Shown piece after piece: positions 1 through 64,000 of a DNA stretch of 64,000 nt (the first letter of the stretch is position 1; each line of letters starts with the position of its first letter). A program made the position numbers and the translations under genes. Location of the stretch: positions 1,937-65,936 of the forward strand of contig JAIORB010000133.1 in NCBI GenBank assembly GCA_021108325.1, read 5' to 3'. Source of the stretch: Bacteroidales bacterium (GTDB lineage Bacteria > Bacteroidota > Bacteroidia > Bacteroidales > UBA12077). The notes beneath the pieces are model-generated. The model was not told where the DNA came from. It ran no database searches and worked only from the letters and a program-made list of their open reading frames with translations.

Positions 1-2684
1 CCTGGGTTAGTGCTCGTGTAACTGATGCAAAGCATTCTTCAAATACAAGTCCATCCGAATTTTTAAGTCGATATTGGACTTTATCATCTTCAGGAATTAC
101 GGCACCTAATTACGATGCTGATTTTAAATATTTACAAGCTGATGTAGTTGGTACTGAAGCTAATATTTATGCAGCCGAATACGATGGTTCAGTACGAACT
201 GTTTATTCAACAGTCGATGTAACAAATAATATTTTACCTGTAACCGGATTATCTTCTTTTGCCGATTATACCGGTGTTGATGGAACCGTGCCAACGGTTT
301 TAATATCTACAAGCGAATCAGATACAACAAATACAAATCCAATTCCGTTTACAGTAACTTTTAGTGAAGCTGTAACCGAATTTGTTGTTGGAGATATTGG
401 TATAATAAATGGTTCTGTAAGCAATTTTAACGATGCAAGCAATCCTGTATTTACATTTGATGTAACTCCAGCAAAAGATAGTACTGTAACCATTGATGTT
501 GGAGCAGGAGTTGCTCAGGATGCTGCAGGTAACGATAATACTGCTGCAACAACTTATAGAATTGAATATGATGGTACCGATCCTGTTGTTAGTACTTTAT
601 ACCCTGGAGTTGGTCAAGCAAATATTGGACTTGCCGATAATTTACAAATGACATTTGATGAGTTTGTTTATCTTAATACCGGGAATATCGAAATTAGAAA
701 AGTTACAGGAGGAACATTGGTTGAATCTATAAATGTAACAAGCCTCGATGGTGATGGAACAGAAACTATTACTATTAATCCATCTTCAGATTTTGAAAGT
801 CAGGTTGAATACTATGTTCTTGTACCTTCCGGAGCATTTATTGATGCAGCAGGAAATGAGTATGCAGGAATAAGCGGAACAACTGATTGGACATTTACTA
901 CTGTAGATATTAATAATCCTTATATAAGCTTTGTTAGTCCTGAAGATGAATCACCTGAAGTATCTGTTACATCTGATTTAGTGATAACATTTAGTGAAAA
1001 TGTAAATGCTGTGGCTGGTAAGTATATAACAATTATGAATGCAAGCACGTCATCAACGCATGAAACAATTGAAGCTTCTAATGGTATAGTAACAATAAAT
1101 AATGAGGTGGTAACTATTAATCCTTCAATTGATTTTGCCGGAGAAACAGATTATTATGTTTTGATTGATGAAGGTGCATTTGAAGATACTGAATCAAATC
1201 CATTTGCAGGAATTTCATCTGTTGTTTATTGGAACTTTACAACAGAAGATATTTCAGTACCAACAGTTACAATAACATCTACAGAATCTGATCCAACAAA
1301 TGTTTCTCCATTTGAAGTAAGTATTGAATTTAGTGAAGTGGTTACCGGATTTGAGATAGGAGATATTACAGTTGGTAACGGAGCAGCGGGTAATCTAAAT
1401 ACTTCTGATAATATAACATTTATTGCTGATATTACCCCAACAGCTGATGGACTCGTTACTGTTGATGTTGCTGCGGATGTTGCAACCGATGCAGCTGACA
1501 ATGGAAATACTGCAGCAACACAATTTAGTATTACTTATGACGGTACAGTTCCAACAGTTACGATAACATCTACAGAACCTGATCCTACATTCAACAGTAA
1601 TTTCGATATTACAATTGAATTTAGCGAAGAAGTAACAGGTTTTGAATTAACCGATATTATTGTTGGTAATGGTACAGCAGGTAATTTTAGTACTACGGAT
1701 AACACTATATTTACTTCAACTATAACACCTGACGTAGTAGGTTCTGTAACAGTTGATGTATTTGCCGGTGTTGCTTCCGATCCTGCTGGTAATGTAAATA
1801 CTGCAGCAACTCAGTTTTCTATACAATTTGATGGAATAAAACCTGATGTTACTGTTTCAACCACTGCATCAGATCCTACAAATGTATCACCAATAACATT
1901 TGATATTGTATTTGAAATTGAAGTAACAGGATTTGAATTAACCGATATTACTGTTACTAATGCAAGTGCAAGTAATCTGCAAACATCTGATAGTATTTCA
2001 TTTACTGTGGATATTACACCGGATAGTGATGGATTAGTTTCTGTGTTGGTGCCTGCCGGTGTAGCCGAAACATCAATTGGTAATGTAAATAATGCATCAA
2101 ACACAGCAAATATTACTTACGATACTACATCGCCATCAGTAACAATAACATCAGTAGAATCAGGAACTGTAACAGGTAATTTTGACATAACAATAACATT
2201 TAGTGAAGTTGTTACCGGCTTTACAAGTGATGATATTACTGTTGTCAATGGATCAGTTAATAGTTTCACGGCATCAACTGCTGATCAAATATGGACTGTT
2301 ACAATAGCACCGGTTACAGATGGAGATGTTACTGTGAATATAAGTGCCGGACTTGCTCAGGATGCTGCAGGAAATGATAACACTGCAGCCGATCAGTTCA
2401 GTATTACTTATGATTCAGGTGTTGGCTTTGAAGACCTTATTCCTTATGAAATTTCAATTTATTCATTAGAAAACAGAGTAATAGTAGAATTTACAAATGA
2501 GGGTAATTATCAATTCGAAAAGGGAATAATTGAGGTTTATAATTTACTTGGTCAAAAAATTACGAGCTCTAACATCAATGACTTTGTGAAATTTGAAACA
2601 AAAGTTGAGCATGTTTCACAAATATATATTGTTAAGGTTGTTATTGACGGTGTACCTTATACAAAGAGACTTTATATTGAATAG
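1..2684 (+). CDS. Large secreted surface protein with tandem bacterial Ig-like domains and a T9SS C-terminal sorting domain (5'-truncated)
   Basis: The frame is open from position 3, so the GTG at 288 is not the true start. Repeated ~100-aa modules (PTVTITSTE..F.I.FSEEVTGF..DI.V.NG...AQDAAGNDNTAA) and SbsA/Big_5-like units. The C-terminus IEVYNLLGQKI...IYIVKV..TKRLYIE is T9SS CTD-like. Confidence 0.85.
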   Translation, partial: WVSARVTDAKHSSNTSPSEFLSRYWTLSSSGITAPNYDADFKYLQADVVGTEANIYAAEYDGSVRTVYSTVDVTNNILPVTGLSSFADYTGVDGTVPTVLISTSESDTTNTNPIPFTVTFSEAVTEFVVGDIGIINGSVSNFNDASNPVFTFDVTPAKDSTVTIDVGAGVAQDAAGNDNTAATTYRIEYDGTDPVVSTLYPGVGQANIGLADNLQMTFDEFVYLNTGNIEIRKVTGGTLVESINVTSLDGDGTETITINPSSDFESQVEYYVLVPSGAFIDAAGNEYAGISGTTDWTFTTVDINNPYISFVSPEDESPEVSVTSDLVITFSENVNAVAGKYITIMNASTSSTHETIEASNGIVTINNEVVTINPSIDFAGETDYYVLIDEGAFEDTESNPFAGISSVVYWNFTTEDISVPTVTITSTESDPTNVSPFEVSIEFSEVVTGFEIGDITVGNGAAGNLNTSDNITFIADITPTADGLVTVDVAADVATDAADNGNTAATQFSITYDGTVPTVTITSTEPDPTFNSNFDITIEFSEEVTGFELTDIIVGNGTAGNFSTTDNTIFTSTITPDVVGSVTVDVFAGVASDPAGNVNTAATQFSIQFDGIKPDVTVSTTASDPTNVSPITFDIVFEIEVTGFELTDITVTNASASNLQTSDSISFTVDITPDSDGLVSVLVPAGVAETSIGNVNNASNTANITYDTTSPSVTITSVESGTVTGNFDITITFSEVVTGFTSDDITVVNGSVNSFTASTADQIWTVTIAPVTDGDVTVNISAGLAQDAAGNDNTAADQFSITYDSGVGFEDLIPYEISIYSLENRVIVEFTNEGNYQFEKGIIEVYNLLGQKITSSNINDFVKFETKVEHVSQIYIVKVVIDGVPYTKRLYIE

Positions 2685-2790
2685 TTTTAGAAAAATTTGA
2701 TTTAATTTAAAAAGACAAAATACTATTTTTAGTATTTTGTCTTTTTTATTTTTTATATTTATATTGTTTTTCTACTTAAATAATTTAGTT

Positions 2791-5700
2791 ATGATGAAAA
2801 AGAATATAATTCTCTTTTTGCTATTATTTATATATATCCCATTAACTGCACAAATTAATAAAAATGGAATTCCCCTTATAAAAAATTATGCACCCAACGA
2901 TTATAATGCTGCTGAACAAAACTGGACAATTTGTGAAGATAATCGGGGAGTCATATATTTTGGGAATAATGATGGTGGAATATTAGAATTTGATGGAAAT
3001 AGTTGGGAAAGAATTCCAATATCAAACGGTTCAATTATAAGATCATTAGCATATTCAGATGATGGAACTGTTTATGTAGGAGGAGTTGAGGAGTTTGGAT
3101 ATTTAACACCTGATAAAAAGGGTGAAATGTATTATCATACTTTGACTAATCAGTTAGATACTGTTGATTTTAAGGATGTATGGAAGATATATACTGTTAA
3201 TAATGAAGTTTATTTTTGCGAGGACAGGAATATATTTAAGTTCGTTGATAAAAAATTATCGAATGTATACAAAAATACCGGAGAATCATTTTTAAGCTTT
3301 TTAGTTGGAGATAAAATATATTGGGGTAGTTATGATAAAGGATTATATGAATTAATTGAAGATACAATACAATATACGAATGGGGGCGATTTTTATAAAG
3401 AGAAAGATATTTTTGTTATGTTGCCATGGTCTGAAAATGAAATTTTTATAGCAACAATTGGGCAGGGATTATATATTTATAATAGAGTGACTGGATTATC
3501 CCAAGATTTTAAATCTATGGGAGTAGAATTTCAAGAATTATACAATTTGCTTGACCAATCGCAAATATATAATGGTATAAAACTTTCTAATGATCAATAT
3601 GCTCTAGCGACATTGAATAAAGGTTGTTTAATATTTAATCAGGAAGGTGAATTAATACATAAGTTAGATAAAGAAAATGGATTACAGGACCTTACCGTAA
3701 TTAATTTGTTTGAATCAAAAGATGATCATTTATGGTTAGGATTAAATAAAGGGATATCTTTTATAGAGTATAATACTCCATTTACTAAATTTGATCAGGA
3801 ATATGGCATTGAAGGAATTGTCGTTGATGTAATACGTTATAATAATATTCTTTTTGTTTCGACAAATATTGGTTTATATTATTTAGATTATGATTCTCAA
3901 GATATGCCTGTTTTTATGAGTATACCTATGGATAGAACCGTTACTGATATGGACATCTTTAAAGATTATAGAACAGGCGAAACAAAGCTTATAATAGGAT
4001 CTAATTTTGGTGTTTGGGAATTTATATCTAAAGGTAAAGAACCTGATTATATTTCAACAACTGCTTATGAATGTGAAGTTATTTATCAATCAAGCTTATT
4101 TCCTAATAGATTATATGTTGGATGTTTAAATGGTCTGGCTCTATTAGAGTATAATAACAATGCATGGATTGATAAAGGAAATGTAAACGATGATATTTCG
4201 TCTCAAATAACGTCTATAATTGAAGATGAAAAAGGTAATATTTGGTTAGGATCTGTATTAAAAGGGGTTATAAAATTAAGTAGCGATCAAAATATAGAAA
4301 GATATGGTATTGAGGATGGTTTACCAGATATGAATGATAATAAGGTTTACTTTATTGATAATCAAGTTGTGTGTGCTACACAAAAGGGTTTATATAATTA
4401 TAATAAAGCAACAAATAAATTTGAAAAATACAAAGATTTTGGTGAGAAGTATTTTTTAAATACTGACAAAGTAAAAAGTATTGATTTTGAAAAAAAAGAT
4501 GAATATTGGATAGTTTTATCTAATTCAGTAACTAATTATGAATATATTGAGAAATTAAGAATTAGCCAGGATAGAATTGTAACTATTGAGGATATTCCCT
4601 TTAAACGTTTATTAAAAAAATCTTTTTACGAATTTACTTTTGATGGTGATAATGGCGTTTGGATTGCAACTTCGGATGCAATTTATAATTATCAGGAAAG
4701 ATTACAAGACGATTTTTCAAAGTTTTACAATAGCCTTATCCGTAAAATTGAAATGGGAATTGATTCTGTTATATTTTGGGGAACTTATTATAAAGATACT
4801 TCAAATCTTATTGTTGATTTGAATCAACCTGAAGAGCTTAAAAAAACAGTTAAGTATAAAGATAATTCATTTAATTTCTTTTATTCAACTCCATTTGTTC
4901 CAACCGATGAAATTAAATATAGTTATAAACTTGAAGGTTTTGATGATCAGTGGTCGAGTTGGAATATAGAAACAGACCGTGGTTATACTAACCTTAATGA
5001 AGGTCATTATACTTTCATGGTAAAATCGAAAAATATTTATGGTATCGAAAGTGAAGTTGTTACATATGAGTTTAGTATTAGACCACCTTGGTACAAAACT
5101 TTATTGGCTTATTTCTTTTATATTGTTTTAGCAATTTTTGTAATAATTGTTATTGTTAAAATTTACACCAGGAGGTTAGAATTAGAAAAAATTCGATTGG
5201 AACAAATTGTAAAAGAACGTACCGAAGAAGTTGTTAAGCAAAAAGATGAGATTGCTGAAAAGAATAAAAGTATTACAGATAGTATAGAATATGCGAGTCG
5301 TATACAAACAGCTATATTACCATCAAAAGAGTTTGCCGAAGAAATCCTTCCGGAACATTTTATATTATTCAGGCCTCGCGATATTGTTAGTGGTGACTTT
5401 TTCTGGATGACAAAAAAAGATAACTTAGTGGTTGTAATTGCGGCAGATTGTACAGGTCATGGAGTTCCGGGTGCTTTCATGAGTATGTTGGGTGTTTCTT
5501 TCTTAAACGAGATTGTTAACCGACACGAAGTTACTTCAGCCAATGTTATTTTAAATAACTTAAGAAGGGATATTAAGAAAACTCTTGGTCAGGAAGGTAA
5601 AGAAGGTGAAGCAAAAGATGGTATGGACATTGCCTTATGTGTTATTGATATTGAGAATATGAAAATGCAGTATTCCGGAGCTTATAATCCGCTATATTTA

Positions 5701-6021
5701 TTTCGCAACAATGAGTTAATGGAAGTAAAAGCAGATAGAATGCCAATTGGAATATATATTAAAGAAAAAGAATCATTTACTAATAATGAAATTGATCTGC
5801 AAGAGGGAGACGTATTCTATATATTCTCTGATGGTTATCAGGATCAGTTTGGTGGAGAAGACGGACAAAAATTTAAAACTAAAAACTATAAGCAATTCCT
5901 ACTTGAGATTCATCAAAAACCGATGGCTGAACAAAGGGAAATACTTGATAAAAGAATTGATGAATGGCGTGGTGATTGGGAACAGATCGATGATATTATT
6001 ATTTTAGGTATAAGAGTATAG
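2791..6021 (+). CDS. Beta-propeller/Y_Y_Y sensor fused to a SpoIIE (PP2C-type) serine phosphatase
   Basis: Signal peptide from ATG 2791; propeller repeats; YSYKLEGFD..YTNLNEGHYTFMVK (Y_Y_Y); TM after PPWY; PP2C motifs DIVSGDFF, ADCTGHGVPGA, DGMD, FSDGYQDQFGG, QIDD. Confidence 0.9.
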   Translation: MMKKNIILFLLLFIYIPLTAQINKNGIPLIKNYAPNDYNAAEQNWTICEDNRGVIYFGNNDGGILEFDGNSWERIPISNGSIIRSLAYSDDGTVYVGGVEEFGYLTPDKKGEMYYHTLTNQLDTVDFKDVWKIYTVNNEVYFCEDRNIFKFVDKKLSNVYKNTGESFLSFLVGDKIYWGSYDKGLYELIEDTIQYTNGGDFYKEKDIFVMLPWSENEIFIATIGQGLYIYNRVTGLSQDFKSMGVEFQELYNLLDQSQIYNGIKLSNDQYALATLNKGCLIFNQEGELIHKLDKENGLQDLTVINLFESKDDHLWLGLNKGISFIEYNTPFTKFDQEYGIEGIVVDVIRYNNILFVSTNIGLYYLDYDSQDMPVFMSIPMDRTVTDMDIFKDYRTGETKLIIGSNFGVWEFISKGKEPDYISTTAYECEVIYQSSLFPNRLYVGCLNGLALLEYNNNAWIDKGNVNDDISSQITSIIEDEKGNIWLGSVLKGVIKLSSDQNIERYGIEDGLPDMNDNKVYFIDNQVVCATQKGLYNYNKATNKFEKYKDFGEKYFLNTDKVKSIDFEKKDEYWIVLSNSVTNYEYIEKLRISQDRIVTIEDIPFKRLLKKSFYEFTFDGDNGVWIATSDAIYNYQERLQDDFSKFYNSLIRKIEMGIDSVIFWGTYYKDTSNLIVDLNQPEELKKTVKYKDNSFNFFYSTPFVPTDEIKYSYKLEGFDDQWSSWNIETDRGYTNLNEGHYTFMVKSKNIYGIESEVVTYEFSIRPPWYKTLLAYFFYIVLAIFVIIVIVKIYTRRLELEKIRLEQIVKERTEEVVKQKDEIAEKNKSITDSIEYASRIQTAILPSKEFAEEILPEHFILFRPRDIVSGDFFWMTKKDNLVVVIAADCTGHGVPGAFMSMLGVSFLNEIVNRHEVTSANVILNNLRRDIKKTLGQEGKEGEAKDGMDIALCVIDIENMKMQYSGAYNPLYLFRNNELMEVKADRMPIGIYIKEKESFTNNEIDLQEGDVFYIFSDGYQDQFGGEDGQKFKTKNYKQFLLEIHQKPMAEQREILDKRIDEWRGDWEQIDDIIILGIRV

Positions 6022-6035
6022 AAGGATGTCTAAAA

Positions 6036-6117
6036 AGGTGCTAAGCGGCCAATTTTATAAAATACTTCAAAACTAGCAATCTTATTATCAATTTGTTAGC
6101 AAATTCGCTAAGCACCT
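6036..6117. mobile_element. MITE-like element with AGGTGCTAAGCGG / CGCTAAGCACCT terminal inverted repeats (copy 1)
   Basis: ~82 bp; a second copy at 29064-29144 has similar internal sequence. Confidence 0.6.
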
Positions 6118-6182
6118 AATAAATTTTTTGATTAATTATTTGGTGCAAAGAAAATTACGATTACTTTTGAAAAAGAAAAAGT

Positions 6183-6347
6183 TCTGGTTTAATTTAGCGT
6201 TAAAAAAATGAAGGGCTAAAGCCCTGTTTTCATAGCATATTTATAACCCCGGCTTTATCCCGATGGCTATTGGGAGGGTTAGTTAGCACACCAGATAAGG
6301 ACTTTAGTCCAAAAATATCGAACTTAACAACGCTAAATTAAATTAGA
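6183..6347. mobile_element. MITE/REP-like element with terminal inverted repeats
   Basis: tctggtttaatttagcgtt (6183) pairs imperfectly with aacgctaaattaaattaga (6329-6347). Internal palindromes gggctaaagccc and ggactttagtcc. Confidence 0.5.
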
Positions 6348-6376
6348 GCCAAAGAAAATACTAACAGGCTTATTAC

Positions 6377-8008
6377 ATGTTATATAAGAATTCAATTTTC
6401 TTAAAAAAATATCCCCTACTTCTATTTTTGATTTTTTTATTAATATTTCAATCTATACAAGTTTATGGCCAAAATGTAAATCAAAATAATAGAGTCCTGT
6501 CAATAATAGATGTAGCAGAGCTTACACTGGAAAACAATAAAAATATATTAGTTAGTAAATCAAATGTTGAGGTTGCTGAAGGAAATATCTTAAAATCGAA
6601 ATCTGTTTTCAATTTAAAATTTAAAGGTAGTATTGATAAAACATATACTATAACACCATTAACAATTGATCAGAGGGAAAACTTATCTGATTACTCAAAT
6701 TCAAGTTATACTGAAAATGATTTATTTGATTATACCATTGGTGCTTATAAGAAATTTAAATTCGGTACAATAATAAATCCGGGTATAACTTTTACTAATT
6801 TCGGAAAGGATACTCTTTACAATTATTTATATGAAGCAGGATCTGGTGAATATATAACAAATAGAAGTAAAGTTTATCTAAATCTAAATCAACCAATTTT
6901 AAAAGGAGCCGGAAAAGAATATAATACAGCAGATCTTAGAATCAGTAAAAAAAGATACCAGCTAACAGAAGAATATTATTACCATAATATTTCAACGAGC
7001 TTATTAGAATCTTTTATTGCATATTTAGAATATATTGGGGTAAAAAAGAATCTTGAAATACAAGAAAATATTGATGATAAATTTTTATTGGTAATTCATC
7101 AAATTGAAAAATTGATTGAAATGGATGCAATACCTGCATCGGATTTAAATTATTTAAAGGCAAACTATACAGCAAGAAAATCTGAATTGGTAGATGCTCA
7201 AAATCAATTGCAAAATTATAAAATACATTTAGCTAATAAAATTGGTCTTGATAGAGAAGAAATACCTAAGATGTTTGAACCTCCAAATGAGTATATAATT
7301 TCAGATATTGAATTAGTTTCAAGAAAAGAAGATTATATTGGATACTCTTATAGACAAAGCTTAATGAATAGAAAAGATTATCTTGGTTCAGAATTATTGT
7401 TGGATGTTGAAAAAGAATTAGTTAAATACTATAAAAAGAGTTTAAAGCCAACGCTCGATTTAAATTTATCTATAGGTTATAATGGCATTTACGAGTCTGG
7501 TAATTTTGATCAATATTACAAACCTTATTTTGAAAATATCCCGGGAATAAATTATAAAGTTGGAATTTCATTTGTTATAGATGCAAATAATGACTTAAAT
7601 AATGGAAATCTAATAGTTGCAAAAGGTAATTATAATAGGCAGAAAGCATTATCACAATCCTTAGAAGAAGATATATATATTAATATTTCAAAGTTTTACA
7701 ACGATATTATTAATTACAAAGAAATAGTATTATTGTATAAAGAAACAGTAAGGTTTTATGAAGAAGCTTTAGAAAATGAGAATATAAAACTAAAACTTGG
7801 AACATCAACGGTTATTAACCTGGTTCAAATTCAAAATGATTATTATTTAGCATTAGATCTTTTGTATAGCGCTATATTAAATTTGAATATGTCAATACTT
7901 TATTATAGATATCATACAGGAACGTTGTGCTCTATTATTGATGATAATACTATTGATATTGATTATCAGAATTTATTTTCGTTACCTTTTAAATTTGATA
8001 ACTACTAA
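6377..8008 (+). CDS. TolC-family outer membrane factor of the peptide export cluster
   Basis: N-terminal signal; OEP-like pattern (TLENNKNI..., KPTLDLNLSIGY, LKLGTSTVINLVQIQNDY). The stop abuts the HlyD start (taaATG). Confidence 0.8.
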   Translation: MLYKNSIFLKKYPLLLFLIFLLIFQSIQVYGQNVNQNNRVLSIIDVAELTLENNKNILVSKSNVEVAEGNILKSKSVFNLKFKGSIDKTYTITPLTIDQRENLSDYSNSSYTENDLFDYTIGAYKKFKFGTIINPGITFTNFGKDTLYNYLYEAGSGEYITNRSKVYLNLNQPILKGAGKEYNTADLRISKKRYQLTEEYYYHNISTSLLESFIAYLEYIGVKKNLEIQENIDDKFLLVIHQIEKLIEMDAIPASDLNYLKANYTARKSELVDAQNQLQNYKIHLANKIGLDREEIPKMFEPPNEYIISDIELVSRKEDYIGYSYRQSLMNRKDYLGSELLLDVEKELVKYYKKSLKPTLDLNLSIGYNGIYESGNFDQYYKPYFENIPGINYKVGISFVIDANNDLNNGNLIVAKGNYNRQKALSQSLEEDIYINISKFYNDIINYKEIVLLYKETVRFYEEALENENIKLKLGTSTVINLVQIQNDYYLALDLLYSAILNLNMSILYYRYHTGTLCSIIDDNTIDIDYQNLFSLPFKFDNY

Positions 8009-9619
8009 ATGAATAATCAACTATTTAGAAAAGAAGCCTTAGTTAGAATTGAGTCTCCCGAGAGACTAAATGAAATGGTTAAGATTACATCTGCCAGAAG
8101 TTGGTTAATATTGACAGCTATAATTGGTGTTTTAACAGCTTTTATTCTATGGAGCATATTTGGCGAATTACCGTATACGATAAATGGTCAGGGAATTATT
8201 CAACAGCCGGGAGGTATTATCGAAATTGCATCAATTGCACCCGGAAGAATTGAAAGAACAATGGTGCTTGAAGCGGATATTATTAACGAAGGTGATGTAA
8301 TAGCTTATATTGATCAACCTGAATTGGAAATGCAAATTGAAAATGCTAAAAAAGAACTTGCTGATATTAACAAGAGATTTATGCAGATTTCTGATTTCGG
8401 TTATGAAAATTTAGAGTTGAAAAAAATATTATACGATAAAGAAGAAAAAATTTTAAATAAAACCATAAAGTTAAACCTTGATAGATTAGATTTTATAAAG
8501 GAAAGAATAGCTGCCCAGGAGGAACTTTTAGCAAAAGGCTTAATCACTAAAGAAAATTTAAATAACACTAAAGAAGAGTTTTTTAATATTCAGCAGGAGA
8601 ATGACAACCTTTCAAATGATATGAAAGAATTGCAACAAAAAATTTATGAAATTAAAGAACAAAATGAAATAGAATTAAATCAGATTAAATCAGAAATTCT
8701 TAACGTTGAAAATAGAATAAGAGAATTAGAAGCTTTACATCAACTTAATACGAAAGTTATTAGCCCTTATGCAGGAAAAATTATTGAATTAATGGTAAAT
8801 CCGGGCAAAGTAATTGAAGCAGGAAACCCGATTGTGAGTATTGAACCATTGAACTTAATAAATGACCTTCAGGCTATAATATACGTAAATCCAAAAGAAG
8901 GTAAAAAGATAGAACCCAAAATGAAAGTAAAACTTTCTCCTTCTACAATAGAAGTAGAAGAATTTGGATATATTAATGGTATTGTAGAGAAAGTTTCTGA
9001 GTATCCATCTACATTTCAGGGAATGTTGAGAACATTAGGGAGCATGGAATTAGTAAAAACATTTACACAGGAAGGGCCGCCAATAGCCATCAAAGTTTAT
9101 TTGGATAAAGACTCAACCACCTTTAGCGGATATTCATGGACATCTAAGCATGGGCCTGAATTAGAAATAAAATCGGGTACTTTATGTTCATCTAAAATCG
9201 TTACCGAAACAAGAAGGCCAATTTCTCTATTATTTCCAAAGCTTTCTAACAGAACCTCTAAATACTTAAATGAAAAATTTGAAACCAGGGAAACTAAATC
9301 AAAAAAAGAAAAAGAAGCCTATGTAATCAATCAAGAATATAATACAGAAAAGAATAAAGGATCACTGAATGATACCTTAAGTGAAAAAGTTGATATTTCT
9401 GGTTTTACAATTCAAATAGCAGCTACCAGAAGATCATTAAGTTTATATGAATTATCGACAATATATAATGGTGAAGAAAAAATTAATAAGGAATATATTG
9501 ATGATTGGTATAAATATTCAATTGGAAATTTTAGATCAAAAGATGAAGCAAAGTCATATATAAAGGAAAATAATTTAGGAGCCAGAGTATTTATAAGAAC
9601 TATAACCAATGTAAAATGA
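8009..9619 (+). CDS. NHLM/NHLP bacteriocin system secretion protein (HlyD-type adaptor) with a C-terminal SPOR-like domain
   Basis: N-terminus LFRKEAL.RIESPERLNEMVKITS is typical of the NHLM-system adaptor; TM, coiled coil, YSWTS..GP..I.SGTLC. An extra ~120-aa tail contains FTIQIAA...WYKYSIGNF.SKDEA. Confidence 0.85.
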   Translation: MNNQLFRKEALVRIESPERLNEMVKITSARSWLILTAIIGVLTAFILWSIFGELPYTINGQGIIQQPGGIIEIASIAPGRIERTMVLEADIINEGDVIAYIDQPELEMQIENAKKELADINKRFMQISDFGYENLELKKILYDKEEKILNKTIKLNLDRLDFIKERIAAQEELLAKGLITKENLNNTKEEFFNIQQENDNLSNDMKELQQKIYEIKEQNEIELNQIKSEILNVENRIRELEALHQLNTKVISPYAGKIIELMVNPGKVIEAGNPIVSIEPLNLINDLQAIIYVNPKEGKKIEPKMKVKLSPSTIEVEEFGYINGIVEKVSEYPSTFQGMLRTLGSMELVKTFTQEGPPIAIKVYLDKDSTTFSGYSWTSKHGPELEIKSGTLCSSKIVTETRRPISLLFPKLSNRTSKYLNEKFETRETKSKKEKEAYVINQEYNTEKNKGSLNDTLSEKVDISGFTIQIAATRRSLSLYELSTIYNGEEKINKEYIDDWYKYSIGNFRSKDEAKSYIKENNLGARVFIRTITNVK

Positions 9620-9635
9620 TAATGCTTTATTTTAT

Positions 9636-11792
9636 ATGAGTAAAAGAGTAAAAACCCCGGTTGTTTTGCAAATGGAAGCTGTTGAATGTGGAGCGGCCAG
9701 CCTGAGTATTGTATTATCATATTTTAAAAGATTTGTTCCCTTAGAAAAACTGCGACAAGATTGTGATGTTAACAGAGATGGAAGTAGTGCAAAGAATATA
9801 TTAAAAGCTGCTGCATTGCATGGAATGGAAGGAAAGGGATATAAGTTTGAAGTTGAAGATTTTGAAGATCAGGATTTCCCTGTAATAATTCACTGGAAGT
9901 TTAATCATTTTCTGGTTTTAGAAGGAATTAAAAATGACAAAGTTTACCTAAATGATCCGGCTGTCGGGCATCAGGTTATTACTTTGGAAGAATTCGGTGC
10001 GTCTTTTACCGGGATAATATTAGAAATAGTTCCGTCAGACAACTTTACAAAACTTGGCAAAAAAAGTAATTTATTAGCAGGATTAAAGTCAAGATTAAAA
10101 CATTACGAAAAGGATATAGCATTTATAATATTCTTAGGTTTGCTTTTGGTTGTTCCCGGAATAGTAATTCCTGTTTTCACACGTATTTTTGTTGATAATA
10201 TTTTAATTGGAAATTTAAGAGAATGGCTTTGGCCATTGGTGGCTGGCATGGCAATTACTGCAGTTTTCAGGGCTGTTGTAAATTACTTAAAATTGCATTA
10301 TTTATTGCGGACTAAGAGTAAACTTGATATGGTGACCTCTGCTAAATACTTTTGGCATGTTTTAAGATTACCAATTAGTTTTTTTAATCAAAGGTACAGA
10401 GGTGAAATAGGTAGCAGGATACTATTAAATTCTAAAGTAGCGGACCTAATAACAGGGAAATTAGCAAATAACTTTTTAGATATTATTCTTATAGCATTTT
10501 ATTTTATTATAATGCTACAATATGATGTTGTACTTACAATACTCGGTACATGTCTTTCTTTAATAAATATAATAGCCCTGAGAATAATATCTAAAAAAAG
10601 AGCAGAAGGATATTTGAATTATACTTCTGAATCAGGAAAACTCATGGGAGTAACTTTAGGAGGAATTCAAACCATTGAAACATTAAAAGCAATGGGGCGG
10701 GAAAATGATTTTTTCATTAAATGGTCGGGCTATTTTACCAAAGTTGTTAATGCCGGCCAAAAGTTAGGAATATTAACATTGTTGCTTAATTCAGTACCTG
10801 TATTATTGAAATCAATAATCACAATAGTTATATTGATAATTGGATCTTTAAAAGTAATTAATGGAGTAATTACAATGGGAATGTTGGTTGCATTTCAAAG
10901 CTTATTTGAAAGTTTTTCACAACCGATTGAGAATTTAGTAAGATTAGGAAGTGACTTACAAGAAGCGGAAGGAGATATGACCAGGCTTGATGATGTTTTA
11001 AAATCTGAAATAGATATACAGGTGTCAAGAGAGTTAAGGCTGAATAAAGATAATTATTCCGAAATTACAAAAAAATTAGATGGTTATATTGAGTTTAGAA
11101 ATGTTACGTTTGGATATTCAAATTTCTCGAAACCTTTAATAGAAAATTTAAGCTTTAAAATAGCTCCGGGAGAAAAAGCAGCCTTAGTTGGTGGTTCAGG
11201 TAGCGGAAAATCTACAATCGCTAAGTTACTAGCTGGGTTTTATGAACCCTGGAGTGGAGAAATCTTATTTGATGATAAGCCCCGGGCAGAATGGCCCCGA
11301 CAGGTTATCAATAACACGCTTTCAATGGTTGCACAAGAAGTTTTCTTATTTCAGGGAACATTTACAGAAATATTAACTATTTGGGATACAACAGTTCCTG
11401 ATCAAATGGTTATTCAGGCTGCTAAAGATGCCTGTGTACATGAGTTTATATCCGGTAAATCAAAGGCTTATGATTATGAAATAGCAGAAGGTGGAAAAAA
11501 TCTGAGTGGTGGTCAAAGGCAACGGTTAGAAATAGCCAGGGCTCTGGTTAGTAATCCATCATCGATAATTCTGGATGAAGCAACAAGTGCTCTGGATTCA
11601 TTAACTGAACAAATCGTTTTAGATAATATAGGAAAAAGAAAATGTTCTGTTTTAGTGGTTGCACATAGACTAAGTACAATTCGGGACTGTGACGAGATTA
11701 TCGTATTACAGCAAGGACAAATTATTGAGCGTGGTGTACACAAAGATTTATTGAAGAAAAAAGGAGAGTATGCAAAATTAATTGAAAACTGA
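9636..11792 (+). CDS. NHLM bacteriocin export ABC transporter with C39 peptidase domain (PCAT)
   Basis: TPVVLQMEAVECGAASL (catalytic Cys), HWKFNHFLV (His), LNDPA (Asp); ABC membrane domain; GGSGSGKST, LSGGQRQR, ILDEATSALD. Confidence 0.93.
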   Translation: MSKRVKTPVVLQMEAVECGAASLSIVLSYFKRFVPLEKLRQDCDVNRDGSSAKNILKAAALHGMEGKGYKFEVEDFEDQDFPVIIHWKFNHFLVLEGIKNDKVYLNDPAVGHQVITLEEFGASFTGIILEIVPSDNFTKLGKKSNLLAGLKSRLKHYEKDIAFIIFLGLLLVVPGIVIPVFTRIFVDNILIGNLREWLWPLVAGMAITAVFRAVVNYLKLHYLLRTKSKLDMVTSAKYFWHVLRLPISFFNQRYRGEIGSRILLNSKVADLITGKLANNFLDIILIAFYFIIMLQYDVVLTILGTCLSLINIIALRIISKKRAEGYLNYTSESGKLMGVTLGGIQTIETLKAMGRENDFFIKWSGYFTKVVNAGQKLGILTLLLNSVPVLLKSIITIVILIIGSLKVINGVITMGMLVAFQSLFESFSQPIENLVRLGSDLQEAEGDMTRLDDVLKSEIDIQVSRELRLNKDNYSEITKKLDGYIEFRNVTFGYSNFSKPLIENLSFKIAPGEKAALVGGSGSGKSTIAKLLAGFYEPWSGEILFDDKPRAEWPRQVINNTLSMVAQEVFLFQGTFTEILTIWDTTVPDQMVIQAAKDACVHEFISGKSKAYDYEIAEGGKNLSGGQRQRLEIARALVSNPSSIILDEATSALDSLTEQIVLDNIGKRKCSVLVVAHRLSTIRDCDEIIVLQQGQIIERGVHKDLLKKKGEYAKLIEN

Positions 11793-11823
11793 CACAGAAA
11801 ATTGAAATATAAAACCAGATTTA

Positions 11824-14736
11824 ATGAATACTGAAATAGTTAAATTCATAAAAGAAAATGGGAAACAAATTAAATTGGCAGATAATACACCTGTTGAATT
11901 TTCCGATCCCAATAAAATCTGGTATATACATAAAGGAAAAATAAATCTAAGTGGAGCTAAATCTGTAAATAATAAAATAACCGGAAAAGTTTATTATTTA
12001 TCAAAATTTCAAGAAGGAGAAATATTAATTGGATGCCAACAACAAGGTAAAAGTAATTTTTGTTTTATTGTTAGTCCTGAAGAAGATACTGTTATTTATG
12101 AATTTTCAGTAAGTTATACAAAACGAAAAATTAAGAAGAACAATGTTTTAATTAATAGATTAGTAGAGTTAATCGATAATTGGGTGATAAAATTATTTGA
12201 AATAACTAATAATTTTAGTACGAATGAAAAAAACAATATTGACTATTATTTAGATGAGAATATAATAAATGTAGAAAAACCCGAATCGTTTCTTTCAACA
12301 CGAAAAAGATTGATTTGGTTCAATTCAAATGAAAGTGAGAATTTTTTATTTTGTGGCCATTTGACCATAGAAAATACAGGGCCGGTTTTCTTTCCTGTTT
12401 CAAAAGAAGCTTATATAAAATTAAAAGAGCCGGTAAATTTAAAATCATATAAGACTCTCGATATATTCGATAAAAGTGAATTTTGGAACGGCCTGAATTT
12501 GTATATTGAGTTAATTCTTGAAAAGATACAGTATGAAATAAAACAACAAAAAAGGGTAACTGATGAATGGCTCGAAAGAAAATATAAAGCAAGAAACAAG
12601 GAGTTTTTTCATACAGTTGGCTTAGCAAAAACTGTTTTAGAAGATTCACACGAAGAACAAATAATTTCCAAGTTTAAGAAAAGTCCTGATAATTTATTTA
12701 ATGTTTGTTCTTTAGTTGCGGAGAACTTAGATATTAAATTGGTATTTCCTCCAAATTTAGAGAGCTGTTCGGACCCAATTGATGAAATTAGCAGATACTC
12801 GGGTATAAGATACAGGGAAATAATATTAGATGGGAAATGGTATAAAAATATTGGGAATAATGCATTAATAGCATTTATTGAAGAATCAAATAATCCGATT
12901 GCCATAATTCCAAAAAGGAATGAAATAATAGCATATGACCTTAAAGAAGGTACATCATTTGAAATAAATAAAAATTCACATGAAAAAATTGAGAAAATAT
13001 CTTATACGCTATACAAGCCTTTGCCAAATAAAAAATTGAAATTAAAAGATTTAATTAAATATTCAATTATAAAGAATAAAAGAGATATTTTCAGGTTAAT
13101 AAATTCAGGTCTTTTAACTACAATATTGGCGCTTCTTGTACCAATTATGACAGCAATATTATTTGATTCTATTATTCCAAATGCACAGAGTAGTCAATTA
13201 ATATATATAGCTTTTGCATTACTAATGGCAGCTGTTGGAGGCATATTTTTTGAAATTGTAAAAAGTATATCGGTATTAAGATTAAGAGGAATTATCGATA
13301 GCAATTTGCAAGCAGCTCTTTGGGATCGATTGCTTGAAATGCCTTCAGAGTTTTTTAGAAAATTCACTTCTGGTGACCTGGCAGATAGATCTTTAAGTAT
13401 TACTTATATTATTAATATTTTATCCGGTGTTATAATTACTTCTATAATAGGTGGTATTTTTTCAGTTTTTAATTTCTTCCTGTTATACTATTTTAGTCCC
13501 AAGTTAGCGTTAATTACTTCAGGATTAGTTATTGTGTACATTATAACAATGTATTTTCTTGGCAAGAAACAAATTATATATGAGAAAAAGATTCAATATC
13601 ACGAAGGAAAGAATTTTGGCATTATCTTACAATTGCTTACCGGTATAACTACATTAAAGATTTCAGGAACAGAAATAAAAGCTTTTATTCATTGGTTTAA
13701 AAACTATATTATATCAAAAGAATATTCAATTGCAGCCGAAAAAAATAAAAACATTCAGCGAATAATAAGTTCGTCATTTTATATAATCTCATTAACTATT
13801 ATTTATTTTTCTTTAATTAAACTTACAACAGGAATTACAACAGGTCAATTTCTGGCCTTTAATGCTGCATTGGGAGCTTTTATTCTATCAATGATAGGCC
13901 TTAGTGAAAGTATAGTTTACGCATTAGAAATAATTCCTTATTATGATCGAATGAAACCTGTATTTGATGAGTTACCTGAAAGTTTTGGTGTTAAAACAGC
14001 TCCTGAAGAATTAAAGGGAAACATTGAGTTACATAACATTATATTTCGATATAATGAAAACGCACCTTTAGTTTTAAATAATATTTCCTTTAAAATTAGA
14101 AAGGGAGAATATATTGCTCTTGTGGGGCCTTCCGGATCCGGGAAATCGACCATAATCAGATTATTGCTTGGTTTTAATAATTTGGATTCAGGAACTATAA
14201 TTTATGATGATCAAGAATTAAAAAATATTGATTTAAGGCTTTTAAGAAGACAATTAGGTGTTGTATTGCAGGATGGAAGTTTATTTGGTGGTGATATTTT
14301 TACTAATATTATTGGTTCATCACCTCATTTAACATTGAATGATGCATGGGATGCTGCCGAAGAAGCAGCTTTGGATAAAGATATTGAAAGCATGCCAATG
14401 GGAATGTTTACAATAGTAAGTGAAGATGGAGGTACACTTTCAGGGGGACAAAGGCAAAGATTAATGATAGCCAGGGCATTAGTTCATAAGCCTAAAATAT
14501 TAATTTTTGATGAAGCTACTTCTGCACTTGATAACAGGACACAGGCAATTGTGACCGAAAGTCTGGACAAACTTCAGGTGACAAGAATTGTTGTTGCTCA
14601 TAGATTAAGTACAATAAAAAATGCCGATAGAATAATATACCTTGAAGAAGGTAAAATATTGGAAGAAGGAAATTACAATGACTTAATGCTGCTTAAAGGA
14701 CGTTTCTATGGGCTTGCACAGAGACAACTTGAATAA
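11824..14736 (+). CDS. NHLM bacteriocin system ABC transporter (peptidase-less partner with long N-terminal extension)
   Basis: N-terminal cNMP-binding-like region, degenerate peptidase-like region (IRYREIILDGKWYK), membrane domain, GPSGSGKST, LSGGQRQRL, FDEATSALDNRTQ. Confidence 0.9.
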   Translation: MNTEIVKFIKENGKQIKLADNTPVEFSDPNKIWYIHKGKINLSGAKSVNNKITGKVYYLSKFQEGEILIGCQQQGKSNFCFIVSPEEDTVIYEFSVSYTKRKIKKNNVLINRLVELIDNWVIKLFEITNNFSTNEKNNIDYYLDENIINVEKPESFLSTRKRLIWFNSNESENFLFCGHLTIENTGPVFFPVSKEAYIKLKEPVNLKSYKTLDIFDKSEFWNGLNLYIELILEKIQYEIKQQKRVTDEWLERKYKARNKEFFHTVGLAKTVLEDSHEEQIISKFKKSPDNLFNVCSLVAENLDIKLVFPPNLESCSDPIDEISRYSGIRYREIILDGKWYKNIGNNALIAFIEESNNPIAIIPKRNEIIAYDLKEGTSFEINKNSHEKIEKISYTLYKPLPNKKLKLKDLIKYSIIKNKRDIFRLINSGLLTTILALLVPIMTAILFDSIIPNAQSSQLIYIAFALLMAAVGGIFFEIVKSISVLRLRGIIDSNLQAALWDRLLEMPSEFFRKFTSGDLADRSLSITYIINILSGVIITSIIGGIFSVFNFFLLYYFSPKLALITSGLVIVYIITMYFLGKKQIIYEKKIQYHEGKNFGIILQLLTGITTLKISGTEIKAFIHWFKNYIISKEYSIAAEKNKNIQRIISSSFYIISLTIIYFSLIKLTTGITTGQFLAFNAALGAFILSMIGLSESIVYALEIIPYYDRMKPVFDELPESFGVKTAPEELKGNIELHNIIFRYNENAPLVLNNISFKIRKGEYIALVGPSGSGKSTIIRLLLGFNNLDSGTIIYDDQELKNIDLRLLRRQLGVVLQDGSLFGGDIFTNIIGSSPHLTLNDAWDAAEEAALDKDIESMPMGMFTIVSEDGGTLSGGQRQRLMIARALVHKPKILIFDEATSALDNRTQAIVTESLDKLQVTRIVVAHRLSTIKNADRIIYLEEGKILEEGNYNDLMLLKGRFYGLAQRQLE

Positions 14737-14826
14737 TTACTTAATATTTGTTAAAAATGAATATTGTGTTTGTTTAATAAAATTATTTTGTTAATTTTAA
14801 TTATTATTAATCTAAAAAAATAAGTT

Positions 14827-14955
14827 ATGAAAACAAAAAAAACAAAAAAAGATCCTAAAAAGAAAAAAAAAGAAGTTAATGTAAAAGACCTGGAAAATGT
14901 AACTGGTGGTGGTAGTGTAGGTGGATTTGCAGTTAGCGGTAGAAGTCCAAGTTAG
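14827..14955 (+). CDS. Double-glycine leader precursor peptide A (42 aa): MKTKKTKKDPKKKKKEVNVKDLENVTGG|GSVGGFAVSGRSPS
   Basis: Manual translation, ATG 14827 to TAG 14953-14955. The leader ends in the C39 recognition motif DLENVTGG. Lies 90 bp after the exporter cluster; a paralog starts 437 bp downstream. Confidence 0.88.
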   Translation: MKTKKTKKDPKKKKKEVNVKDLENVTGGGSVGGFAVSGRSPS

Positions 14956-14981
14956 TTATTAGTTATAATTTAATAAGATTT

Positions 14982-15015
14982 AAAAGCCAGGTATTGTTTA
15001 CAACCTGGGTTTTTT
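14982..15015 (+). terminator. Rho-independent terminator after precursor A
   Basis: aaaagccaggt-loop-acctgggttttttt hairpin with U-tract. Confidence 0.7.
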
Positions 15016-15016
15016 A

Positions 15017-15082
15017 TATCAATTCTTCTTCAAAATACTATCCCGATTTAATCGGGATAGTATTTTGAAGTTTAGAATGGTT
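15017..15082. mobile_element. MITE-family copy (partial) containing a perfect 43-bp palindrome
   Basis: cttcaaaatactatcccgatt-t-aatcgggatagtattttgaag (15028-15070); homologous to 15448-15512 and 59648-59757. Confidence 0.6.
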
Positions 15083-15095
15083 ATATTTATTTAAT

Positions 15096-15132
15096 CCAGA
15101 ACTCCCTGCGGTCTTGCCGCATGGATGAATGG
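15096..15132. repeat. REP-like hairpin
   Basis: ccagaactccctgcggtcttgccgcatggatgaatgg, a GC-rich imperfect stem-loop in an AT-rich spacer. Confidence 0.4.
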
Positions 15133-15263
15133 TAAATTATAAATCAGAAAATTCGGTTTTGACCTTTAATATTAAAATTTGTTAAAAATGAATATTGTTC
15201 TTGTTTTATAATTTTTTTTAATTATTTTTATATTAATGGTTTAATAATCTAAAAAATGAAGTT

Positions 15264-15392
15264 ATGAAAACAAAAAAAACAAAAAAAGATCCTAAAAAAA
15301 ACAAAAAGGAAATTAATCCAAAAGATTTAGAAAATGTAACTGGTGGTGGAAAAGTTGGTGGTTTTGCAGTTAGTGGAAGAACTTCTACCTAG
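15264..15392 (+). CDS. Double-glycine leader precursor peptide B (42 aa): MKTKKTKKDPKKNKKEINPKDLENVTGG|GKVGGFAVSGRTST
   Basis: Manual translation, ATG 15264 to TAG 15390-15392. Several synonymous differences from copy A (gac/gat, ctg/tta, gta/gtt, agc/agt) with frame and length kept, consistent with coding constraint. Confidence 0.88.
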   Translation: MKTKKTKKDPKKNKKEINPKDLENVTGGGKVGGFAVSGRTST

Positions 15393-15417
15393 TAGTTAGT
15401 TATATTTAATAAGTTAT

Positions 15418-15446
15418 AAAGCCAGGTTGTAAAACCTGGTTTTTTT
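15418..15446 (+). terminator. Rho-independent terminator after precursor B
   Basis: aaagccaggtt-gtaa-aacctggttttttt. Confidence 0.75.
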
Positions 15447-15447
15447 A

Positions 15448-15512
15448 TACCAATTCTTCTTCAAAATGTCGTTCCGATTTAATCGGGATAGTATTTTGAA
15501 TAATAAACGGTA
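15448..15512. mobile_element. MITE with TACC...GGTA termini flanked by TTA
   Basis: Left end taccaattcttcttcaaa, right end tttgaataataaacggta; the same ends occur at 59648-59757. Confidence 0.65.
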
Positions 15513-16205
15513 TTATTCACCCTTAGAAGATTTAATTTTGCTTCTGTATTTCATAACTTCCGACTCCTTAAACAAAATTTTAAGTTGCAGGTAAAATACA
15601 TATCGTGAAATAATCGTCGATATGAATAAAATAATTAATAAAAAGAATATATCATTAATGATTTCGCCTATTGTAAAATTATAAAGTAATGAAATAATTA
15701 TTGCGAATATTAAAGTAAATAACAACTGACTTAAATAGACCCTTAGAGGGAAAAGGTATAAAAAACTTGTTGTTAATATAGTAATAACGGCAATATTGTA
15801 GTTTCCGTCACCATATTTTATAAAAATTACCGACTTAAAAACAGACCATAAAAGAATAAAAATCGATATAATTCCATGGACATATTTATGGTGACCTTGA
15901 ATATTCCTGTGAGTTTTTACCTGGTTAAAATATACATATATTGTAAAAACGAATGAAAATACTAAAAAAACGATATCAGCTTTAAGATGAATAAGAAACA
16001 CCTTGTAGTCTGCAAGTTTTTGTATTATAGATATATCATAAAATGTAAATGCAGAAGAGCATATAATTAAAAAAACGGTTAAATATTTTGATCTTATATT
16101 ATTTAGAAAGCATAGTCTTTTACTAAAGTCTTCGCTAAGGTTTTGTGGGTTAATAAATAATTTTTGAAAGCTTGTCATTAATAAAGTATTGATACGTTCT
16201 ATCAA
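15513..16205 (-). CDS. Hypothetical multi-pass membrane protein (5-6 TM)
   Basis: 230-aa ORF with several hydrophobic helices; convergent with the precursor genes; start uncertain. Confidence 0.65.
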   Translation of the reverse strand: MIERINTLLMTSFQKLFINPQNLSEDFSKRLCFLNNIRSKYLTVFLIICSSAFTFYDISIIQKLADYKVFLIHLKADIVFLVFSFVFTIYVYFNQVKTHRNIQGHHKYVHGIISIFILLWSVFKSVIFIKYGDGNYNIAVITILTTSFLYLFPLRVYLSQLLFTLIFAIIISLLYNFTIGEIINDIFFLLIILFISTIISRYVFYLQLKILFKESEVMKYRSKIKSSKGE

Positions 16206-16249
16206 ATTTAGTAAAAAAATACTACTTTATTAAAATTCCCTTAAATAAT

Positions 16250-16272
16250 AAAACCGCTCTTAGAGCGGTTTT
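16250..16272 (-). terminator. Terminator downstream of tRNA-Arg
   Basis: aaaaccgctct-t-agagcggtttt perfect hairpin with A/T tails on both sides. Confidence 0.75.
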
Positions 16273-16273
16273 G

Positions 16274-16346
16274 TGAACCTGGAGGGATTCGAACCCCCAA
16301 CCTCCTGATCCGTAATCAGGTGCACTATCCATTATGCTACAGGTCC
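16274..16346 (-). tRNA. tRNA-Arg(ACG)
   Basis: Minus strand GGACCTG TAGCATAATGGATAGTGC A CCTGA TTACGGA TCAGG AGGTT GGGGG TTCGAAT CCCTC CAGGTTC A folds as a cloverleaf with anticodon ACG; CCA is not encoded. Confidence 0.93.
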
Positions 16347-16579
16347 AATTTATTTTTTAAAAATTCTCTTCCGATTCCGGATTTAAAATATTTTTCTCTT
16401 TTTCTTGCTTCTTCTCTGCTAGTAACTTTTTCATAATATGCTATTTCCCATGGCTTGTAAGGAGCTGTTGATTTATTCTTACCATAATTATGTTCACTTA
16501 ACCTCCTTTCCAAATCCGTTGTAAATCCCTTGTATAACCTTCCGTCTTTAACACTTTTTATAACATAAACAAAGAACAT
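16337..16579 (-). CDS. Small stand-alone GIY-YIG nuclease (YhbQ/UPF0213-like)
   Basis: FFVYVIKS...LYKGFTTDLERRLSEHN.G..KST..YKPW...YYE...REEARKREKYFKSG.GR. The last codons and stop overlap the tRNA 5' end. Confidence 0.9.
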   Translation of the reverse strand: MFFVYVIKSVKDGRLYKGFTTDLERRLSEHNYGKNKSTAPYKPWEIAYYEKVTSREEARKREKYFKSGIGREFLKNKLDL

Positions 16580-16592
16580 ATTATTGTTTTTA

Positions 16593-16649
16593 CTGTAGTT
16601 AGGTGCACCCTGCCTGCCGGCAGGCAGGTATCCATTATGCTACAGGTCC
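16593..16649 (-). pseudogene. Disrupted 5' half of tRNA-Arg (duplicate) interrupted by a 20-bp palindrome
   Basis: GGACCTGTAGCATAATGGATA[CCTGCCTGCCGGCAGGCAGG]GTGCACCTaactacag is identical to the tRNA 5' end apart from the insert and diverges in the anticodon arm. Confidence 0.85.
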
Positions 16650-16659
16650 AATTGCGGTG

Positions 16660-16667
16660 CAAATATA
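16660..16667 (-). promoter_or_regulatory. Bacteroidota -7 promoter box (TATATTTG) upstream of the tRNA fragment/GIY-YIG/tRNA unit
   Basis: Minus strand tatatttgcaccgcaatt immediately precedes the tRNA 5' copy; matches the TAnnTTTG consensus. Confidence 0.65.
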
Positions 16668-16727
16668 TATAAAAAACCTCAAATTATAGCTTTTTGTATA
16701 AAGCTTTCAATTTAAATATTAATGACC

Positions 16728-16760
16728 AGCCCTGCTAGGGTTTTAAACCCTGGCAGGGCT
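16728..16760. repeat. REP-like palindrome with GTTTTAAAC centre
   Basis: agccctgctagg-gttttaaac-cctggcagggct; related arms at 26734-26815 and the same architecture at 28158-28192. Confidence 0.55.
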
Positions 16761-16893
16761 TTGGCGAATAATATCAAAATATCAGATTTATGTAAAAAAT
16801 TTTAATTTTAATTACGCGATTTATAATTTTAATCTCATCTATTATTTAGTAAATTTGAATAATATTTTAATTTCTAATATAAAAATCCATATC

Positions 16894-19755
16894 ATGAAAA
16901 AGATAATTAAATGGTTCTTTCGAATTTTTCTCATCCTTATCGGTTTGATTATTATTTTATTAATAGTTATTCCAATGTTTTTTAAAGATGAGATGTTAAC
17001 CAAAGTTAAAGAAGAGATTAATAACAACGTAAATGCAAAAGTTGAATTTGCCGATTTTAAATTATCAATATTTAAGTCTTTTCCCGATTTAAATCTGGGT
17101 TTGCATGAAGTTTTAGTTACAGGTATAGATCATTTTGAAGGTGATACTTTAGTTTATTTCAAGTCATTTAATGTTCAGGTTGATTTGGTAAGTGCCATTA
17201 AAAAGAATGTTGTTGTTAAAGGAATTGTGCTAAACGAGCCATTTATTAATGGTATGGTTCTGGAAGACAGTACTGCTAACTGGGATATTACTAAACCTGT
17301 TGAAGAAATTCCGGACACAATAGCAGTTGAAGAAGAAGTAATTGAAGTGGATACGACGGCTGAAACAATGGATTACCGTGTTGATTTACAAAAGTTTCAA
17401 ATAAAAGATGCCATAATTAAATATAATGACGAAACATCAAACATGACAGCATCAATTGAAAATCTTAATTTTCTGGTTAAAGGAGATTTAGGGGTGGATT
17501 ACTCGGATATAACTATTAATACTTCCATCGATGCCATTAATGTTAAAATGGACGGAATTCGATACATGAAAAACGCTTCCTTTGGTTTTGATGCTACCAT
17601 TGGTGCCGATATGGAGAATATGATATTTACTTTTAAGGATAATTTATTTTCCTTGAATGATATAGCATTAGGTTTCGAAGGTGTAGTTGAAATGCTTGAA
17701 GAAGATATTAATGTAGATGTTAAATTTGGTACTAAAAAAACAAGTTTTAAATCATTACTATCGATGGTTCCTGCAATTTATATGAAAGGATTTGAAGAGC
17801 TAAAAACCTCAGGAAATCTTGCTTTAAGCGGTGATATAAAAGGGACATATAATGAAACACAAATGCCATCGGCTAATATCCGACTGCTTGTTGAAAATGC
17901 TATGTTTCAATATCCTGATTTGCCAAAATCAGTAGAAAATATAAATATAGACCTTGCTATATTTTACGATGGTGTTGTAGATGATAATACGAAAGTCGAT
18001 TTAAATATATTCCATGTTGAGCTGGCTGATAATCCTTTCGATATTGCCATGCACATTCGTACTCCATTTAGTGATCCGCATATTGAAGGTTCTGTTGATG
18101 CACATGTTATTTTAAATACTTTAACAGATGTATTGCCTTTAGAAGATATGAGTCTTGATGGAGAGATAACTGCCGATATTGATATTGCTGGTAATATGTC
18201 GACTATTGAAAACGAAAATTATGAAGATTTTAAAGCAACAGGTCAGTTGCAATTGAAAGATTTTATTTTCGAAAGCGATGATTTGCCGGCTGCTGTTAAG
18301 ATTATCGAAACGACATTTAATTTCACGCCTCAATATCTTGAACTAAAATCTTTTAAATCAGAAATAGGAGAGAGCGATTTTTGGTTAAATGGTAAAATTG
18401 AGAATTATATTTCGTATGCATTAAGCGATGGTACCCTAAAAGGTGATTTGTATTTTAAATCCACAAACATTAATGCTAATGAATTTATGACAGAAGAATC
18501 AGATACTGAAACTGATGTTACTGCAGAAGCCCAAAAATCAGAAGATATAGTTGCAGATACAACATCAACAATGGGTATAATTGAAGTGCCTGATAGAATT
18601 GATTTTAGATTAGTATCTACCCTGGATAAAATCCTTTATGATGACATGGAGATAACAAATTTAAAAGGCACATTCCTGGTGAAAGATAAGAAGGTAATTA
18701 TGGATAACTTAAATATGAATCTGTTGGATGGTAAGTTAGGTGTAAGTGGGGAATATAATACTCAGAATATTGAAAAGCCATCGACTACAATGGCATTAAA
18801 TATTCAGAATATCGAGATTGAGTCGGCTGTTAATTCTTTCAGTATGATCGAGAAATTAGCACCTATTTTAAAGAATTGTAAAGGAAAAGTATCTATTAAA
18901 TTTGATTATACCAGCTTACTTGATTCTACAATGAGTCCTATATTAAGCACAATTGAAGGTTATGGCAGAGTACAATCAAAAAGTATTCAGGTTGTAGATT
19001 CAAAAACATTCGATAAACTGGCTGATTTATTAAAATTAGGCGACAAGTTTAACAATGAGTTTGAAGATGTAAATATTAGTTTTAAAATTAAAAATGGCCG
19101 TATTACAGTCGAGCCGTTTGATATAAAAGTTGATGACATTAATATGCTTGTTGGTGGATCGCATGGTATTGATCAAACTCTGGATTATAACCTTGTTTTA
19201 ACTGTTCCTCGAAAATATTTTGGAACAGCGGCAAATGATGCTTTGGAAAGCCTGCTTGATGAAGCTGCTAAGAAAGGAGTGAAAATTGATGTATCTGAAA
19301 ATATAAAAGTAAAAGCTAAAGTTATAGGAACAACTACTGATCCTAAAATTACTTTAAACTACACAGATGATTCTGGAGATGCAGAACAAAGTTTAAAAGA
19401 TGAATTAAAGAAAAAAGCAAAAGAAGAATTAGAAAAAGAAGCAAGAAAGGAACTTGAAGCACAAGCACAAAAAGTTATTGATGATGCAGAGAAAGAAGCT
19501 GCTAAAATTAAGCGTGAAGCTCGTGTTGCAGCAGATAAAGCTTTAGCTGAAGGTAATAAACAGGCCGATGCATTAGTGAAAAAAGCTTCTAAAGAAGGTA
19601 TGTTGGCAAAAATTGCTGCTGAAAAAACTGCTGATGAACTAAAAAAGAAAGCAAAGAAAAAAGCAGATGACATTATAAAAGTTGCTGATAAAAAAGCTGA
19701 TAATATTGTAGCTAAGGCGAGAGTAAAAGCAGCTAATATTAAAAAAGGACAATAG
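16894..19755 (+). CDS. AsmA-family protein (N-terminal TM anchor, AsmA-like C-terminal region, Lys/Ala-rich helical tail)
   Basis: N-terminal TM; LSIFKSFPDL, GSHGIDQTLDY motifs of Bacteroidota AsmA-like proteins; start moved to ATG 16894. Confidence 0.8.
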   Translation: MKKIIKWFFRIFLILIGLIIILLIVIPMFFKDEMLTKVKEEINNNVNAKVEFADFKLSIFKSFPDLNLGLHEVLVTGIDHFEGDTLVYFKSFNVQVDLVSAIKKNVVVKGIVLNEPFINGMVLEDSTANWDITKPVEEIPDTIAVEEEVIEVDTTAETMDYRVDLQKFQIKDAIIKYNDETSNMTASIENLNFLVKGDLGVDYSDITINTSIDAINVKMDGIRYMKNASFGFDATIGADMENMIFTFKDNLFSLNDIALGFEGVVEMLEEDINVDVKFGTKKTSFKSLLSMVPAIYMKGFEELKTSGNLALSGDIKGTYNETQMPSANIRLLVENAMFQYPDLPKSVENINIDLAIFYDGVVDDNTKVDLNIFHVELADNPFDIAMHIRTPFSDPHIEGSVDAHVILNTLTDVLPLEDMSLDGEITADIDIAGNMSTIENENYEDFKATGQLQLKDFIFESDDLPAAVKIIETTFNFTPQYLELKSFKSEIGESDFWLNGKIENYISYALSDGTLKGDLYFKSTNINANEFMTEESDTETDVTAEAQKSEDIVADTTSTMGIIEVPDRIDFRLVSTLDKILYDDMEITNLKGTFLVKDKKVIMDNLNMNLLDGKLGVSGEYNTQNIEKPSTTMALNIQNIEIESAVNSFSMIEKLAPILKNCKGKVSIKFDYTSLLDSTMSPILSTIEGYGRVQSKSIQVVDSKTFDKLADLLKLGDKFNNEFEDVNISFKIKNGRITVEPFDIKVDDINMLVGGSHGIDQTLDYNLVLTVPRKYFGTAANDALESLLDEAAKKGVKIDVSENIKVKAKVIGTTTDPKITLNYTDDSGDAEQSLKDELKKKAKEELEKEARKELEAQAQKVIDDAEKEAAKIKREARVAADKALAEGNKQADALVKKASKEGMLAKIAAEKTADELKKKAKKKADDIIKVADKKADNIVAKARVKAANIKKGQ

Positions 19756-19771
19756 AGTAGAATATGTATAT

Positions 19772-19816
19772 AAAAAAAACCTTCCAGTCCCGATATCGGG
19801 AGGAAGGTTTTTTTTA
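19772..19816. terminator. Bidirectional terminator between AsmA and rplS, with a TCCCGATATCGGGA palindrome in its loop
   Basis: aaaaaaaaccttcc-ag[tcccgatatcggga]-ggaaggtttttttt. Confidence 0.8.
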
Positions 19817-19833
19817 TATGATAGAAATTAGAT

Positions 19834-20181
19834 TTAGAATCTCTTTTCTTTAATTCTTGCTTTTTTACCGGTTAAACTACGTAGGTAGAAAATTCTTGCT
19901 CTACGAACTCTACCATGTTTGTTAACTTCAATTTCTTCAATAAATGGAGAATTTACCGGAAATATTCTTTCAACACCAATACCTCCTGAAATTTTTCTTA
20001 CTGTAAAAGTTTCATTATGTCCGGGACTTCTTCTTTGAAGAACTACACCTTTATAATTTTGGATTCTTTCTTTGTTACCCTCTTTAATTTTATAGTGAAC
20101 AGTAACAGTATCGCCAGCTTTAAATTCAGGAAATTCCTTTTTTACAGCGAATTCATTTTCAACAACTTTCATTAAATCCAT
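19834..20181 (-). CDS. rplS: 50S ribosomal protein L19
   Basis: [25 protein letters not shown]...[18 protein letters not shown]...[12 protein letters not shown]. Confidence 0.98.
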
Positions 20182-20665
20182 CCTGATATACTATTTTTAA
20201 ATTTTGTATTCGATTTTAACAGAGCGCAATATTACGAATATTTTTTGATAATTAATAATTTTTTTATTTAAAAATTGCCAGATATTTCAAAATATCTATC
20301 GCTTTGCAAAATACAAATATCTTAATAATTTAATAATCAGCAAAATATTATCTGGATTAATATTTTAACTTCATTAATGTTTTGATATATAGTAATTTGT
20401 AGTATTGTAAGTAATTTGCGAATAGGGCTTGAAAATAAGAATCTTTGAAATATTCTTAATTGACTATAAATGACTTTTTGTTATATATTGAAAATTGTTG
20501 TGGAATGTTGGAAGGATGGAATATTGAAGGGAGTGAGTGTAATTGTTAATAGTATTCTTTCCATGATTCCTCCCGAAAACTTTTGGGATTCCATTATTCC
20601 CATTCTTGAGATGTTTTTATGAATATACCTTTTTAGAGGGTAGGTTGGTTATTGATATTTACATT

Positions 20666-21673
20666 TTACTTTATTGGAAAATATACTCTTGTTTCCCATT
20701 TACTTTGATCAGGCTCTTGCATTGGATCTGTGATATAAACTTCCCAGGGCGAACCAATAATTTCAAGACCATTTTCGGTTATATACTTTTGCAATGCTCC
20801 GTAAGTTGTTTTTACAGTATTGAAATGTCCAAAATGAGATGCCACTATAGTTTTGCTGGCAGGTAATTCAATAAATTTTATATTTTCTTTTCCTGTTATT
20901 TCTTTATTAATAGGAAGTCCGCATTCAAGCATTGTATGTCCTTCAACTTTGCACGCATGGTAAATAGCAAACGGAGATCCTGTCATTTCAATATTATTAT
21001 TCTTTAAATAAGCCATAAGAGTTGTGTACATATCAAACATTTTACTGCTTAATTTATCCATTGCACATTGCTCTTTTATTGTTACAGCAAGTAAGCCTTC
21101 AAAATAGGTTTCCTTAATTTTACCAGTTCGTCCGGTCAAATCCGGTAAGCTTTCAACTAGTGATTTAAAATTGCTTAAACCTTTTTCAAACTGCGAACCT
21201 AAGGATTTATCCATAAATAATCCAAACCATTTTTCTATAGGATAAGATAAGGTTCTTTCAAGAGCCCAAATTATTTTAGTGCCTTTATCTGTTTTAATAA
21301 AGTTCCATATAACATCCGATTCCATACTTTGAGGCGCAATAAATTCAATTTTAGATTTTATTAGTTCATTTGGTACAAACTCTTTAATTGTAATTTTACC
21401 TTCTCCGATTATTTCTCCTTTCCATGAATATCCGGAACCTATTACTTTAGGTGTCATTTGAACATTCATTTCTGCTTCAGGATCTGTCTCAATCCATGGA
21501 TCCCATTTGGCTCTTTGGTTCATATCGACAGCAGTTTGAAAAACAATATTAACTGGTTTTTCTACAACAGTAGATCTTTCAATATGAAAATTTGATGGTA
21601 AAAACAAAGGAATAATTAAGAAAAGGGCAATAATAATTAATATAATTATGCCAAGCCATTTTAAGAATTTCAT
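20666..21673 (-). CDS. SRPBCC (polyketide cyclase-like) plus GyrI-like small-molecule-binding domain protein
   Basis: N-terminal TM, FHIERS...WDPW...GSGYSWKG...FEKGLSNFK (SRPBCC); C-terminal HFGHF...WEVYITDP...WETRVYFPI (GyrI-like). Confidence 0.85.
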   Translation of the reverse strand: MKFLKWLGIIILIIIALFLIIPLFLPSNFHIERSTVVEKPVNIVFQTAVDMNQRAKWDPWIETDPEAEMNVQMTPKVIGSGYSWKGEIIGEGKITIKEFVPNELIKSKIEFIAPQSMESDVIWNFIKTDKGTKIIWALERTLSYPIEKWFGLFMDKSLGSQFEKGLSNFKSLVESLPDLTGRTGKIKETYFEGLLAVTIKEQCAMDKLSSKMFDMYTTLMAYLKNNNIEMTGSPFAIYHACKVEGHTMLECGLPINKEITGKENIKFIELPASKTIVASHFGHFNTVKTTYGALQKYITENGLEIIGSPWEVYITDPMQEPDQSKWETRVYFPIK

Positions 21674-21752
21674 GATTTATGGATTTAAAAGGTTTTTATC
21701 AAATTTACTAATATTAATAACAAAAATCCAGTATAAATTGTTTGGGGTAAAC

Positions 21753-21784
21753 AAAAAAAACCGCTGATTTTCAGCGGTTCTTTT
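21753..21784 (-). terminator. Rho-independent terminator after the dipeptidase
   Basis: aaaaaaaaccgctga-ttt-tcagcggttctttt. Confidence 0.75.
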
Positions 21785-21844
21785 ATATTATATATTTTAC
21801 GGTATTTAATCAGTCATTAGTCTAACCCTTAAAACTTAAACCTT

Positions 21845-23518
21845 CTAGTGTCCGGCTTCACCTTTTACTTTAAATTTATCTCCTGTTTCCTGTATAATGA
21901 GTTTATACCATTCTTCTCCATAACCAGGATATTGCACCTTAGGAGTAATATATATATTACTTTCAGGAACAGGTCTTGCTTCTTTTAAATTACCATCTAA
22001 GAATTTGGTAAATAAGTGAGCATAAAGCTTTTTCCATGTATATACAGTTTTATTTCCCTGATCAACTGAATAATTTGTAATAAATGCAACAGCTTGTTCA
22101 GGATTGCTTTTATACATTTCTGCAGCTGCTTTATCAATACCTTTTACTTGTTCAATATATCCTAATTCAAGTTTGTCTTGTACTTTCTGAATATCAGGAA
22201 GCATTGCTGAATATCTTGTATATGCAAAATTAGAAACCTGGTTAAATACCCAGAAAGCAGCATTATCGCTATACTCCATTATTGATCCATTACCTACAGC
22301 ATAAGTTTCAGGAACTTCAGTCATACCACAATACATTGGGTTGTAAACAGTTGAATAAGCATCATCAACACTAAACCAAATAATTCCTCCAATAGGATCT
22401 GGTAACCAGTTACGGCTTTGTGTTACAAATGAAAAACCTGTTTGCTGTGTTGAAGTTGCTCTTTCGTTAAAATATTGTTGTCCTTCAACTTTCCAGTATA
22501 AAGGTCTCCATCGAACGATTGAATTATACGGACCGGCTCCAACATCTTTTGTCATGTCCATTGGAGTATTTTGATAGTAATCTCTCATTAAACCCATTAC
22601 ATCACGAACAGATAATTTTTTATCAGGTTTAATCCATAATGGCATTCTGTTCTCAAGATTTTCTCCCATTGCATAATCAAGATATTGACTCATGTTGCTA
22701 TTTACTCTGTTGAAAGCAGCAAAAACGCGAGCTTCACAAAATCTAGCACCACCAAAATCTAGTGGAGCATAGATATCAGAGAAACTAAAATCTTTATCTT
22801 TTCCATCAAAATATCCCATTTCACGCGCAAATGATATTACATCAGGAGAATGATATGTTGTTTGATTTGGATCGTTAAAGTTATTTTCTTTCTTGAAAGG
22901 GAAAGTCGTTATACGTGCATGGTTAGCATGACCTGAAATATATCCGTCAGGAATCTGACGAGCAACCCATACAGCTCCTGTAATACCGGGGCCTTTTCCG
23001 ATTAATTCCATAATCCAAACTTCGTTAGGATCAGAAATTGAGAATGATTCTCCTGTACTGGCATAACCATATCTTTTTACAAGATTCGCCATTATTTTGA
23101 TAGCTTCTCGTGCAGTTCTTGCTCTCTGTAATGCAATATAAATTAAACTTCCATAATCAACTATACCAGTGGAATCTTGTAATTCTTTTCGCCCGGTATA
23201 AGTTGTTTCACCTATTGCCACTTGATTTTCATTAATATTTCCAATAACATTATAGGTATGTTCAACTTGTTCAATTTCACCTAAGTATTTACCGGTATCC
23301 CATTCGTAAACTTTTAACATTGTACCTTTAGGATAATCTGCTGCAGGCCAATGGTATAATTCTCCGTATAAAACATGAGAATCAGCAGCATAGGTAATCA
23401 TGGTTGAGCCATCTGCTGAAGCACCCTTGGTGATTAAGAAGTTTGTACAAGCAAAGCTTGTATTTATCAGTAGAACTGATAGTAGAGTTAACGTAATAGT
23501 TAAAAATGTTTTTTTCAT
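21845..23518 (-). CDS. Peptidase family C69 dipeptidase (Ntn hydrolase)
   Basis: Signal peptide followed by the N-terminal nucleophile ACTNFLITKGASADGS..YAADSH; NENQVAIGETT; RFCEARV. Confidence 0.92.
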   Translation of the reverse strand: MKKTFLTITLTLLSVLLINTSFACTNFLITKGASADGSTMITYAADSHVLYGELYHWPAADYPKGTMLKVYEWDTGKYLGEIEQVEHTYNVIGNINENQVAIGETTYTGRKELQDSTGIVDYGSLIYIALQRARTAREAIKIMANLVKRYGYASTGESFSISDPNEVWIMELIGKGPGITGAVWVARQIPDGYISGHANHARITTFPFKKENNFNDPNQTTYHSPDVISFAREMGYFDGKDKDFSFSDIYAPLDFGGARFCEARVFAAFNRVNSNMSQYLDYAMGENLENRMPLWIKPDKKLSVRDVMGLMRDYYQNTPMDMTKDVGAGPYNSIVRWRPLYWKVEGQQYFNERATSTQQTGFSFVTQSRNWLPDPIGGIIWFSVDDAYSTVYNPMYCGMTEVPETYAVGNGSIMEYSDNAAFWVFNQVSNFAYTRYSAMLPDIQKVQDKLELGYIEQVKGIDKAAAEMYKSNPEQAVAFITNYSVDQGNKTVYTWKKLYAHLFTKFLDGNLKEARPVPESNIYITPKVQYPGYGEEWYKLIIQETGDKFKVKGEAGH

Positions 23519-23607
23519 AGTTAATTTATTATTTGTTATTTATTTATAGTTAAAACATAAGTCTGACAAAAATAGAAAAATAATTAAACTAAAAAAGTTA
23601 AAATGAT

Positions 23608-24747
23608 TTACATCATTAACTCAACAATTTTAATTCTGTCTTCATCAGAAAACTCATGATACATACCATTAATTTTTGTTTTAAGCATTTGTTCAGTAAT
23701 TTTCTTTTGCTTTTCTTTTCCAATGTTAATATCTGATAGTTTTACAGGGCAGTCAATAGATTTAAAAAACTTTTCAAGATTTTCAATAGTTTCATCTACA
23801 GAGTTTGTTCCGAATAACTGATTTCCTAATTTTTTAATTCTTTCAGGAATTCTTTCTTTTTGAAGTTTTAGCCATGCCGGATAAGCAATAGAAAGTGTCG
23901 CACCGTGAGGTGTATCATAAAGATACGAAATATTATGGCCAATATCATGTACACCCCAGTCACCATTTTTTCTTCCGTAATTGGTCATCCCGTTTAAAGC
24001 TGTTGTTGCTGCCCACATAATATTTGCACGATACTCATAGTTTTCAAGATCTTTTAAAAGCAAAGGCCCGTATTCCATAGCCTCTTTTATAATTACTTCT
24101 ACAAAACGATCGGATAGGGAGGCTTCACCTTCACCAAAGTACGCTTCTAAGGTGTGAGCAATTAAATCAACAATACCGTAAGCTGTATAATTTTTTGGCA
24201 CCGAGTAAGTAAATTCAGGATCAAGAAACGAATGTTTAGGGTAATTTAATGATGACACATATCCGATTTTTTCGCCGGTTTCGTGATTTTGCAATACTGC
24301 TGCACCATTCATTTCAGTACCCGTTGCAGCCAATGTTAAAACTGCAATTAAAGGTTTTGTTATTTCAGGTTTTGCTTTATATTTCATTATCGCCCACGGA
24401 TCAGTACTATTTGCAATTGCTAAAGCGGTTATTTTAGCCGAATCAATTACACTGCCTCCACCTACAGCAACAATAACATCAATATTGTTAAGTATACCAA
24501 TTTGTGCTGCTTCTGAAACATCATCAACCAGTGGGTTTGGTTTAATTCCTGAATACTCGAAAACTTCAGCATTAATCGATTTTAACTGAACTATTATTTT
24601 ATTGTAAATGCCATTTTTTTGAATTGAACCTTTTCCATACATTAATAATACCCGTTTACCGTATTCCAGTACAGTTTCACCAAGACTGTCAGTTACATTT
24701 CTACCAAAATGGAGTTTTGTTGGATTATATGCAGTAAAATTTTCCAT
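23608..24747 (-). CDS. Iron-containing alcohol dehydrogenase (NAD(P)H-dependent butanol dehydrogenase/YqhD-like)
   Basis: NFTAYNPTKLHFG, AVGGGSVIDSAK, LTLAATGTEMN, metal ligands D..H, H.IGH, PHGATL. Confidence 0.92.
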   Translation of the reverse strand: MENFTAYNPTKLHFGRNVTDSLGETVLEYGKRVLLMYGKGSIQKNGIYNKIIVQLKSINAEVFEYSGIKPNPLVDDVSEAAQIGILNNIDVIVAVGGGSVIDSAKITALAIANSTDPWAIMKYKAKPEITKPLIAVLTLAATGTEMNGAAVLQNHETGEKIGYVSSLNYPKHSFLDPEFTYSVPKNYTAYGIVDLIAHTLEAYFGEGEASLSDRFVEVIIKEAMEYGPLLLKDLENYEYRANIMWAATTALNGMTNYGRKNGDWGVHDIGHNISYLYDTPHGATLSIAYPAWLKLQKERIPERIKKLGNQLFGTNSVDETIENLEKFFKSIDCPVKLSDINIGKEKQKKITEQMLKTKINGMYHEFSDEDRIKIVELMM

Positions 24748-24857
24748 GTTATTTAATGTTCTGTTTTATAAATGATCAATTGAAAGTTTATTTGTAGCAA
24801 TTTTAGTTTAGATATTCTATAAGACAAAATATCAACGGAAAAGTTTAAGATAAGATT

Positions 24858-25913
24858 TTATGATAAGTGAATTAATCCTGAAGAAGAATCTTTTCTGGCT
24901 CCAGTTACTGATGATAAACAATTTACCTGATTTTTAAATCTGAGAATTCCCAAAAAAGCAAAAATTAGTGCTTCTTTATATTCAATAATATTTTTATCAG
25001 GAATTATGATTTCAGATTTTGTCTTTTGTGTTATTAATTCAACTAAGTAACTATTGTAAGCGCCACCTCCGGTTATCAGGGTTTTATATTTACTCTCGTT
25101 AGGTAATGCTCCGGAAATTTGTTGAGCTATATGTTCATATACAGTACTGAGCTGGTCAATCAAAGGAACTTTAGATTTTGCAAGAACAGGAATAAATGTG
25201 GAATCGAGCCATTCTTTTCCCAATGATTTGGGATAGGGGTGTTCGTAGTAATTAATACTGTTTAATTTTTTTAATAGCTCCTGACTTACATTTCCTGATT
25301 GTCCTAATTTACCATCTTTATCGAATGTATGATTTAATTTCTGTGCTAAAAAATTGAGAATAATGTTAGCCGGACAAATATCATATGCAAGCCGGGTATT
25401 GTTTTCACTAAAAGAAATATTTGCGAATCCACCAATATTTAAACAATAGTCATATTCCGGAAAAAGTAATTCGTCGCCAACCGGAACCAGAGGGGCTCCT
25501 TGTCCGCCTAAAGCAACATCTAATGATCTGAAATCAGAAATAGTTGTAATACCTGTTACAGCGGCAATTTCTGCTCCATCACCAATTTGTAATGTAAGTT
25601 TTTTCGCTGGTTGATGAAAAACGGTATGTCCATGCGATGAAACAAAATCAACTGTTTCATTAGTATTATCCATAAATTGATTAATGGATTGTCCAATAAA
25701 TCGACCGTATTCTTTATGAAGTAGGAGTAAGTCTATACCTGATAATACCTGTGCTTTAGAAAGGTTTTCTTTCCAGTATGCATTATATTCAATTGTTTCC
25801 GATTCAAGAATTTCAAATTCCCAGTTATTGTTAAAAACAAACTTACATAAAACAATGTCAAGTCCATCTAATGATGTGCCTGACATAACTCCAATAACCT
25901 GATACGATTGCAT
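24858..25913 (-). CDS. anmK: Anhydro-N-acetylmuramic acid kinase
   Basis: IGVMSGTSLDGLD, SHGHTVFHQP, DFRSLDVALGGQGAPLVP, LNIGGFANIS, GGGAYN, KEALIFA; start at ATG 25913. Confidence 0.95.
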   Translation of the reverse strand: MQSYQVIGVMSGTSLDGLDIVLCKFVFNNNWEFEILESETIEYNAYWKENLSKAQVLSGIDLLLLHKEYGRFIGQSINQFMDNTNETVDFVSSHGHTVFHQPAKKLTLQIGDGAEIAAVTGITTISDFRSLDVALGGQGAPLVPVGDELLFPEYDYCLNIGGFANISFSENNTRLAYDICPANIILNFLAQKLNHTFDKDGKLGQSGNVSQELLKKLNSINYYEHPYPKSLGKEWLDSTFIPVLAKSKVPLIDQLSTVYEHIAQQISGALPNESKYKTLITGGGAYNSYLVELITQKTKSEIIIPDKNIIEYKEALIFAFLGILRFKNQVNCLSSVTGARKDSSSGLIHLS

Positions 25914-25914
25914 A

Positions 25915-26616
25915 TTATTTGTTGTAGTGATCTTGAATGGCATTATGAATTGCACGATCAAGCATTAAATAAAGATTGTCTGTTTGTTGATCTTCTGCAG
26001 GTAAAATAGTCATTTCAGTATTATCAAATCCTTTAAGTAAATACTCATTTATTGCCAGTGGATATTTAGGAGTTGTTACGCCAATCCATTTTGCAACGGG
26101 TATAATACCTTCATTATTATATACTGTAATTTCAATACTTAATTGTGGATAAGTAACAGAGTAATCAATGTCTTCAAATATTTCGGGGTTTTCATCTTTT
26201 TTCTTTTTGGTTAGCGATTCGAGATGAGCCTCAACTTTAAAATAAAATCGCGAATTGCCTTTTCGTAAAGCTTCCCTTATGTTGGAATTTGGATAGCCAT
26301 AATCATCATATTTAACATTTCGCATAAAAGTATTAATTGGAAGAATCTCCATTTCAAGTTCTTGTCCAAGTTTTTCTTTTAGGTTATAGTAAATGATATG
26401 AACTAAAATAGCTTTTAATTTTTCATTGCCAGGGTCATTGTATGTTTTAATATTATCAATAAATGATTCAAGTTCATTAACTTCCTCGGCAAAATCTTTT
26501 GATACTGATAAATTGTAATTAAAAAGGGCAAATTGTTTATTCTTTATATTTTGTGCATAAACACTAACACTTAGAAAGAAGACAAGAAAAAATAATACGT
26601 ATTTTTTAGTAAACAT
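25915..26616 (-). CDS. Hypothetical secreted protein
   Basis: 233-aa ORF with signal peptide (VYA|Q); lies directly upstream of anmK. Confidence 0.7.
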   Translation of the reverse strand: MFTKKYVLFFLVFFLSVSVYAQNIKNKQFALFNYNLSVSKDFAEEVNELESFIDNIKTYNDPGNEKLKAILVHIIYYNLKEKLGQELEMEILPINTFMRNVKYDDYGYPNSNIREALRKGNSRFYFKVEAHLESLTKKKKDENPEIFEDIDYSVTYPQLSIEITVYNNEGIIPVAKWIGVTTPKYPLAINEYLLKGFDNTEMTILPAEDQQTDNLYLMLDRAIHNAIQDHYNK

Positions 26617-26733
26617 AAGATAAAATTTAGCTTGTTAAAATAACGGATTAATTAAGGTATAGTACAAAGTTATAAATTAAACAATTACTTTCTTTTAAAA
26701 ACTAAATTTTTTTATCAATGGATTCAGTCTAAA

Positions 26734-26815
26734 AACCCTGCCAGAGTTTTACTAATAGATTGCAATTTACATTATCTAAATTAAGAGCTTTAACAAAAAT
26801 AACTCTGGCAGGGTT
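26734..26815. repeat. Inverted repeat aaccctgccagagtt / aactctggcagggtt (REP-like)
   Basis: Perfect 15-bp arms about 52 bp apart; arms resemble 16728-16760. Confidence 0.55.
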
Positions 26816-26882
26816 AGTAATCTGAATTTCTTTTGTTTATACTAACTTGTCAAATGTAAATCAGCAATAACAAATTATCATT

Positions 26883-28133
26883 TTAAAAATTATATTTAAG
26901 TTTTGCATATATCATAGAATTATCCTTGTATTGTCCGAAGCGGCCATCAGAATCTCCAACAAAAATATTTGATCCTAAAAGGATTGAAAAACTATCGTCA
27001 AAATCGTATGATATTTTCGGACGAATTAAAGCATCATTGTATGTTAATCCAATATATGAGAATAATTCAAGATGAAGAGTTTCACGTAATAAATCGTATC
27101 TGGCTAAAAATGTCATTGTATTCTCAGCTTCTTCATTTAAAATATTTTTATCATAATCGAGTATTGTTTGTTGTATAAACTGTGTGCTTAAGTTTACACC
27201 ACCGATAATAAAATCTAAGCCGACTAAATAGTGCAAATAATCTTTCTGAATAATTGATTCTAATTGTAACGGATCTTCAGTCTGGAAATATTTGCCATTA
27301 TAGTAAGCAGCTTCTCCGCGTAAGATAATACCTTTAATTTCAGTACTAAAAGAACCTCCTCCAACAGATAAACGATGATGTTCAGGAGTGATATTTAATC
27401 CTGTTAAAACAGGACTTCCAGATGACATATCAAACTGTTTTTCGACATGCATTGTTGGATAATCATCCCAGGTGTATGCTCCCATAATTTCAAAATCAAT
27501 TTTTGATGTCATAGTTGAGTATTTTACAAATATTTCACTGTTTTCGAGACTTGGGTCTATATCCTGTTTTGAATAATCAAAACTTGGAGCTACCGGAAAA
27601 TCAGGTGCTACATACCATATTGAACTTGTAGAAGGAGTTTCTGTAGGAGTAATTATTGGCATCCAGATAACCTCAAATGTACTATTTCCAATGTAATAGT
27701 CGAACTTAGTTGCAATAACTCCGGTTCTTATTTCGTCAAAATCGGGTAAAAGAAATTCGGTAAGATTCAAAGGAGAAACAATATCTGTAATAAAAACACC
27801 ATCGGCTTTTCCCCAAACAACTTGTTGTTTACCAATACGTAAATCGAAATTTGTAAAATACAAATCCAGATAAAGTTCTCTTAATCGTAAATCTAAACTA
27901 TCTGCATTATAATGATAAAGCATCGGATTTGCTTTAAAAGCAATCTTATCTCCTGATTTGGTAATATTCAGATTTAGGGTGTTTTGCAGTATAGCAAAAT
28001 CTCCGTTATCGTATAAAACACCTGTATAGTTCCTTACAAATCCTGAAAGATCGGGATTTTGAGCTATTGTAAATTGACTTGCTATTAAAAGTAATATCAG
28101 TATTAGTCCTTTTGTTCTCATTTTATTTATCAT
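26883..28133 (-). CDS. Outer membrane beta-barrel protein (DUF1302-like)
   Basis: Signal peptide; LRELYLD...DLRIGKQQVVWGKADG...D; C-terminal KLKYNF. Start at 28133 or 28121. Confidence 0.75.
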   Translation of the reverse strand: MINKMRTKGLILILLLIASQFTIAQNPDLSGFVRNYTGVLYDNGDFAILQNTLNLNITKSGDKIAFKANPMLYHYNADSLDLRLRELYLDLYFTNFDLRIGKQQVVWGKADGVFITDIVSPLNLTEFLLPDFDEIRTGVIATKFDYYIGNSTFEVIWMPIITPTETPSTSSIWYVAPDFPVAPSFDYSKQDIDPSLENSEIFVKYSTMTSKIDFEIMGAYTWDDYPTMHVEKQFDMSSGSPVLTGLNITPEHHRLSVGGGSFSTEIKGIILRGEAAYYNGKYFQTEDPLQLESIIQKDYLHYLVGLDFIIGGVNLSTQFIQQTILDYDKNILNEEAENTMTFLARYDLLRETLHLELFSYIGLTYNDALIRPKISYDFDDSFSILLGSNIFVGDSDGRFGQYKDNSMIYAKLKYNF

Positions 28134-28157
28134 GTTTTTGATTTGTAGGTTTGATAT

Positions 28158-28192
28158 TAGCTTTTCCAAAGTTTTAAACTTTGAAAAAGCTA
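28158..28192. repeat. REP-like palindrome with GTTTTAAAC centre
   Basis: tagcttttccaaa-gttttaaac-tttgaaaaagcta. Confidence 0.5.
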
Positions 28193-28224
28193 CAAATATT
28201 CAATAATCATTAATAAATAATCAA

Positions 28225-29010
28225 TTAAAGTCCTCTCATCATCATTCTTTCAGTGAATTTCGAAACAGAAATACCAGTGTTTATTTGCACATTGTCTAAC
28301 ACCATGCTTGTTTTATGATTTTTCTGAACGTTTTTCATTTCCGAATTAGTTATAATCAAAAGACCTGAAATTTCCTCGTATTTTTTTATGCTTAATATTT
28401 TCAAAAGATCCTCATCTTCATCGTAAAACTCTTTTTTTAATCCGATGAAATTGTCTTTTATAATCCATGTAATGGTTTTCGTATACATGTAATCTTCATC
28501 TTTAGACACACTTTCAACAACATAGCATTCTTTGCCATCAATGGTTTCTTCACGTAACAATTTGTGAGTATCATCATCAAGTTTGCGATCACCTAAGTCA
28601 TCGTAAGTGAAATCAGAACCCATAAAGTAATCACTTTTGCTATCGCTTGAAATACGTTTTGTCTTTTTCAAAGCAGGTAGATAAATCCACTGGTCATCAC
28701 TTTTGTCGGAATCATATGACCAACTCATGAAAGATGTATTTTTTACATCTGCAGGCGAAAGAAAAAACATAATGCTTTTTTCAACTTCACCCATATCTTT
28801 TGTGAATTGTTTGATTTTTCGTACTCTTTGATTTCCGCTTTTATTAACAAGTGTCATGGTTAAGTCAGAAGTCTGATCATCTCCGGTATCACGGTTATAA
28901 GCTTTCTCAACGATTTGCTTGCCGGTTAAACTTTGACCCGAAACTTTTGGACTGAATCCTATTGCAAAAAATATTGCAATTAAAACTGATGTGATTTGTA
29001 ATTTTTTCAT
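28225..29010 (-). CDS. Outer membrane lipoprotein-sorting protein (LolA-like)
   Basis: FLSPADVKNTSFM...DDQWIYLPALKKTKRISS...YFMGSDFTYDDL, typical of MMPL-associated LolA-like proteins. Confidence 0.88.
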   Translation of the reverse strand: MKKLQITSVLIAIFFAIGFSPKVSGQSLTGKQIVEKAYNRDTGDDQTSDLTMTLVNKSGNQRVRKIKQFTKDMGEVEKSIMFFLSPADVKNTSFMSWSYDSDKSDDQWIYLPALKKTKRISSDSKSDYFMGSDFTYDDLGDRKLDDDTHKLLREETIDGKECYVVESVSKDEDYMYTKTITWIIKDNFIGLKKEFYDEDEDLLKILSIKKYEEISGLLIITNSEMKNVQKNHKTSMVLDNVQINTGISVSKFTERMMMRGL

Positions 29011-29063
29011 AATTTTTTCTCCTTTTATTTTATTTTTTAGATTTTATAGAGTTTTCTCTAAAA

Positions 29064-29144
29064 AGGTGCTAAGCGGTTATTCTATAAAATGCTTCAAAAT
29101 TATATATCTTGTTATCATATTGTTGGCTAATCCGCTAAGCACCT
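29064..29144. mobile_element. MITE-like element (copy 2 of 6036-6117)
   Basis: aggtgctaagcgg ... ccgctaagcacct. Confidence 0.6.
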
Positions 29145-29145
29145 A

Positions 29146-31593
29146 TTATTTATTTTTATTTTTAAAATAGATATTCGATACTTTTAATAATACAAGCATT
29201 ATGGTTACTGTTCCTACAAAACTTGTAAACATATTAAGCGATACTAATGCACCAAGTTCCCTGTTTGGAGGAAATACGGAAAATAACAGAACCATAAAGC
29301 CTGCAATTACTACAACTGCATTAAAGCTAATTGCTCTGCCTGAATGTGCCATGGTTTTTTGTGCAACAAGCAACATATCATCTGATTTTGAAGCATTATT
29401 GCGATATTGCTCAATAAAATGTACTGCATAATCAATTCCTATACCAATTGCGATACTGGAAAGTAGTGCTGTTGTAGTATTTAATGGAATATCAAGGAAC
29501 CCCATGGTTCCAAAACTTATCAATGCAGTAATGGTGATTGGGACGGCTCCGATTAATCCTATTTTATAGTTTTTGAACATTAACGATAGAAGTACAATTA
29601 CTATTATTAATGATAGTATTAAGCTCATTATTTGTCCTTCTAATATTAAGTCTGTAAATATTAAGCCTTTATATCCGCTTCCTGCATAATTCATTGAAAT
29701 CCCTTGTTTTTCGAAATCCTCTACGTAGGAATCAATTATTGCAATTGCAGAATTTATTGCTTTGGAGTTATCGCTTTTTAACTGGAAAGTAACATTCAGT
29801 TTAGCATAATCGTAATCAACAACTTTATTCAGATTTTCGGGATCGCCCGACATTTCGTAAAGTAATAAATACTGTGCTATCATTTTCTGAGCTAATGAAT
29901 CCTGTGGTTCCGAATCCAGAATTGCTAGTTTAGCGGTCAATTCCTTAGCTAATGAACTCTGACTTGTTAAATCCAGACCTGCCAAAAGCTGAGCTATTGA
30001 ATCACGCTCAGCCAAATGCTGGGCTATCAAATACTGGTTATCAGGGATTGCATTAAACTCTTCTTTATCAGCATTCATTACCTTGTTCATACGTTTGGTA
30101 TAATCTGTAAGAGTAAAAGAATTCCCAACAACTTCGAGATCATTTTCCAGTTGATCTTGCATCTGATCTACTAATTTTAATACATCAGGGTTTTTGAAAA
30201 CATCTTTTTTATCTTCTGAATCTAAAATAAGGTTAAGTGTTGTTGTTCCTCCAAAATGATCATTAATAAATTTGTCGGTAAGTACAATCTCGCTGTCTTT
30301 CTCAAATTTATCAAGGAAACTGGAATTGATCCATATTTTCTGCATTCCAATAATTGATAGAATAATAACAGCAGCAGTAATAAATATAGAAACACTTTTA
30401 CGCTTTATTACTTTTGCAGCAAAACTATAAGCAAGATTAGTTTCTTTGTTTGTTTCATTATTTTTGGATTTTTTAACTTTAGGTAAGCCAAAAACCATAA
30501 TACCTGCTGGAATTAATACCAAAGAAAATACCATAGCCATCAATACACCGAAAGCTGTAAAAATACCGAAGTATTTAATTGGATAAACCTGAGATGTAAG
30601 TAGCGAAATAAATCCTACAGCTGTTGTAATAGATGTCATTACCACAGGTTTCCACATATGTTGAAGCATATCGAGTGTTGCTTCTTTTTTTGATGCATCC
30701 GGATTTTTACGCAAAAATAGTTGTAAATGACTGTATAAATGTATTCCGTCTGCAACCCCGATAGCAATTAGCATTACCGGGATCATTGTTGAAACTGCAT
30801 ATATTGGAATATCTACGGCTGCCATGAGGCCAAATGCCCATACAGTACTGAAAAATACAACTGCCATTGTAAGCAATGTGCTTTTTACGCTTCGTAACAT
30901 TAAAAACAAAACTAAAGTAATAACCAGCAATACGATTGGCACCATCTTTTTCATATCGGCAGGGCCAAGAAGAGCCATAGTACCTTCAACAATAGGGCGG
31001 CCTGCAACATGAATTTTAATATCATCTGTTTTGTATGAATCTGCAAGAGCAAGTATCTCCTCATAAAATTCCTGGGTAAATACATCGTCTCTTATTTCTG
31101 CAATTATTACTGTCACTGTTTTATCAAATGATACTAAACGGCCAAAAGTCATTTCGTTATTTTCAACATTATGTTTTAGTTCATTTAGTTTTTCTTCAGA
31201 TTTAGGTACACGTTTATAAAAAGCTTTAACATCCATTCCTTCTTCAGTACCAATAATGTTATCGGCCGTATATAAAGATGTTACATCAGCTTTTTCAATC
31301 TCGTCCATCTTCTGCAATCTTTTAGTAAGCTGTTTTAGGGTATCTAAAGTTGCAGTATTAAATATTCCATTTTTATTTTCAATGGCTACAATTATGCCAT
31401 CATTAATTCCAAACCATTCTTCGGCCTGGTCGCTGTAAACAAATGCCGGATGATCCTGTGGCATATACTTATCAAGATCCGTTTCCATTCTTGAATTTTT
31501 TTTCATTTGCATGAAAAACATTGCACTAATAATAATAGTTACTGCAAGTACAATCCAAGGTGCTTTTAATAGTTTCTTTAAAAAGTTTTCCAT
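29146..31593 (-). CDS. MMPL/RND-superfamily transporter
   Basis: Two repeats with IAIGVADGIHL and IAIGIGIDYAVHF motifs, about 12 TM segments. Confidence 0.92.
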   Translation of the reverse strand: MENFLKKLLKAPWIVLAVTIIISAMFFMQMKKNSRMETDLDKYMPQDHPAFVYSDQAEEWFGINDGIIVAIENKNGIFNTATLDTLKQLTKRLQKMDEIEKADVTSLYTADNIIGTEEGMDVKAFYKRVPKSEEKLNELKHNVENNEMTFGRLVSFDKTVTVIIAEIRDDVFTQEFYEEILALADSYKTDDIKIHVAGRPIVEGTMALLGPADMKKMVPIVLLVITLVLFLMLRSVKSTLLTMAVVFFSTVWAFGLMAAVDIPIYAVSTMIPVMLIAIGVADGIHLYSHLQLFLRKNPDASKKEATLDMLQHMWKPVVMTSITTAVGFISLLTSQVYPIKYFGIFTAFGVLMAMVFSLVLIPAGIMVFGLPKVKKSKNNETNKETNLAYSFAAKVIKRKSVSIFITAAVIILSIIGMQKIWINSSFLDKFEKDSEIVLTDKFINDHFGGTTTLNLILDSEDKKDVFKNPDVLKLVDQMQDQLENDLEVVGNSFTLTDYTKRMNKVMNADKEEFNAIPDNQYLIAQHLAERDSIAQLLAGLDLTSQSSLAKELTAKLAILDSEPQDSLAQKMIAQYLLLYEMSGDPENLNKVVDYDYAKLNVTFQLKSDNSKAINSAIAIIDSYVEDFEKQGISMNYAGSGYKGLIFTDLILEGQIMSLILSLIIVIVLLSLMFKNYKIGLIGAVPITITALISFGTMGFLDIPLNTTTALLSSIAIGIGIDYAVHFIEQYRNNASKSDDMLLVAQKTMAHSGRAISFNAVVVIAGFMVLLFSVFPPNRELGALVSLNMFTSFVGTVTIMLVLLKVSNIYFKNKNK

Positions 31594-31603
31594 CTTTATT
31601 TAT

Positions 31604-31623
31604 GTTTGTTAATATTCACTAAT
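31604..31623. promoter_or_regulatory. Putative TetR operator upstream of the MMPL operon
   Basis: gtttgttaatattcactaat matches 32246-32265 at 15/20; imperfect palindrome. Confidence 0.5.
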
Positions 31624-31657
31624 GTATATTGTAAAAAAAATCTAAGAAATGACATTC

Positions 31658-32233
31658 TTACTTAGCCATTTTTAATATTGTTAAAAATAGTTCGTTCCCT
31701 TTAACCAGTAAATCGAAGTTGTGTTCTGAATATTTCCACTTACGTACTAACAGGCGAACAGATCCAAAGAATATTAGAGTAAATGTTTCAATGTCTAGTT
31801 CTTCTGAAATTTGTTTTGATTTTTGTAAGTCCCTGAAAACAGAGCTAACTATCTTCTCATTCATTGCATGTATCTCGTTCACTTTGTCAGAAAGAAGTTT
31901 CTCATTCTGAAAAATTTCTTCAGAAAAAATTACGGATATCAAAGCAGGGTTTTCAATAAATTTCAAAAATAATTTATTGAAGAATAATTTCAATTTAGTT
32001 AAAGGATCAACACCATTTTTGGCAAAAGCTTTTTGATTTTCAATCAGATTTTGTTTAAATGAATCTAAAATTTCGTTAAGAATAGCAAATTTGCTTTCAA
32101 AATGCCGGTAAATACCAGGTTCCGAAATACCAATTTCTTTAGACAGATTTTTTATTGTAAATCCTTGTATCCCTTTGTTATCAATCAATTTGATTGACTC
32201 TTCAATTATTTGTTGTTGTCTTTCACTTAACAT
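31658..32233 (-). CDS. TetR/AcrR family transcriptional regulator
   Basis: ERQQQIIEESIKLI...GFTIKNLSKEIGISEPGIYRHFESK; start at ATG 32233. Confidence 0.92.
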   Translation of the reverse strand: MLSERQQQIIEESIKLIDNKGIQGFTIKNLSKEIGISEPGIYRHFESKFAILNEILDSFKQNLIENQKAFAKNGVDPLTKLKLFFNKLFLKFIENPALISVIFSEEIFQNEKLLSDKVNEIHAMNEKIVSSVFRDLQKSKQISEELDIETFTLIFFGSVRLLVRKWKYSEHNFDLLVKGNELFLTILKMAK

Positions 32234-32245
32234 TTGTTCAAGCAA

Positions 32246-32272
32246 GTTAGTTAGTATTCGCTCACAAATATA
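32246..32272 (-). promoter_or_regulatory. -7 promoter box (TATATTTG) with adjacent putative TetR auto-operator
   Basis: Minus strand tatatttGTGAGCGAATACTAACTAAC just upstream of tetR. Confidence 0.55.
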
Positions 32273-32695
32273 TGACGAGAATTTACTTATTCCAAATAAA
32301 AAGTGAATTATTTTAATTCATGAAGTGCAAGTATCAGTAAGAGAGTATGATAAAATTCAAAATATGAATAATTCAGGTTGGAGCAATAAATACAAATTGT
32401 AAAATCAGTGATAATAACAATTGCGTAGCAATGATACTATGGTAGAAAATTACCGTAAATAATTTTGAAGCTGCGTAGCTGCGATAGTTTTCTTTCGTTC
32501 TTACAGAACTTTATTGCTAATGATTTCTATTATACTACCATACTGTTGTCCTTAACAGGACAACGAATAATTCAAAAATGAAACATATTAAATAGGCTCA
32601 GATTAATAGAAACCAATTGTGCTTTTAGGTAATATTAATAAAAGAATGAGAGTAAATTAAACTAAAAATTTCTTGATTTTAGTATTAAAATTTTC

Positions 32696-32730
32696 TATCT
32701 TTGACCAAATGGTTAAACCAATTAGTTTAA
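32696..32730 (+). promoter_or_regulatory. -7 promoter box (TATCTTTG) and palindromic putative operators
   Basis: tatctttg followed by accaaatggtt and aaaccaattagttt upstream of the second tetR. Confidence 0.5.
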
Positions 32731-32753
32731 TAAATTAGTTAAGTATTTAAAAA

Positions 32754-33377
32754 ATGGTAGATCAACAAAAAGATACAGAGCAAAAAATTATGGATGCTGC
32801 AAAGGAAGTTTTTCAGCAAAAAGGTATGACAGGTGCAAGAATGCAGGAGATAGCCGATAAGGCAGGCATAAATAAGGCATTGTTACATTATTATTACCGG
32901 ACTAAAGAAAAACTTTTTGATAAAGTATTTGAGATTGCTTTTTCAATTTTTATTCCAAGGATGCAGGAGATAATGTTATCGGAGAAACCTGTTTTTGAGA
33001 AAATAGAATTTTTCATTGAAAATTATATGGACTTACTTACAAAGCATCCATATATCCCCATATTTGTAATTAATGAACTAAATAGAAATCCACAAATCCT
33101 GGTGAATATCTTTGAAAAGAATATTGATATAAAGGAGAATAAATTATTTGAAAAAATTGATGCTCAAATTCAGGCTGAAGTTCAAAAAGGTATTATTAAA
33201 CCAATAGACACAAGAAATTTAATGACTAATGTTATTGGTTTAATTGTATTCCCTATTGCGGCAAGGCCAATAATTCAGGGGATTATGTTTGAAAATGATA
33301 AAAAGCAATATGATGCTTTTCTTAAACAAAGAAAAGATTTTGTTAAAGATTTTATTATTAATTCAATTAAACCGTAA
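32754..33377 (+). CDS. TetR/AcrR family transcriptional regulator
   Basis: TEQKIMDAAKEVFQQKG..GARMQEIADKAGINKALLHYYYRTKEKLF. Confidence 0.93.
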   Translation: MVDQQKDTEQKIMDAAKEVFQQKGMTGARMQEIADKAGINKALLHYYYRTKEKLFDKVFEIAFSIFIPRMQEIMLSEKPVFEKIEFFIENYMDLLTKHPYIPIFVINELNRNPQILVNIFEKNIDIKENKLFEKIDAQIQAEVQKGIIKPIDTRNLMTNVIGLIVFPIAARPIIQGIMFENDKKQYDAFLKQRKDFVKDFIINSIKP

Positions 33378-33408
33378 CCGGTGAGCTATAAACCATAAGC
33401 CATAATAT

Positions 33409-34698
33409 ATGAATAAATTAAATAAATATAAACAGATGATAAGATTAGTAGTAGTTTTATTTTTCATAACAAATATGGTAATCGCTCAGGAAAACACGAT
33501 TCGTTTACAGAATTGCTATGAAAATATGCTGATTAACTATCCATTATCTAATCAGGGCGAAATCTTTGCGCAAACTAATCAGTTAAATATTAAAAATCTG
33601 AAAACAGGTTGGTTACCAAATGCCGAACTTAATGCTCAGGCTACATATCAGTCTGATGTTTTTGCACTTGAGATTGATTTGCCTATTTCGATTGACTTAC
33701 CTGAAGTGCCTAAAGATCAGTATAAAACCACTGTTGATATTAATCAATTGATTTATGATTGGGGAAGAATAAAATCTGCAAAGCAATTAGAAAATACCAA
33801 TCTTAAAGTAAATCAACAGAATACACAAGTTGAACTTAATAAAATTAAAGAACAGATTAATAAATTTTATTTTGCTATTTTAATTCTGCAATGTAACGAT
33901 GAATTGCTTAATGTAATGCTTAATGATTTGGAATCCAAAGAAAAAACTGTTGAATCAGGTGTTAAAAACGGAATGTTGCTGAGTTCAGATTTAAGTGCAT
34001 TAAAAGCTGAAAAACTCAAAGTCGGGCAGAGTATTACTGAAATAAAAAATCAAATATTTGCGGCAATTGATATATTAGCGGAAATTACGGGTATGAATAT
34101 AGATTATGAGTCAGAATTTGAGATTCCTGAATATGATATAGATAATTCGGGAAATTTAAGCAGGCCGGAATTAATATTATTTGATTATCAAAGAGAAAAG
34201 CTTGATGCTACATCAAAGATTGTTTCAAAACAGAACAAACCAACTGTATTTGCATTTACCCAATTAGGTTATGGAAAACCGGGTTTAAATATGACTAGTG
34301 AACAATTTGATTCATATTATTATGTTGGACTTGGGTTGAACTGGAAATTTTGGGATTGGAATAAAACAAACAGAGAAAAACAAATCATTTCATTAAATAA
34401 AGACTTGGTTTATACACAAGAAAGTACTTTTAATAAACAAATAAATGTTGCATTAAAAAATGAAAGTGCAAAAATTAAGATATATCAGGATGCAATTGAA
34501 TCTGATTTGGAGATTATTAAATTGCGTGAAGAAGTAACAGAAAGTGCTCGCTCAAAACTCGACAATGGAGTAATTACATCAACTGATTACATAACTGAGT
34601 TAAGTAAGGAAACACAGGCAAAAATTAATTACGAAACAAATAAAATTCAGTTAGTTCAGTCGAAAGTAAATTACTTATATATAAAAGGAGATATTTAA
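33409..34698 (+). CDS. TolC-family outer membrane efflux protein
   Basis: WLPNAELNAQATYQSD, GYGKPGLN, NGVITSTDY; operon context. Confidence 0.85.
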   Translation: MNKLNKYKQMIRLVVVLFFITNMVIAQENTIRLQNCYENMLINYPLSNQGEIFAQTNQLNIKNLKTGWLPNAELNAQATYQSDVFALEIDLPISIDLPEVPKDQYKTTVDINQLIYDWGRIKSAKQLENTNLKVNQQNTQVELNKIKEQINKFYFAILILQCNDELLNVMLNDLESKEKTVESGVKNGMLLSSDLSALKAEKLKVGQSITEIKNQIFAAIDILAEITGMNIDYESEFEIPEYDIDNSGNLSRPELILFDYQREKLDATSKIVSKQNKPTVFAFTQLGYGKPGLNMTSEQFDSYYYVGLGLNWKFWDWNKTNREKQIISLNKDLVYTQESTFNKQINVALKNESAKIKIYQDAIESDLEIIKLREEVTESARSKLDNGVITSTDYITELSKETQAKINYETNKIQLVQSKVNYLYIKGDI

Positions 34699-34784
34699 GA
34701 TTAAAGTAAAAAGTAAAAAGACAAAAGTATAAAGGAACAAGAAATCTAAAACTTGAAATTAGAAATTTGAAACAAGATAAGGTT

Positions 34785-35663
34785 ATGAAAACAAAATTAA
34801 TACTATGGATATTTCCAATTCTATTGGCAGCATGTTCTGGAAATGATAATGGTTCTGATGCATACGGAAATTTCGAAGCAAAGGAAGTTATTGTCAGTGC
34901 CGAAGCACAGGGCAAAATTATTGAGTTTAATATTGAAGAAGGAGAGAAGTTGAAGAAAGGCCAGTTCCTTGGTTTTATTGATACTGTGCCTCAGTCAATT
35001 CAAAAAGAACAGTTATTGGCTCAAAAGTATGCAATAGCTTCAAAAACAGCTAATGTAAGAGCTCAAATTAACGTTCAGGAAGAGCAAAAAATAGTTCTCG
35101 AAACAGAGAAGAACAGAATAGAACAATTATATAAAGATAATGCTGCAACAAAACAACAGTACGATGATATAAAAGGGAAATACGATATTCTGGAAAAACA
35201 AATTATTGCAACCAGAACACAAATTTTGTCAATAACTAAAGAAATGGAAGTTGTTGATAAACAAGTGAAGTTAATAAATGAGCAAATTAGCAGGGCTAAA
35301 ATTATTAATCCTATTGATGGAATCGTTCTTGAAAAATATCTTGAAGAAAATGAGATTGCAATTATGGGAAAAGCGCTATATAAAATTGCACGATTGGACG
35401 AAATTGAGTTGCGGGTTTATATTAGTGGTGCTCAATTACCAAATGTAAAAATTGGGCAAAAAGTAAAAGTTTATATCGATAAGGATGCAGAATCTAATCA
35501 GGAGTACAATGGCGAAGTGTTTTGGATATCTGATCAGGCAGAGTTTACGCCCAAAATAATACAAACAAAGGAAGAACGTGTAAATATGGTTTATGCTGTG
35601 AAAATAAGGATTAAAAATGACGGCAAATTGAAAATAGGAATGCCTGGGGAAGTTGTTTTTTAG
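34785..35663 (+). CDS. HlyD-family efflux adaptor (YbhG-like lipoprotein)
   Basis: Lipobox LAAC; DAYGNFEA; ISDQAEFTPKIIQTKEER..VYAVKI; LKIGMPGEV. Confidence 0.92.
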   Translation: MKTKLILWIFPILLAACSGNDNGSDAYGNFEAKEVIVSAEAQGKIIEFNIEEGEKLKKGQFLGFIDTVPQSIQKEQLLAQKYAIASKTANVRAQINVQEEQKIVLETEKNRIEQLYKDNAATKQQYDDIKGKYDILEKQIIATRTQILSITKEMEVVDKQVKLINEQISRAKIINPIDGIVLEKYLEENEIAIMGKALYKIARLDEIELRVYISGAQLPNVKIGQKVKVYIDKDAESNQEYNGEVFWISDQAEFTPKIIQTKEERVNMVYAVKIRIKNDGKLKIGMPGEVVF

Positions 35664-35859
35664 TTTCAGGTTTAAAGTTCAAAGTTTAAAGTTCAAAGTT
35701 AAAAGTTAAAATGAATACCTATGCTAATTGTTTATATTAGTGTTAATTAAATCGAATTTAACATTGTGAATTTTGTGCATGCATTGTGCGCTTTGTGGTT
35801 AAATAGAACAATAGAAAAGAAGCTAATAGCAAATGTCTAAAAGCTAACAGCCTAAAATT

Positions 35860-36774
35860 ATGAATGAGATAGCAGTAGAAGTTCAAAATTTAAAAAAATC
35901 ATACGAAAAAGAGGAAGCCGTAAAAGGTGTAAGCTTTTCAGTTTCCAAAGGAGAGTTGTTTGGGCTAATTGGCCCTGATGGTGCCGGTAAAACAAGTATT
36001 TTAAGGATTATTACAACACTGTTGTTTCCAACAGAAGGAAAAATAACTGTATTAGATTCGGATGTTGTTAAAGATTACAAAAAAATCAGAACTAATATTG
36101 GATATATGCCACAACGATTTTCCTTGTATCAGGATTTATCGGTTGAAGAAAACCTAACTTTTTTTGCTCGAATTTTTGGAACTACTATCGAAGAAAATTA
36201 TGATTTGATTAAAGATATTTATAGTCATATTGAGCCTTTTAAAGATCGCTTAGCAGGAAAACTTTCCGGAGGGATGAAGCAAAAGCTGGCTCTTTCATGT
36301 GCTTTAATTCATAGTCCCGATATATTAATATTAGATGAACCAACAACAGGTGTTGATGCTGTTTCCAGAAAAGAATTTTGGGAAATGCTTATCCGTTTAA
36401 AAGAAAAGGGTATTACAATTCTGGTTTCAACTCCATATATGGATGAAGCGAATTTATGTGATCGTGTGGCACTGATTCAAAACGGGGATATCATGTCTAT
36501 TGACACTCCGGAAAAAATTATTGGTGATTTTGGGCAAAAGCTTTGGGCTGTAAAATCAAACAATATTTATCAATTAATTAATGATTTAAGAAGACTTGAT
36601 TTTATAGATACAGTTTTTCCTTTTGGCGAGTTTCTGCATGTAACTTCAAATACAGAAGACTTAAATATAACCGAACTTAAATCAATTTTAAATGAGAAGA
36701 ATCATCTAGGGATTAAAATTCAACAAGTTGAAGCAAATATAGAGGATTGCTTTATGCAGTTAATGACAAAATAA
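35860..36774 (+). CDS. ABC transporter ATP-binding protein
   Basis: GPDGAGKT, LSGGMKQKL, LDEPTTGVD. Confidence 0.95.
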   Translation: MNEIAVEVQNLKKSYEKEEAVKGVSFSVSKGELFGLIGPDGAGKTSILRIITTLLFPTEGKITVLDSDVVKDYKKIRTNIGYMPQRFSLYQDLSVEENLTFFARIFGTTIEENYDLIKDIYSHIEPFKDRLAGKLSGGMKQKLALSCALIHSPDILILDEPTTGVDAVSRKEFWEMLIRLKEKGITILVSTPYMDEANLCDRVALIQNGDIMSIDTPEKIIGDFGQKLWAVKSNNIYQLINDLRRLDFIDTVFPFGEFLHVTSNTEDLNITELKSILNEKNHLGIKIQQVEANIEDCFMQLMTK

Positions 36775-36844
36775 GACATGAAGCCAAAAGCTGCATATAA
36801 GATAGTTGAAGATTAAAAATTGTAAAAGTTGATTTTTAAAACAT

Positions 36845-37576
36845 ATGCTGAAACACACAGACAACATAATCGAAGTTAAAAATCTGGTGAAAAAATTCGG
36901 AAGCTTTGTTGCTAACGATAATTTAACTTTTAATGTTAAAAAGGGAGAAATATTTGGATTCCTGGGAGCAAACGGGGCAGGGAAAACAACTGCATTAAGA
37001 ATATTATCAGGTTTATCTTACCCAACATCAGGCGAGGTAACAGTTGCAGGATTTGATGTTTATAAAGAAGGTGAAAAAGTAAAGAAAAACATTGGTTATA
37101 TGAGCCAGAAATTCTCGCTATACGAGGACCTGACAGTTCGTGAGAATATTCGATTTTATGGTGGCATTTATGGTTTATCGAACAAATACATTAAAGAAAA
37201 AACTGAATCTTTACTTGAACGCCTGAAAATGAAAGATATTCAAAATTCATTAATAAAATCATTGCCATTAGGCTGGAAGCAAAAAATTGCATTTTCGGTG
37301 GCCATTTTCCACAATCCTAAAATTGTATTTCTCGATGAACCAACAGGAGGTGTAGATCCTATCACTCGACGTGATTTTTGGGAAATGATTTATGAAGCAT
37401 CTGATTCGGGAATAACTGTTTTTGTAACAACACATTACATGGATGAGGCAGAATATTGTGACAGGGTTTCTATTATGGATCAGGGCAGGATAGAAGGGCT
37501 CGATACTCCGGGAGAATTAAAGAAACAATTTAATGCAAAAAACATGGACGAAGTATTTATAAAAATAGCAAGATAG
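36845..37576 (+). CDS. ABC transporter ATP-binding protein
   Basis: GANGAGKTT, LPLGWKQK, LDEPTGGVDP. Confidence 0.95.
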   Translation: MLKHTDNIIEVKNLVKKFGSFVANDNLTFNVKKGEIFGFLGANGAGKTTALRILSGLSYPTSGEVTVAGFDVYKEGEKVKKNIGYMSQKFSLYEDLTVRENIRFYGGIYGLSNKYIKEKTESLLERLKMKDIQNSLIKSLPLGWKQKIAFSVAIFHNPKIVFLDEPTGGVDPITRRDFWEMIYEASDSGITVFVTTHYMDEAEYCDRVSIMDQGRIEGLDTPGELKKQFNAKNMDEVFIKIAR

Positions 37577-37685
37577 TTTCAAATTTCAAATTGAAATCTC
37601 ATAATCAAAAACTTTAAACTAGAAACTTGTATAAAAAAGTGATAAAGAAGAAATTAAGTAGAATAGTTTATAAAAGCAAGAAAGC

Positions 37686-38792
37686 ATGAGTAGATTCCTC
37701 GGTTTTGTAAAAAAAGAATTTCATCATATTTTCAGAGATCCTCGGACAATGCTCATATTGTTTGGAATGCCTATAGCACAAATCCTGATTTTTGGTTATG
37801 TTGTTTCGAATGAGATTACAGACGTTAAAATTGGCGTTTACGATAAATCAAAAGATCATGTAACACACGAAATCACAAATAAAATAACTTCATCGGGATT
37901 TTTTATTTTAAGTGAAAATTTAAATTCTGATCAGGAAATTGAAGATGTATTTAAAAAAGGAATAATTCGTGAAGTGATTGTTTTCGAATCAAATTTTGCA
38001 GAAAAACTGGAACGTGATGGATCAGCAGGAATACAAATAATTGCTGATGCTTCCGATGCTAATACTGCGAATATTGTTACCAATTATACGCAGTCCATAA
38101 TAAACAATTATGTAAAAAATGAACTTTTAGCTCAGGGCTTACCTTACGAAATTGTACCTGAAGTTAGAATGCTTTATAATGATGAACTTAAAGGAGTTTA
38201 TATGTTTGTTCCCGGTACTATGGCATTAATTCTTATGCTTGTTTCAGCAATGATGACATCCATATCGATAGCGCGCGAAAAAGAAATGGGTACAATGGAA
38301 GTTTTATTGGTATCACCTTTAAAACCACTACCAATTGTAATTGGGAAAGTAATCCCTTATATGGTATTATCATTTATTAATGCAGTAGTAATTATTGCAT
38401 TAAGCTATTTTGTTTTCGAAATGCCAATACAGGGAAATCTGGTTTTTCTTTTACTCGAAACACTATTATTTATTTTTATGGCTCTTTCACTGGGAATACT
38501 AATATCAACAGCTAGTAACAGTCAATTAGTAGCCATGTTTATTTCAATGTTTGCACTAATGTTACCAACAATGTTATTATCAGGATTTATCTTTCCGATT
38601 GAGAATATGCCAAAAATATTACAATGGTTTAGCACTATTATGCCAGCCAGGTATTTCATTGTTATCGTTAAGAACATAATGATAAAAGGATCGGGCATTG
38701 GAATTGTTTGGAAAGAAACATTAATTATTGCAGGAATGACTGTTTTCTTTTTAGTAATGAGTATAAAAAAGTTCAAAGTAAGACTAGAATAG
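37686..38792 (+). CDS. ABC-2 type permease (YbhS-like)
   Basis: KKEFHHIFRD, SIAREKEMGTMEVLLVSP, LLSGFIFPIENMP. Confidence 0.92.
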   Translation: MSRFLGFVKKEFHHIFRDPRTMLILFGMPIAQILIFGYVVSNEITDVKIGVYDKSKDHVTHEITNKITSSGFFILSENLNSDQEIEDVFKKGIIREVIVFESNFAEKLERDGSAGIQIIADASDANTANIVTNYTQSIINNYVKNELLAQGLPYEIVPEVRMLYNDELKGVYMFVPGTMALILMLVSAMMTSISIAREKEMGTMEVLLVSPLKPLPIVIGKVIPYMVLSFINAVVIIALSYFVFEMPIQGNLVFLLLETLLFIFMALSLGILISTASNSQLVAMFISMFALMLPTMLLSGFIFPIENMPKILQWFSTIMPARYFIVIVKNIMIKGSGIGIVWKETLIIAGMTVFFLVMSIKKFKVRLE

Positions 38793-38896
38793 CTTTTGGC
38801 CTTTAGCCTTTAGAAAAAGTTAATAGCCAAAGGCTAACAGCTAATAGCCTATTAATTAGAATGATGAAATTGATATTATATTAATTTTTGATTAGA

Positions 38897-40015
38897 ATGA
38901 GAAAGATAAAATACATATTACAAAAAGAATTCATTCAGATTTTCAGAAACAAAACCATGTTACCAATGATTTTCGGAATACCTATTCTTCAGTTGGTGGT
39001 ATTAGTGCATGCTGCAACTTTGGAAATGAAATCTATTGATATGTATGTAGTCGATAAGGATTTATCCTCATTATCGCATAAATTGATCACTAAATTTGAT
39101 TTCTCGCCGTTTTATAATTTTTCAGGAGTTTCTTTTTCAATTGATGAAGCAAACGAAGCTATAGAAAAGAATCAAGCTGATTTTATAATTCACATTCCTT
39201 ATGGTTTTGAACGCGATTTAATACGTGAAAACTCGACCAAAGTGCAATTACTTATTGATGGAATTAACGGAATGGCTGCAAGCTTAATATATGCATACTC
39301 TTCAACAGTTATTTCAGACTTTAACCGAAATATTATTGTGGATTTAACACAAATGCCTGCCATAAAAGATTTGAATCCAATTGCGGTAGAAACATCATAT
39401 TGGTATAACCCGGAACTGAATTATAAAACTTATATGCTTCCTGGTATACTGGTAATTCTTGTAACAATTATAAGTATGTTTTTGGCAGCAATGAATATTG
39501 TTCGAGAGAAAGAAATTGGAACCATTGAACAGTTAAACGTAACGCCCATAGGTAAAATAGAATTTATAGTTGGGAAATTAGTTCCATTCCTGATTATCGC
39601 CCTGCTTGAGCTTGCATTTGGATTGGTTGTTGGTAAAATCTTTTTTCATATACCTATTATTGGTAGTTTGTGGTTATTGTTCGGATTTACAATTGTTTAT
39701 TTATTAGTGGTTTTAGGAATTGGATTGTTTATCTCAACAATTTCGTCAACTCAGCAGCAGGTCATGTTTATATGCTTCTTTTTTATGCTTGTTTTTATTC
39801 TGATGAGTGGAATTTTTACTCCAACGGAAAGCATGCCAACCTGGGCACAAAAAGTTAATATTATTAATCCGTTCTATTATTTTATGCGTGTTATCCGTAT
39901 GATCTTATTGAAAGGATCTGGATTCTGGGATATTTCACACGAATTTTTCAGCTTGCTTATTTATGCAACAATTATGTTAAGTTTATCGGTTTGGCGATAT
40001 AGAAAGGTAGCATAG
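38897..40015 (+). CDS. ABC-2 type permease (YbhR-like)
   Basis: KEFIQIFRN, NIVREKEIGTIEQLNVTP, MSGIFTPTESMP. Confidence 0.92.
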   Translation: MRKIKYILQKEFIQIFRNKTMLPMIFGIPILQLVVLVHAATLEMKSIDMYVVDKDLSSLSHKLITKFDFSPFYNFSGVSFSIDEANEAIEKNQADFIIHIPYGFERDLIRENSTKVQLLIDGINGMAASLIYAYSSTVISDFNRNIIVDLTQMPAIKDLNPIAVETSYWYNPELNYKTYMLPGILVILVTIISMFLAAMNIVREKEIGTIEQLNVTPIGKIEFIVGKLVPFLIIALLELAFGLVVGKIFFHIPIIGSLWLLFGFTIVYLLVVLGIGLFISTISSTQQQVMFICFFFMLVFILMSGIFTPTESMPTWAQKVNIINPFYYFMRVIRMILLKGSGFWDISHEFFSLLIYATIMLSLSVWRYRKVA

Positions 40016-40147
40016 CTCGTTGCAAGCTATTCTCTGTTGAAAGTATTCAGAAAAATGACTATTTTTGATATTGATAGGATAAGTTTAAAAAAAGATAATG
40101 AAGTATAAAAGCCCGAATTCAATATTATAATTAAAATTTATACAGAC

Positions 40148-41134
40148 ATGAAAAGAATTACAATTTACTACCTGTCGTTGTTTGTAATGGTATTTACATT
40201 GCTATTGACAAGCAGTTGTGAAAATGATTATCCTAATCTTGCACCGGGTAATATAATACTAATTTCGCCATTCTATTCTGCTATAGATATTTCATTGGAT
40301 GTATCGTTGTCATGGCAGGCAGCATCCGACCCCAACGGAAACGTCGTAACTTATGATGTTTATTTTGGTACTGAAACCACTCCTGTGACAGTTGTAAGTA
40401 GTAGTCAAACAGGTACGACTTATAGCCCGACACTTGCAGCTAACACGACTTACTACTGGAAAGTAGTTGCTAAAGACGGTAAAGGAGGAACAAGTGAAAG
40501 TGCAGTATGGAGTTTTACAACAGAAATTATTGTATGGAGTGATGCTACTCATGGCACCTTTACCGACCCTCGTGATAATAATAAATATGATGTGATAAAG
40601 ATAGGCGACCAGATATGGTTTGCCGAAAACCTGTCTTATGAGATTGCCGGCAAAGAAATAACTGATTATACACAATGGAGAACCAACTCCGCTTATGACG
40701 GATGGTGTTATTACAATAACGACAAAATTACTAATGGTAACATCTATGGTATATTGTACCAGTGGGAAGCGGCAAAAGTTGCCTGTCCTGTAGGTTGGCA
40801 TTTGCCTGTTGATTCAGAGTGGACAACACTAACCGATTATTTAGGAGGAGAAAGCGAAGCAGGGGGCAAACTAAAAGAATCTGGTACAATACATTGGAAT
40901 GCCCCCAACACCGGAGCAACAAATAGTAGTGGTTTTTCAGCTCTTCCTGGTGGCTACCGCTACAATCTTCTTGGTTCGTTCGATAATCTTGGTTACTTTG
41001 GCTTTTGGTGGTCGGCTACCGAGCATGACGAAACCACCGTTTGGAATCGCCACTTGGATTACGATAATGCAGAAACCAATCGATATTTCGAAAATAAGAT
41101 GACAGGGTGTTCTATTAGATGTATAAGGGATTAA
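40148..41134 (+). CDS. Lipoprotein with FN3-like domain and Fibrobacter succinogenes major paralogous (FISUMP) domain
   Basis: Lipobox TSSC; YDVYFG..L.ANTTYYWKVVAKD; FTDPRD..Y..IKIGDQIWFAENL, YG.LYQW, CPVGWHLP, SGFSALPGG, SIRCIRD. Confidence 0.9.
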   Translation: MKRITIYYLSLFVMVFTLLLTSSCENDYPNLAPGNIILISPFYSAIDISLDVSLSWQAASDPNGNVVTYDVYFGTETTPVTVVSSSQTGTTYSPTLAANTTYYWKVVAKDGKGGTSESAVWSFTTEIIVWSDATHGTFTDPRDNNKYDVIKIGDQIWFAENLSYEIAGKEITDYTQWRTNSAYDGWCYYNNDKITNGNIYGILYQWEAAKVACPVGWHLPVDSEWTTLTDYLGGESEAGGKLKESGTIHWNAPNTGATNSSGFSALPGGYRYNLLGSFDNLGYFGFWWSATEHDETTVWNRHLDYDNAETNRYFENKMTGCSIRCIRD

Positions 41135-41171
41135 TTTATTTTATTTTTTAATTAAATTCAATTCCAAATTT

Positions 41172-41283
41172 TTGCCCAAACAATACTTTAGTAATTATCA
41201 GCATGTTTGATAGTTTTTAAAATAATTTGTAGATTCACTACTTAATTAAATAGAAGGAACTTTTTACTTCTATTGACTAGTTA
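41172..41283 (+). repeat. 112-bp direct repeat A, putative attI-like/promoter segment ending at the G|TT crossover (41280)
   Basis: 107/112 identical to 58276-58387; identity stops immediately after ctaGTTA. Confidence 0.75.
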
Positions 41284-41301
41284 GCGGTAAATTTTATTGA
41301 A

Positions 41302-42216
41302 ATGAAAACACTTGAGCAAGAAATACAAAAAGCAACTTCAAAAATTGAAGATAAAAAAAGTATAATTGATAACGAGATTCAAAATCTGAATTCAAAGATA
41401 AATATCTATACTAAGTGGGCGTGGACATTTGTTTGGGTTGGTATTATTGTTACACTTTTTGCAATAATTTTTTATATTTCTGAAAATAATGAGACTGGAT
41501 TTGGTCTCAATTTATTAGGCGATTTTATGGCAGGGACAGTTGCATCTGTTTGGTCACTTGCAGGATTATTTTTTATATATGTAGCATTTTTAGGACAAAA
41601 ACAACAATTGCTTAACCAGCAATTAGAGATTATGTTTAGCCAATTAGAAGTTAAGTATACAAGATTGGAATTAGCAGGACAAAAGGAAGAAATGAAAGAA
41701 CAAAATGCTACTTTAAAACAGCAAAAATTTGAAAATACGTTTTTCCAATTATTGGCAAATCATAATACAATTGTAAATTCTCTTGATTTATCAGGGAGCG
41801 GGAGTCAAAGAGCAATAATAGCAACAGGGAGAGATTGTTTTGTTGTTTTTTACTCACGATTAAATGCAAAATTGCCAGGGGGTGTAACGCTTACTCTAAA
41901 TATGGTAATTAATTCATACTTAGCTTTTTTTAAAGAAAATGTTGCAGATTTAGGACATTATTTTAGAAATCTTTATCATATCATAAAGTTTGTTGACACA
42001 TCGGATATTGAAGACAAAAAGCAATACACAAATTTTGTTAGAGCTCAATTATCTGCTGGAGAATTAATAATCTTATTTTATAACTGCTTATCTGAATATG
42101 GTTTTGAGAAATTCAAGCCACTTATTGAGAAATACTCCTTATTAAAGAATATTGATGATTCATTAATTTTTAATTTGGCGGATAAGGATGTATATGAAAA
42201 AACTGCTTTTCACTAA
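41302..42216 (+). CDS. Putative phage abortive infection protein (putAbiC-like, 2 TM), cassette 1
   Basis: QQKFENTFFQLL, LGHYFRNLYHIIKFVD, YTNFVRAQLS..EL..LFYNCL, FKPLIEKYSLLKNI. Confidence 0.8.
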   Translation: MKTLEQEIQKATSKIEDKKSIIDNEIQNLNSKINIYTKWAWTFVWVGIIVTLFAIIFYISENNETGFGLNLLGDFMAGTVASVWSLAGLFFIYVAFLGQKQQLLNQQLEIMFSQLEVKYTRLELAGQKEEMKEQNATLKQQKFENTFFQLLANHNTIVNSLDLSGSGSQRAIIATGRDCFVVFYSRLNAKLPGGVTLTLNMVINSYLAFFKENVADLGHYFRNLYHIIKFVDTSDIEDKKQYTNFVRAQLSAGELIILFYNCLSEYGFEKFKPLIEKYSLLKNIDDSLIFNLADKDVYEKTAFH

Positions 42217-42223
42217 AATCAAC

Positions 42224-42355
42224 CGCTAACAGCGGGTCAAACTAAAGCTGGGGTTTTGTGGTTTGCATTCTTATTACTATCTTCAACTTTTATTAACGGG
42301 TGATACCGAAACAGGGCGAAAATCCCAGCCTCAGTTTACCCGCGGACCGTTAGGC
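42224..42355 (+). repeat. attC-like site 1 (132 bp)
   Basis: R'' CGCTAAC, R' GTTAGGC. Left arm gcgggt(c)aaactaaagctggg pairs with cccagcctcagtttacccgc, leaving one extra-helical C. Confidence 0.85.
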
Positions 42356-42368
42356 ATAATATTTTTAT

Positions 42369-42986
42369 ATGAAAAAAAGAACTTACATCATCATTTTTAG
42401 TTTACTTGTTTCGATTGTTTCTTGCAATGAACCTGAAGATATTGTTGAAAAAACTGATATTGACACTTTATTTGTTTCAAGTAATTTGAAAAAACATTTT
42501 TATGATATTAATACCACTTGGATATTTGAGTCTAACCAAGGAGAGAAAGATACAGTAACTCTGCTTAGAACTGAAAGAGAAATCTTAGAGCCTCAATCTA
42601 TGCATGGTGAGATACAGCTTGGGTATGTTGAAAATTACAAATTCCATTATTTGAGCACTAGAGATGGATTATATTGGGACCAATATATTGGATATGTTAT
42701 TGTTCGAAATGGTGTTGATTGGGCAAATGGAGAATATATTTATTTATCAAGTTATCAAATTGGCGATAGTTCTGACGAAGCTGAAATAGATACAATTTAT
42801 GACAGTTATAATGTTTCTGATACTACTTATAGAAATGTTGTGAGAATGCGAATTAATAATTTTGAATTCGAATTTGGTGAAAATTGGTATTATTATTTTG
42901 TTGATAGTGTTGGAATAATTAGAAAAGAGAAACTTAACGATGAGCCAAATAATGAAATTTGGAATTTAATCGATAGAAACATATAA
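42369..42986 (+). CDS. Hypothetical lipoprotein, cassette 2
   Basis: Lipobox IVSC; fills the space between attC1 and attC2. Confidence 0.8.
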   Translation: MKKRTYIIIFSLLVSIVSCNEPEDIVEKTDIDTLFVSSNLKKHFYDINTTWIFESNQGEKDTVTLLRTEREILEPQSMHGEIQLGYVENYKFHYLSTRDGLYWDQYIGYVIVRNGVDWANGEYIYLSSYQIGDSSDEAEIDTIYDSYNVSDTTYRNVVRMRINNFEFEFGENWYYYFVDSVGIIRKEKLNDEPNNEIWNLIDRNI

Positions 42987-42995
42987 AAATACAAT

Positions 42996-43128
42996 GCCTA
43001 ACAGCGGGTCAAACTAAAGCCGGGGTTTTGTGGTTTGCATTCTTATTACTATCTTCAAACTTTATTAACGGGTGATACTGAAACAGGGCGGGAAACCCGC
43101 ACAGCTTCAAACCCGCGGACCGTTATAA
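42996..43128 (+). repeat. attC-like site 2 (133 bp)
   Basis: R'' GCCTAAC, R' GTTATAA; left two-thirds nearly identical to attC1. Confidence 0.85.
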
Positions 43129-43469
43129 GTAAGGCGAAAAAAACAATCAGAATTCCGTTAAGTTAATCTCATTTTGATATTGAAATAATTGAATGTAAAA
43201 GTTCACTTTTTGAAAGGGAAGTTTCTTAATTAATAGGTTTTACTCTTATTGATAAAAACAAATTTGCTTGCCATCGCTCTTTTGCCTTACGGCAATTAGG
43301 ATAACCAACCCACACTTAAACACATTTGCTGCGCAAAAGAGCTTAAATTTTGCAATGTCTCATAGTTATATTTAATTCTTTCCCTAAAAAATATTAATTT
43401 AGACATCCTAAAGAAAAATGATAAATGAGTTTACTTCAGTCTTTCGTAGTAAAAAAATACCTGAACTAA

Positions 43470-44696
43470 ATGCCCAAAAAGAAAAAAAAGAAACCTGTAG
43501 TTTCAGCCAAAGTACAACAAGCCCAGAAATTCAATGATTTTAAAAAGCGTTTATTATTAATAGCAAAAGCCTGTGATGCTCTAGAAGAATTTAAGCTACT
43601 CCCCAAACGCGAACTGGAGTTTATGTTTTCTGCTCGATTTAAACCTTTCGATATAATTCCTTCGCAGGGGCAACAATTATCGCCAAAAAATTATAAGGAC
43701 TTAAAGCTACTTGTAAACTATTTTCTTAAAAAGGAAACCATTACATTTTTAGAAAATGGAGAAGAAATAAACTTGTATGAATATTATTATGTAGGCGATT
43801 CTTTACGTTCATGTATCCATGATTTAAAAGATGAAAAATTCAAAGGTGTAACTGAAATTATAAAAGCATTTAAACCATTATCCGACAAACACCTTGCACC
43901 CGATGGCCCACATAACCTTTTATTCGATATATCTAATCTAATGGCTGAATTATTAAGTCGTGTCAATAAAGGTTATTGGCTGTTTCATTATCATCTTATT
44001 AGCAGAAGCGAACCCTTTCCCGAATTTCGTACCTGTTTTAAAGTTGAGTTTGTAGCTCCAGAAATTATTCATATTGTAGAGAATGGTAATAAACGTCCAG
44101 CTTTTCGTGTGGGATGGACAATCTACGGTCAAAAAATAAGTTGGGCACAGATTACACCAAAGCAATTAAATATTAAAAGTGCTTTTAACGATTTAAAAAT
44201 TGATGTATATATACAAAGCCATGCTATAATAAGAATGAAAGAACGTCTCGACTGTATACCTGAAAACTTACATCACAATATCTTATCTCAGAGTATTAGG
44301 CGCTGGGAAACATCTACTAACAATCGTGCTCAAACCTTAATAGCTTATAAATTTGGCGAAACCAAATTAGGATACATGGTATATGAGTATAATCAGGGTG
44401 TTGTTTTAATCAAAACATTTTTGTTACTAACCAATAATGGCACCCCAGAGGGTAAAAAACTTAATAAGTTGCTTGGGCTTGAAAAATCAGATAAGAAATA
44501 TCTCAATATGGATAAACTTAGTCATTTTGTAAAGTCTGACATTCCTAATAACAAAGAACTTTACGCTCATTTTAAAGATGCAGGCTGTGATTGTTTATTC
44601 GAAGTTAACGAAAAGATTGTTAATCAAAACATCAATAAAAATATTCATGCTACATTAATTGAAGAATATATTAATTCGGTTGATAATGAAGAATAG
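43470..44696 (+). CDS. Hypothetical protein (cytoplasmic, Lys-rich N-terminus)
   Basis: 408-aa ORF; conserved-looking motifs VYIQSHAIIRMKERLD and IKTFLLLTNNGTPEG; function not recognised. Confidence 0.75.
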   Translation: MPKKKKKKPVVSAKVQQAQKFNDFKKRLLLIAKACDALEEFKLLPKRELEFMFSARFKPFDIIPSQGQQLSPKNYKDLKLLVNYFLKKETITFLENGEEINLYEYYYVGDSLRSCIHDLKDEKFKGVTEIIKAFKPLSDKHLAPDGPHNLLFDISNLMAELLSRVNKGYWLFHYHLISRSEPFPEFRTCFKVEFVAPEIIHIVENGNKRPAFRVGWTIYGQKISWAQITPKQLNIKSAFNDLKIDVYIQSHAIIRMKERLDCIPENLHHNILSQSIRRWETSTNNRAQTLIAYKFGETKLGYMVYEYNQGVVLIKTFLLLTNNGTPEGKKLNKLLGLEKSDKKYLNMDKLSHFVKSDIPNNKELYAHFKDAGCDCLFEVNEKIVNQNINKNIHATLIEEYINSVDNEE

Positions 44697-44923
44697 TTCT
44701 TATTTTATTTTTACATAAACATAGCCTTTAATTTACCTAACGTATTACCTGTTATTAAACAGGCTTTTTCTTGATTATATCTCACAAACATTTATTAATT
44801 TCGATTTAGAGAATTACTCTAATTAACAATTTATTAACCCATAATCTGAAAAAATATATTATTCGTAATCGATAAAGGCAGTATTGCATTTTCTATTATA
44901 AATTAATTACAATCTAAATTAAA

Positions 44924-45643
44924 ATGATTATGACAAAAAATCGAAATTACAAAGCTAAAGATGTTGATATGTTATTAGCATCAAAGACTATTGTTGAAAC
45001 TTTAAGAATGTACCAGTCAGATTTACTAATGGCTCGTAGTACTTGGACAGAAGAGTATGCAACTATATTAAGTACTAAAATTGATGATGCTATTGAAAAC
45101 CTGTTAGGCTTAGACAAAAAGAAAGAATTGAGAGATACTACAGCTCTTTTAAACTCTATTCAAGATCCAGCAAGACGTAACTTATCTTTCCTCAAAACAC
45201 AAATTGAAGTTGATTTTGGAAAGGACTCAAAAGAAATGATTAAAACATTGGGATTCAATAAATCTTTACGTGCAGTTCATCAAGGAGACCAAGAAGCTTT
45301 AATTGAATTACTTTATAGTTTCAAAAAAGGATTGTCAGAATCACTTAGAGCTAAGATGATAGAAAAAGGTACTAATCCTGAACTAATTGATAGTCTTATT
45401 GAATATGCAGATCAACTAAAACAAGCAAATTTAAGTCAAGAAAGCTTGAAAGAAACAACAAAAGTATTATCTGAAACTGCTATAAACACTTTTAATGAAA
45501 TTTATGCCGAAGTAATCGGAATTTGTAAAATTGCTTCTAGCTTTTTTCAATTTGATCCAATCAAAAAAGAGCAGTTTACTTTTACAAAAATAATAAGGAA
45601 CATGAATTCAGCAAAGAAAGTAGCAGAAACCGTTACAGAATAA
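44924..45643 (+). CDS. Hypothetical alpha-helical protein
   Basis: 239-aa ORF followed by hairpin cttcctcattc-ctcac-gaatgaggagg. Confidence 0.75.
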   Translation: MIMTKNRNYKAKDVDMLLASKTIVETLRMYQSDLLMARSTWTEEYATILSTKIDDAIENLLGLDKKKELRDTTALLNSIQDPARRNLSFLKTQIEVDFGKDSKEMIKTLGFNKSLRAVHQGDQEALIELLYSFKKGLSESLRAKMIEKGTNPELIDSLIEYADQLKQANLSQESLKETTKVLSETAINTFNEIYAEVIGICKIASSFFQFDPIKKEQFTFTKIIRNMNSAKKVAETVTE

Positions 45644-45709
45644 GCACTACAAACACTTCAAACTTCCTCATTCCTCACGAATGAGGAGGTAATTTTATAT
45701 CGATAACAA

Positions 45710-45980
45710 GTCAACACACACCGACAACAGTTCATAGAAGTACGAAGCCAATTCAGCACTGGTAGATGCCAATTCAGCTAAGATAGATAAGAGTTCAGCG
45801 AAAGCGGAAATAAATTCAGCTAAAGTAGAAGCTATTTCAGTGAAAGCGGAAGCTAATTCAGCACAGGTAGATGGAAGTTCAGCTAAGGTAGACAAGAGTT
45901 CAGTACAGGCGGAATTGAATTCAGCTAAGGTAGCTGACAATTCAGCACAGGCGGAAGCTAATTCAGCACTGGTAGATAGA
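45710..45980. repeat. Degenerate 21-bp tandem repeat (~13 units)
   Basis: TTCA recurs at 45731, 45752, 45773 ... 45962, exactly every 21 bp. Confidence 0.85.
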
Positions 45981-46188
45981 AGGACAAAACCCTTTACCAA
46001 TCGCTATTACAAACACTTTGTTAATCCCACACAATCCAAACGCAAAACCAAAGGCTTTACAATAAGTTTGTAATCCTACCCTATTTTGCACTATCGTGCA
46101 ATAAGTATTTCCTCCCTAAAACAAATTTGTTGGTTCTTCGTGGTTAGTTTTTAACAAACTGACAAGTCAGAATATCACAATGCCCAAT

Positions 46189-46321
46189 TTGTAACATTGG
46201 GTCAAATTTAAACTCGGTTTTGGTGGTTTGCAAACGTTTTCCTATCTTCAAACTTTATTAGCGGGGGATAATGAAACAAGGCGAAAAACCCGCACAGCTT
46301 CAAACCCGCGGACCGTTAACG
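46189..46321 (+). repeat. attC-like site 3 (133 bp)
   Basis: R'' TTGTAAC, R' GTTAACG; right arm cccgcacagcttcaaacccgcggaccgtt identical to attC2 and attC5. Confidence 0.8.
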
Positions 46322-46363
46322 GTAATTAATATGCACGATAAAATAAATTTAAACTATAATGAT

Positions 46364-46813
46364 ATGAAACATTCTTTTTTAATCCTATTGACAATTTTTT
46401 TCCTTGTATCTTGTAATTCAACTAAAAAGGTAGGAAGCATTGATTATGGCAGTCCAAATAAGAAACAGGAGTTATTAAATGATTTAACATTTAAAGTAGA
46501 TGCATACAGTAACGACAAAACATACGGTTATACAGAAAAGAATCCTATAATGGTTGGAGGCAATTCCGAAGGACCAAAAAATGAAAGAAGGTTTTTAAAT
46601 GCTTTATCTGGACCAAATGGTGAAAATCTTGAATATTATAGAATTGGGAGTTGTTGTATGTTTACGACAAAAAACGGTAGTTTTGGTGGTAGTGGAATGC
46701 TAGATATGTATAGTATTAATTATCCTGGTCTTGATAAGGACATAACTTTATACATTAACATGTATGACTCAGATACACTAAAAGTACCTGTAGGTTTTAA
46801 ATTGAAAGATTAA
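46364..46813 (+). CDS. Hypothetical lipoprotein, cassette
   Basis: Start ATG 46364 (MKHSFLILL..LVSC); YGYTEKNPIMVGG..GPKNERRFLNALSGPNGE..YYRIGSCC..G.LD.Y. Confidence 0.8.
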   Translation: MKHSFLILLTIFFLVSCNSTKKVGSIDYGSPNKKQELLNDLTFKVDAYSNDKTYGYTEKNPIMVGGNSEGPKNERRFLNALSGPNGENLEYYRIGSCCMFTTKNGSFGGSGMLDMYSINYPGLDKDITLYINMYDSDTLKVPVGFKLKD

Positions 46814-46817
46814 CTGT

Positions 46818-46948
46818 TGCTAACATCGGGTCTTAAAGCATACGGGGTTTTGGTGTTTTGCAAACTTTGTACGATCTTCAACTTTTTCCAACGGGGGATA
46901 GCGAAACAAGGCAAAAATCCCTGTCAAATTTTAAGCTGACCGTTAGGC
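46818..46948 (+). repeat. attC-like site 4 (131 bp)
   Basis: R'' TGCTAAC, R' GTTAGGC; homologous core ggttttggtg..ttgcaaac..atcttcaac..gaaacaaggc. Confidence 0.8.
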
Positions 46949-47000
46949 AACATAAACTCGGCAAAAAATAATCTCCTTCACATTTGGATAGTGTTAAAAA

Positions 47001-47019
47001 AGTACTTATATTTGTACTT
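47001..47019 (+). promoter_or_regulatory. TA cassette promoter (-7 TATATTTG) flanked by GTAC-core operator repeats
   Basis: agtact-tatattt-gtactt; GTAC-core palindromes are the known YefM operator type. Confidence 0.6.
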
Positions 47020-47044
47020 GAATAGATACTTAAAATAATAGATT

Positions 47045-47299
47045 ATGATAGCAGCAAATTACACAGAATTTAGAACTAAGTTGAAGGACTTTCTTGATGC
47101 TGTAGAAGCTAATAATGAGACATTAATTATTAAGCGTGGGACAGGGAAAGGAACAGTAATGATTTCTTTAGATGAATATAATTCAATTATGGAAACTGTT
47201 CATTTATTAAGTTCCAAGACAAATGCTGATAGATTGTATGAATCAATTCGTCAAATGAAAGAAGGAAATATTATTACTGAAAATTTAATTGAAGAATAA
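47045..47299 (+). CDS. yefM: Phd/YefM family antitoxin
   Basis: NYTEFRTKLKDFLD.V...VMISLDEYNSIMETVHLLSS..NA.RL..SI.Q. Confidence 0.93.
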   Translation: MIAANYTEFRTKLKDFLDAVEANNETLIIKRGTGKGTVMISLDEYNSIMETVHLLSSKTNADRLYESIRQMKEGNIITENLIEE

Positions 47300-47559
47300 T
47301 GAGAATAATATTTTCAAAAATCTCTTGGGGAGATTATACTTCATGGTTGCATGAAGATAAAAAAATACTAAAGAAAATTAATGACTTAATAAAAGACATC
47401 CAAAGAAATCCATATGAAGGAAAAGGGAAACCGGAACCTTTAAAATATGATTTATCTGGATATTGGTCTCGCCGAATAGATAGAGAACATAGATTGGTAT
47501 ATCAGGTTGATGAAAACGAAATTCGAATTTATAGTTGTAAATATCATTATGACAAGTAG
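47299..47559 (+). CDS. yoeB: Txe/YoeB family toxin
   Basis: KINDLIKDIQRNPYEGKGKPEPLKYDLSGYWSRRIDREHRLVY..CKYHY; 1-bp overlap with yefM. Confidence 0.95.
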   Translation: MRIIFSKISWGDYTSWLHEDKKILKKINDLIKDIQRNPYEGKGKPEPLKYDLSGYWSRRIDREHRLVYQVDENEIRIYSCKYHYDK

Positions 47560-47569
47560 TATTTATGTT

Positions 47570-47739
47570 GCCTAACACGCAATCAAAGTACATACGGTCC
47601 CGATAATTATCGGGATTGGTGGTATTTTGACAACCTGCTTGCCAGCAGGCAAGTTTTTGTTATCTTTAACTTTCGGTAACGGTGGACACTGAAACAAAGC
47701 GAAAATCCCGCACAGCTTCAAACCCGCGGACCGTTAAAA
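47570..47739 (+). repeat. attC-like site 5 (170 bp, lengthened by two mini-palindrome insertions)
   Basis: R'' GCCTAAC, R' GTTAAAA; inserts tcccgataattatcggga (47598-47615) and cctgcttgccagcaggcaag (47634-47653). Confidence 0.8.
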
Positions 47740-47892
47740 GCAACGGTATGACATACAAAAAAAAATAATTTTGACACATCTTGATAGTTTCTCGACTGAC
47801 AAGAACAAAAAATAAAAGTGGAGACCAGCGACCACTCAAAAAAACGGGGCAAGATCGAAAAGCCAAATGAGTAGAAATTATATTTAAATTTA

Positions 47893-48522
47893 ATGACTAT
47901 GTTTATTAAAAGGAATTTTCTCTGGATTATATTTTTTGGTTCATTGATTGGATTAAATGAAACACTTATTGGTAGCTTTAATATACCCTACCGCTCAGTT
48001 ATTTTAAGCTCAATAACTTTAACAATATTATCACTTGCTCGACTAAAAATTCCAAAAACTGGAACATCAATTTTAATTATGTTAGTTGCTATTCTTTTCA
48101 AAATAAATAGTTTTGGAGTTCATTCATGTACAACTAATATGCTTTTATGTGGACCAACAGCACTTCTTTTACTTGGAATAGCTTATGAAATATTTGCATC
48201 TTTATTTATTTCAAAAAACACATTCAAATATTTAAACTATGTATTGACCTGTAGTGTAACTTCCTTCGTAGCCTTCAGTTTTTTTGCAGTAATGAATACT
48301 TACATCATTAGCGTTTGGGATACGTCCAGACTATTTGAGTATATCTTTGTCAGAGCGACATTAACAGCTGTTTTATCAAGTGCTATTAGTATATTTGGAT
48401 TATACTTAGTAAGAACTTTTGAAAAAGAGCATTTTTTAAGACTTAATCCGTTTGTTATTAATAGTATATTAGGCTGCGTGATTATTGCACTTTGGTTGTT
48501 TGGGTCTTATGTGAAATTTTAG
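47893..48522 (+). CDS. Hypothetical multi-pass membrane protein, cassette
   Basis: 209 aa, about 6 hydrophobic segments; bounded by attC5 and attC6. Confidence 0.75.
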   Translation: MTMFIKRNFLWIIFFGSLIGLNETLIGSFNIPYRSVILSSITLTILSLARLKIPKTGTSILIMLVAILFKINSFGVHSCTTNMLLCGPTALLLLGIAYEIFASLFISKNTFKYLNYVLTCSVTSFVAFSFFAVMNTYIISVWDTSRLFEYIFVRATLTAVLSSAISIFGLYLVRTFEKEHFLRLNPFVINSILGCVIIALWLFGSYVKF

Positions 48523-48609
48523 AGACAATATAACTTTTTATTATTGGAATGCTCTTTAAATAATAGATTGAAAGTTTATTAAAACAAAACCTGAGTAAAA
48601 CTAAACCAG

Positions 48610-48745
48610 CCCATAACAGCGGGTCTTAAAGCATGCGGGATTTTGGTAGGATTTTGACAACCTGCTTGCCAGCAGGCAAGTTCTTGTTATCTTTAACTTT
48701 CGGTAACGGGGTCCCAATAGTTATGGGATGAAACAGGGCGAAAAA
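48610..48745 (+). repeat. attC-like site 6 (truncated; right arm and R' missing)
   Basis: CCATAAC agcgggtcttaaagc... is homologous to attC4/5 up to gaaacagggcgaaaa, then no ggaccGTT follows. Confidence 0.7.
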
Positions 48746-48854
48746 ATGAAATTAGGGAAATCTTATCTCACTTTGCAAACATAGGAGCTTAAATTTTGCC
48801 TTCTCTTCACTTATCGGTTTTGGAAAAAATCATTGTATCCTACTGATTTTACTT

Positions 48855-49964
48855 TTAAGAAATCTGTGGTATTGTGAAAATGAATTTACTACCTTTCTTA
48901 ACTTCACTTTCAACCCAAATTTTCCCACCGTGTTTTTCAACAAACTCTTTACACAATATTAAGCCTAAGCCTGTTCCTGCTTCTTCTTCGGTTCCTTTGG
49001 TTGAAATGTTTTCTGTTATTTTAAATAATTTGCTTTGTATTTCGGGTGGAATTCCCACTCCGCTATCTTTTACAGATATTTCTGCAAATTTTTGATTATT
49101 ATTATCTGTTATTGTATGTGATTTTATAGTAATATCGCCTCCTTTGGGTGTAAACTTTATTGCATTCGATATTAAATTTCGTATTACTGTATCTATCATA
49201 TTTTTATCGGCATTCACAAACAAGCTGTTGTCTGTATTTGCTATTAGTTTTATTTCCTTATTTTCAGCAGTTTCTGTCAATAATAAAATTATTTCATTTA
49301 TTAATGTTTCGATATTGATTTTTTCTGGTGTGAATTCAATTCGCCCTGATTGAGATTGTGCCCATGTAAGCAAATTTTCTAGTAATTTGAAAGTTTTTAT
49401 TGAACCATCATTAATAAACTTGATATATGTTTCACGCTCTTCATCATCAATTGTTGCATGACTTTCTAATAAGAGATTCGAAAAACCCAACAATGCAGTG
49501 AAAGGGCTTTTTAAGTCGTGTGCAATTATCGAGAAAAATTTGTCTTTTGTTGCATTTAAAAGTTTAATTTCTTTATAACTTTCTGATAATTTTAACATGG
49601 AATATACTCTTGCCGATAATTCAGTTTTATCTATTGGTTTTCGTATATAGTCAACAGCTCCTGCTTCTAAGGCTGTTTTCAAATGTTCAGATGTTGTCAT
49701 TTTTCCGGTACACATGATAACAGGAATATCGGCTGTTGTTTCGAAGCGTTTTAAACATTTTAAAGTTTCAATACCATCCATTTCAGGCATTTCCCAATCC
49801 AGAATTATTAAATCAGGAAGTTTTTTTTCTGCAAGCGTACATGCAATTTTTCCGTTTGGAGCTTTAAGAATTGTTAAGGATAATTCTGTTTCCTTCAAAA
49901 AACTTGAAATGGTTTTCAAGTTGTCCTGACTATCGTCAACTACCAGTATTGAATAATTTTCCAT
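48855..49964 (-). CDS. Hybrid response regulator-histidine kinase (REC-HisKA-HATPase)
   Basis: ILVVDD, PDLIILDWEMPEMDG, DYIRKP; FSIIAHDLKSP; RNLISNAIKFT, DSGVGI, GTGLGL. Confidence 0.93.
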   Translation of the reverse strand: MENYSILVVDDSQDNLKTISSFLKETELSLTILKAPNGKIACTLAEKKLPDLIILDWEMPEMDGIETLKCLKRFETTADIPVIMCTGKMTTSEHLKTALEAGAVDYIRKPIDKTELSARVYSMLKLSESYKEIKLLNATKDKFFSIIAHDLKSPFTALLGFSNLLLESHATIDDEERETYIKFINDGSIKTFKLLENLLTWAQSQSGRIEFTPEKINIETLINEIILLLTETAENKEIKLIANTDNSLFVNADKNMIDTVIRNLISNAIKFTPKGGDITIKSHTITDNNNQKFAEISVKDSGVGIPPEIQSKLFKITENISTKGTEEEAGTGLGLILCKEFVEKHGGKIWVESEVKKGSKFIFTIPQIS

Positions 49965-49991
49965 AGTAAAAAATTTATTATCAGTTATATT

Positions 49992-52900
49992 TTAATCAAT
50001 TAAATGAATCAGCTTTTTATACTTTTCTTCATTTAAGGCATCAATGGCATTAACTATTTCTGCTTTCCACTTTTGTAAATTTTCAGTTTTGCTGCAATCT
50101 AATTGTTCTATTATTTTTTCAACTTCTGTTGATTCATATACTTCCAGTTCTTGTAGTTTCAATAAAAATGGTTTTAGAATTTCTTTCTCAGTTGATGTTA
50201 ACTCAATAGCTTTTTCTTCTATTACTTCTTCTTCGATAGTTATTTCTTCATCTCCCTGATAGCCTAATGGTAAAGTAAACCAGAAAATACTACCCTCGTT
50301 TTCTTCTGATTCTACATTTATTTCACCTCCGTGAGCTTCTACGAATAATTTACAAAAAGTAAGTCCAATACCTGTTGATCTTCCCAATCCTGATTTTCTG
50401 GCTATTACTTGTTCAAATTTACCAAAAACTGTATGTAATTTTTCTTTTGGTATTCCTTGTCCGGTATCCGTTACTTTAATCCGAATAAAATCAGGTGAGT
50501 ATTCTTCAGAATCAAGCGTAATAGTTCCATTATTGGGAGTGTATTTTATTGCATTTGTGAGTAAATTAATAAAAACCCGTTCGATTATTTCAGGGTCGAT
50601 ATCAACATAATAATTTTGAATGCGATTTATTAATTTAATACTTTTTTGGTGGTAAAGTAAATCAACTTGCGACAGCGCTAATTTTGATAATTCGTATATA
50701 GAAGTATTTGATGTTTGTATTTTTATTTCGGTATTTTCGAATTTATTAACATCCAGAATATTCATTATCATATTTAGCATTTGCTTACCCGATTGTTTTA
50801 CAATATCGCTTTCTGCTAAACCGATAATTGCATTAAGCGGGTTTTTTAAATCGTGAATTATCATTCCTGTTAATTCTTCTTTAAATTGGTCTAACTCTAT
50901 GAGTTTATCGTTTGCTGTTTGTAGTTCTTCTGCCTGTGAAGATATTTCTTCTTTTTGTAGTTCAATACAATGGAATGCATCTGCATTTTCAAGGGCTATA
51001 GATGTGTAAACAGCTATATTTTTCAGAATGTTTAAATGATAATCAGTAAATGCATTTATTTTTGGATTTTGTATTGTAATTACACCTATTTTTTTTGTGG
51101 TTGTAAGGGGTAAATATATTAAAGACTCATGAATCGCATTTTTTTTGTAAAACAATTTATCAGAAACATATTTTTTATATTCTTTTGAATAATTGTTTAA
51201 AAGAATTTCTTTTTGATTTTCAAAACACCAGACCGATAAAAGGTTTTTATTTTCTAATAAGTCTGAACTTTTAAGTATATCTCCATCCAGCCTTTCAAGA
51301 CCAAAAAAGTCTATGCTTTCTTTCTCAGGATTATGAATACCGATAGAAAATATTGGTGTTTCTATTAAATCATTAACATTTTCATACGTTGTTTTTAAAA
51401 TCTTCTCAACTGACAAATTTGCAATTATCTGCTGGCCTATTTGGCTCAACAACTGAACATTGTGATATGATTTTATTATTTTTTCTTTTTGTTGTTCCAA
51501 TTTTATACTTTTTTCTTCAATATCATCCTTCTGCGTTAAAATTTCATTAGTTCTTTCTTTTACTTTTTCTTCTAAGTATTCTTTTTCCTTTATCAAATTC
51601 TTTTCTCTGATCTTTATATAAAGTGCTATTAATAAAATAATTGTTATTATTATTATAGTAATAAACCACCAAGATTTATAGAAGGGCGGTATAATCTTTA
51701 TTTTAAGTTCCGTTGAAGTTTCATTCCAGACTTTATCGTTGTTACTTCCTTTTACTTTAAAAGTATATGTGCCTGGATTAAGATTTGTAAATGTTGCTGA
51801 CTTCATATTCTGAACATCAATCCAATCCTCATCTAAGCCTTCCAGCATATATTTATATTGATTTTGTTTAGGAGATGTATAATCTAAAGCGGCAAACTCA
51901 ATAGTAAAGAAATAGTCCTTTTTTGTTAATACAATTTGTTTATAATTAGCATTAAAATACAGATATGGAGAAACATAGCTATCCCAAACAGATTTATTAA
52001 GAATTTTAAAATCAGTAATATTAACCTTAGGAAGATAAGGGTTGCCTATTACTTCAAGTGGATTAAAATACGTTAATGCCTGATTACTCCCGAAGTACAT
52101 TATTCCGTCATCAGATTTAAAAACGGCATTTCTGGAAAACCCGCTACTCTCAATTCCTTCAATAAAAGTATAGTTAATTAGTTTGTTGTCTCCAGCTGAA
52201 TATTTTGATAAACTTCTGGATGTACTTATCCACAAATTACCTAAATCATCTTCAAGTATCCCAACTATCATATTACTTAGAAGCTCATTATTTTTCGGAT
52301 GAGCAACAAAGTTCATATTATTATAATCGAATTTAATTAATCCATTTGATTCAGTTCCAATCCAGAGATTTTCATTAAGATCTTCAAATAATATAGAAAC
52401 ATGAATATCTCTTTTAAATACAGAGTCTTTAATTTTTGAAGGATTATAATTAATAAATTCACCAGTATCAGGCTTAAATAGGAATAGTCCACCTGCATAT
52501 GATCCAACCCATAAGCGTCCATTACTGTCTAAAAAAATATCACTTATATAATTGTCAATAAATTGTTGCGATTTTTTTGTGTTATGATAGTATTTTTCGA
52601 ATATATAATCATTAGGAGTACCCTTTTTTACTAATTTATTCAATCCATATGCCGTCGCTATCCATATTGTTCCGGCTTCATCCTCGATTATCGTATTAAT
52701 AATATTATTGCTTATGCTTGAATCATTATTTTCTGTAGGCAAATATCTGGTGAAATTATATGTACCATTCCTATATTCAATTCTATTTAAGCCTCCCATG
52801 TACGTTCCTACCCAAATTATTCCATTTTTATCTACTAATACAGACCATACTCTATTTGCACTTAGTGAATTATTATCTATTGGATTTTGTTTAAAATGAT

Positions 52901-54104
52901 TAAAGTTCTTTGTTATTGGATTATATTTTGATAGTCCACCACCATCAGTACCAATCCATAAATTGCCTTTTTCGTCGCTATCAATCGCCATAACTGCTGG
53001 ATGAGGTAATGAGTTCTTATCTTTCGGGTTATGTATAATATTAAAGAATTTCTGTGGTTTTAAATCTAAAATATTTAAACCACCTCCACGAGTTGCAATC
53101 CATAAATTACGGGATGCGTCTTCAAACAAATATTCAACCCTATTATGACTAATACTTTCCGAATTTCCCAGGTCATGCTTAAAATGAGTAAATCTTTCTG
53201 TTTTTGGATCAAATCTATTTAAACCACGAGAATATGTTCCAATCCAAAAAATACCATATGAATCTCTTAAAATATATTCAACATTATTATCGCTAATACT
53301 GTTTAGATCATTCGCATTATGTTTATAATGTTTAAAAGTTTCTGTTTTTGGATCAAACTTACTAATTCCTGTTTCCTTGTATGAAATCCAAATTGTTCCA
53401 TCATCATCTGCAAAAAGGTGTTGAATACTATTAGAACTTGGACTATTTAAATTATTTGGATCATGTAAATAACAGGTAAAGTTATTATTGTCTTTATTGA
53501 ATTTGTTTAATCCATTTCCAGTTCCAATCCATAAAGTTGTATCTTTTGTTTCGCATATGCATTTAGCTCTTATACTACTATGACTACTCGGGTCATTTAA
53601 ATCTGGTTTGTAAACTGTAAACTTTTCGCTATCTCTGTTGAATTTATTCAATCCTCCATTAGCTGTTCCAACCCAAATATGATTATAGCTATCTTCAAAT
53701 ACAAACATTATTTGATTATTACTTAAACCATGCTGATGAGAGAAGTTTGTAAATGTATTTGTTTTTGGATCGAATCGATCAAGACCACCACCAAAGGTTC
53801 CAAACCAGAAAATTCCAGAACGGTCTTGATATATTTTCCCAAAATTTCCAGTTGAAAGGGAATTTGTATCGTTAATATCATGCCTGTATATGGTAATTTT
53901 ACTACCATCGTATTTGTTTAATCCATCTTGTGTACCAAACCAAAGATATCCAGATTTATCTTGAATAATTGTATATACATTATTGTGAGAAAGACCATCT
54001 TTTATTGAAAGTTTTCTAAACTTATATTCGGGATTTTGGGCTTTAACAATGAACAATGAACAATGAACAAGGAATAAGGCAAGTAACAGGCTTATTTTTT
54101 TCAT
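49992..54104 (-). CDS. Sensor histidine kinase: beta-propeller + Y_Y_Y + TM + GAF + HisKA + HATPase
   Basis: GLSHNNV..IIQDKSGYLWFGTQDGLNKYDG repeats; YKYMLEGLD; IPPFYKSWW; IIHDLKNPL; NLLTNAIKYT; STGIGL. Start ATG 54104. Confidence 0.92.
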   Translation of the reverse strand: MKKISLLLALFLVHCSLFIVKAQNPEYKFRKLSIKDGLSHNNVYTIIQDKSGYLWFGTQDGLNKYDGSKITIYRHDINDTNSLSTGNFGKIYQDRSGIFWFGTFGGGLDRFDPKTNTFTNFSHQHGLSNNQIMFVFEDSYNHIWVGTANGGLNKFNRDSEKFTVYKPDLNDPSSHSSIRAKCICETKDTTLWIGTGNGLNKFNKDNNNFTCYLHDPNNLNSPSSNSIQHLFADDDGTIWISYKETGISKFDPKTETFKHYKHNANDLNSISDNNVEYILRDSYGIFWIGTYSRGLNRFDPKTERFTHFKHDLGNSESISHNRVEYLFEDASRNLWIATRGGGLNILDLKPQKFFNIIHNPKDKNSLPHPAVMAIDSDEKGNLWIGTDGGGLSKYNPITKNFNHFKQNPIDNNSLSANRVWSVLVDKNGIIWVGTYMGGLNRIEYRNGTYNFTRYLPTENNDSSISNNIINTIIEDEAGTIWIATAYGLNKLVKKGTPNDYIFEKYYHNTKKSQQFIDNYISDIFLDSNGRLWVGSYAGGLFLFKPDTGEFINYNPSKIKDSVFKRDIHVSILFEDLNENLWIGTESNGLIKFDYNNMNFVAHPKNNELLSNMIVGILEDDLGNLWISTSRSLSKYSAGDNKLINYTFIEGIESSGFSRNAVFKSDDGIMYFGSNQALTYFNPLEVIGNPYLPKVNITDFKILNKSVWDSYVSPYLYFNANYKQIVLTKKDYFFTIEFAALDYTSPKQNQYKYMLEGLDEDWIDVQNMKSATFTNLNPGTYTFKVKGSNNDKVWNETSTELKIKIIPPFYKSWWFITIIIITIILLIALYIKIREKNLIKEKEYLEEKVKERTNEILTQKDDIEEKSIKLEQQKEKIIKSYHNVQLLSQIGQQIIANLSVEKILKTTYENVNDLIETPIFSIGIHNPEKESIDFFGLERLDGDILKSSDLLENKNLLSVWCFENQKEILLNNYSKEYKKYVSDKLFYKKNAIHESLIYLPLTTTKKIGVITIQNPKINAFTDYHLNILKNIAVYTSIALENADAFHCIELQKEEISSQAEELQTANDKLIELDQFKEELTGMIIHDLKNPLNAIIGLAESDIVKQSGKQMLNMIMNILDVNKFENTEIKIQTSNTSIYELSKLALSQVDLLYHQKSIKLINRIQNYYVDIDPEIIERVFINLLTNAIKYTPNNGTITLDSEEYSPDFIRIKVTDTGQGIPKEKLHTVFGKFEQVIARKSGLGRSTGIGLTFCKLFVEAHGGEINVESEENEGSIFWFTLPLGYQGDEEITIEEEVIEEKAIELTSTEKEILKPFLLKLQELEVYESTEVEKIIEQLDCSKTENLQKWKAEIVNAIDALNEEKYKKLIHLID

Positions 54105-54335
54105 TTTCAGGCAATACATTATCAAGATACTCTTTGGTCGCATCATTCTTCCAATTAAATAGACAAAAAGCCCTCTCGATAAAATGGTATAGTTCGACTA
54201 AATTACTGACAATTAAGTTAAAAGTCAATTTATTTGTTTAATATTTTCAGCATTTTAAAAAACAAACTTATTAACTTAGTTCTTAGAAAAGTTGTTTTCG
54301 ATTCCCACAGAAAGAGATTTTCTTATCATTTATAT

Positions 54336-57300
54336 CTAATCAATTAAATGAATCAATTTTTTATACTTTTCTTCATTTAAGGCATCAATGGCATTAACTA
54401 TTTCTGCTTTCCACTTTTGTAAATTTTCAGTTTTGCTGCAATCTAATTGTTCTATTATTTTTTCAACTTCTGTTGATTCATATACTTCCAGTTCTTGTAG
54501 TTTCAATAAAAATGGTTTTAGAATTTCTTTCTCAGTTGATGTTAACTCAATAGCTTTTTCTTCTATTACTTCTTCTTCGATTTTTATTTCTTCGTTTCCC
54601 TGCCTACCTGCCGGTAAGGTAAACCAGAAAGTACTGCCTTCATTCTCCTCTGATTCTACATTGATTTCTCCTCCGTGAGCTTCTACGAATAATTTACAAA
54701 AAGTGAGTCCGATACCCGTTGATCTTCCCAATCCTGATTTTCTGGCTATTACTTGTTCGAACTTACCGAAAACTGTATGTAATTTTTCTTTTGGTATTCC
54801 CTGTCCGGTATCTCTTACTTTAATCCGAATAAAATCAGGTGAGTATTCTTCTGATTCAAGTGTAATGGTTCCATTATTGGGAGTGTATTTTATTGCATTT
54901 GTGAGTAAATTAATAAAAACCCGTTCGATTATTTCAGGGTCGATATCAACATAATAATTTTGAATGCGATTTATTAATTTAATACTTTTTTGGTGGTAAA
55001 GTAAATCAACTTGCGACAGCGCTATTTTTGATAATTCGTGTACAGAAGTATTTGATGTTTGTATTTTTATTTCAGTATTTTCGAATTTATTAACATCCAG
55101 AATATTCATGATCATGTTTAGCATTTGCTTACCCGATTGTTTTACAATATCGTTCTCAGACAAACCAATAATTGCATTCAAGGGGTTTTTTAAATCGTGA
55201 ATAATCATGGTTGTTAATTCTTCTTTATATTTGTCTAATTCCAATAGTTTATCGTTTACAGCTTGTAGTTCCTCAGATTGTGAAAATATTTCTTCTTTTT
55301 GTAGTTCAATACAATTGAAAGCTTCTGCATTTTCCAATGCTATTGATGTGTAAACAGCTATATTTTTCAGAATGTTTAAATGATAATCTGTAAAAGCATT
55401 TTTTTGTGGATTTTGTATTGTAATTACACCTATTTTTTTTCCTTTGGTTGTAAGGGGTAGATATATTAAAGACTCATGAATCGCATTTTTTTTGTAAAAC
55501 AATTTATCAGAAACATATTTTTTATATTCTTTTGAATAATTGTTTAATAGAATCTCTTTTTGATTTTTAAAACACCATACTGATAAAAGGTTTTTATTTT
55601 CTAATAAATCAGAACTTTTAAGTATATCTCCATCCAGCCTTTCAATACCAAAAAAGTCTAAGCATTTTTTCTCAGGATTATGAATACCGATAGAAAATAT
55701 TGGTGTTTCCATTAAGTTACTTACATTTTTATAAGTTGTAATTATAATTTTTTCTACCGATAAATTTGCAATTATTTGTTGTCCTATTTGGCTCAATAAC
55801 TGAACATTTTGATATGATTTTTCGATTTCCTGTTTTTTAGTTTCTATTGCTGCTTCAGCTTTTTTTGATTCAGTAATATCTGAATCAATTGCAATTAGTT
55901 TTGATAATGTACCTTTATCATTAATAATTGGAGTAATAGTTGTTTGCATCCATATATTTTCATTTGATTCTTTTGTGAATAAAAATTCATAGTTTACTGT
56001 AATTTTTTCACTAATACATGTAGCTAACTTTTTGTTAATTTCAAGATCTTTGGAACATTCTAAAATGTTTTTACCTCTTTTTACAATAAATTCATCAAAT
56101 GTTAAATCATACATTCGTGTAAATCCTTCATTTATCCATTCAAAATTACCTTGAGCATCCATAATACTCACTGCATTGTCAGTTTTACTAGCAACTATTG
56201 ATAGTTTTTCGAGTTCGTGATTTGTATTTTCAAGTTGTTCTGCCTGGGTCTGAACTTCTTCATTCATACTTTGCAGTTCAGCGTTTATTTCTTCAATTTC
56301 TTCCTTTTGTGCCGAAAGAATGCGGTTTGCTTTACGTTTTTGTATAAAACTGCGAAGCACAACAAGAATAAGCATAAGCATTAATACAAAACCTGCAATA
56401 AAGGAATTACGTACAATTTTTTGCCGTTTTACTTCTTCTGCGTGCACAGCATCTTTTTTTTGTTGTTCTAATTCAGCTGCCTGTTTTTCTTTTTCGTATT
56501 CCAGGCCTGTTGTTTTTTTGATGTTTTCTTCGTTAAAAATGTTGTCGCTCATTTGTTTGAATAGTTTAAAATATTCAAGCGATTTTTTGTATTGCCCGGC
56601 TTGTTCATATACAGTTGCCAAACCTTCGGCTGCATCTTTCAGATTGAGAGGATTATCAATTTCATCTGCAATTTTATAGCCTCGCAACAAATATTCTTTG
56701 GCTTTTTCATATTGCTTTGTTTTTATATATAAGTTTCCTATACTGTTACATGATTGTGCAATTTCTTTACTTTCATTAATACTTTCACGTTTTTTAAGGC
56801 CTTTTAAAAAATACTCAAGGGCTTCTTCGTATTTTTGCTGCTTCATAAAAACAATTCCTTTACCGTTATATGCCCATCCTAGTACATGAGTGAAGTTAAT
56901 TTCTTCGCCTATGCTTATGCACCGGTCGTAATAATCAAGTGCCTGATCTAATTTATTTTGTTTTTCATATATTAAAGCTATATTATTTAATTCATTTGAA
57001 ATGCCCGATTTTTGTTTCAGTTCACTATAAATTTTCAAAGATTTTTGATAGTATTCAAGAGCTTTATTGTAATACTGCATTTCATAAAATATTACTCCGA
57101 AATAGTTAAAACAAACTGCAATCCCTCTTTTATCTCCTAATTCCTCTTTTATTTTTAATGATTTTTGATAGCATTCAAGGGATTTGAGATAATTGCCTTG
57201 TTCTTTGTATGTATATCCAATTTCTGCCAAACATACTGAAATTCCGCTTTTATCTCCGATTTCTTCCCTTATTTTCAATGATTTTTTAATATATTCCAAT

Positions 57301-58088
57301 GCTTTGGAATAATCACCCTGTAATTTGTAAATTACTCCAATACTATTGTAACAATTTGCAATTCCGATTTTATCGCCGATCTCCTCTTTAATTTTTAGTG
57401 ATTTTTGGTAGTATTTCAAGGCCGTTGGATAATCACCTTGTGTACTGTAAATTCCTCCAATATTATTGTAAGACCGTGTAATTCCGATTTTATCGCTTAA
57501 TTCTTCTTTGATAACTAATGATTTTTGGTAGTATTCTAAAGCTTTATGATAATCGCCACGTTTTTTGTAAATTGCTCCAATATTATTGTAGCACTTTGCA
57601 ATCCCAATTTTATCACCTAATTCATCCATGATTCTCAACGATTTTTGGTAGTATCCCATAGCATTAGGATAATCACATCGAACATGATAAATTACTCCAA
57701 TACTTTTGTAACAATTTGCAATTCCGATTTTATCGCCGATCTCCTCATTAATTATTAAAGCCTTTTGGAAACATTCCAATGATTTGGAGTAATCGGATTT
57801 TTTGCCGTAATAAGCACCCGTTAATAGCAAACTTTCAGCTTTACCTTTCGGGAAATTCAAATCATCGGCTAGCTTACCAGCCTTCTCAGAATATTGCAGG
57901 GTTTTATCATTATCAATTATATATAATTTATCGGCAACTTTGTTTAAAAGATTTACCCTAACGATATCCTTTTCTGGGTGTTGCGCCAACAGGTTTTCGA
58001 GGCTGTCAATTTCAGGGTTTTGGGCATTAACAATGAATAAAGAACAAGGAACAATGAATAGTGCTAAAAATAGGTATATTTTTTTCAT
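54336..58088 (-). CDS. Sensor histidine kinase: TPR array + TM + PAS + GAF + HisKA + HATPase
   Basis: 40-aa TPR repeats (GDKIGIA.CYNNIG.IY...GDY.KALEYYQKSL.I.EE); PAS (SIVASKTDNAVSI..WINEGF); C-terminus near-identical to 49992-54104. Start ATG 58088. Confidence 0.92.
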   Translation of the reverse strand: MKKIYLFLALFIVPCSLFIVNAQNPEIDSLENLLAQHPEKDIVRVNLLNKVADKLYIIDNDKTLQYSEKAGKLADDLNFPKGKAESLLLTGAYYGKKSDYSKSLECFQKALIINEEIGDKIGIANCYKSIGVIYHVRCDYPNAMGYYQKSLRIMDELGDKIGIAKCYNNIGAIYKKRGDYHKALEYYQKSLVIKEELSDKIGITRSYNNIGGIYSTQGDYPTALKYYQKSLKIKEEIGDKIGIANCYNSIGVIYKLQGDYSKALEYIKKSLKIREEIGDKSGISVCLAEIGYTYKEQGNYLKSLECYQKSLKIKEELGDKRGIAVCFNYFGVIFYEMQYYNKALEYYQKSLKIYSELKQKSGISNELNNIALIYEKQNKLDQALDYYDRCISIGEEINFTHVLGWAYNGKGIVFMKQQKYEEALEYFLKGLKKRESINESKEIAQSCNSIGNLYIKTKQYEKAKEYLLRGYKIADEIDNPLNLKDAAEGLATVYEQAGQYKKSLEYFKLFKQMSDNIFNEENIKKTTGLEYEKEKQAAELEQQKKDAVHAEEVKRQKIVRNSFIAGFVLMLMLILVVLRSFIQKRKANRILSAQKEEIEEINAELQSMNEEVQTQAEQLENTNHELEKLSIVASKTDNAVSIMDAQGNFEWINEGFTRMYDLTFDEFIVKRGKNILECSKDLEINKKLATCISEKITVNYEFLFTKESNENIWMQTTITPIINDKGTLSKLIAIDSDITESKKAEAAIETKKQEIEKSYQNVQLLSQIGQQIIANLSVEKIIITTYKNVSNLMETPIFSIGIHNPEKKCLDFFGIERLDGDILKSSDLLENKNLLSVWCFKNQKEILLNNYSKEYKKYVSDKLFYKKNAIHESLIYLPLTTKGKKIGVITIQNPQKNAFTDYHLNILKNIAVYTSIALENAEAFNCIELQKEEIFSQSEELQAVNDKLLELDKYKEELTTMIIHDLKNPLNAIIGLSENDIVKQSGKQMLNMIMNILDVNKFENTEIKIQTSNTSVHELSKIALSQVDLLYHQKSIKLINRIQNYYVDIDPEIIERVFINLLTNAIKYTPNNGTITLESEEYSPDFIRIKVRDTGQGIPKEKLHTVFGKFEQVIARKSGLGRSTGIGLTFCKLFVEAHGGEINVESEENEGSTFWFTLPAGRQGNEEIKIEEEVIEEKAIELTSTEKEILKPFLLKLQELEVYESTEVEKIIEQLDCSKTENLQKWKAEIVNAIDALNEEKYKKLIHLID
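57001..57800 (-). repeat. 120-bp-period tandem repeats encoding TPR units
   Basis: attccgattttatc-like motif at 57121, 57241, 57361, 57481, 57601, 57721. Confidence 0.8.
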
Positions 58089-58275
58089 ATTCAGGGATTT
58101 TGAACTGCTTAATGTACAACTATTTAATGAAAACATCAAACAAAATGATTGTTTATTCTTATTTACCAGTGCTTTATGGTACTAATTCCAAAACCCTATT
58201 ACAAACACATTGGCAAGCCTGCTTGGTCAGCAGATAAATGTCTTTCGCTTTTTTTGTTTATCAAATCCAAAATTA

Positions 58276-58387
58276 TTGCCCAAACAATACTTTAGTAATT
58301 ATCAGCATGTTTGATAGTTATTAAAATAATTTGTAGATTCACTACTTAATTGAATAGAAGGAGCTTTTTGCTTCTATTTACTAGTTA
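58276..58387 (+). repeat. 112-bp direct repeat B (attI-like), ending at G|TTAATC (58384)
   Basis: Five mismatches versus 41172-41283. Confidence 0.75.
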
Positions 58388-58457
58388 ATCGAAATATTTA
58401 CTTAAGAATAAAATTCAGATAATACAATACAAGTATCAATTAAACAAGGAGTAAATT

Positions 58458-58910
58458 ATGAATGTAAAAAAAGTTCTTTTTGCAGGTTTAATTTCAGGAC
58501 TTATCATGGGCATTGCATTGTTTTTAAGCGGTGCTATTGCATCAAGGATAGTCTATGGTCCACAAATGGTTCCTGAAGGTAAATTTGAACCTGATCAGAT
58601 CAATGCTTTTTATTTCTTTTGGACCAAATTAGTAATTGGTGGTTTTTTTGGTATTATATTTACTTTAATATACTCGAGATTAGTAAGGTATATGAATTTT
58701 GCAGGCATTCTTAAAGGTTTATTATTTGGTTTTCTACTGTGGTTAATTATTTCGCTTTGGGACATTTCTCATCCTTTGATGTATGAATCTATCGCAACTA
58801 TAAACCAATTATTCTGGAATATTTATACACTTGGCGGCTTTTTGGCTTATGGCGCTATTGTCGGCTTTATCTTTAAGAAATGGATTAAAGAAAATTATGC
58901 AAAAGAATAA
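58458..58910 (+). CDS. Hypothetical 4-TM membrane protein
   Basis: 150 aa, four hydrophobic helices, aggag before ATG. Confidence 0.75.
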   Translation: MNVKKVLFAGLISGLIMGIALFLSGAIASRIVYGPQMVPEGKFEPDQINAFYFFWTKLVIGGFFGIIFTLIYSRLVRYMNFAGILKGLLFGFLLWLIISLWDISHPLMYESIATINQLFWNIYTLGGFLAYGAIVGFIFKKWIKENYAKE

Positions 58911-59000
58911 ATTTACCGGCAGGCTTATAGTGTATTCCATTAAAGCTTGGCAATAATATTAAATAACAAAATTATTAACTAATAACAAGGAGGACTTAAA

Positions 59001-59642
59001 ATGAAAAAATTAACATTACCATTTTTAATTATTATTTTAACTGTTTTAATATGGGCTTGTAGCAGCAGTAATGAAAATCACGGTTTAATAGGTAGTTATT
59101 ATAAAGGACATACTATTAATGCATCCGGTAATATTGATATATCAGGTCTTGAAAAAGTTTTTGAACGAACTGATAGTCTTATAGATTTTTGGAATGGAAG
59201 CGCAAATCATGCATGGAACCCCGTAAAAGAAAGTACGAATGATTATACTGTTGTTTGGAATGGATATATTTATATTGAAGAGCCCGGTCAATATGGATTT
59301 GGAACTATTTCCGATGATGGTTCTGAAGTATGGATTGATGATGATTTAATTGTAGCAAATTATGAATATCAATGGTATGATTGGGAAGATAATATAAGTG
59401 AAGGTGATAATCAGGGCGAAACTTTTCCTTCGCTAATATTAGATGCCGGTTATCACAAAATATCTGTGCGATTTTTTGAAGGTGGTAGTTACGATGGTAT
59501 AATACTATACTGGTTAAAACCGGAAATGGGAGAATCAATTATTCCGTATAATGGAACACACTTTAGTGATATTCCTCCTGTTTTTAACGAAAACACAAAT
59601 TGGGAAATCGTTCCCAATTCAGTTCTGTTTACAAAAAAATAG
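59001..59642 (+). CDS. PA14-domain lipoprotein
   Basis: Lipobox IWAC; GLIGSYY, DYTVVWNGYI..PGQYGF..SDDGSEVWIDD, L.AGYHKISVRFFE. Confidence 0.85.
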   Translation: MKKLTLPFLIIILTVLIWACSSSNENHGLIGSYYKGHTINASGNIDISGLEKVFERTDSLIDFWNGSANHAWNPVKESTNDYTVVWNGYIYIEEPGQYGFGTISDDGSEVWIDDDLIVANYEYQWYDWEDNISEGDNQGETFPSLILDAGYHKISVRFFEGGSYDGIILYWLKPEMGESIIPYNGTHFSDIPPVFNENTNWEIVPNSVLFTKK

Positions 59643-59647
59643 CATTA

Positions 59648-59757
59648 TACCAATTCTTCTTCAAATGGTGTTTTGAAGATTTAGAATGGTTAATGCCGTT
59701 ATATATTCAATCCATATTTGTTTTTCACAAATATGGCAATTTGAATAATAAACGGTA
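59648..59757. mobile_element. MITE (longest copy, 110 bp) with TACC...GGTA ends flanked by TTA
   Basis: tta|taccaattcttcttcaaa ... tttgaataataaacggta|tta. Confidence 0.65.
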
Positions 59758-60022
59758 TTATTTCTAATCAGTGAAATTTCCTCGCAGGCCCTGACAATAT
59801 GTTGGGGCCTTTTTAAGTAAATCACCTAATAGACTGATAGTCACGAGGTGACTTGACAAGAAAAGATGTGCATAACAACCTTTATGTCATTTAGTCACCC
59901 CGTGACTTGCGGATTGTCAATAGAATGAATAGAATAGTCTTTTAATTACAAATTTTGTAATATTGTTTAATATAGAATACCTTTATTGAAACAGTTGATA
60001 GAATACTATTACGTTTCCTTAA

Positions 60023-61336
60023 ATGAAAAACAAAAAGATTATGAGAAAAATAAAAATATTTATAATTATTTGCCTGATTATCAATTCTATAATTGATGTA
60101 AAAGCACAATGTCCAACAAGCAAGTATGGAATTGTCCCTGTGTGGCCACAAGAATGGTCATATACTGATAAAGCAAATTGGTATCAAATGATGAATGACA
60201 AAGGAGCGGGTTATTCTCACTCTATTCTTACCTGGCCTGAATTAGAGGATATTCAAAGTAACGGACAATTATCTGCCTTTGTAAATTCTATTGCTAATCT
60301 GAAAAATGATTATGATTTAAAATATCACTTATTAATCAGAAATCCGAGTACAACAGTAAACCCTGTTCCTGCTGCCTATACCGGGTTAAATTTTGAAGAT
60401 ACTATATTAACAAATGCTTTTTATGATTTTGCAACTGAAATCATAGATTCTTTTGCTGTAGTATTGGATTACCTTACGATTGGTGGTGAATCGGATATCT
60501 ATTTCTATGCTTACCCGAATGAAATAGATGAATATGTTAATCTCCTTTCCGATATAGCAAGTTATGTGCACAGCAATTACCCTTCAATAAAATTTGCTAC
60601 TGTTCTTACTTTTGAACATGGCATCCAAACTAACGATACTTTATGGCAATTAACAAAGGGTTTTTCAGATATGCTTGCTATTACCTACTGGCCACTAAAC
60701 AGTGATTTTACTATTATTCCAACAGCAGTTAATGATGTTGAAAATAATATTGCAGATTTGTTAATTGCAGCAGATAGTAAACCGGTTATAATTAAAGAAT
60801 CAGGTTTGCCATCATCAACAGTACTAAATAGTTCTGAAACAATACAGGCTCAATTTGTTGAAGAATTATTTCATCAAACAATGAACATAAATCAGATTGA
60901 AATTGTCGGTTGGGATTTTCTTGCTGATTTCGATAAAGCAAGTGTAGATTATTGGGTTAACTTTCAACAAATATACACACCGGAATTCAGGGCTTATACG
61001 GAAACTCTCGGGCTAATGGATACTTTGGGCAATCCGAAACCAGCGTATAATACATACTTGCAAATGATGGATACAGTTTGTATGCAAACTGCTGTTATTC
61101 AAACGGAACACAATATTATTAATATAAATATTTATCCAAATCCTGCAAACAATATTTTAAATGTTGAATACAACAAAGAGTTTATTATGGAAATATATAA
61201 TATTACAGGAAAAAAAGTATTAACATCAAATTTTAAACAAACCAATATTTCAGGATTAAATCCTGAAACTTATATAATATTAATAAAAAGTAAAGATGGA
61301 AAATTGTTAAAATCAAAAAAAATAATTAAGAAATAA
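60023..61336 (+). CDS. Secreted glycoside hydrolase-like (TIM barrel, clan GH-A-like) protein with T9SS C-terminal domain
   Basis: Signal peptide; LTIGGESD, ITYWP, KPVIIKESGLPS, LGLMDTLGNPKPAY; CTD IYPNPANNILNV..YNITGK.. Confidence 0.75.
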   Translation: MKNKKIMRKIKIFIIICLIINSIIDVKAQCPTSKYGIVPVWPQEWSYTDKANWYQMMNDKGAGYSHSILTWPELEDIQSNGQLSAFVNSIANLKNDYDLKYHLLIRNPSTTVNPVPAAYTGLNFEDTILTNAFYDFATEIIDSFAVVLDYLTIGGESDIYFYAYPNEIDEYVNLLSDIASYVHSNYPSIKFATVLTFEHGIQTNDTLWQLTKGFSDMLAITYWPLNSDFTIIPTAVNDVENNIADLLIAADSKPVIIKESGLPSSTVLNSSETIQAQFVEELFHQTMNINQIEIVGWDFLADFDKASVDYWVNFQQIYTPEFRAYTETLGLMDTLGNPKPAYNTYLQMMDTVCMQTAVIQTEHNIININIYPNPANNILNVEYNKEFIMEIYNITGKKVLTSNFKQTNISGLNPETYIILIKSKDGKLLKSKKIIKK

Positions 61337-61340
61337 TAAA

Positions 61341-61543
61341 GATTAACAATGCATACTCCGCTAGCGCGCGTTTACTCGCAAGCTCGTGAGAACGCTTCGC
61401 TAAGTTATAACGCGTGTTCCATCAGGTTTGATAAGTATTTACAATCGGTAGCATTTTTTAGTTTCCAATTCTATAATTTTTAACTACTTTAGTCAACTTT
61501 ATGAACATTTTAAGTCGCAGGTCTGTTATACCAATCGTTGGCA
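61341..61543 (+). repeat. Degenerate attC-like region between the GH-like gene and fabH
   Basis: GATTAAC 4 bp after the stop; GTTGGCA at 61537; GC-rich palindromic insert inside. Not homologous to attC1-6. Confidence 0.35.
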
Positions 61544-61570
61544 GCATACATACAAATTTGAACTATAAAT

Positions 61571-62653
61571 ATGAACGGTACTATCTACAGTGTGATTACA
61601 GGAACGGGAAGTTATATCCCAACAAAATGTGTGAGAAACGAAGATTTTCTTAACAATGAATTTTATGAGATAGACGGAAAGAAGCTCGATAAATCGAATC
61701 AGGAAATAATTGATAAGTTCTTGGAAATTACTACTATTGCAGAAAGGCGGTATGTTACGGACGATTTAACAACCTCTGATATTGCTTATTATTCTGCTGT
61801 TGATGCTATTAAGTCTGCAAATATTGATAAAGAAGAATTAGATTACATAATTGTTGCACATAATTTTGGTGATGTAAAAGCTGGCAATAAGCAGTTAGAT
61901 ATTGTACCCAGTTTAGCTGCCCGGGTAAAACACAAATTAGAAATAAAAAATCCCTATACCGTAGCTTATGATTTACCTTTTGGCTGTCCGGGCTGGTTAC
62001 AGGGCATTATTCAGGCTGATTATTTCATAAAATCAGGAGATGCCAAAAAAATACTGGTTATCGGAACTGATATATTATCAAGGATTTCTGATCCGCATGA
62101 CAGAGACAGTATGTTGTACGCCGATGGTGCAGGAGCAACCATTTTGGAAGCTAAGAAGAGTGATACTCCTATTGGAATACTTGCGCATAAAACACGTTCC
62201 GATACATTTTTATATTCCAAAATGTTATTTATGGGTAAATCATATAATCCTGATATTGAAAACAAGGATGACTCTTTTTTAAAGATGAATGGTCGAAAGC
62301 TATATCAATATGCACTTGAAAATGTACCTCAAGCAATAAAAGACTGTCTTGAGAAGAGTAATACTCATCTTAGCGAAATTAAAAAAGTACTAATTCATCA
62401 GGCTAACGGAAAAATGGATGATGCAATGCTGGCAAGGCTTTACAAACTATACGATATAGCTGATCTGCCCGAAAATATTATGCCGATGACAGTTTCATGG
62501 TTAGGCAATTCATCTGTAGCAACCATACCTACTTTATTAGATCTCGTATTAAAAGGTAAGTTGGAACCATACAAAATAAACAAAGGAGATACTTTCGTTT
62601 TCGCATCCGTTGGAGCAGGAATGAATATTAATGCATTGACTTACAAGATGTAA
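61571..62653 (+). CDS. fabH: 3-oxoacyl-ACP synthase III family protein
   Basis: ITGTGSYIP, PFGCPGW (Cys), LYADGAGA, MNGRKLY, IHQAN (His), LGNSSVATIP (Asn), SVGAGM. Confidence 0.9.
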   Translation: MNGTIYSVITGTGSYIPTKCVRNEDFLNNEFYEIDGKKLDKSNQEIIDKFLEITTIAERRYVTDDLTTSDIAYYSAVDAIKSANIDKEELDYIIVAHNFGDVKAGNKQLDIVPSLAARVKHKLEIKNPYTVAYDLPFGCPGWLQGIIQADYFIKSGDAKKILVIGTDILSRISDPHDRDSMLYADGAGATILEAKKSDTPIGILAHKTRSDTFLYSKMLFMGKSYNPDIENKDDSFLKMNGRKLYQYALENVPQAIKDCLEKSNTHLSEIKKVLIHQANGKMDDAMLARLYKLYDIADLPENIMPMTVSWLGNSSVATIPTLLDLVLKGKLEPYKINKGDTFVFASVGAGMNINALTYKM

Positions 62654-62694
62654 TTAAATATTATTAAAAGAGAATTAATTTTATGTAAGAAATG

Positions 62695-63393
62695 CTATTT
62701 TGTTTGAGAATAGTATTCACATTTACTCCAGTCACCAAAGCAATTTAAATTTATAAAATCAACCGGAGTTAGTCCCTTAGTATATTCTTTGAATTTAGGG
62801 CATTTTTCAATAAAAGCACATTTCGATTGTAAGGTCTTCAATATTTCATATTCCTTTTTAAGTTTGTCAATGTTCGAACTATTATGTACCACAGTAGCAG
62901 GATGTCGTAAAGGAAGAATCTTTTTATTTTTTGCAACAAATAATTTTCCAAAGGCTGATTTTAAACCAATTCTGTTGGGAACTTTTAAATCATATAACTT
63001 AAATATGAATTTAGTTACATGATAACCTAAAGTAACTATTATTTCCGGTTTTACTAATTCGATTTCTTTTTTCAGATAAAGCTTGTAACAGGTTTCTATC
63101 TCATCTTGATGAGGTTTTCGGCATTTAGGCAAAAAACATTTAATTATATTCGACAAATAAATAGAATCTCTTTTTAAATCAACATGCGAAAGTAAATTAT
63201 CAAAAACCTTACCTGAAGGACCGATGAACATCTTGCCTTTTTTATCTTCTGTTCTCCCGGGAGCCTGTGCAATGAACATAAATTTTGAAGGGATAAGACC
63301 TTCGCCACAAACTGCATTTATTCTGGTTTCATGCAATCTGCAATATGAGCAATTTTTAATTTGCCGGTTTATTTGTTCAAACTCAATATTCAT
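62695..63393 (-). CDS. Uracil-DNA glycosylase family 4 (Fe-S) with extra C-terminal Cys cluster
   Basis: CSYCRLHETR, IAQAPGRTED..G.MFIGPSG, SNIIKC..P..R.P..EI..C, LRHPA. Start 63393 or 63402. Confidence 0.88.
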   Translation of the reverse strand: MNIEFEQINRQIKNCSYCRLHETRINAVCGEGLIPSKFMFIAQAPGRTEDKKGKMFIGPSGKVFDNLLSHVDLKRDSIYLSNIIKCFLPKCRKPHQDEIETCYKLYLKKEIELVKPEIIVTLGYHVTKFIFKLYDLKVPNRIGLKSAFGKLFVAKNKKILPLRHPATVVHNSSNIDKLKKEYEILKTLQSKCAFIEKCPKFKEYTKGLTPVDFINLNCFGDWSKCEYYSQTK

Positions 63394-63472
63394 TATAAAC
63401 AAATTTAAAGCTAATTCATTAATAGGTCATAAAGTCAATAAATCCGGGAATAAAGGTATTTATTCAATAAAC

Positions 63473-63607
63473 AAAAAAGAGGGTGTCCAAAAAGTAATCT
63501 TTAAATGTTATATTGAGCATGTCGAAATATCTCATTTTTAAATGAATAGATTCTTCGACTTCGCTCAGAATGACAACTCTCAGATCTCTTTGGACACCCT
63601 CTTTTTT
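63473..63607. mobile_element. Nested inverted-repeat element (MITE/REP-like; may act as terminator)
   Basis: Outer perfect 19-bp IR aaaaaagagggtgtccaaa / tttggacaccctctttttt; inner imperfect IR tgttatattgagcatgtcgaaatatct / agattcttcgacttcgctcagaatgaca. Confidence 0.6.
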
Positions 63608-63614
63608 AAATATA

Positions 63615-64000
63615 TTAATATAAAGTTATCTTATTGGTCAGGATTGTATTTTTATTTTGTATCGATAAAATATAAACACCTTTATCTAATCCTGATAAAT
63701 CTAATGTTTTAATACCTGTTAAGTTTTCCAGATATTCAGAATATACTACCTGGCCTGTTACATTAATAATTCTAATCCATGTGTTTTCAATTGTATTGCT
63801 AAACTCAAGTTTGAGGATACCATCTGTCGGGTTGGGATATATGGAAATATCATCCATTACCAAAGTCTCAATTGCATTAGCACTGCTGACATTTACATTT
63901 ATCATATCACTTGTAATACAATTACTTGTAGTTGAATTATTTGTAACACTTACACTATAAGTATAAGACCCGACACCCAGTGTTGTTGCGCTCACCGTTA
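63615..64000 (-). CDS. C-terminal part of a T9SS-secreted protein (5' end outside window)
   Basis: ISIYPNPTDG...IINVTGQVVY...LDLSGLDKGVYIL...TNKI; the frame is open to the window edge. Confidence 0.85.
   Translation of the reverse strand, partial: TVSATTLGVGSYTYSVSVTNNSTTSNCITSDMINVNVSSANAIETLVMDDISIYPNPTDGILKLEFSNTIENTWIRIINVTGQVVYSEYLENLTGIKTLDLSGLDKGVYILSIQNKNTILTNKITLY

Follow-up and report, generated by a model that had tools for sequence, protein, structure and literature searches.

An orphan attI-like element, present in several copies, as a probable docking site for gene cassettes in a sediment Bacteroidales genome

Integron biology assumes a single platform, composed of one integrase gene, one attI site and one promoter, and arrays without an integrase (CALINs) are currently read as debris or as chance insertions at secondary sites. 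The locus analysed here raises the question of whether cassettes can also be received at a dedicated site that stands apart from any recombinase gene. The window, a stretch of 64,000 nucleotides from a sediment Bacteroidales genome, contains two nearly identical segments, for which an initial annotation had proposed an attI-like insertion site, possibly with a promoter and uncoupled from an integrase.

Element copies and their common boundary

Copy A (41172-41283) and copy B (58276-58387) align without gaps at 107 of 112 positions, exactly as annotated, with mismatches at 41216, 41248, 41259, 41266 and 41275. The similarity is far above chance (BLAST E = 3.6e-49 in the 3.7-Mb genome). Identity collapses directly after ...ACTAGTTA in both copies, which places the crossover at G 41280 | T 41281 in copy A and at G 58384 | T 58385 in copy B. 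The abrupt end of homology at ctaG|TTA was therefore seen as described, with the crossover itself lying three bases inside the end of the 112-bp repeat. Leftward of the core, weaker homology continues for approximately 40 nt (repeat family D10, 173 nt, 83%). Copy A of this putative attI-like, orphan docking element was delimited at 41129..41280 on the plus strand (core 41172-41280), its last base being the G of the crossover, and copy B at 58233..58384, also on the plus strand (core 58276-58384).

The expectation of several copies was borne out, although BLAST of the genome returned six, located on four contigs, and not two. A covariance model of the element gave 16 matches in 6 of the 37 genus genomes, and a scan with the pattern TTCACTACNTAATTRAATWGAAGG located four loci in genome contigs and 0 stretches in metagenome contigs. 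A search of the whole window against Rfam at the gathering threshold gave nothing on the element, and a search of 41100-41330 at E <= 10 returned two chance-level matches.

Both of the annotated inverted repeats are present. The TATCA/TGATA repeat is poorly conserved between copies. The second, AATAGAAG-N10-CTTCTATT (41249..41274, plus strand), ends six bases before the crossover, and its arms are paired in 92.9% of cells among 14 copies; covariation in the same 14 copies amounted to one compensatory change, no better than in shuffles. Moreover, the element contains an internal second TAG|TT site (41210..41216, plus strand; G 41213 | T 41214). At the orthologous locus of genome G002, a 1.3-kb cassette is inserted here; G|TTATGCCC marks its start, and its attC, which is truncated, opens with GGGCATAAC, a 9/9 complement. 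In most copies, the first start codon lies 20-30 nt downstream of the element.

Cassette junctions and turnover at the element

In copy A, the crossover (41280..41281, plus strand) marks the start of cassette 1. This assignment was confirmed by attC 1, whose first bases, CCGCTAAC at 42223-42230, are the reverse complement of the junction GTTAGCGG without a mismatch. Six sites with the properties of attC (imperfect palindrome, R''/R' core and single-strand folding) are present in the window, and all cassettes lie on the plus strand. Cassette 1 (41281..42349) encodes a putAbiC-domain protein (41302-42216), followed by attC at 42223-42349. Cassette 2 (42350..43122) carries a 205-aa ORF without a Pfam match and an attC at 42994-43122, the R'' of which, ATGCCTAAC, complements the cassette start. 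Cassette 3, which may be a composite (43123..46315), holds two ORFs (43470-44696 and 44924-45643), a 21-nt tandem repeat and an attC (46188-46315) with an R'' that matches the cassette start imperfectly. Cassette 4 (46316..46942) consists of a small ORF and an attC at 46816-46942, and cassette 5 (46943..47733) of a Phd/YefM-YoeB toxin-antitoxin pair (47045-47559) and an attC at 47567-47733, with 10/10 complementarity between R'' and cassette start. The array ends with cassette 6 (47734..48740), in which a DUF805 RNA motif (47813-47881) and an ORF (47893-48522) precede a truncated attC without R' (48609 to about 48740). Each cassette start complements its own R'', by exact 8-10-mers in cassettes 1, 2 and 5 and imperfectly in cassettes 3, 4 and 6. 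Among the 30 genome-wide matches listed for the attC profile, 25 reached E <= 8.6e-6, on 13 contigs; attC fold energies were unexceptional (z = -1.75 and -0.13).

The homology between copies ends at G|TT at all 11 full-length loci examined. In four of the 11, the bases that follow G|TT recur in reverse complement at the R'' of the next attC (8-9 of 9), namely at copy A (CCGCTAAC, +942 nt), at copy C on contig C129 (TGTGTAAC, +799), and at the orthologues in genome G047 of locus A (AATGCTAAC, +1823) and locus E (ACCCGTAAC). Cassettes repeatedly adjoin the element at its right end, and the junction is exact to the nucleotide. At the remaining seven loci, no attC was found in the 184 nt to 6.9 kb of downstream sequence available (B, 5.7 kb; E, 6.9 kb; D, 1.46 kb to the contig end; G047 locus D, 2-2.7 kb; G016, 1.5 kb; G005, 184 nt; second junction of G002, 684 nt). 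The expectation that copies always end at GTT before variable cassettes was thus met at the boundary of every full-length copy and failed with respect to attC at 7 of 11 and in the truncated copy F, which ends TAG|ATG. Behind B, D, E and G047 locus D, neither an attC nor a complementary R'' could be convincingly identified; 7-mer matches at B +2956 and G047-D +897 were rejected as core DNA or for want of an R'. Downstream of copy B lie co-oriented accessory genes (58458-58910 and 59001-59642) without attC of the cassette-array family. Because no attC was recognisable there, the statement that both copies precede cassettes is true of copy A only; D and E resemble B in this respect.

Cassettes turn over at the element junction between species and between samples. 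At locus A, the left flank, which encodes an ABC transporter (89-95% identity), and the element are followed in three species by three different first cassettes, starting with TTAGCGG... in the source genome, TTAGCC... in G002 and TTAGCATT... in G047. Loci D and E are orthologous between the source genome and G047, and their downstream DNA differs. Furthermore, a contig from another sample (run X3, Logan) joins 41279 to 46942, that is, the element to cassette 5, with 72 nt on the element side and five shared letters (GTTAG) at the joint; it could derive from another element copy in another strain. In runs X3 and X4, read depth was about 10 over the left flank, about 10-14 over cassettes 5-6 and 0 over cassette 1, and uncovered parts in runs X3-X5 were given no weight except for this contrast. 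Short inter-attC joints (sides of 23-38 nt) were set aside as possible repeat artefacts.

Candidate recombinase, candidate promoter and proposed mechanism

Only three tyrosine recombinases are encoded in the genome, none of them near an element copy. The candidate for cassette recombination is a Xer-like protein of 374 aa encoded on contig C48, which has an extra N-terminal domain and no IntI insertion. It scored 209 bits against TIGR02249, under the cut-off of 265, in a split alignment in which model positions 180-238 are left with about 15 residues. No IntI-family integrase with the additional domain was found, and without the IntI-specific insertion in its recombinase the system cannot be classed as a canonical integron. 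No canonical integron integrase was recovered at E <= 1e-40 from the 37 genus genomes in a search in which the control genomes also gave no match; in the source genome, the 2.2-kb contig C144 was left out of the search.

In G008, a closed genome, and in G024, an orthologue of the C48 protein is encoded immediately before attC arrays that have the same orientation. The cassette array headed by the recombinase in G008 spans about 102 kb, with 39 of the 40 scored attC matches lying within 1,401,738-1,504,032. Five genomes retain a recombinase-proximal site, with AACTAG|TTA at its end and divergent sequence beyond. This site and the element have a common layout of inverted repeat, 5-7 nt spacer and CTAG|TTA, and a TAGAnGGAAC block lies at the same distance from the crossover in both. 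A profile of the five recombinase-proximal sites, scanned over the genome, recovered no element copy (the best non-self match, at E = 0.9, is not the element), and the sole sequence match between the two was a 36-nt BLAST alignment (E = 0.009), so the resemblance is one of layout and not of significant homology. The element heads an array, bears a G|TT crossover and shows recurrent insertion at that nucleotide, as attI does, and is not adjacent to an integrase gene. Of the attI-like insertion site that had been proposed, the four validated junctions among 11 loci, the turnover in three species and the joint in run X3 stand, whereas similarity to the recombinase-proximal site fails the genome scan. 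The element is judged to be an orphan attI-like platform.

The element may also carry a promoter. A candidate outward sigma-70-type pair, TTGATA-N17-TAGATT (41207..41235, plus strand), matches the consensus at 9 of 12 positions, is conserved in most full copies and occurs in copy B at 58311-58339; the match is weak for AT-rich DNA, in which chance alone would produce 2.5-3.5 matches of this quality per 600 nt. Promoters of the Bacteroidetes type have the boxes TTTG and TAnnTTTG, for which inspection of the element by eye gave only a partial match with wrong spacing. A search for transcript support found no RNA run containing the element sequence.

Taken together, the explanation that we consider probable is that the element, of 110-150 nt, is a chromosomal docking site for cassettes, an analogue of attI, probably with an outward promoter, and maintained in multiple copies away from the recombinase gene. 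The C48 protein, as the single cassette recombinase of the genome, would act on it in trans. Recombination would join the folded attC of a circular cassette to the element at (C)TAG|TTA. Each incoming cassette would be placed immediately downstream of the element, in the same orientation, and would be transcribed from it, while older ones are shifted distally. We infer that the element is specifically recognised rather than merely tolerated, and one recombinase seems to feed several separate arrays.

Competing explanations, known systems and implications

The docking explanation has to be weighed against the possibility, which we regard as rather unlikely, that the element is a repeated promoter or 5' leader module on which cassettes land opportunistically, as at attG sites, and are kept for their expression without specific recognition. 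According to Loot et al. (bioRxiv 10.1101/2022.09.11.507474), IntI1 inserts cassettes at many GWT sites in the genome, and the expressed ones are found near resident promoters. Copy F is truncated and, like its orthologues in G047 and G002, stands before a conserved core gene and lacks G|TT; this position and ending would fit an ordinary promoter or leader. The lack of significant similarity to the recombinase-proximal site also speaks for such a module, as do the orphan array heads on contigs C64 and C100, which have no element and indicate that cassettes can land elsewhere. Promoter duplication, however, does not predict that homology should end at G|TT at 11 of 11 full-length loci, including those without attC, and one and the same nucleotide is reused in three species and in another sample. 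Moreover, four orphan array heads could be delimited in the genome, and two of them lie within copies of a six-copy element, against a background of 2333 TAGTTA sites; a rough, post-hoc estimate of the chance probability of this is about 1e-5. The element is not the non-conserved, GWT-defined site that characterises attG; it belongs to a conserved, multi-copy family with repeated use of one nucleotide, a result that does not exclude attG-like chemistry at the element.

It is improbable that the copies are attI relics of formerly complete platforms, each of which has lost its recombinase gene. Such loss is the usual explanation of CALINs, and the head on contig C64 does resemble an attI belonging to another recombinase family, which shares about 40% identity with the C48 protein and is missing from the source genome. 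Against this, tblastn with both recombinase families found no remnant near the element copies or the C64 head, and no recombinase adjoins the element in the inspected flanks among the 16 model matches in 37 genomes. The upstream flanks consist of ordinary genes conserved between species (ABC transporter, FISUMP-domain protein). Element copies stand without an adjacent recombinase gene, and the annotated uncoupling from an integrase, with neither a tyrosine-recombinase gene nor a remnant beside any copy, is upheld.

The element could in principle be an unusual attC that forms the 3' terminus of a cassette, either a non-coding or an upstream one, since attC copies likewise show homology ending at G|TT, an ATGTAAC about 110 nt upstream complements the GTTACAT after the element in G016, and contig C105 and G002 each have a right-hand module behind inserted genes. 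This is very improbable. The element has no attC-profile match and forms only three local hairpins, unlike attC 1, which folds end to end, in keeping with the initial judgement that it is not attC-like; an R'' at the left end (..AAC) is absent in other copies, and the left flanks are core genes. The suggestion that A and B are direct repeats bounding a 17.1-kb island, or a segmental duplication, is hardly credible, for although the two are co-oriented, 17,104 nt apart and enclose mostly strain-specific DNA (G047 has kinase paralogues at only 72% identity and no element at the position of locus B), there are six copies on four contigs, A, D and E occupy orthologous loci in G047, the interval comprises a 7.4-kb attC array and three opposite-strand sensor-kinase genes without a mobility gene, and a clean one-copy deletion was not seen in the relatives, the assemblies of which are fragmented.

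Among known systems, the docking element resembles in arrangement attI sites such as attI1 of class 1 integrons and attIA of the Vibrio cholerae chromosomal integron. Like them, it lies at the 5' head of a co-oriented array, has a G|TT crossover with the newest cassettes adjacent, and presumably has a nearby promoter for the proximal cassettes. It differs in having no adjacent recombinase gene, six copies and no sequence similarity to attI, in a second usable TAG|TT within it, and in a sole candidate recombinase without the IntI-specific insertion. Integrase-less arrays were reportedly described as CALIN/SALIN by Cury et al. in 2016. The present arrays share with these and with attG insertions, as far as the preprint text indicates, the occurrence of cassettes and short attC clusters away from an integrase, insertion at GTT or GWT and dependence of expression on a resident promoter; attG sites are described there as diverse and unconserved (10.1101/2022.09.11.507474), in contrast to a conserved 110-150-nt repeat for which the insertion point is one and the same nucleotide in several loci, species and samples. 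Ross et al. (bioRxiv 10.1101/471110) reported rAID-1 clusters of Bacteroidales, which are similar recombinase-linked clusters. A XerD-family recombinase with a co-oriented array and intergenic repeats, as in rAID-1, was found in G008 and G024. The arrays behind the element itself have orphan heads and no adjacent recombinase, unlike the rAID-1 layout, for which the part of that report available to us describes recombinase-linked clusters and no orphan heads (10.1101/471110). The cargo consists here of toxin-antitoxin, Abi-like and unknown genes rather than recognised immunity genes as in that account of rAID-1. The sole match to an immunity family was a sub-threshold Imm41 hit (E = 0.0068) in a PIN protein after copy D.

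No description of a dispersed orphan docking element was found in the literature searched. We tentatively propose, with somewhat less than even confidence, a "distributed integron", in which a single Xer-like recombinase serves several promoter-bearing docking elements and the element itself multiplies and offers two crossover points. Under this arrangement, several loci could simultaneously take up and express cassettes. If true, a conserved and multiplied docking element would change the single-platform picture and make it conceivable that arrays are dispersed by design. It would also explain how cassettes distant from the recombinase are exchanged and expressed. Furthermore, it would provide a marker with which to find hidden arrays in metagenomes, and a concrete test sequence for the uncharacterised Xer-like cassette recombinases of Bacteroidota, which are missed by standard integron finders.

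The repeated element and its cassette junctions

The segments 41172-41283 and 58276-58387 were equal at 107 of 112 positions in a gap-free pairwise alignment, and because identity stopped abruptly and directly past ...ACTAGTTA in both copies, the G|TT was placed at 41280|41281 (copy A) and 58384|58385 (copy B). Weaker homology of about 40 nt lay to the left of this conserved core (repeat family D10), so that copies A and B of the element cover 41129-41280 and 58233-58384. The near-identity of the pair and its end at G|TT, both proposed in the initial annotation, were confirmed; the count of two was not, as BLAST with 41150-41300 as query gave six matches at E <= 1.5e-10 in the assembly that contains the window (3.70 Mb in 160 contigs). 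Besides A and B, these were copy C (contig C129), copy D (C19), copy E (C105) and a partial copy F, 3.65 kb downstream of E and co-oriented with it (L083, 2851-7034 of C105). Between E and F lie genes for a 710-aa protein without family match, an HTH-Panacea (SocA-like) antitoxin-type protein and a 114-aa product.

Of 41 sampled relatives, six had the element by BLAST, each of them from the same genus. A covariance model gave 16 matches, two of them weak, divergent copies, spread over 6 of the 37 genus genomes. A strict pattern search of the species-level genome collection yielded four loci; metagenome contigs gave no match, and the closed genome G008 of this genus has no copy. This distribution marks the element as a young family restricted to this lineage.

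Behind copy A, six repeats of approximately 130-170 nt with attC anatomy were found from 42223 to about 48740, starting with ..CTAAC or ..TAAC and ending with GACCG|TTA. The bottom strand of attC 1 folded end to end, with unremarkable fold energies (z = -1.75 and -0.13). Cassettes 1, 2 and 5 each open with 8-10 nt that are exactly reverse-complemented where their own attC begins; the opening bases of cassettes 3, 4 and 6 matched imperfectly or not at all. In cassette 1, GTTAGCGG at 41280 complements CCGCTAAC at 42223, the start of its attC, which confirms that the G|TT of copy A is the start of cassette 1 and thus that the G|TT of the element is a true cassette boundary. The cassettes encode a protein with a putAbiC domain and a Phd/YoeB toxin-antitoxin pair, and several of their ORFs gave no Pfam match. 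In cassette 6, a DUF805 RNA motif (47813-47881; Rfam RF03081, 77 bits against a gathering score of 51) closely precedes ORF 47893-48522, for which Pfam also gave no match; the motif is a structured cis-regulatory RNA carried within a mobile cassette. The long cassette 3 contains a 21-nt tandem repeat array (45731-45982; repeat family D2), which lies on the other strand relative to the cassette's genes (ORF 45695-46000, minus).

The final attC of the array is truncated and is followed by three sensor-kinase genes on the opposite strand. Two large hybrid sensor kinases on the minus strand (49992-54146 and 54336-58139), one with a Reg_prop/Y_Y_Y sensor and one with a TPR sensor, have 300-nt blocks of 93-95% identity in common in their C-terminal halves (repeat families D3 and D5), which suggests recent gene conversion or partial duplication. 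Further along, two repeats of about 100-120 nt (59644-59764, a long imperfect palindrome, and 59816-59935) occur in dozens of copies of 84-99% identity in the genome (C20, C6, C80, C11, C3) and also in G002, G016, G019, G020, G045, G047 and G048; their appearance is REP- or MITE-like. With five window attCs as profile, 25 sites were recovered on 13 contigs (E <= 8.6e-6, among 30 matches listed), a spread which indicates that the genome contains many arrays and that assembly has broken most of these.

Eleven full-length element loci were compared: copies A-E of the window's own genome (G000), loci A, D and E of G047, G005:C33, G016:C186 and locus A of G002, with L034/L063, L037/L066 and L028/L035 counted once each as the same DNA. 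Homology stopped at G|TT in all 11, with the junction variants CTAG|TTA, GTAG|TTA, ATAG|TTG, ATTG|TTA, CTGG|TTA and GTTG|TTA. At four loci, the next attC opened with the exact complement of the bases past G|TT, namely at copy A, copy C (TGTGTAAC at +799), G047 locus A (AATGCTAAC at +1823) and G047 locus E (ACCCGTAAC). At the other seven, no attC of this family was found in the downstream span searched (5.7 kb at copy B, 6.9 kb at E, 1.46 kb to the contig end at D, 2-2.7 kb at G047 locus D, approximately 1.5 kb in G016, 184 nt in G005 and 684 nt at the second G002 junction). The expectation that copies always end at GTT before variable cassettes therefore held for the GTT end at the full-length loci but for the attC at only 4 of 11 loci, and of the two window copies, both noted as preceding runs of co-oriented accessory genes, cassettes were shown behind copy A and not behind copy B. 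The genes behind copy B encode a membrane protein of small size and a protein with a PA14 domain; neither gene had a match in G047, G002 or G005.

Turnover behind the element

Locus A is orthologous in three species, and each carries a different first cassette behind the element: TTAGCGG... with the putAbiC protein in G000, TTAGCC... with a different protein in G002 and TTAGCATT... in G047. Up to 41215, the ABC-transporter and FISUMP-domain genes of G002 agreed with the window at 92-95% identity. The ABC-permease flank of G047 was 89% identical, with the FISUMP gene absent and 98 nt separating permease and element. In G002, the element is split: past ...CAGCGTGATTACTAG lies a 1.3-kb cassette starting TTATGCCC, whose truncated attC starts GGGCATAAC, a 9/9 complement of the TTATGCCC start, and behind it the right half of the element restarts at AGTTTTTAAAAT. 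This arrangement points to a second usable TAG|TT in the element at 41213|41214, a history of deletion or duplication being a possible alternative. Loci D and E are likewise orthologous between G000 and G047, and the DNA past the crossover differs; the G047 place corresponding to locus B lacks the element, and synteny differs there.

Logan contigs, rather than reads, of four other sequencing runs were placed on 39500-49500. In one contig of run X3 (record 12, 773 nt), the first 72 nt matched the element up to 41279 and the remainder began at 46942, with five letters (GTTAG) common to both sides. This contig appears to join the element to cassette 5 at the crossover, and its 72 nt may stem from another copy. 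Depth in X3 and X4 was about 7-10 over the left flank (39500-41169), about 10-24 over cassettes 5-6 and 0 over cassette 1 (41504-42171), which fits either new cassettes inserted beside the docking site or deletion between the docking site and an attC. Joints between attCs with sides of 23-38 nt were set aside.

The recombinase, its attI and other array heads

The genome encodes three tyrosine recombinases (PF00589), two of them XerC/D-like; contig C144 (2202 nt, all N) was left out of this count. The third, of 374 aa (C48:206-1330), passed NF040815 'site-specific tyrosine recombinase/integron integrase' (226 bits, cut-off 220) and fell below TIGR02249 (integron integrase; 209 bits, cut-off 265), with about 15 residues in place of model positions 180-238, the IntI-specific region, and about 97 additional N-terminal residues. 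At E <= 1e-40, TIGR02249 had no match in the 37 genus genomes, nor in the control genomes, so that this negative lacks a positive control. Orthologues of the C48 protein were present in 22 of the 37 at E <= 1e-60, often a few hundred bases from a contig end. In the closed genome G008, the orthologous gene (1,398,551-1,399,666) is followed by co-oriented attCs, with 22 profile matches in the 40 kb examined and 39 of 40 scored BLAST matches to an attC within 1,401,738-1,504,032; the Xer-like recombinase thus heads a co-oriented cassette array of approximately 102 kb (G008:C1:1,398,551-1,504,032; L050, L051). G024 is arranged in the same way.

Downstream of the C48-type gene, 170 nt are conserved in G000, G047, G045, G008 and G017 and end AACTAG|TTA, past which the sequences diverge; this conserved site is the system's own attI. 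In a second family of recombinases, which are about 40% identical to the C48 protein, the sites end AAAC(A/T)AG|TT(A/G), each preceded by inverted repeats. The block TTACTATCTTCAA, conserved mid-attC in the window (e.g. 42275-42295), recurs shortly before the start codon of the recombinase gene (L021, G000:C48, ~1345-1370), which could be chance or a common regulatory or binding box.

The element and the recombinase-proximal attI have in common an inverted repeat, a 5-7-nt spacer and CTAG|TTA, and a TAGAnGGAAC block stands at equal distance from the crossover in both. Their sequence similarity is not significant: the sole direct match was 36 nt (E = 0.009), and in the genome a five-attI profile retrieved the C48 site alone, the match ranked below it (E = 0.9) not being an element. 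Profile search and folding ruled out the element as an attC, in agreement with the initial annotation, and its uncoupling from an integrase gene was also upheld, tblastn with both recombinase families revealing no recombinase remnants near any copy.

Two more recombinase-less array heads in G000 lack the element, namely ...AAAAACTAG|TTAGGGCT on C64 (~19,499-19,533; L086) and ...AAAAGTAG|TTATAACC on C100, each confirmed by a complementary 9-mer at the attC that follows. Both resemble the attI core of the second recombinase family, which is absent from G000. Their existence indicates that dispersal of arrays to recombinase-less heads is general in this genome. Among head types, the element is used most often, with two of four delimited orphan heads in its copies; given 2333 TAGTTA sites in the genome, the chance of this is about 1e-5 by a rough, post hoc estimate.

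Promoter module or docking site

The first start codon lies 20-30 nt downstream of the element at most copies and about 70 nt at copy B, and several copies are preceded by hairpin-plus-T-run sequences of the upstream gene. Both window copies contain TTGATA-N17-TAGATT, a 9-of-12 match to the sigma-70 consensus kept in most element copies. Such matches are expected by chance 2.5-3.5 times per 600 nt in this AT-rich DNA, and none of the RNA runs searched contains the element sequence, so the promoter is a candidate. The truncated copy F and its G047 and G002 orthologues end TAG|ATG and are followed by a conserved gene of 141 aa and by a gene for a DEAD-box helicase, a context that fits a promoter or leader role of the element's right half. 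The 141-aa gene directly behind copy F on C105 encodes a membrane protein.

The main rival explanation is that the element is an ordinary repeated promoter module which happens to be a favoured secondary site. IntI1 is described as inserting cassettes at diverse genomic GWT sites, 'attG', and such insertion, with expression dependent on resident promoters, is proposed as one way in which small CALINs and SALINs arise (Loot et al., bioRxiv 10.1101/2022.09.11.507474). We consider the promoter module less likely than a docking site. The island alternative of the initial annotation, with the copies as boundaries, was not supported.

Ross et al. (bioRxiv 10.1101/471110) report clusters termed rAID-1 from more than half of Bacteroidales genomes; in the open-access literature, no multi-copy or orphan attI-like elements were found. 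On balance, we favour the reading of the element as an attI-like docking site, orphan and multi-copy, that probably includes an outward promoter; its dispersed copies would be served in trans by the Xer-like cassette recombinase.
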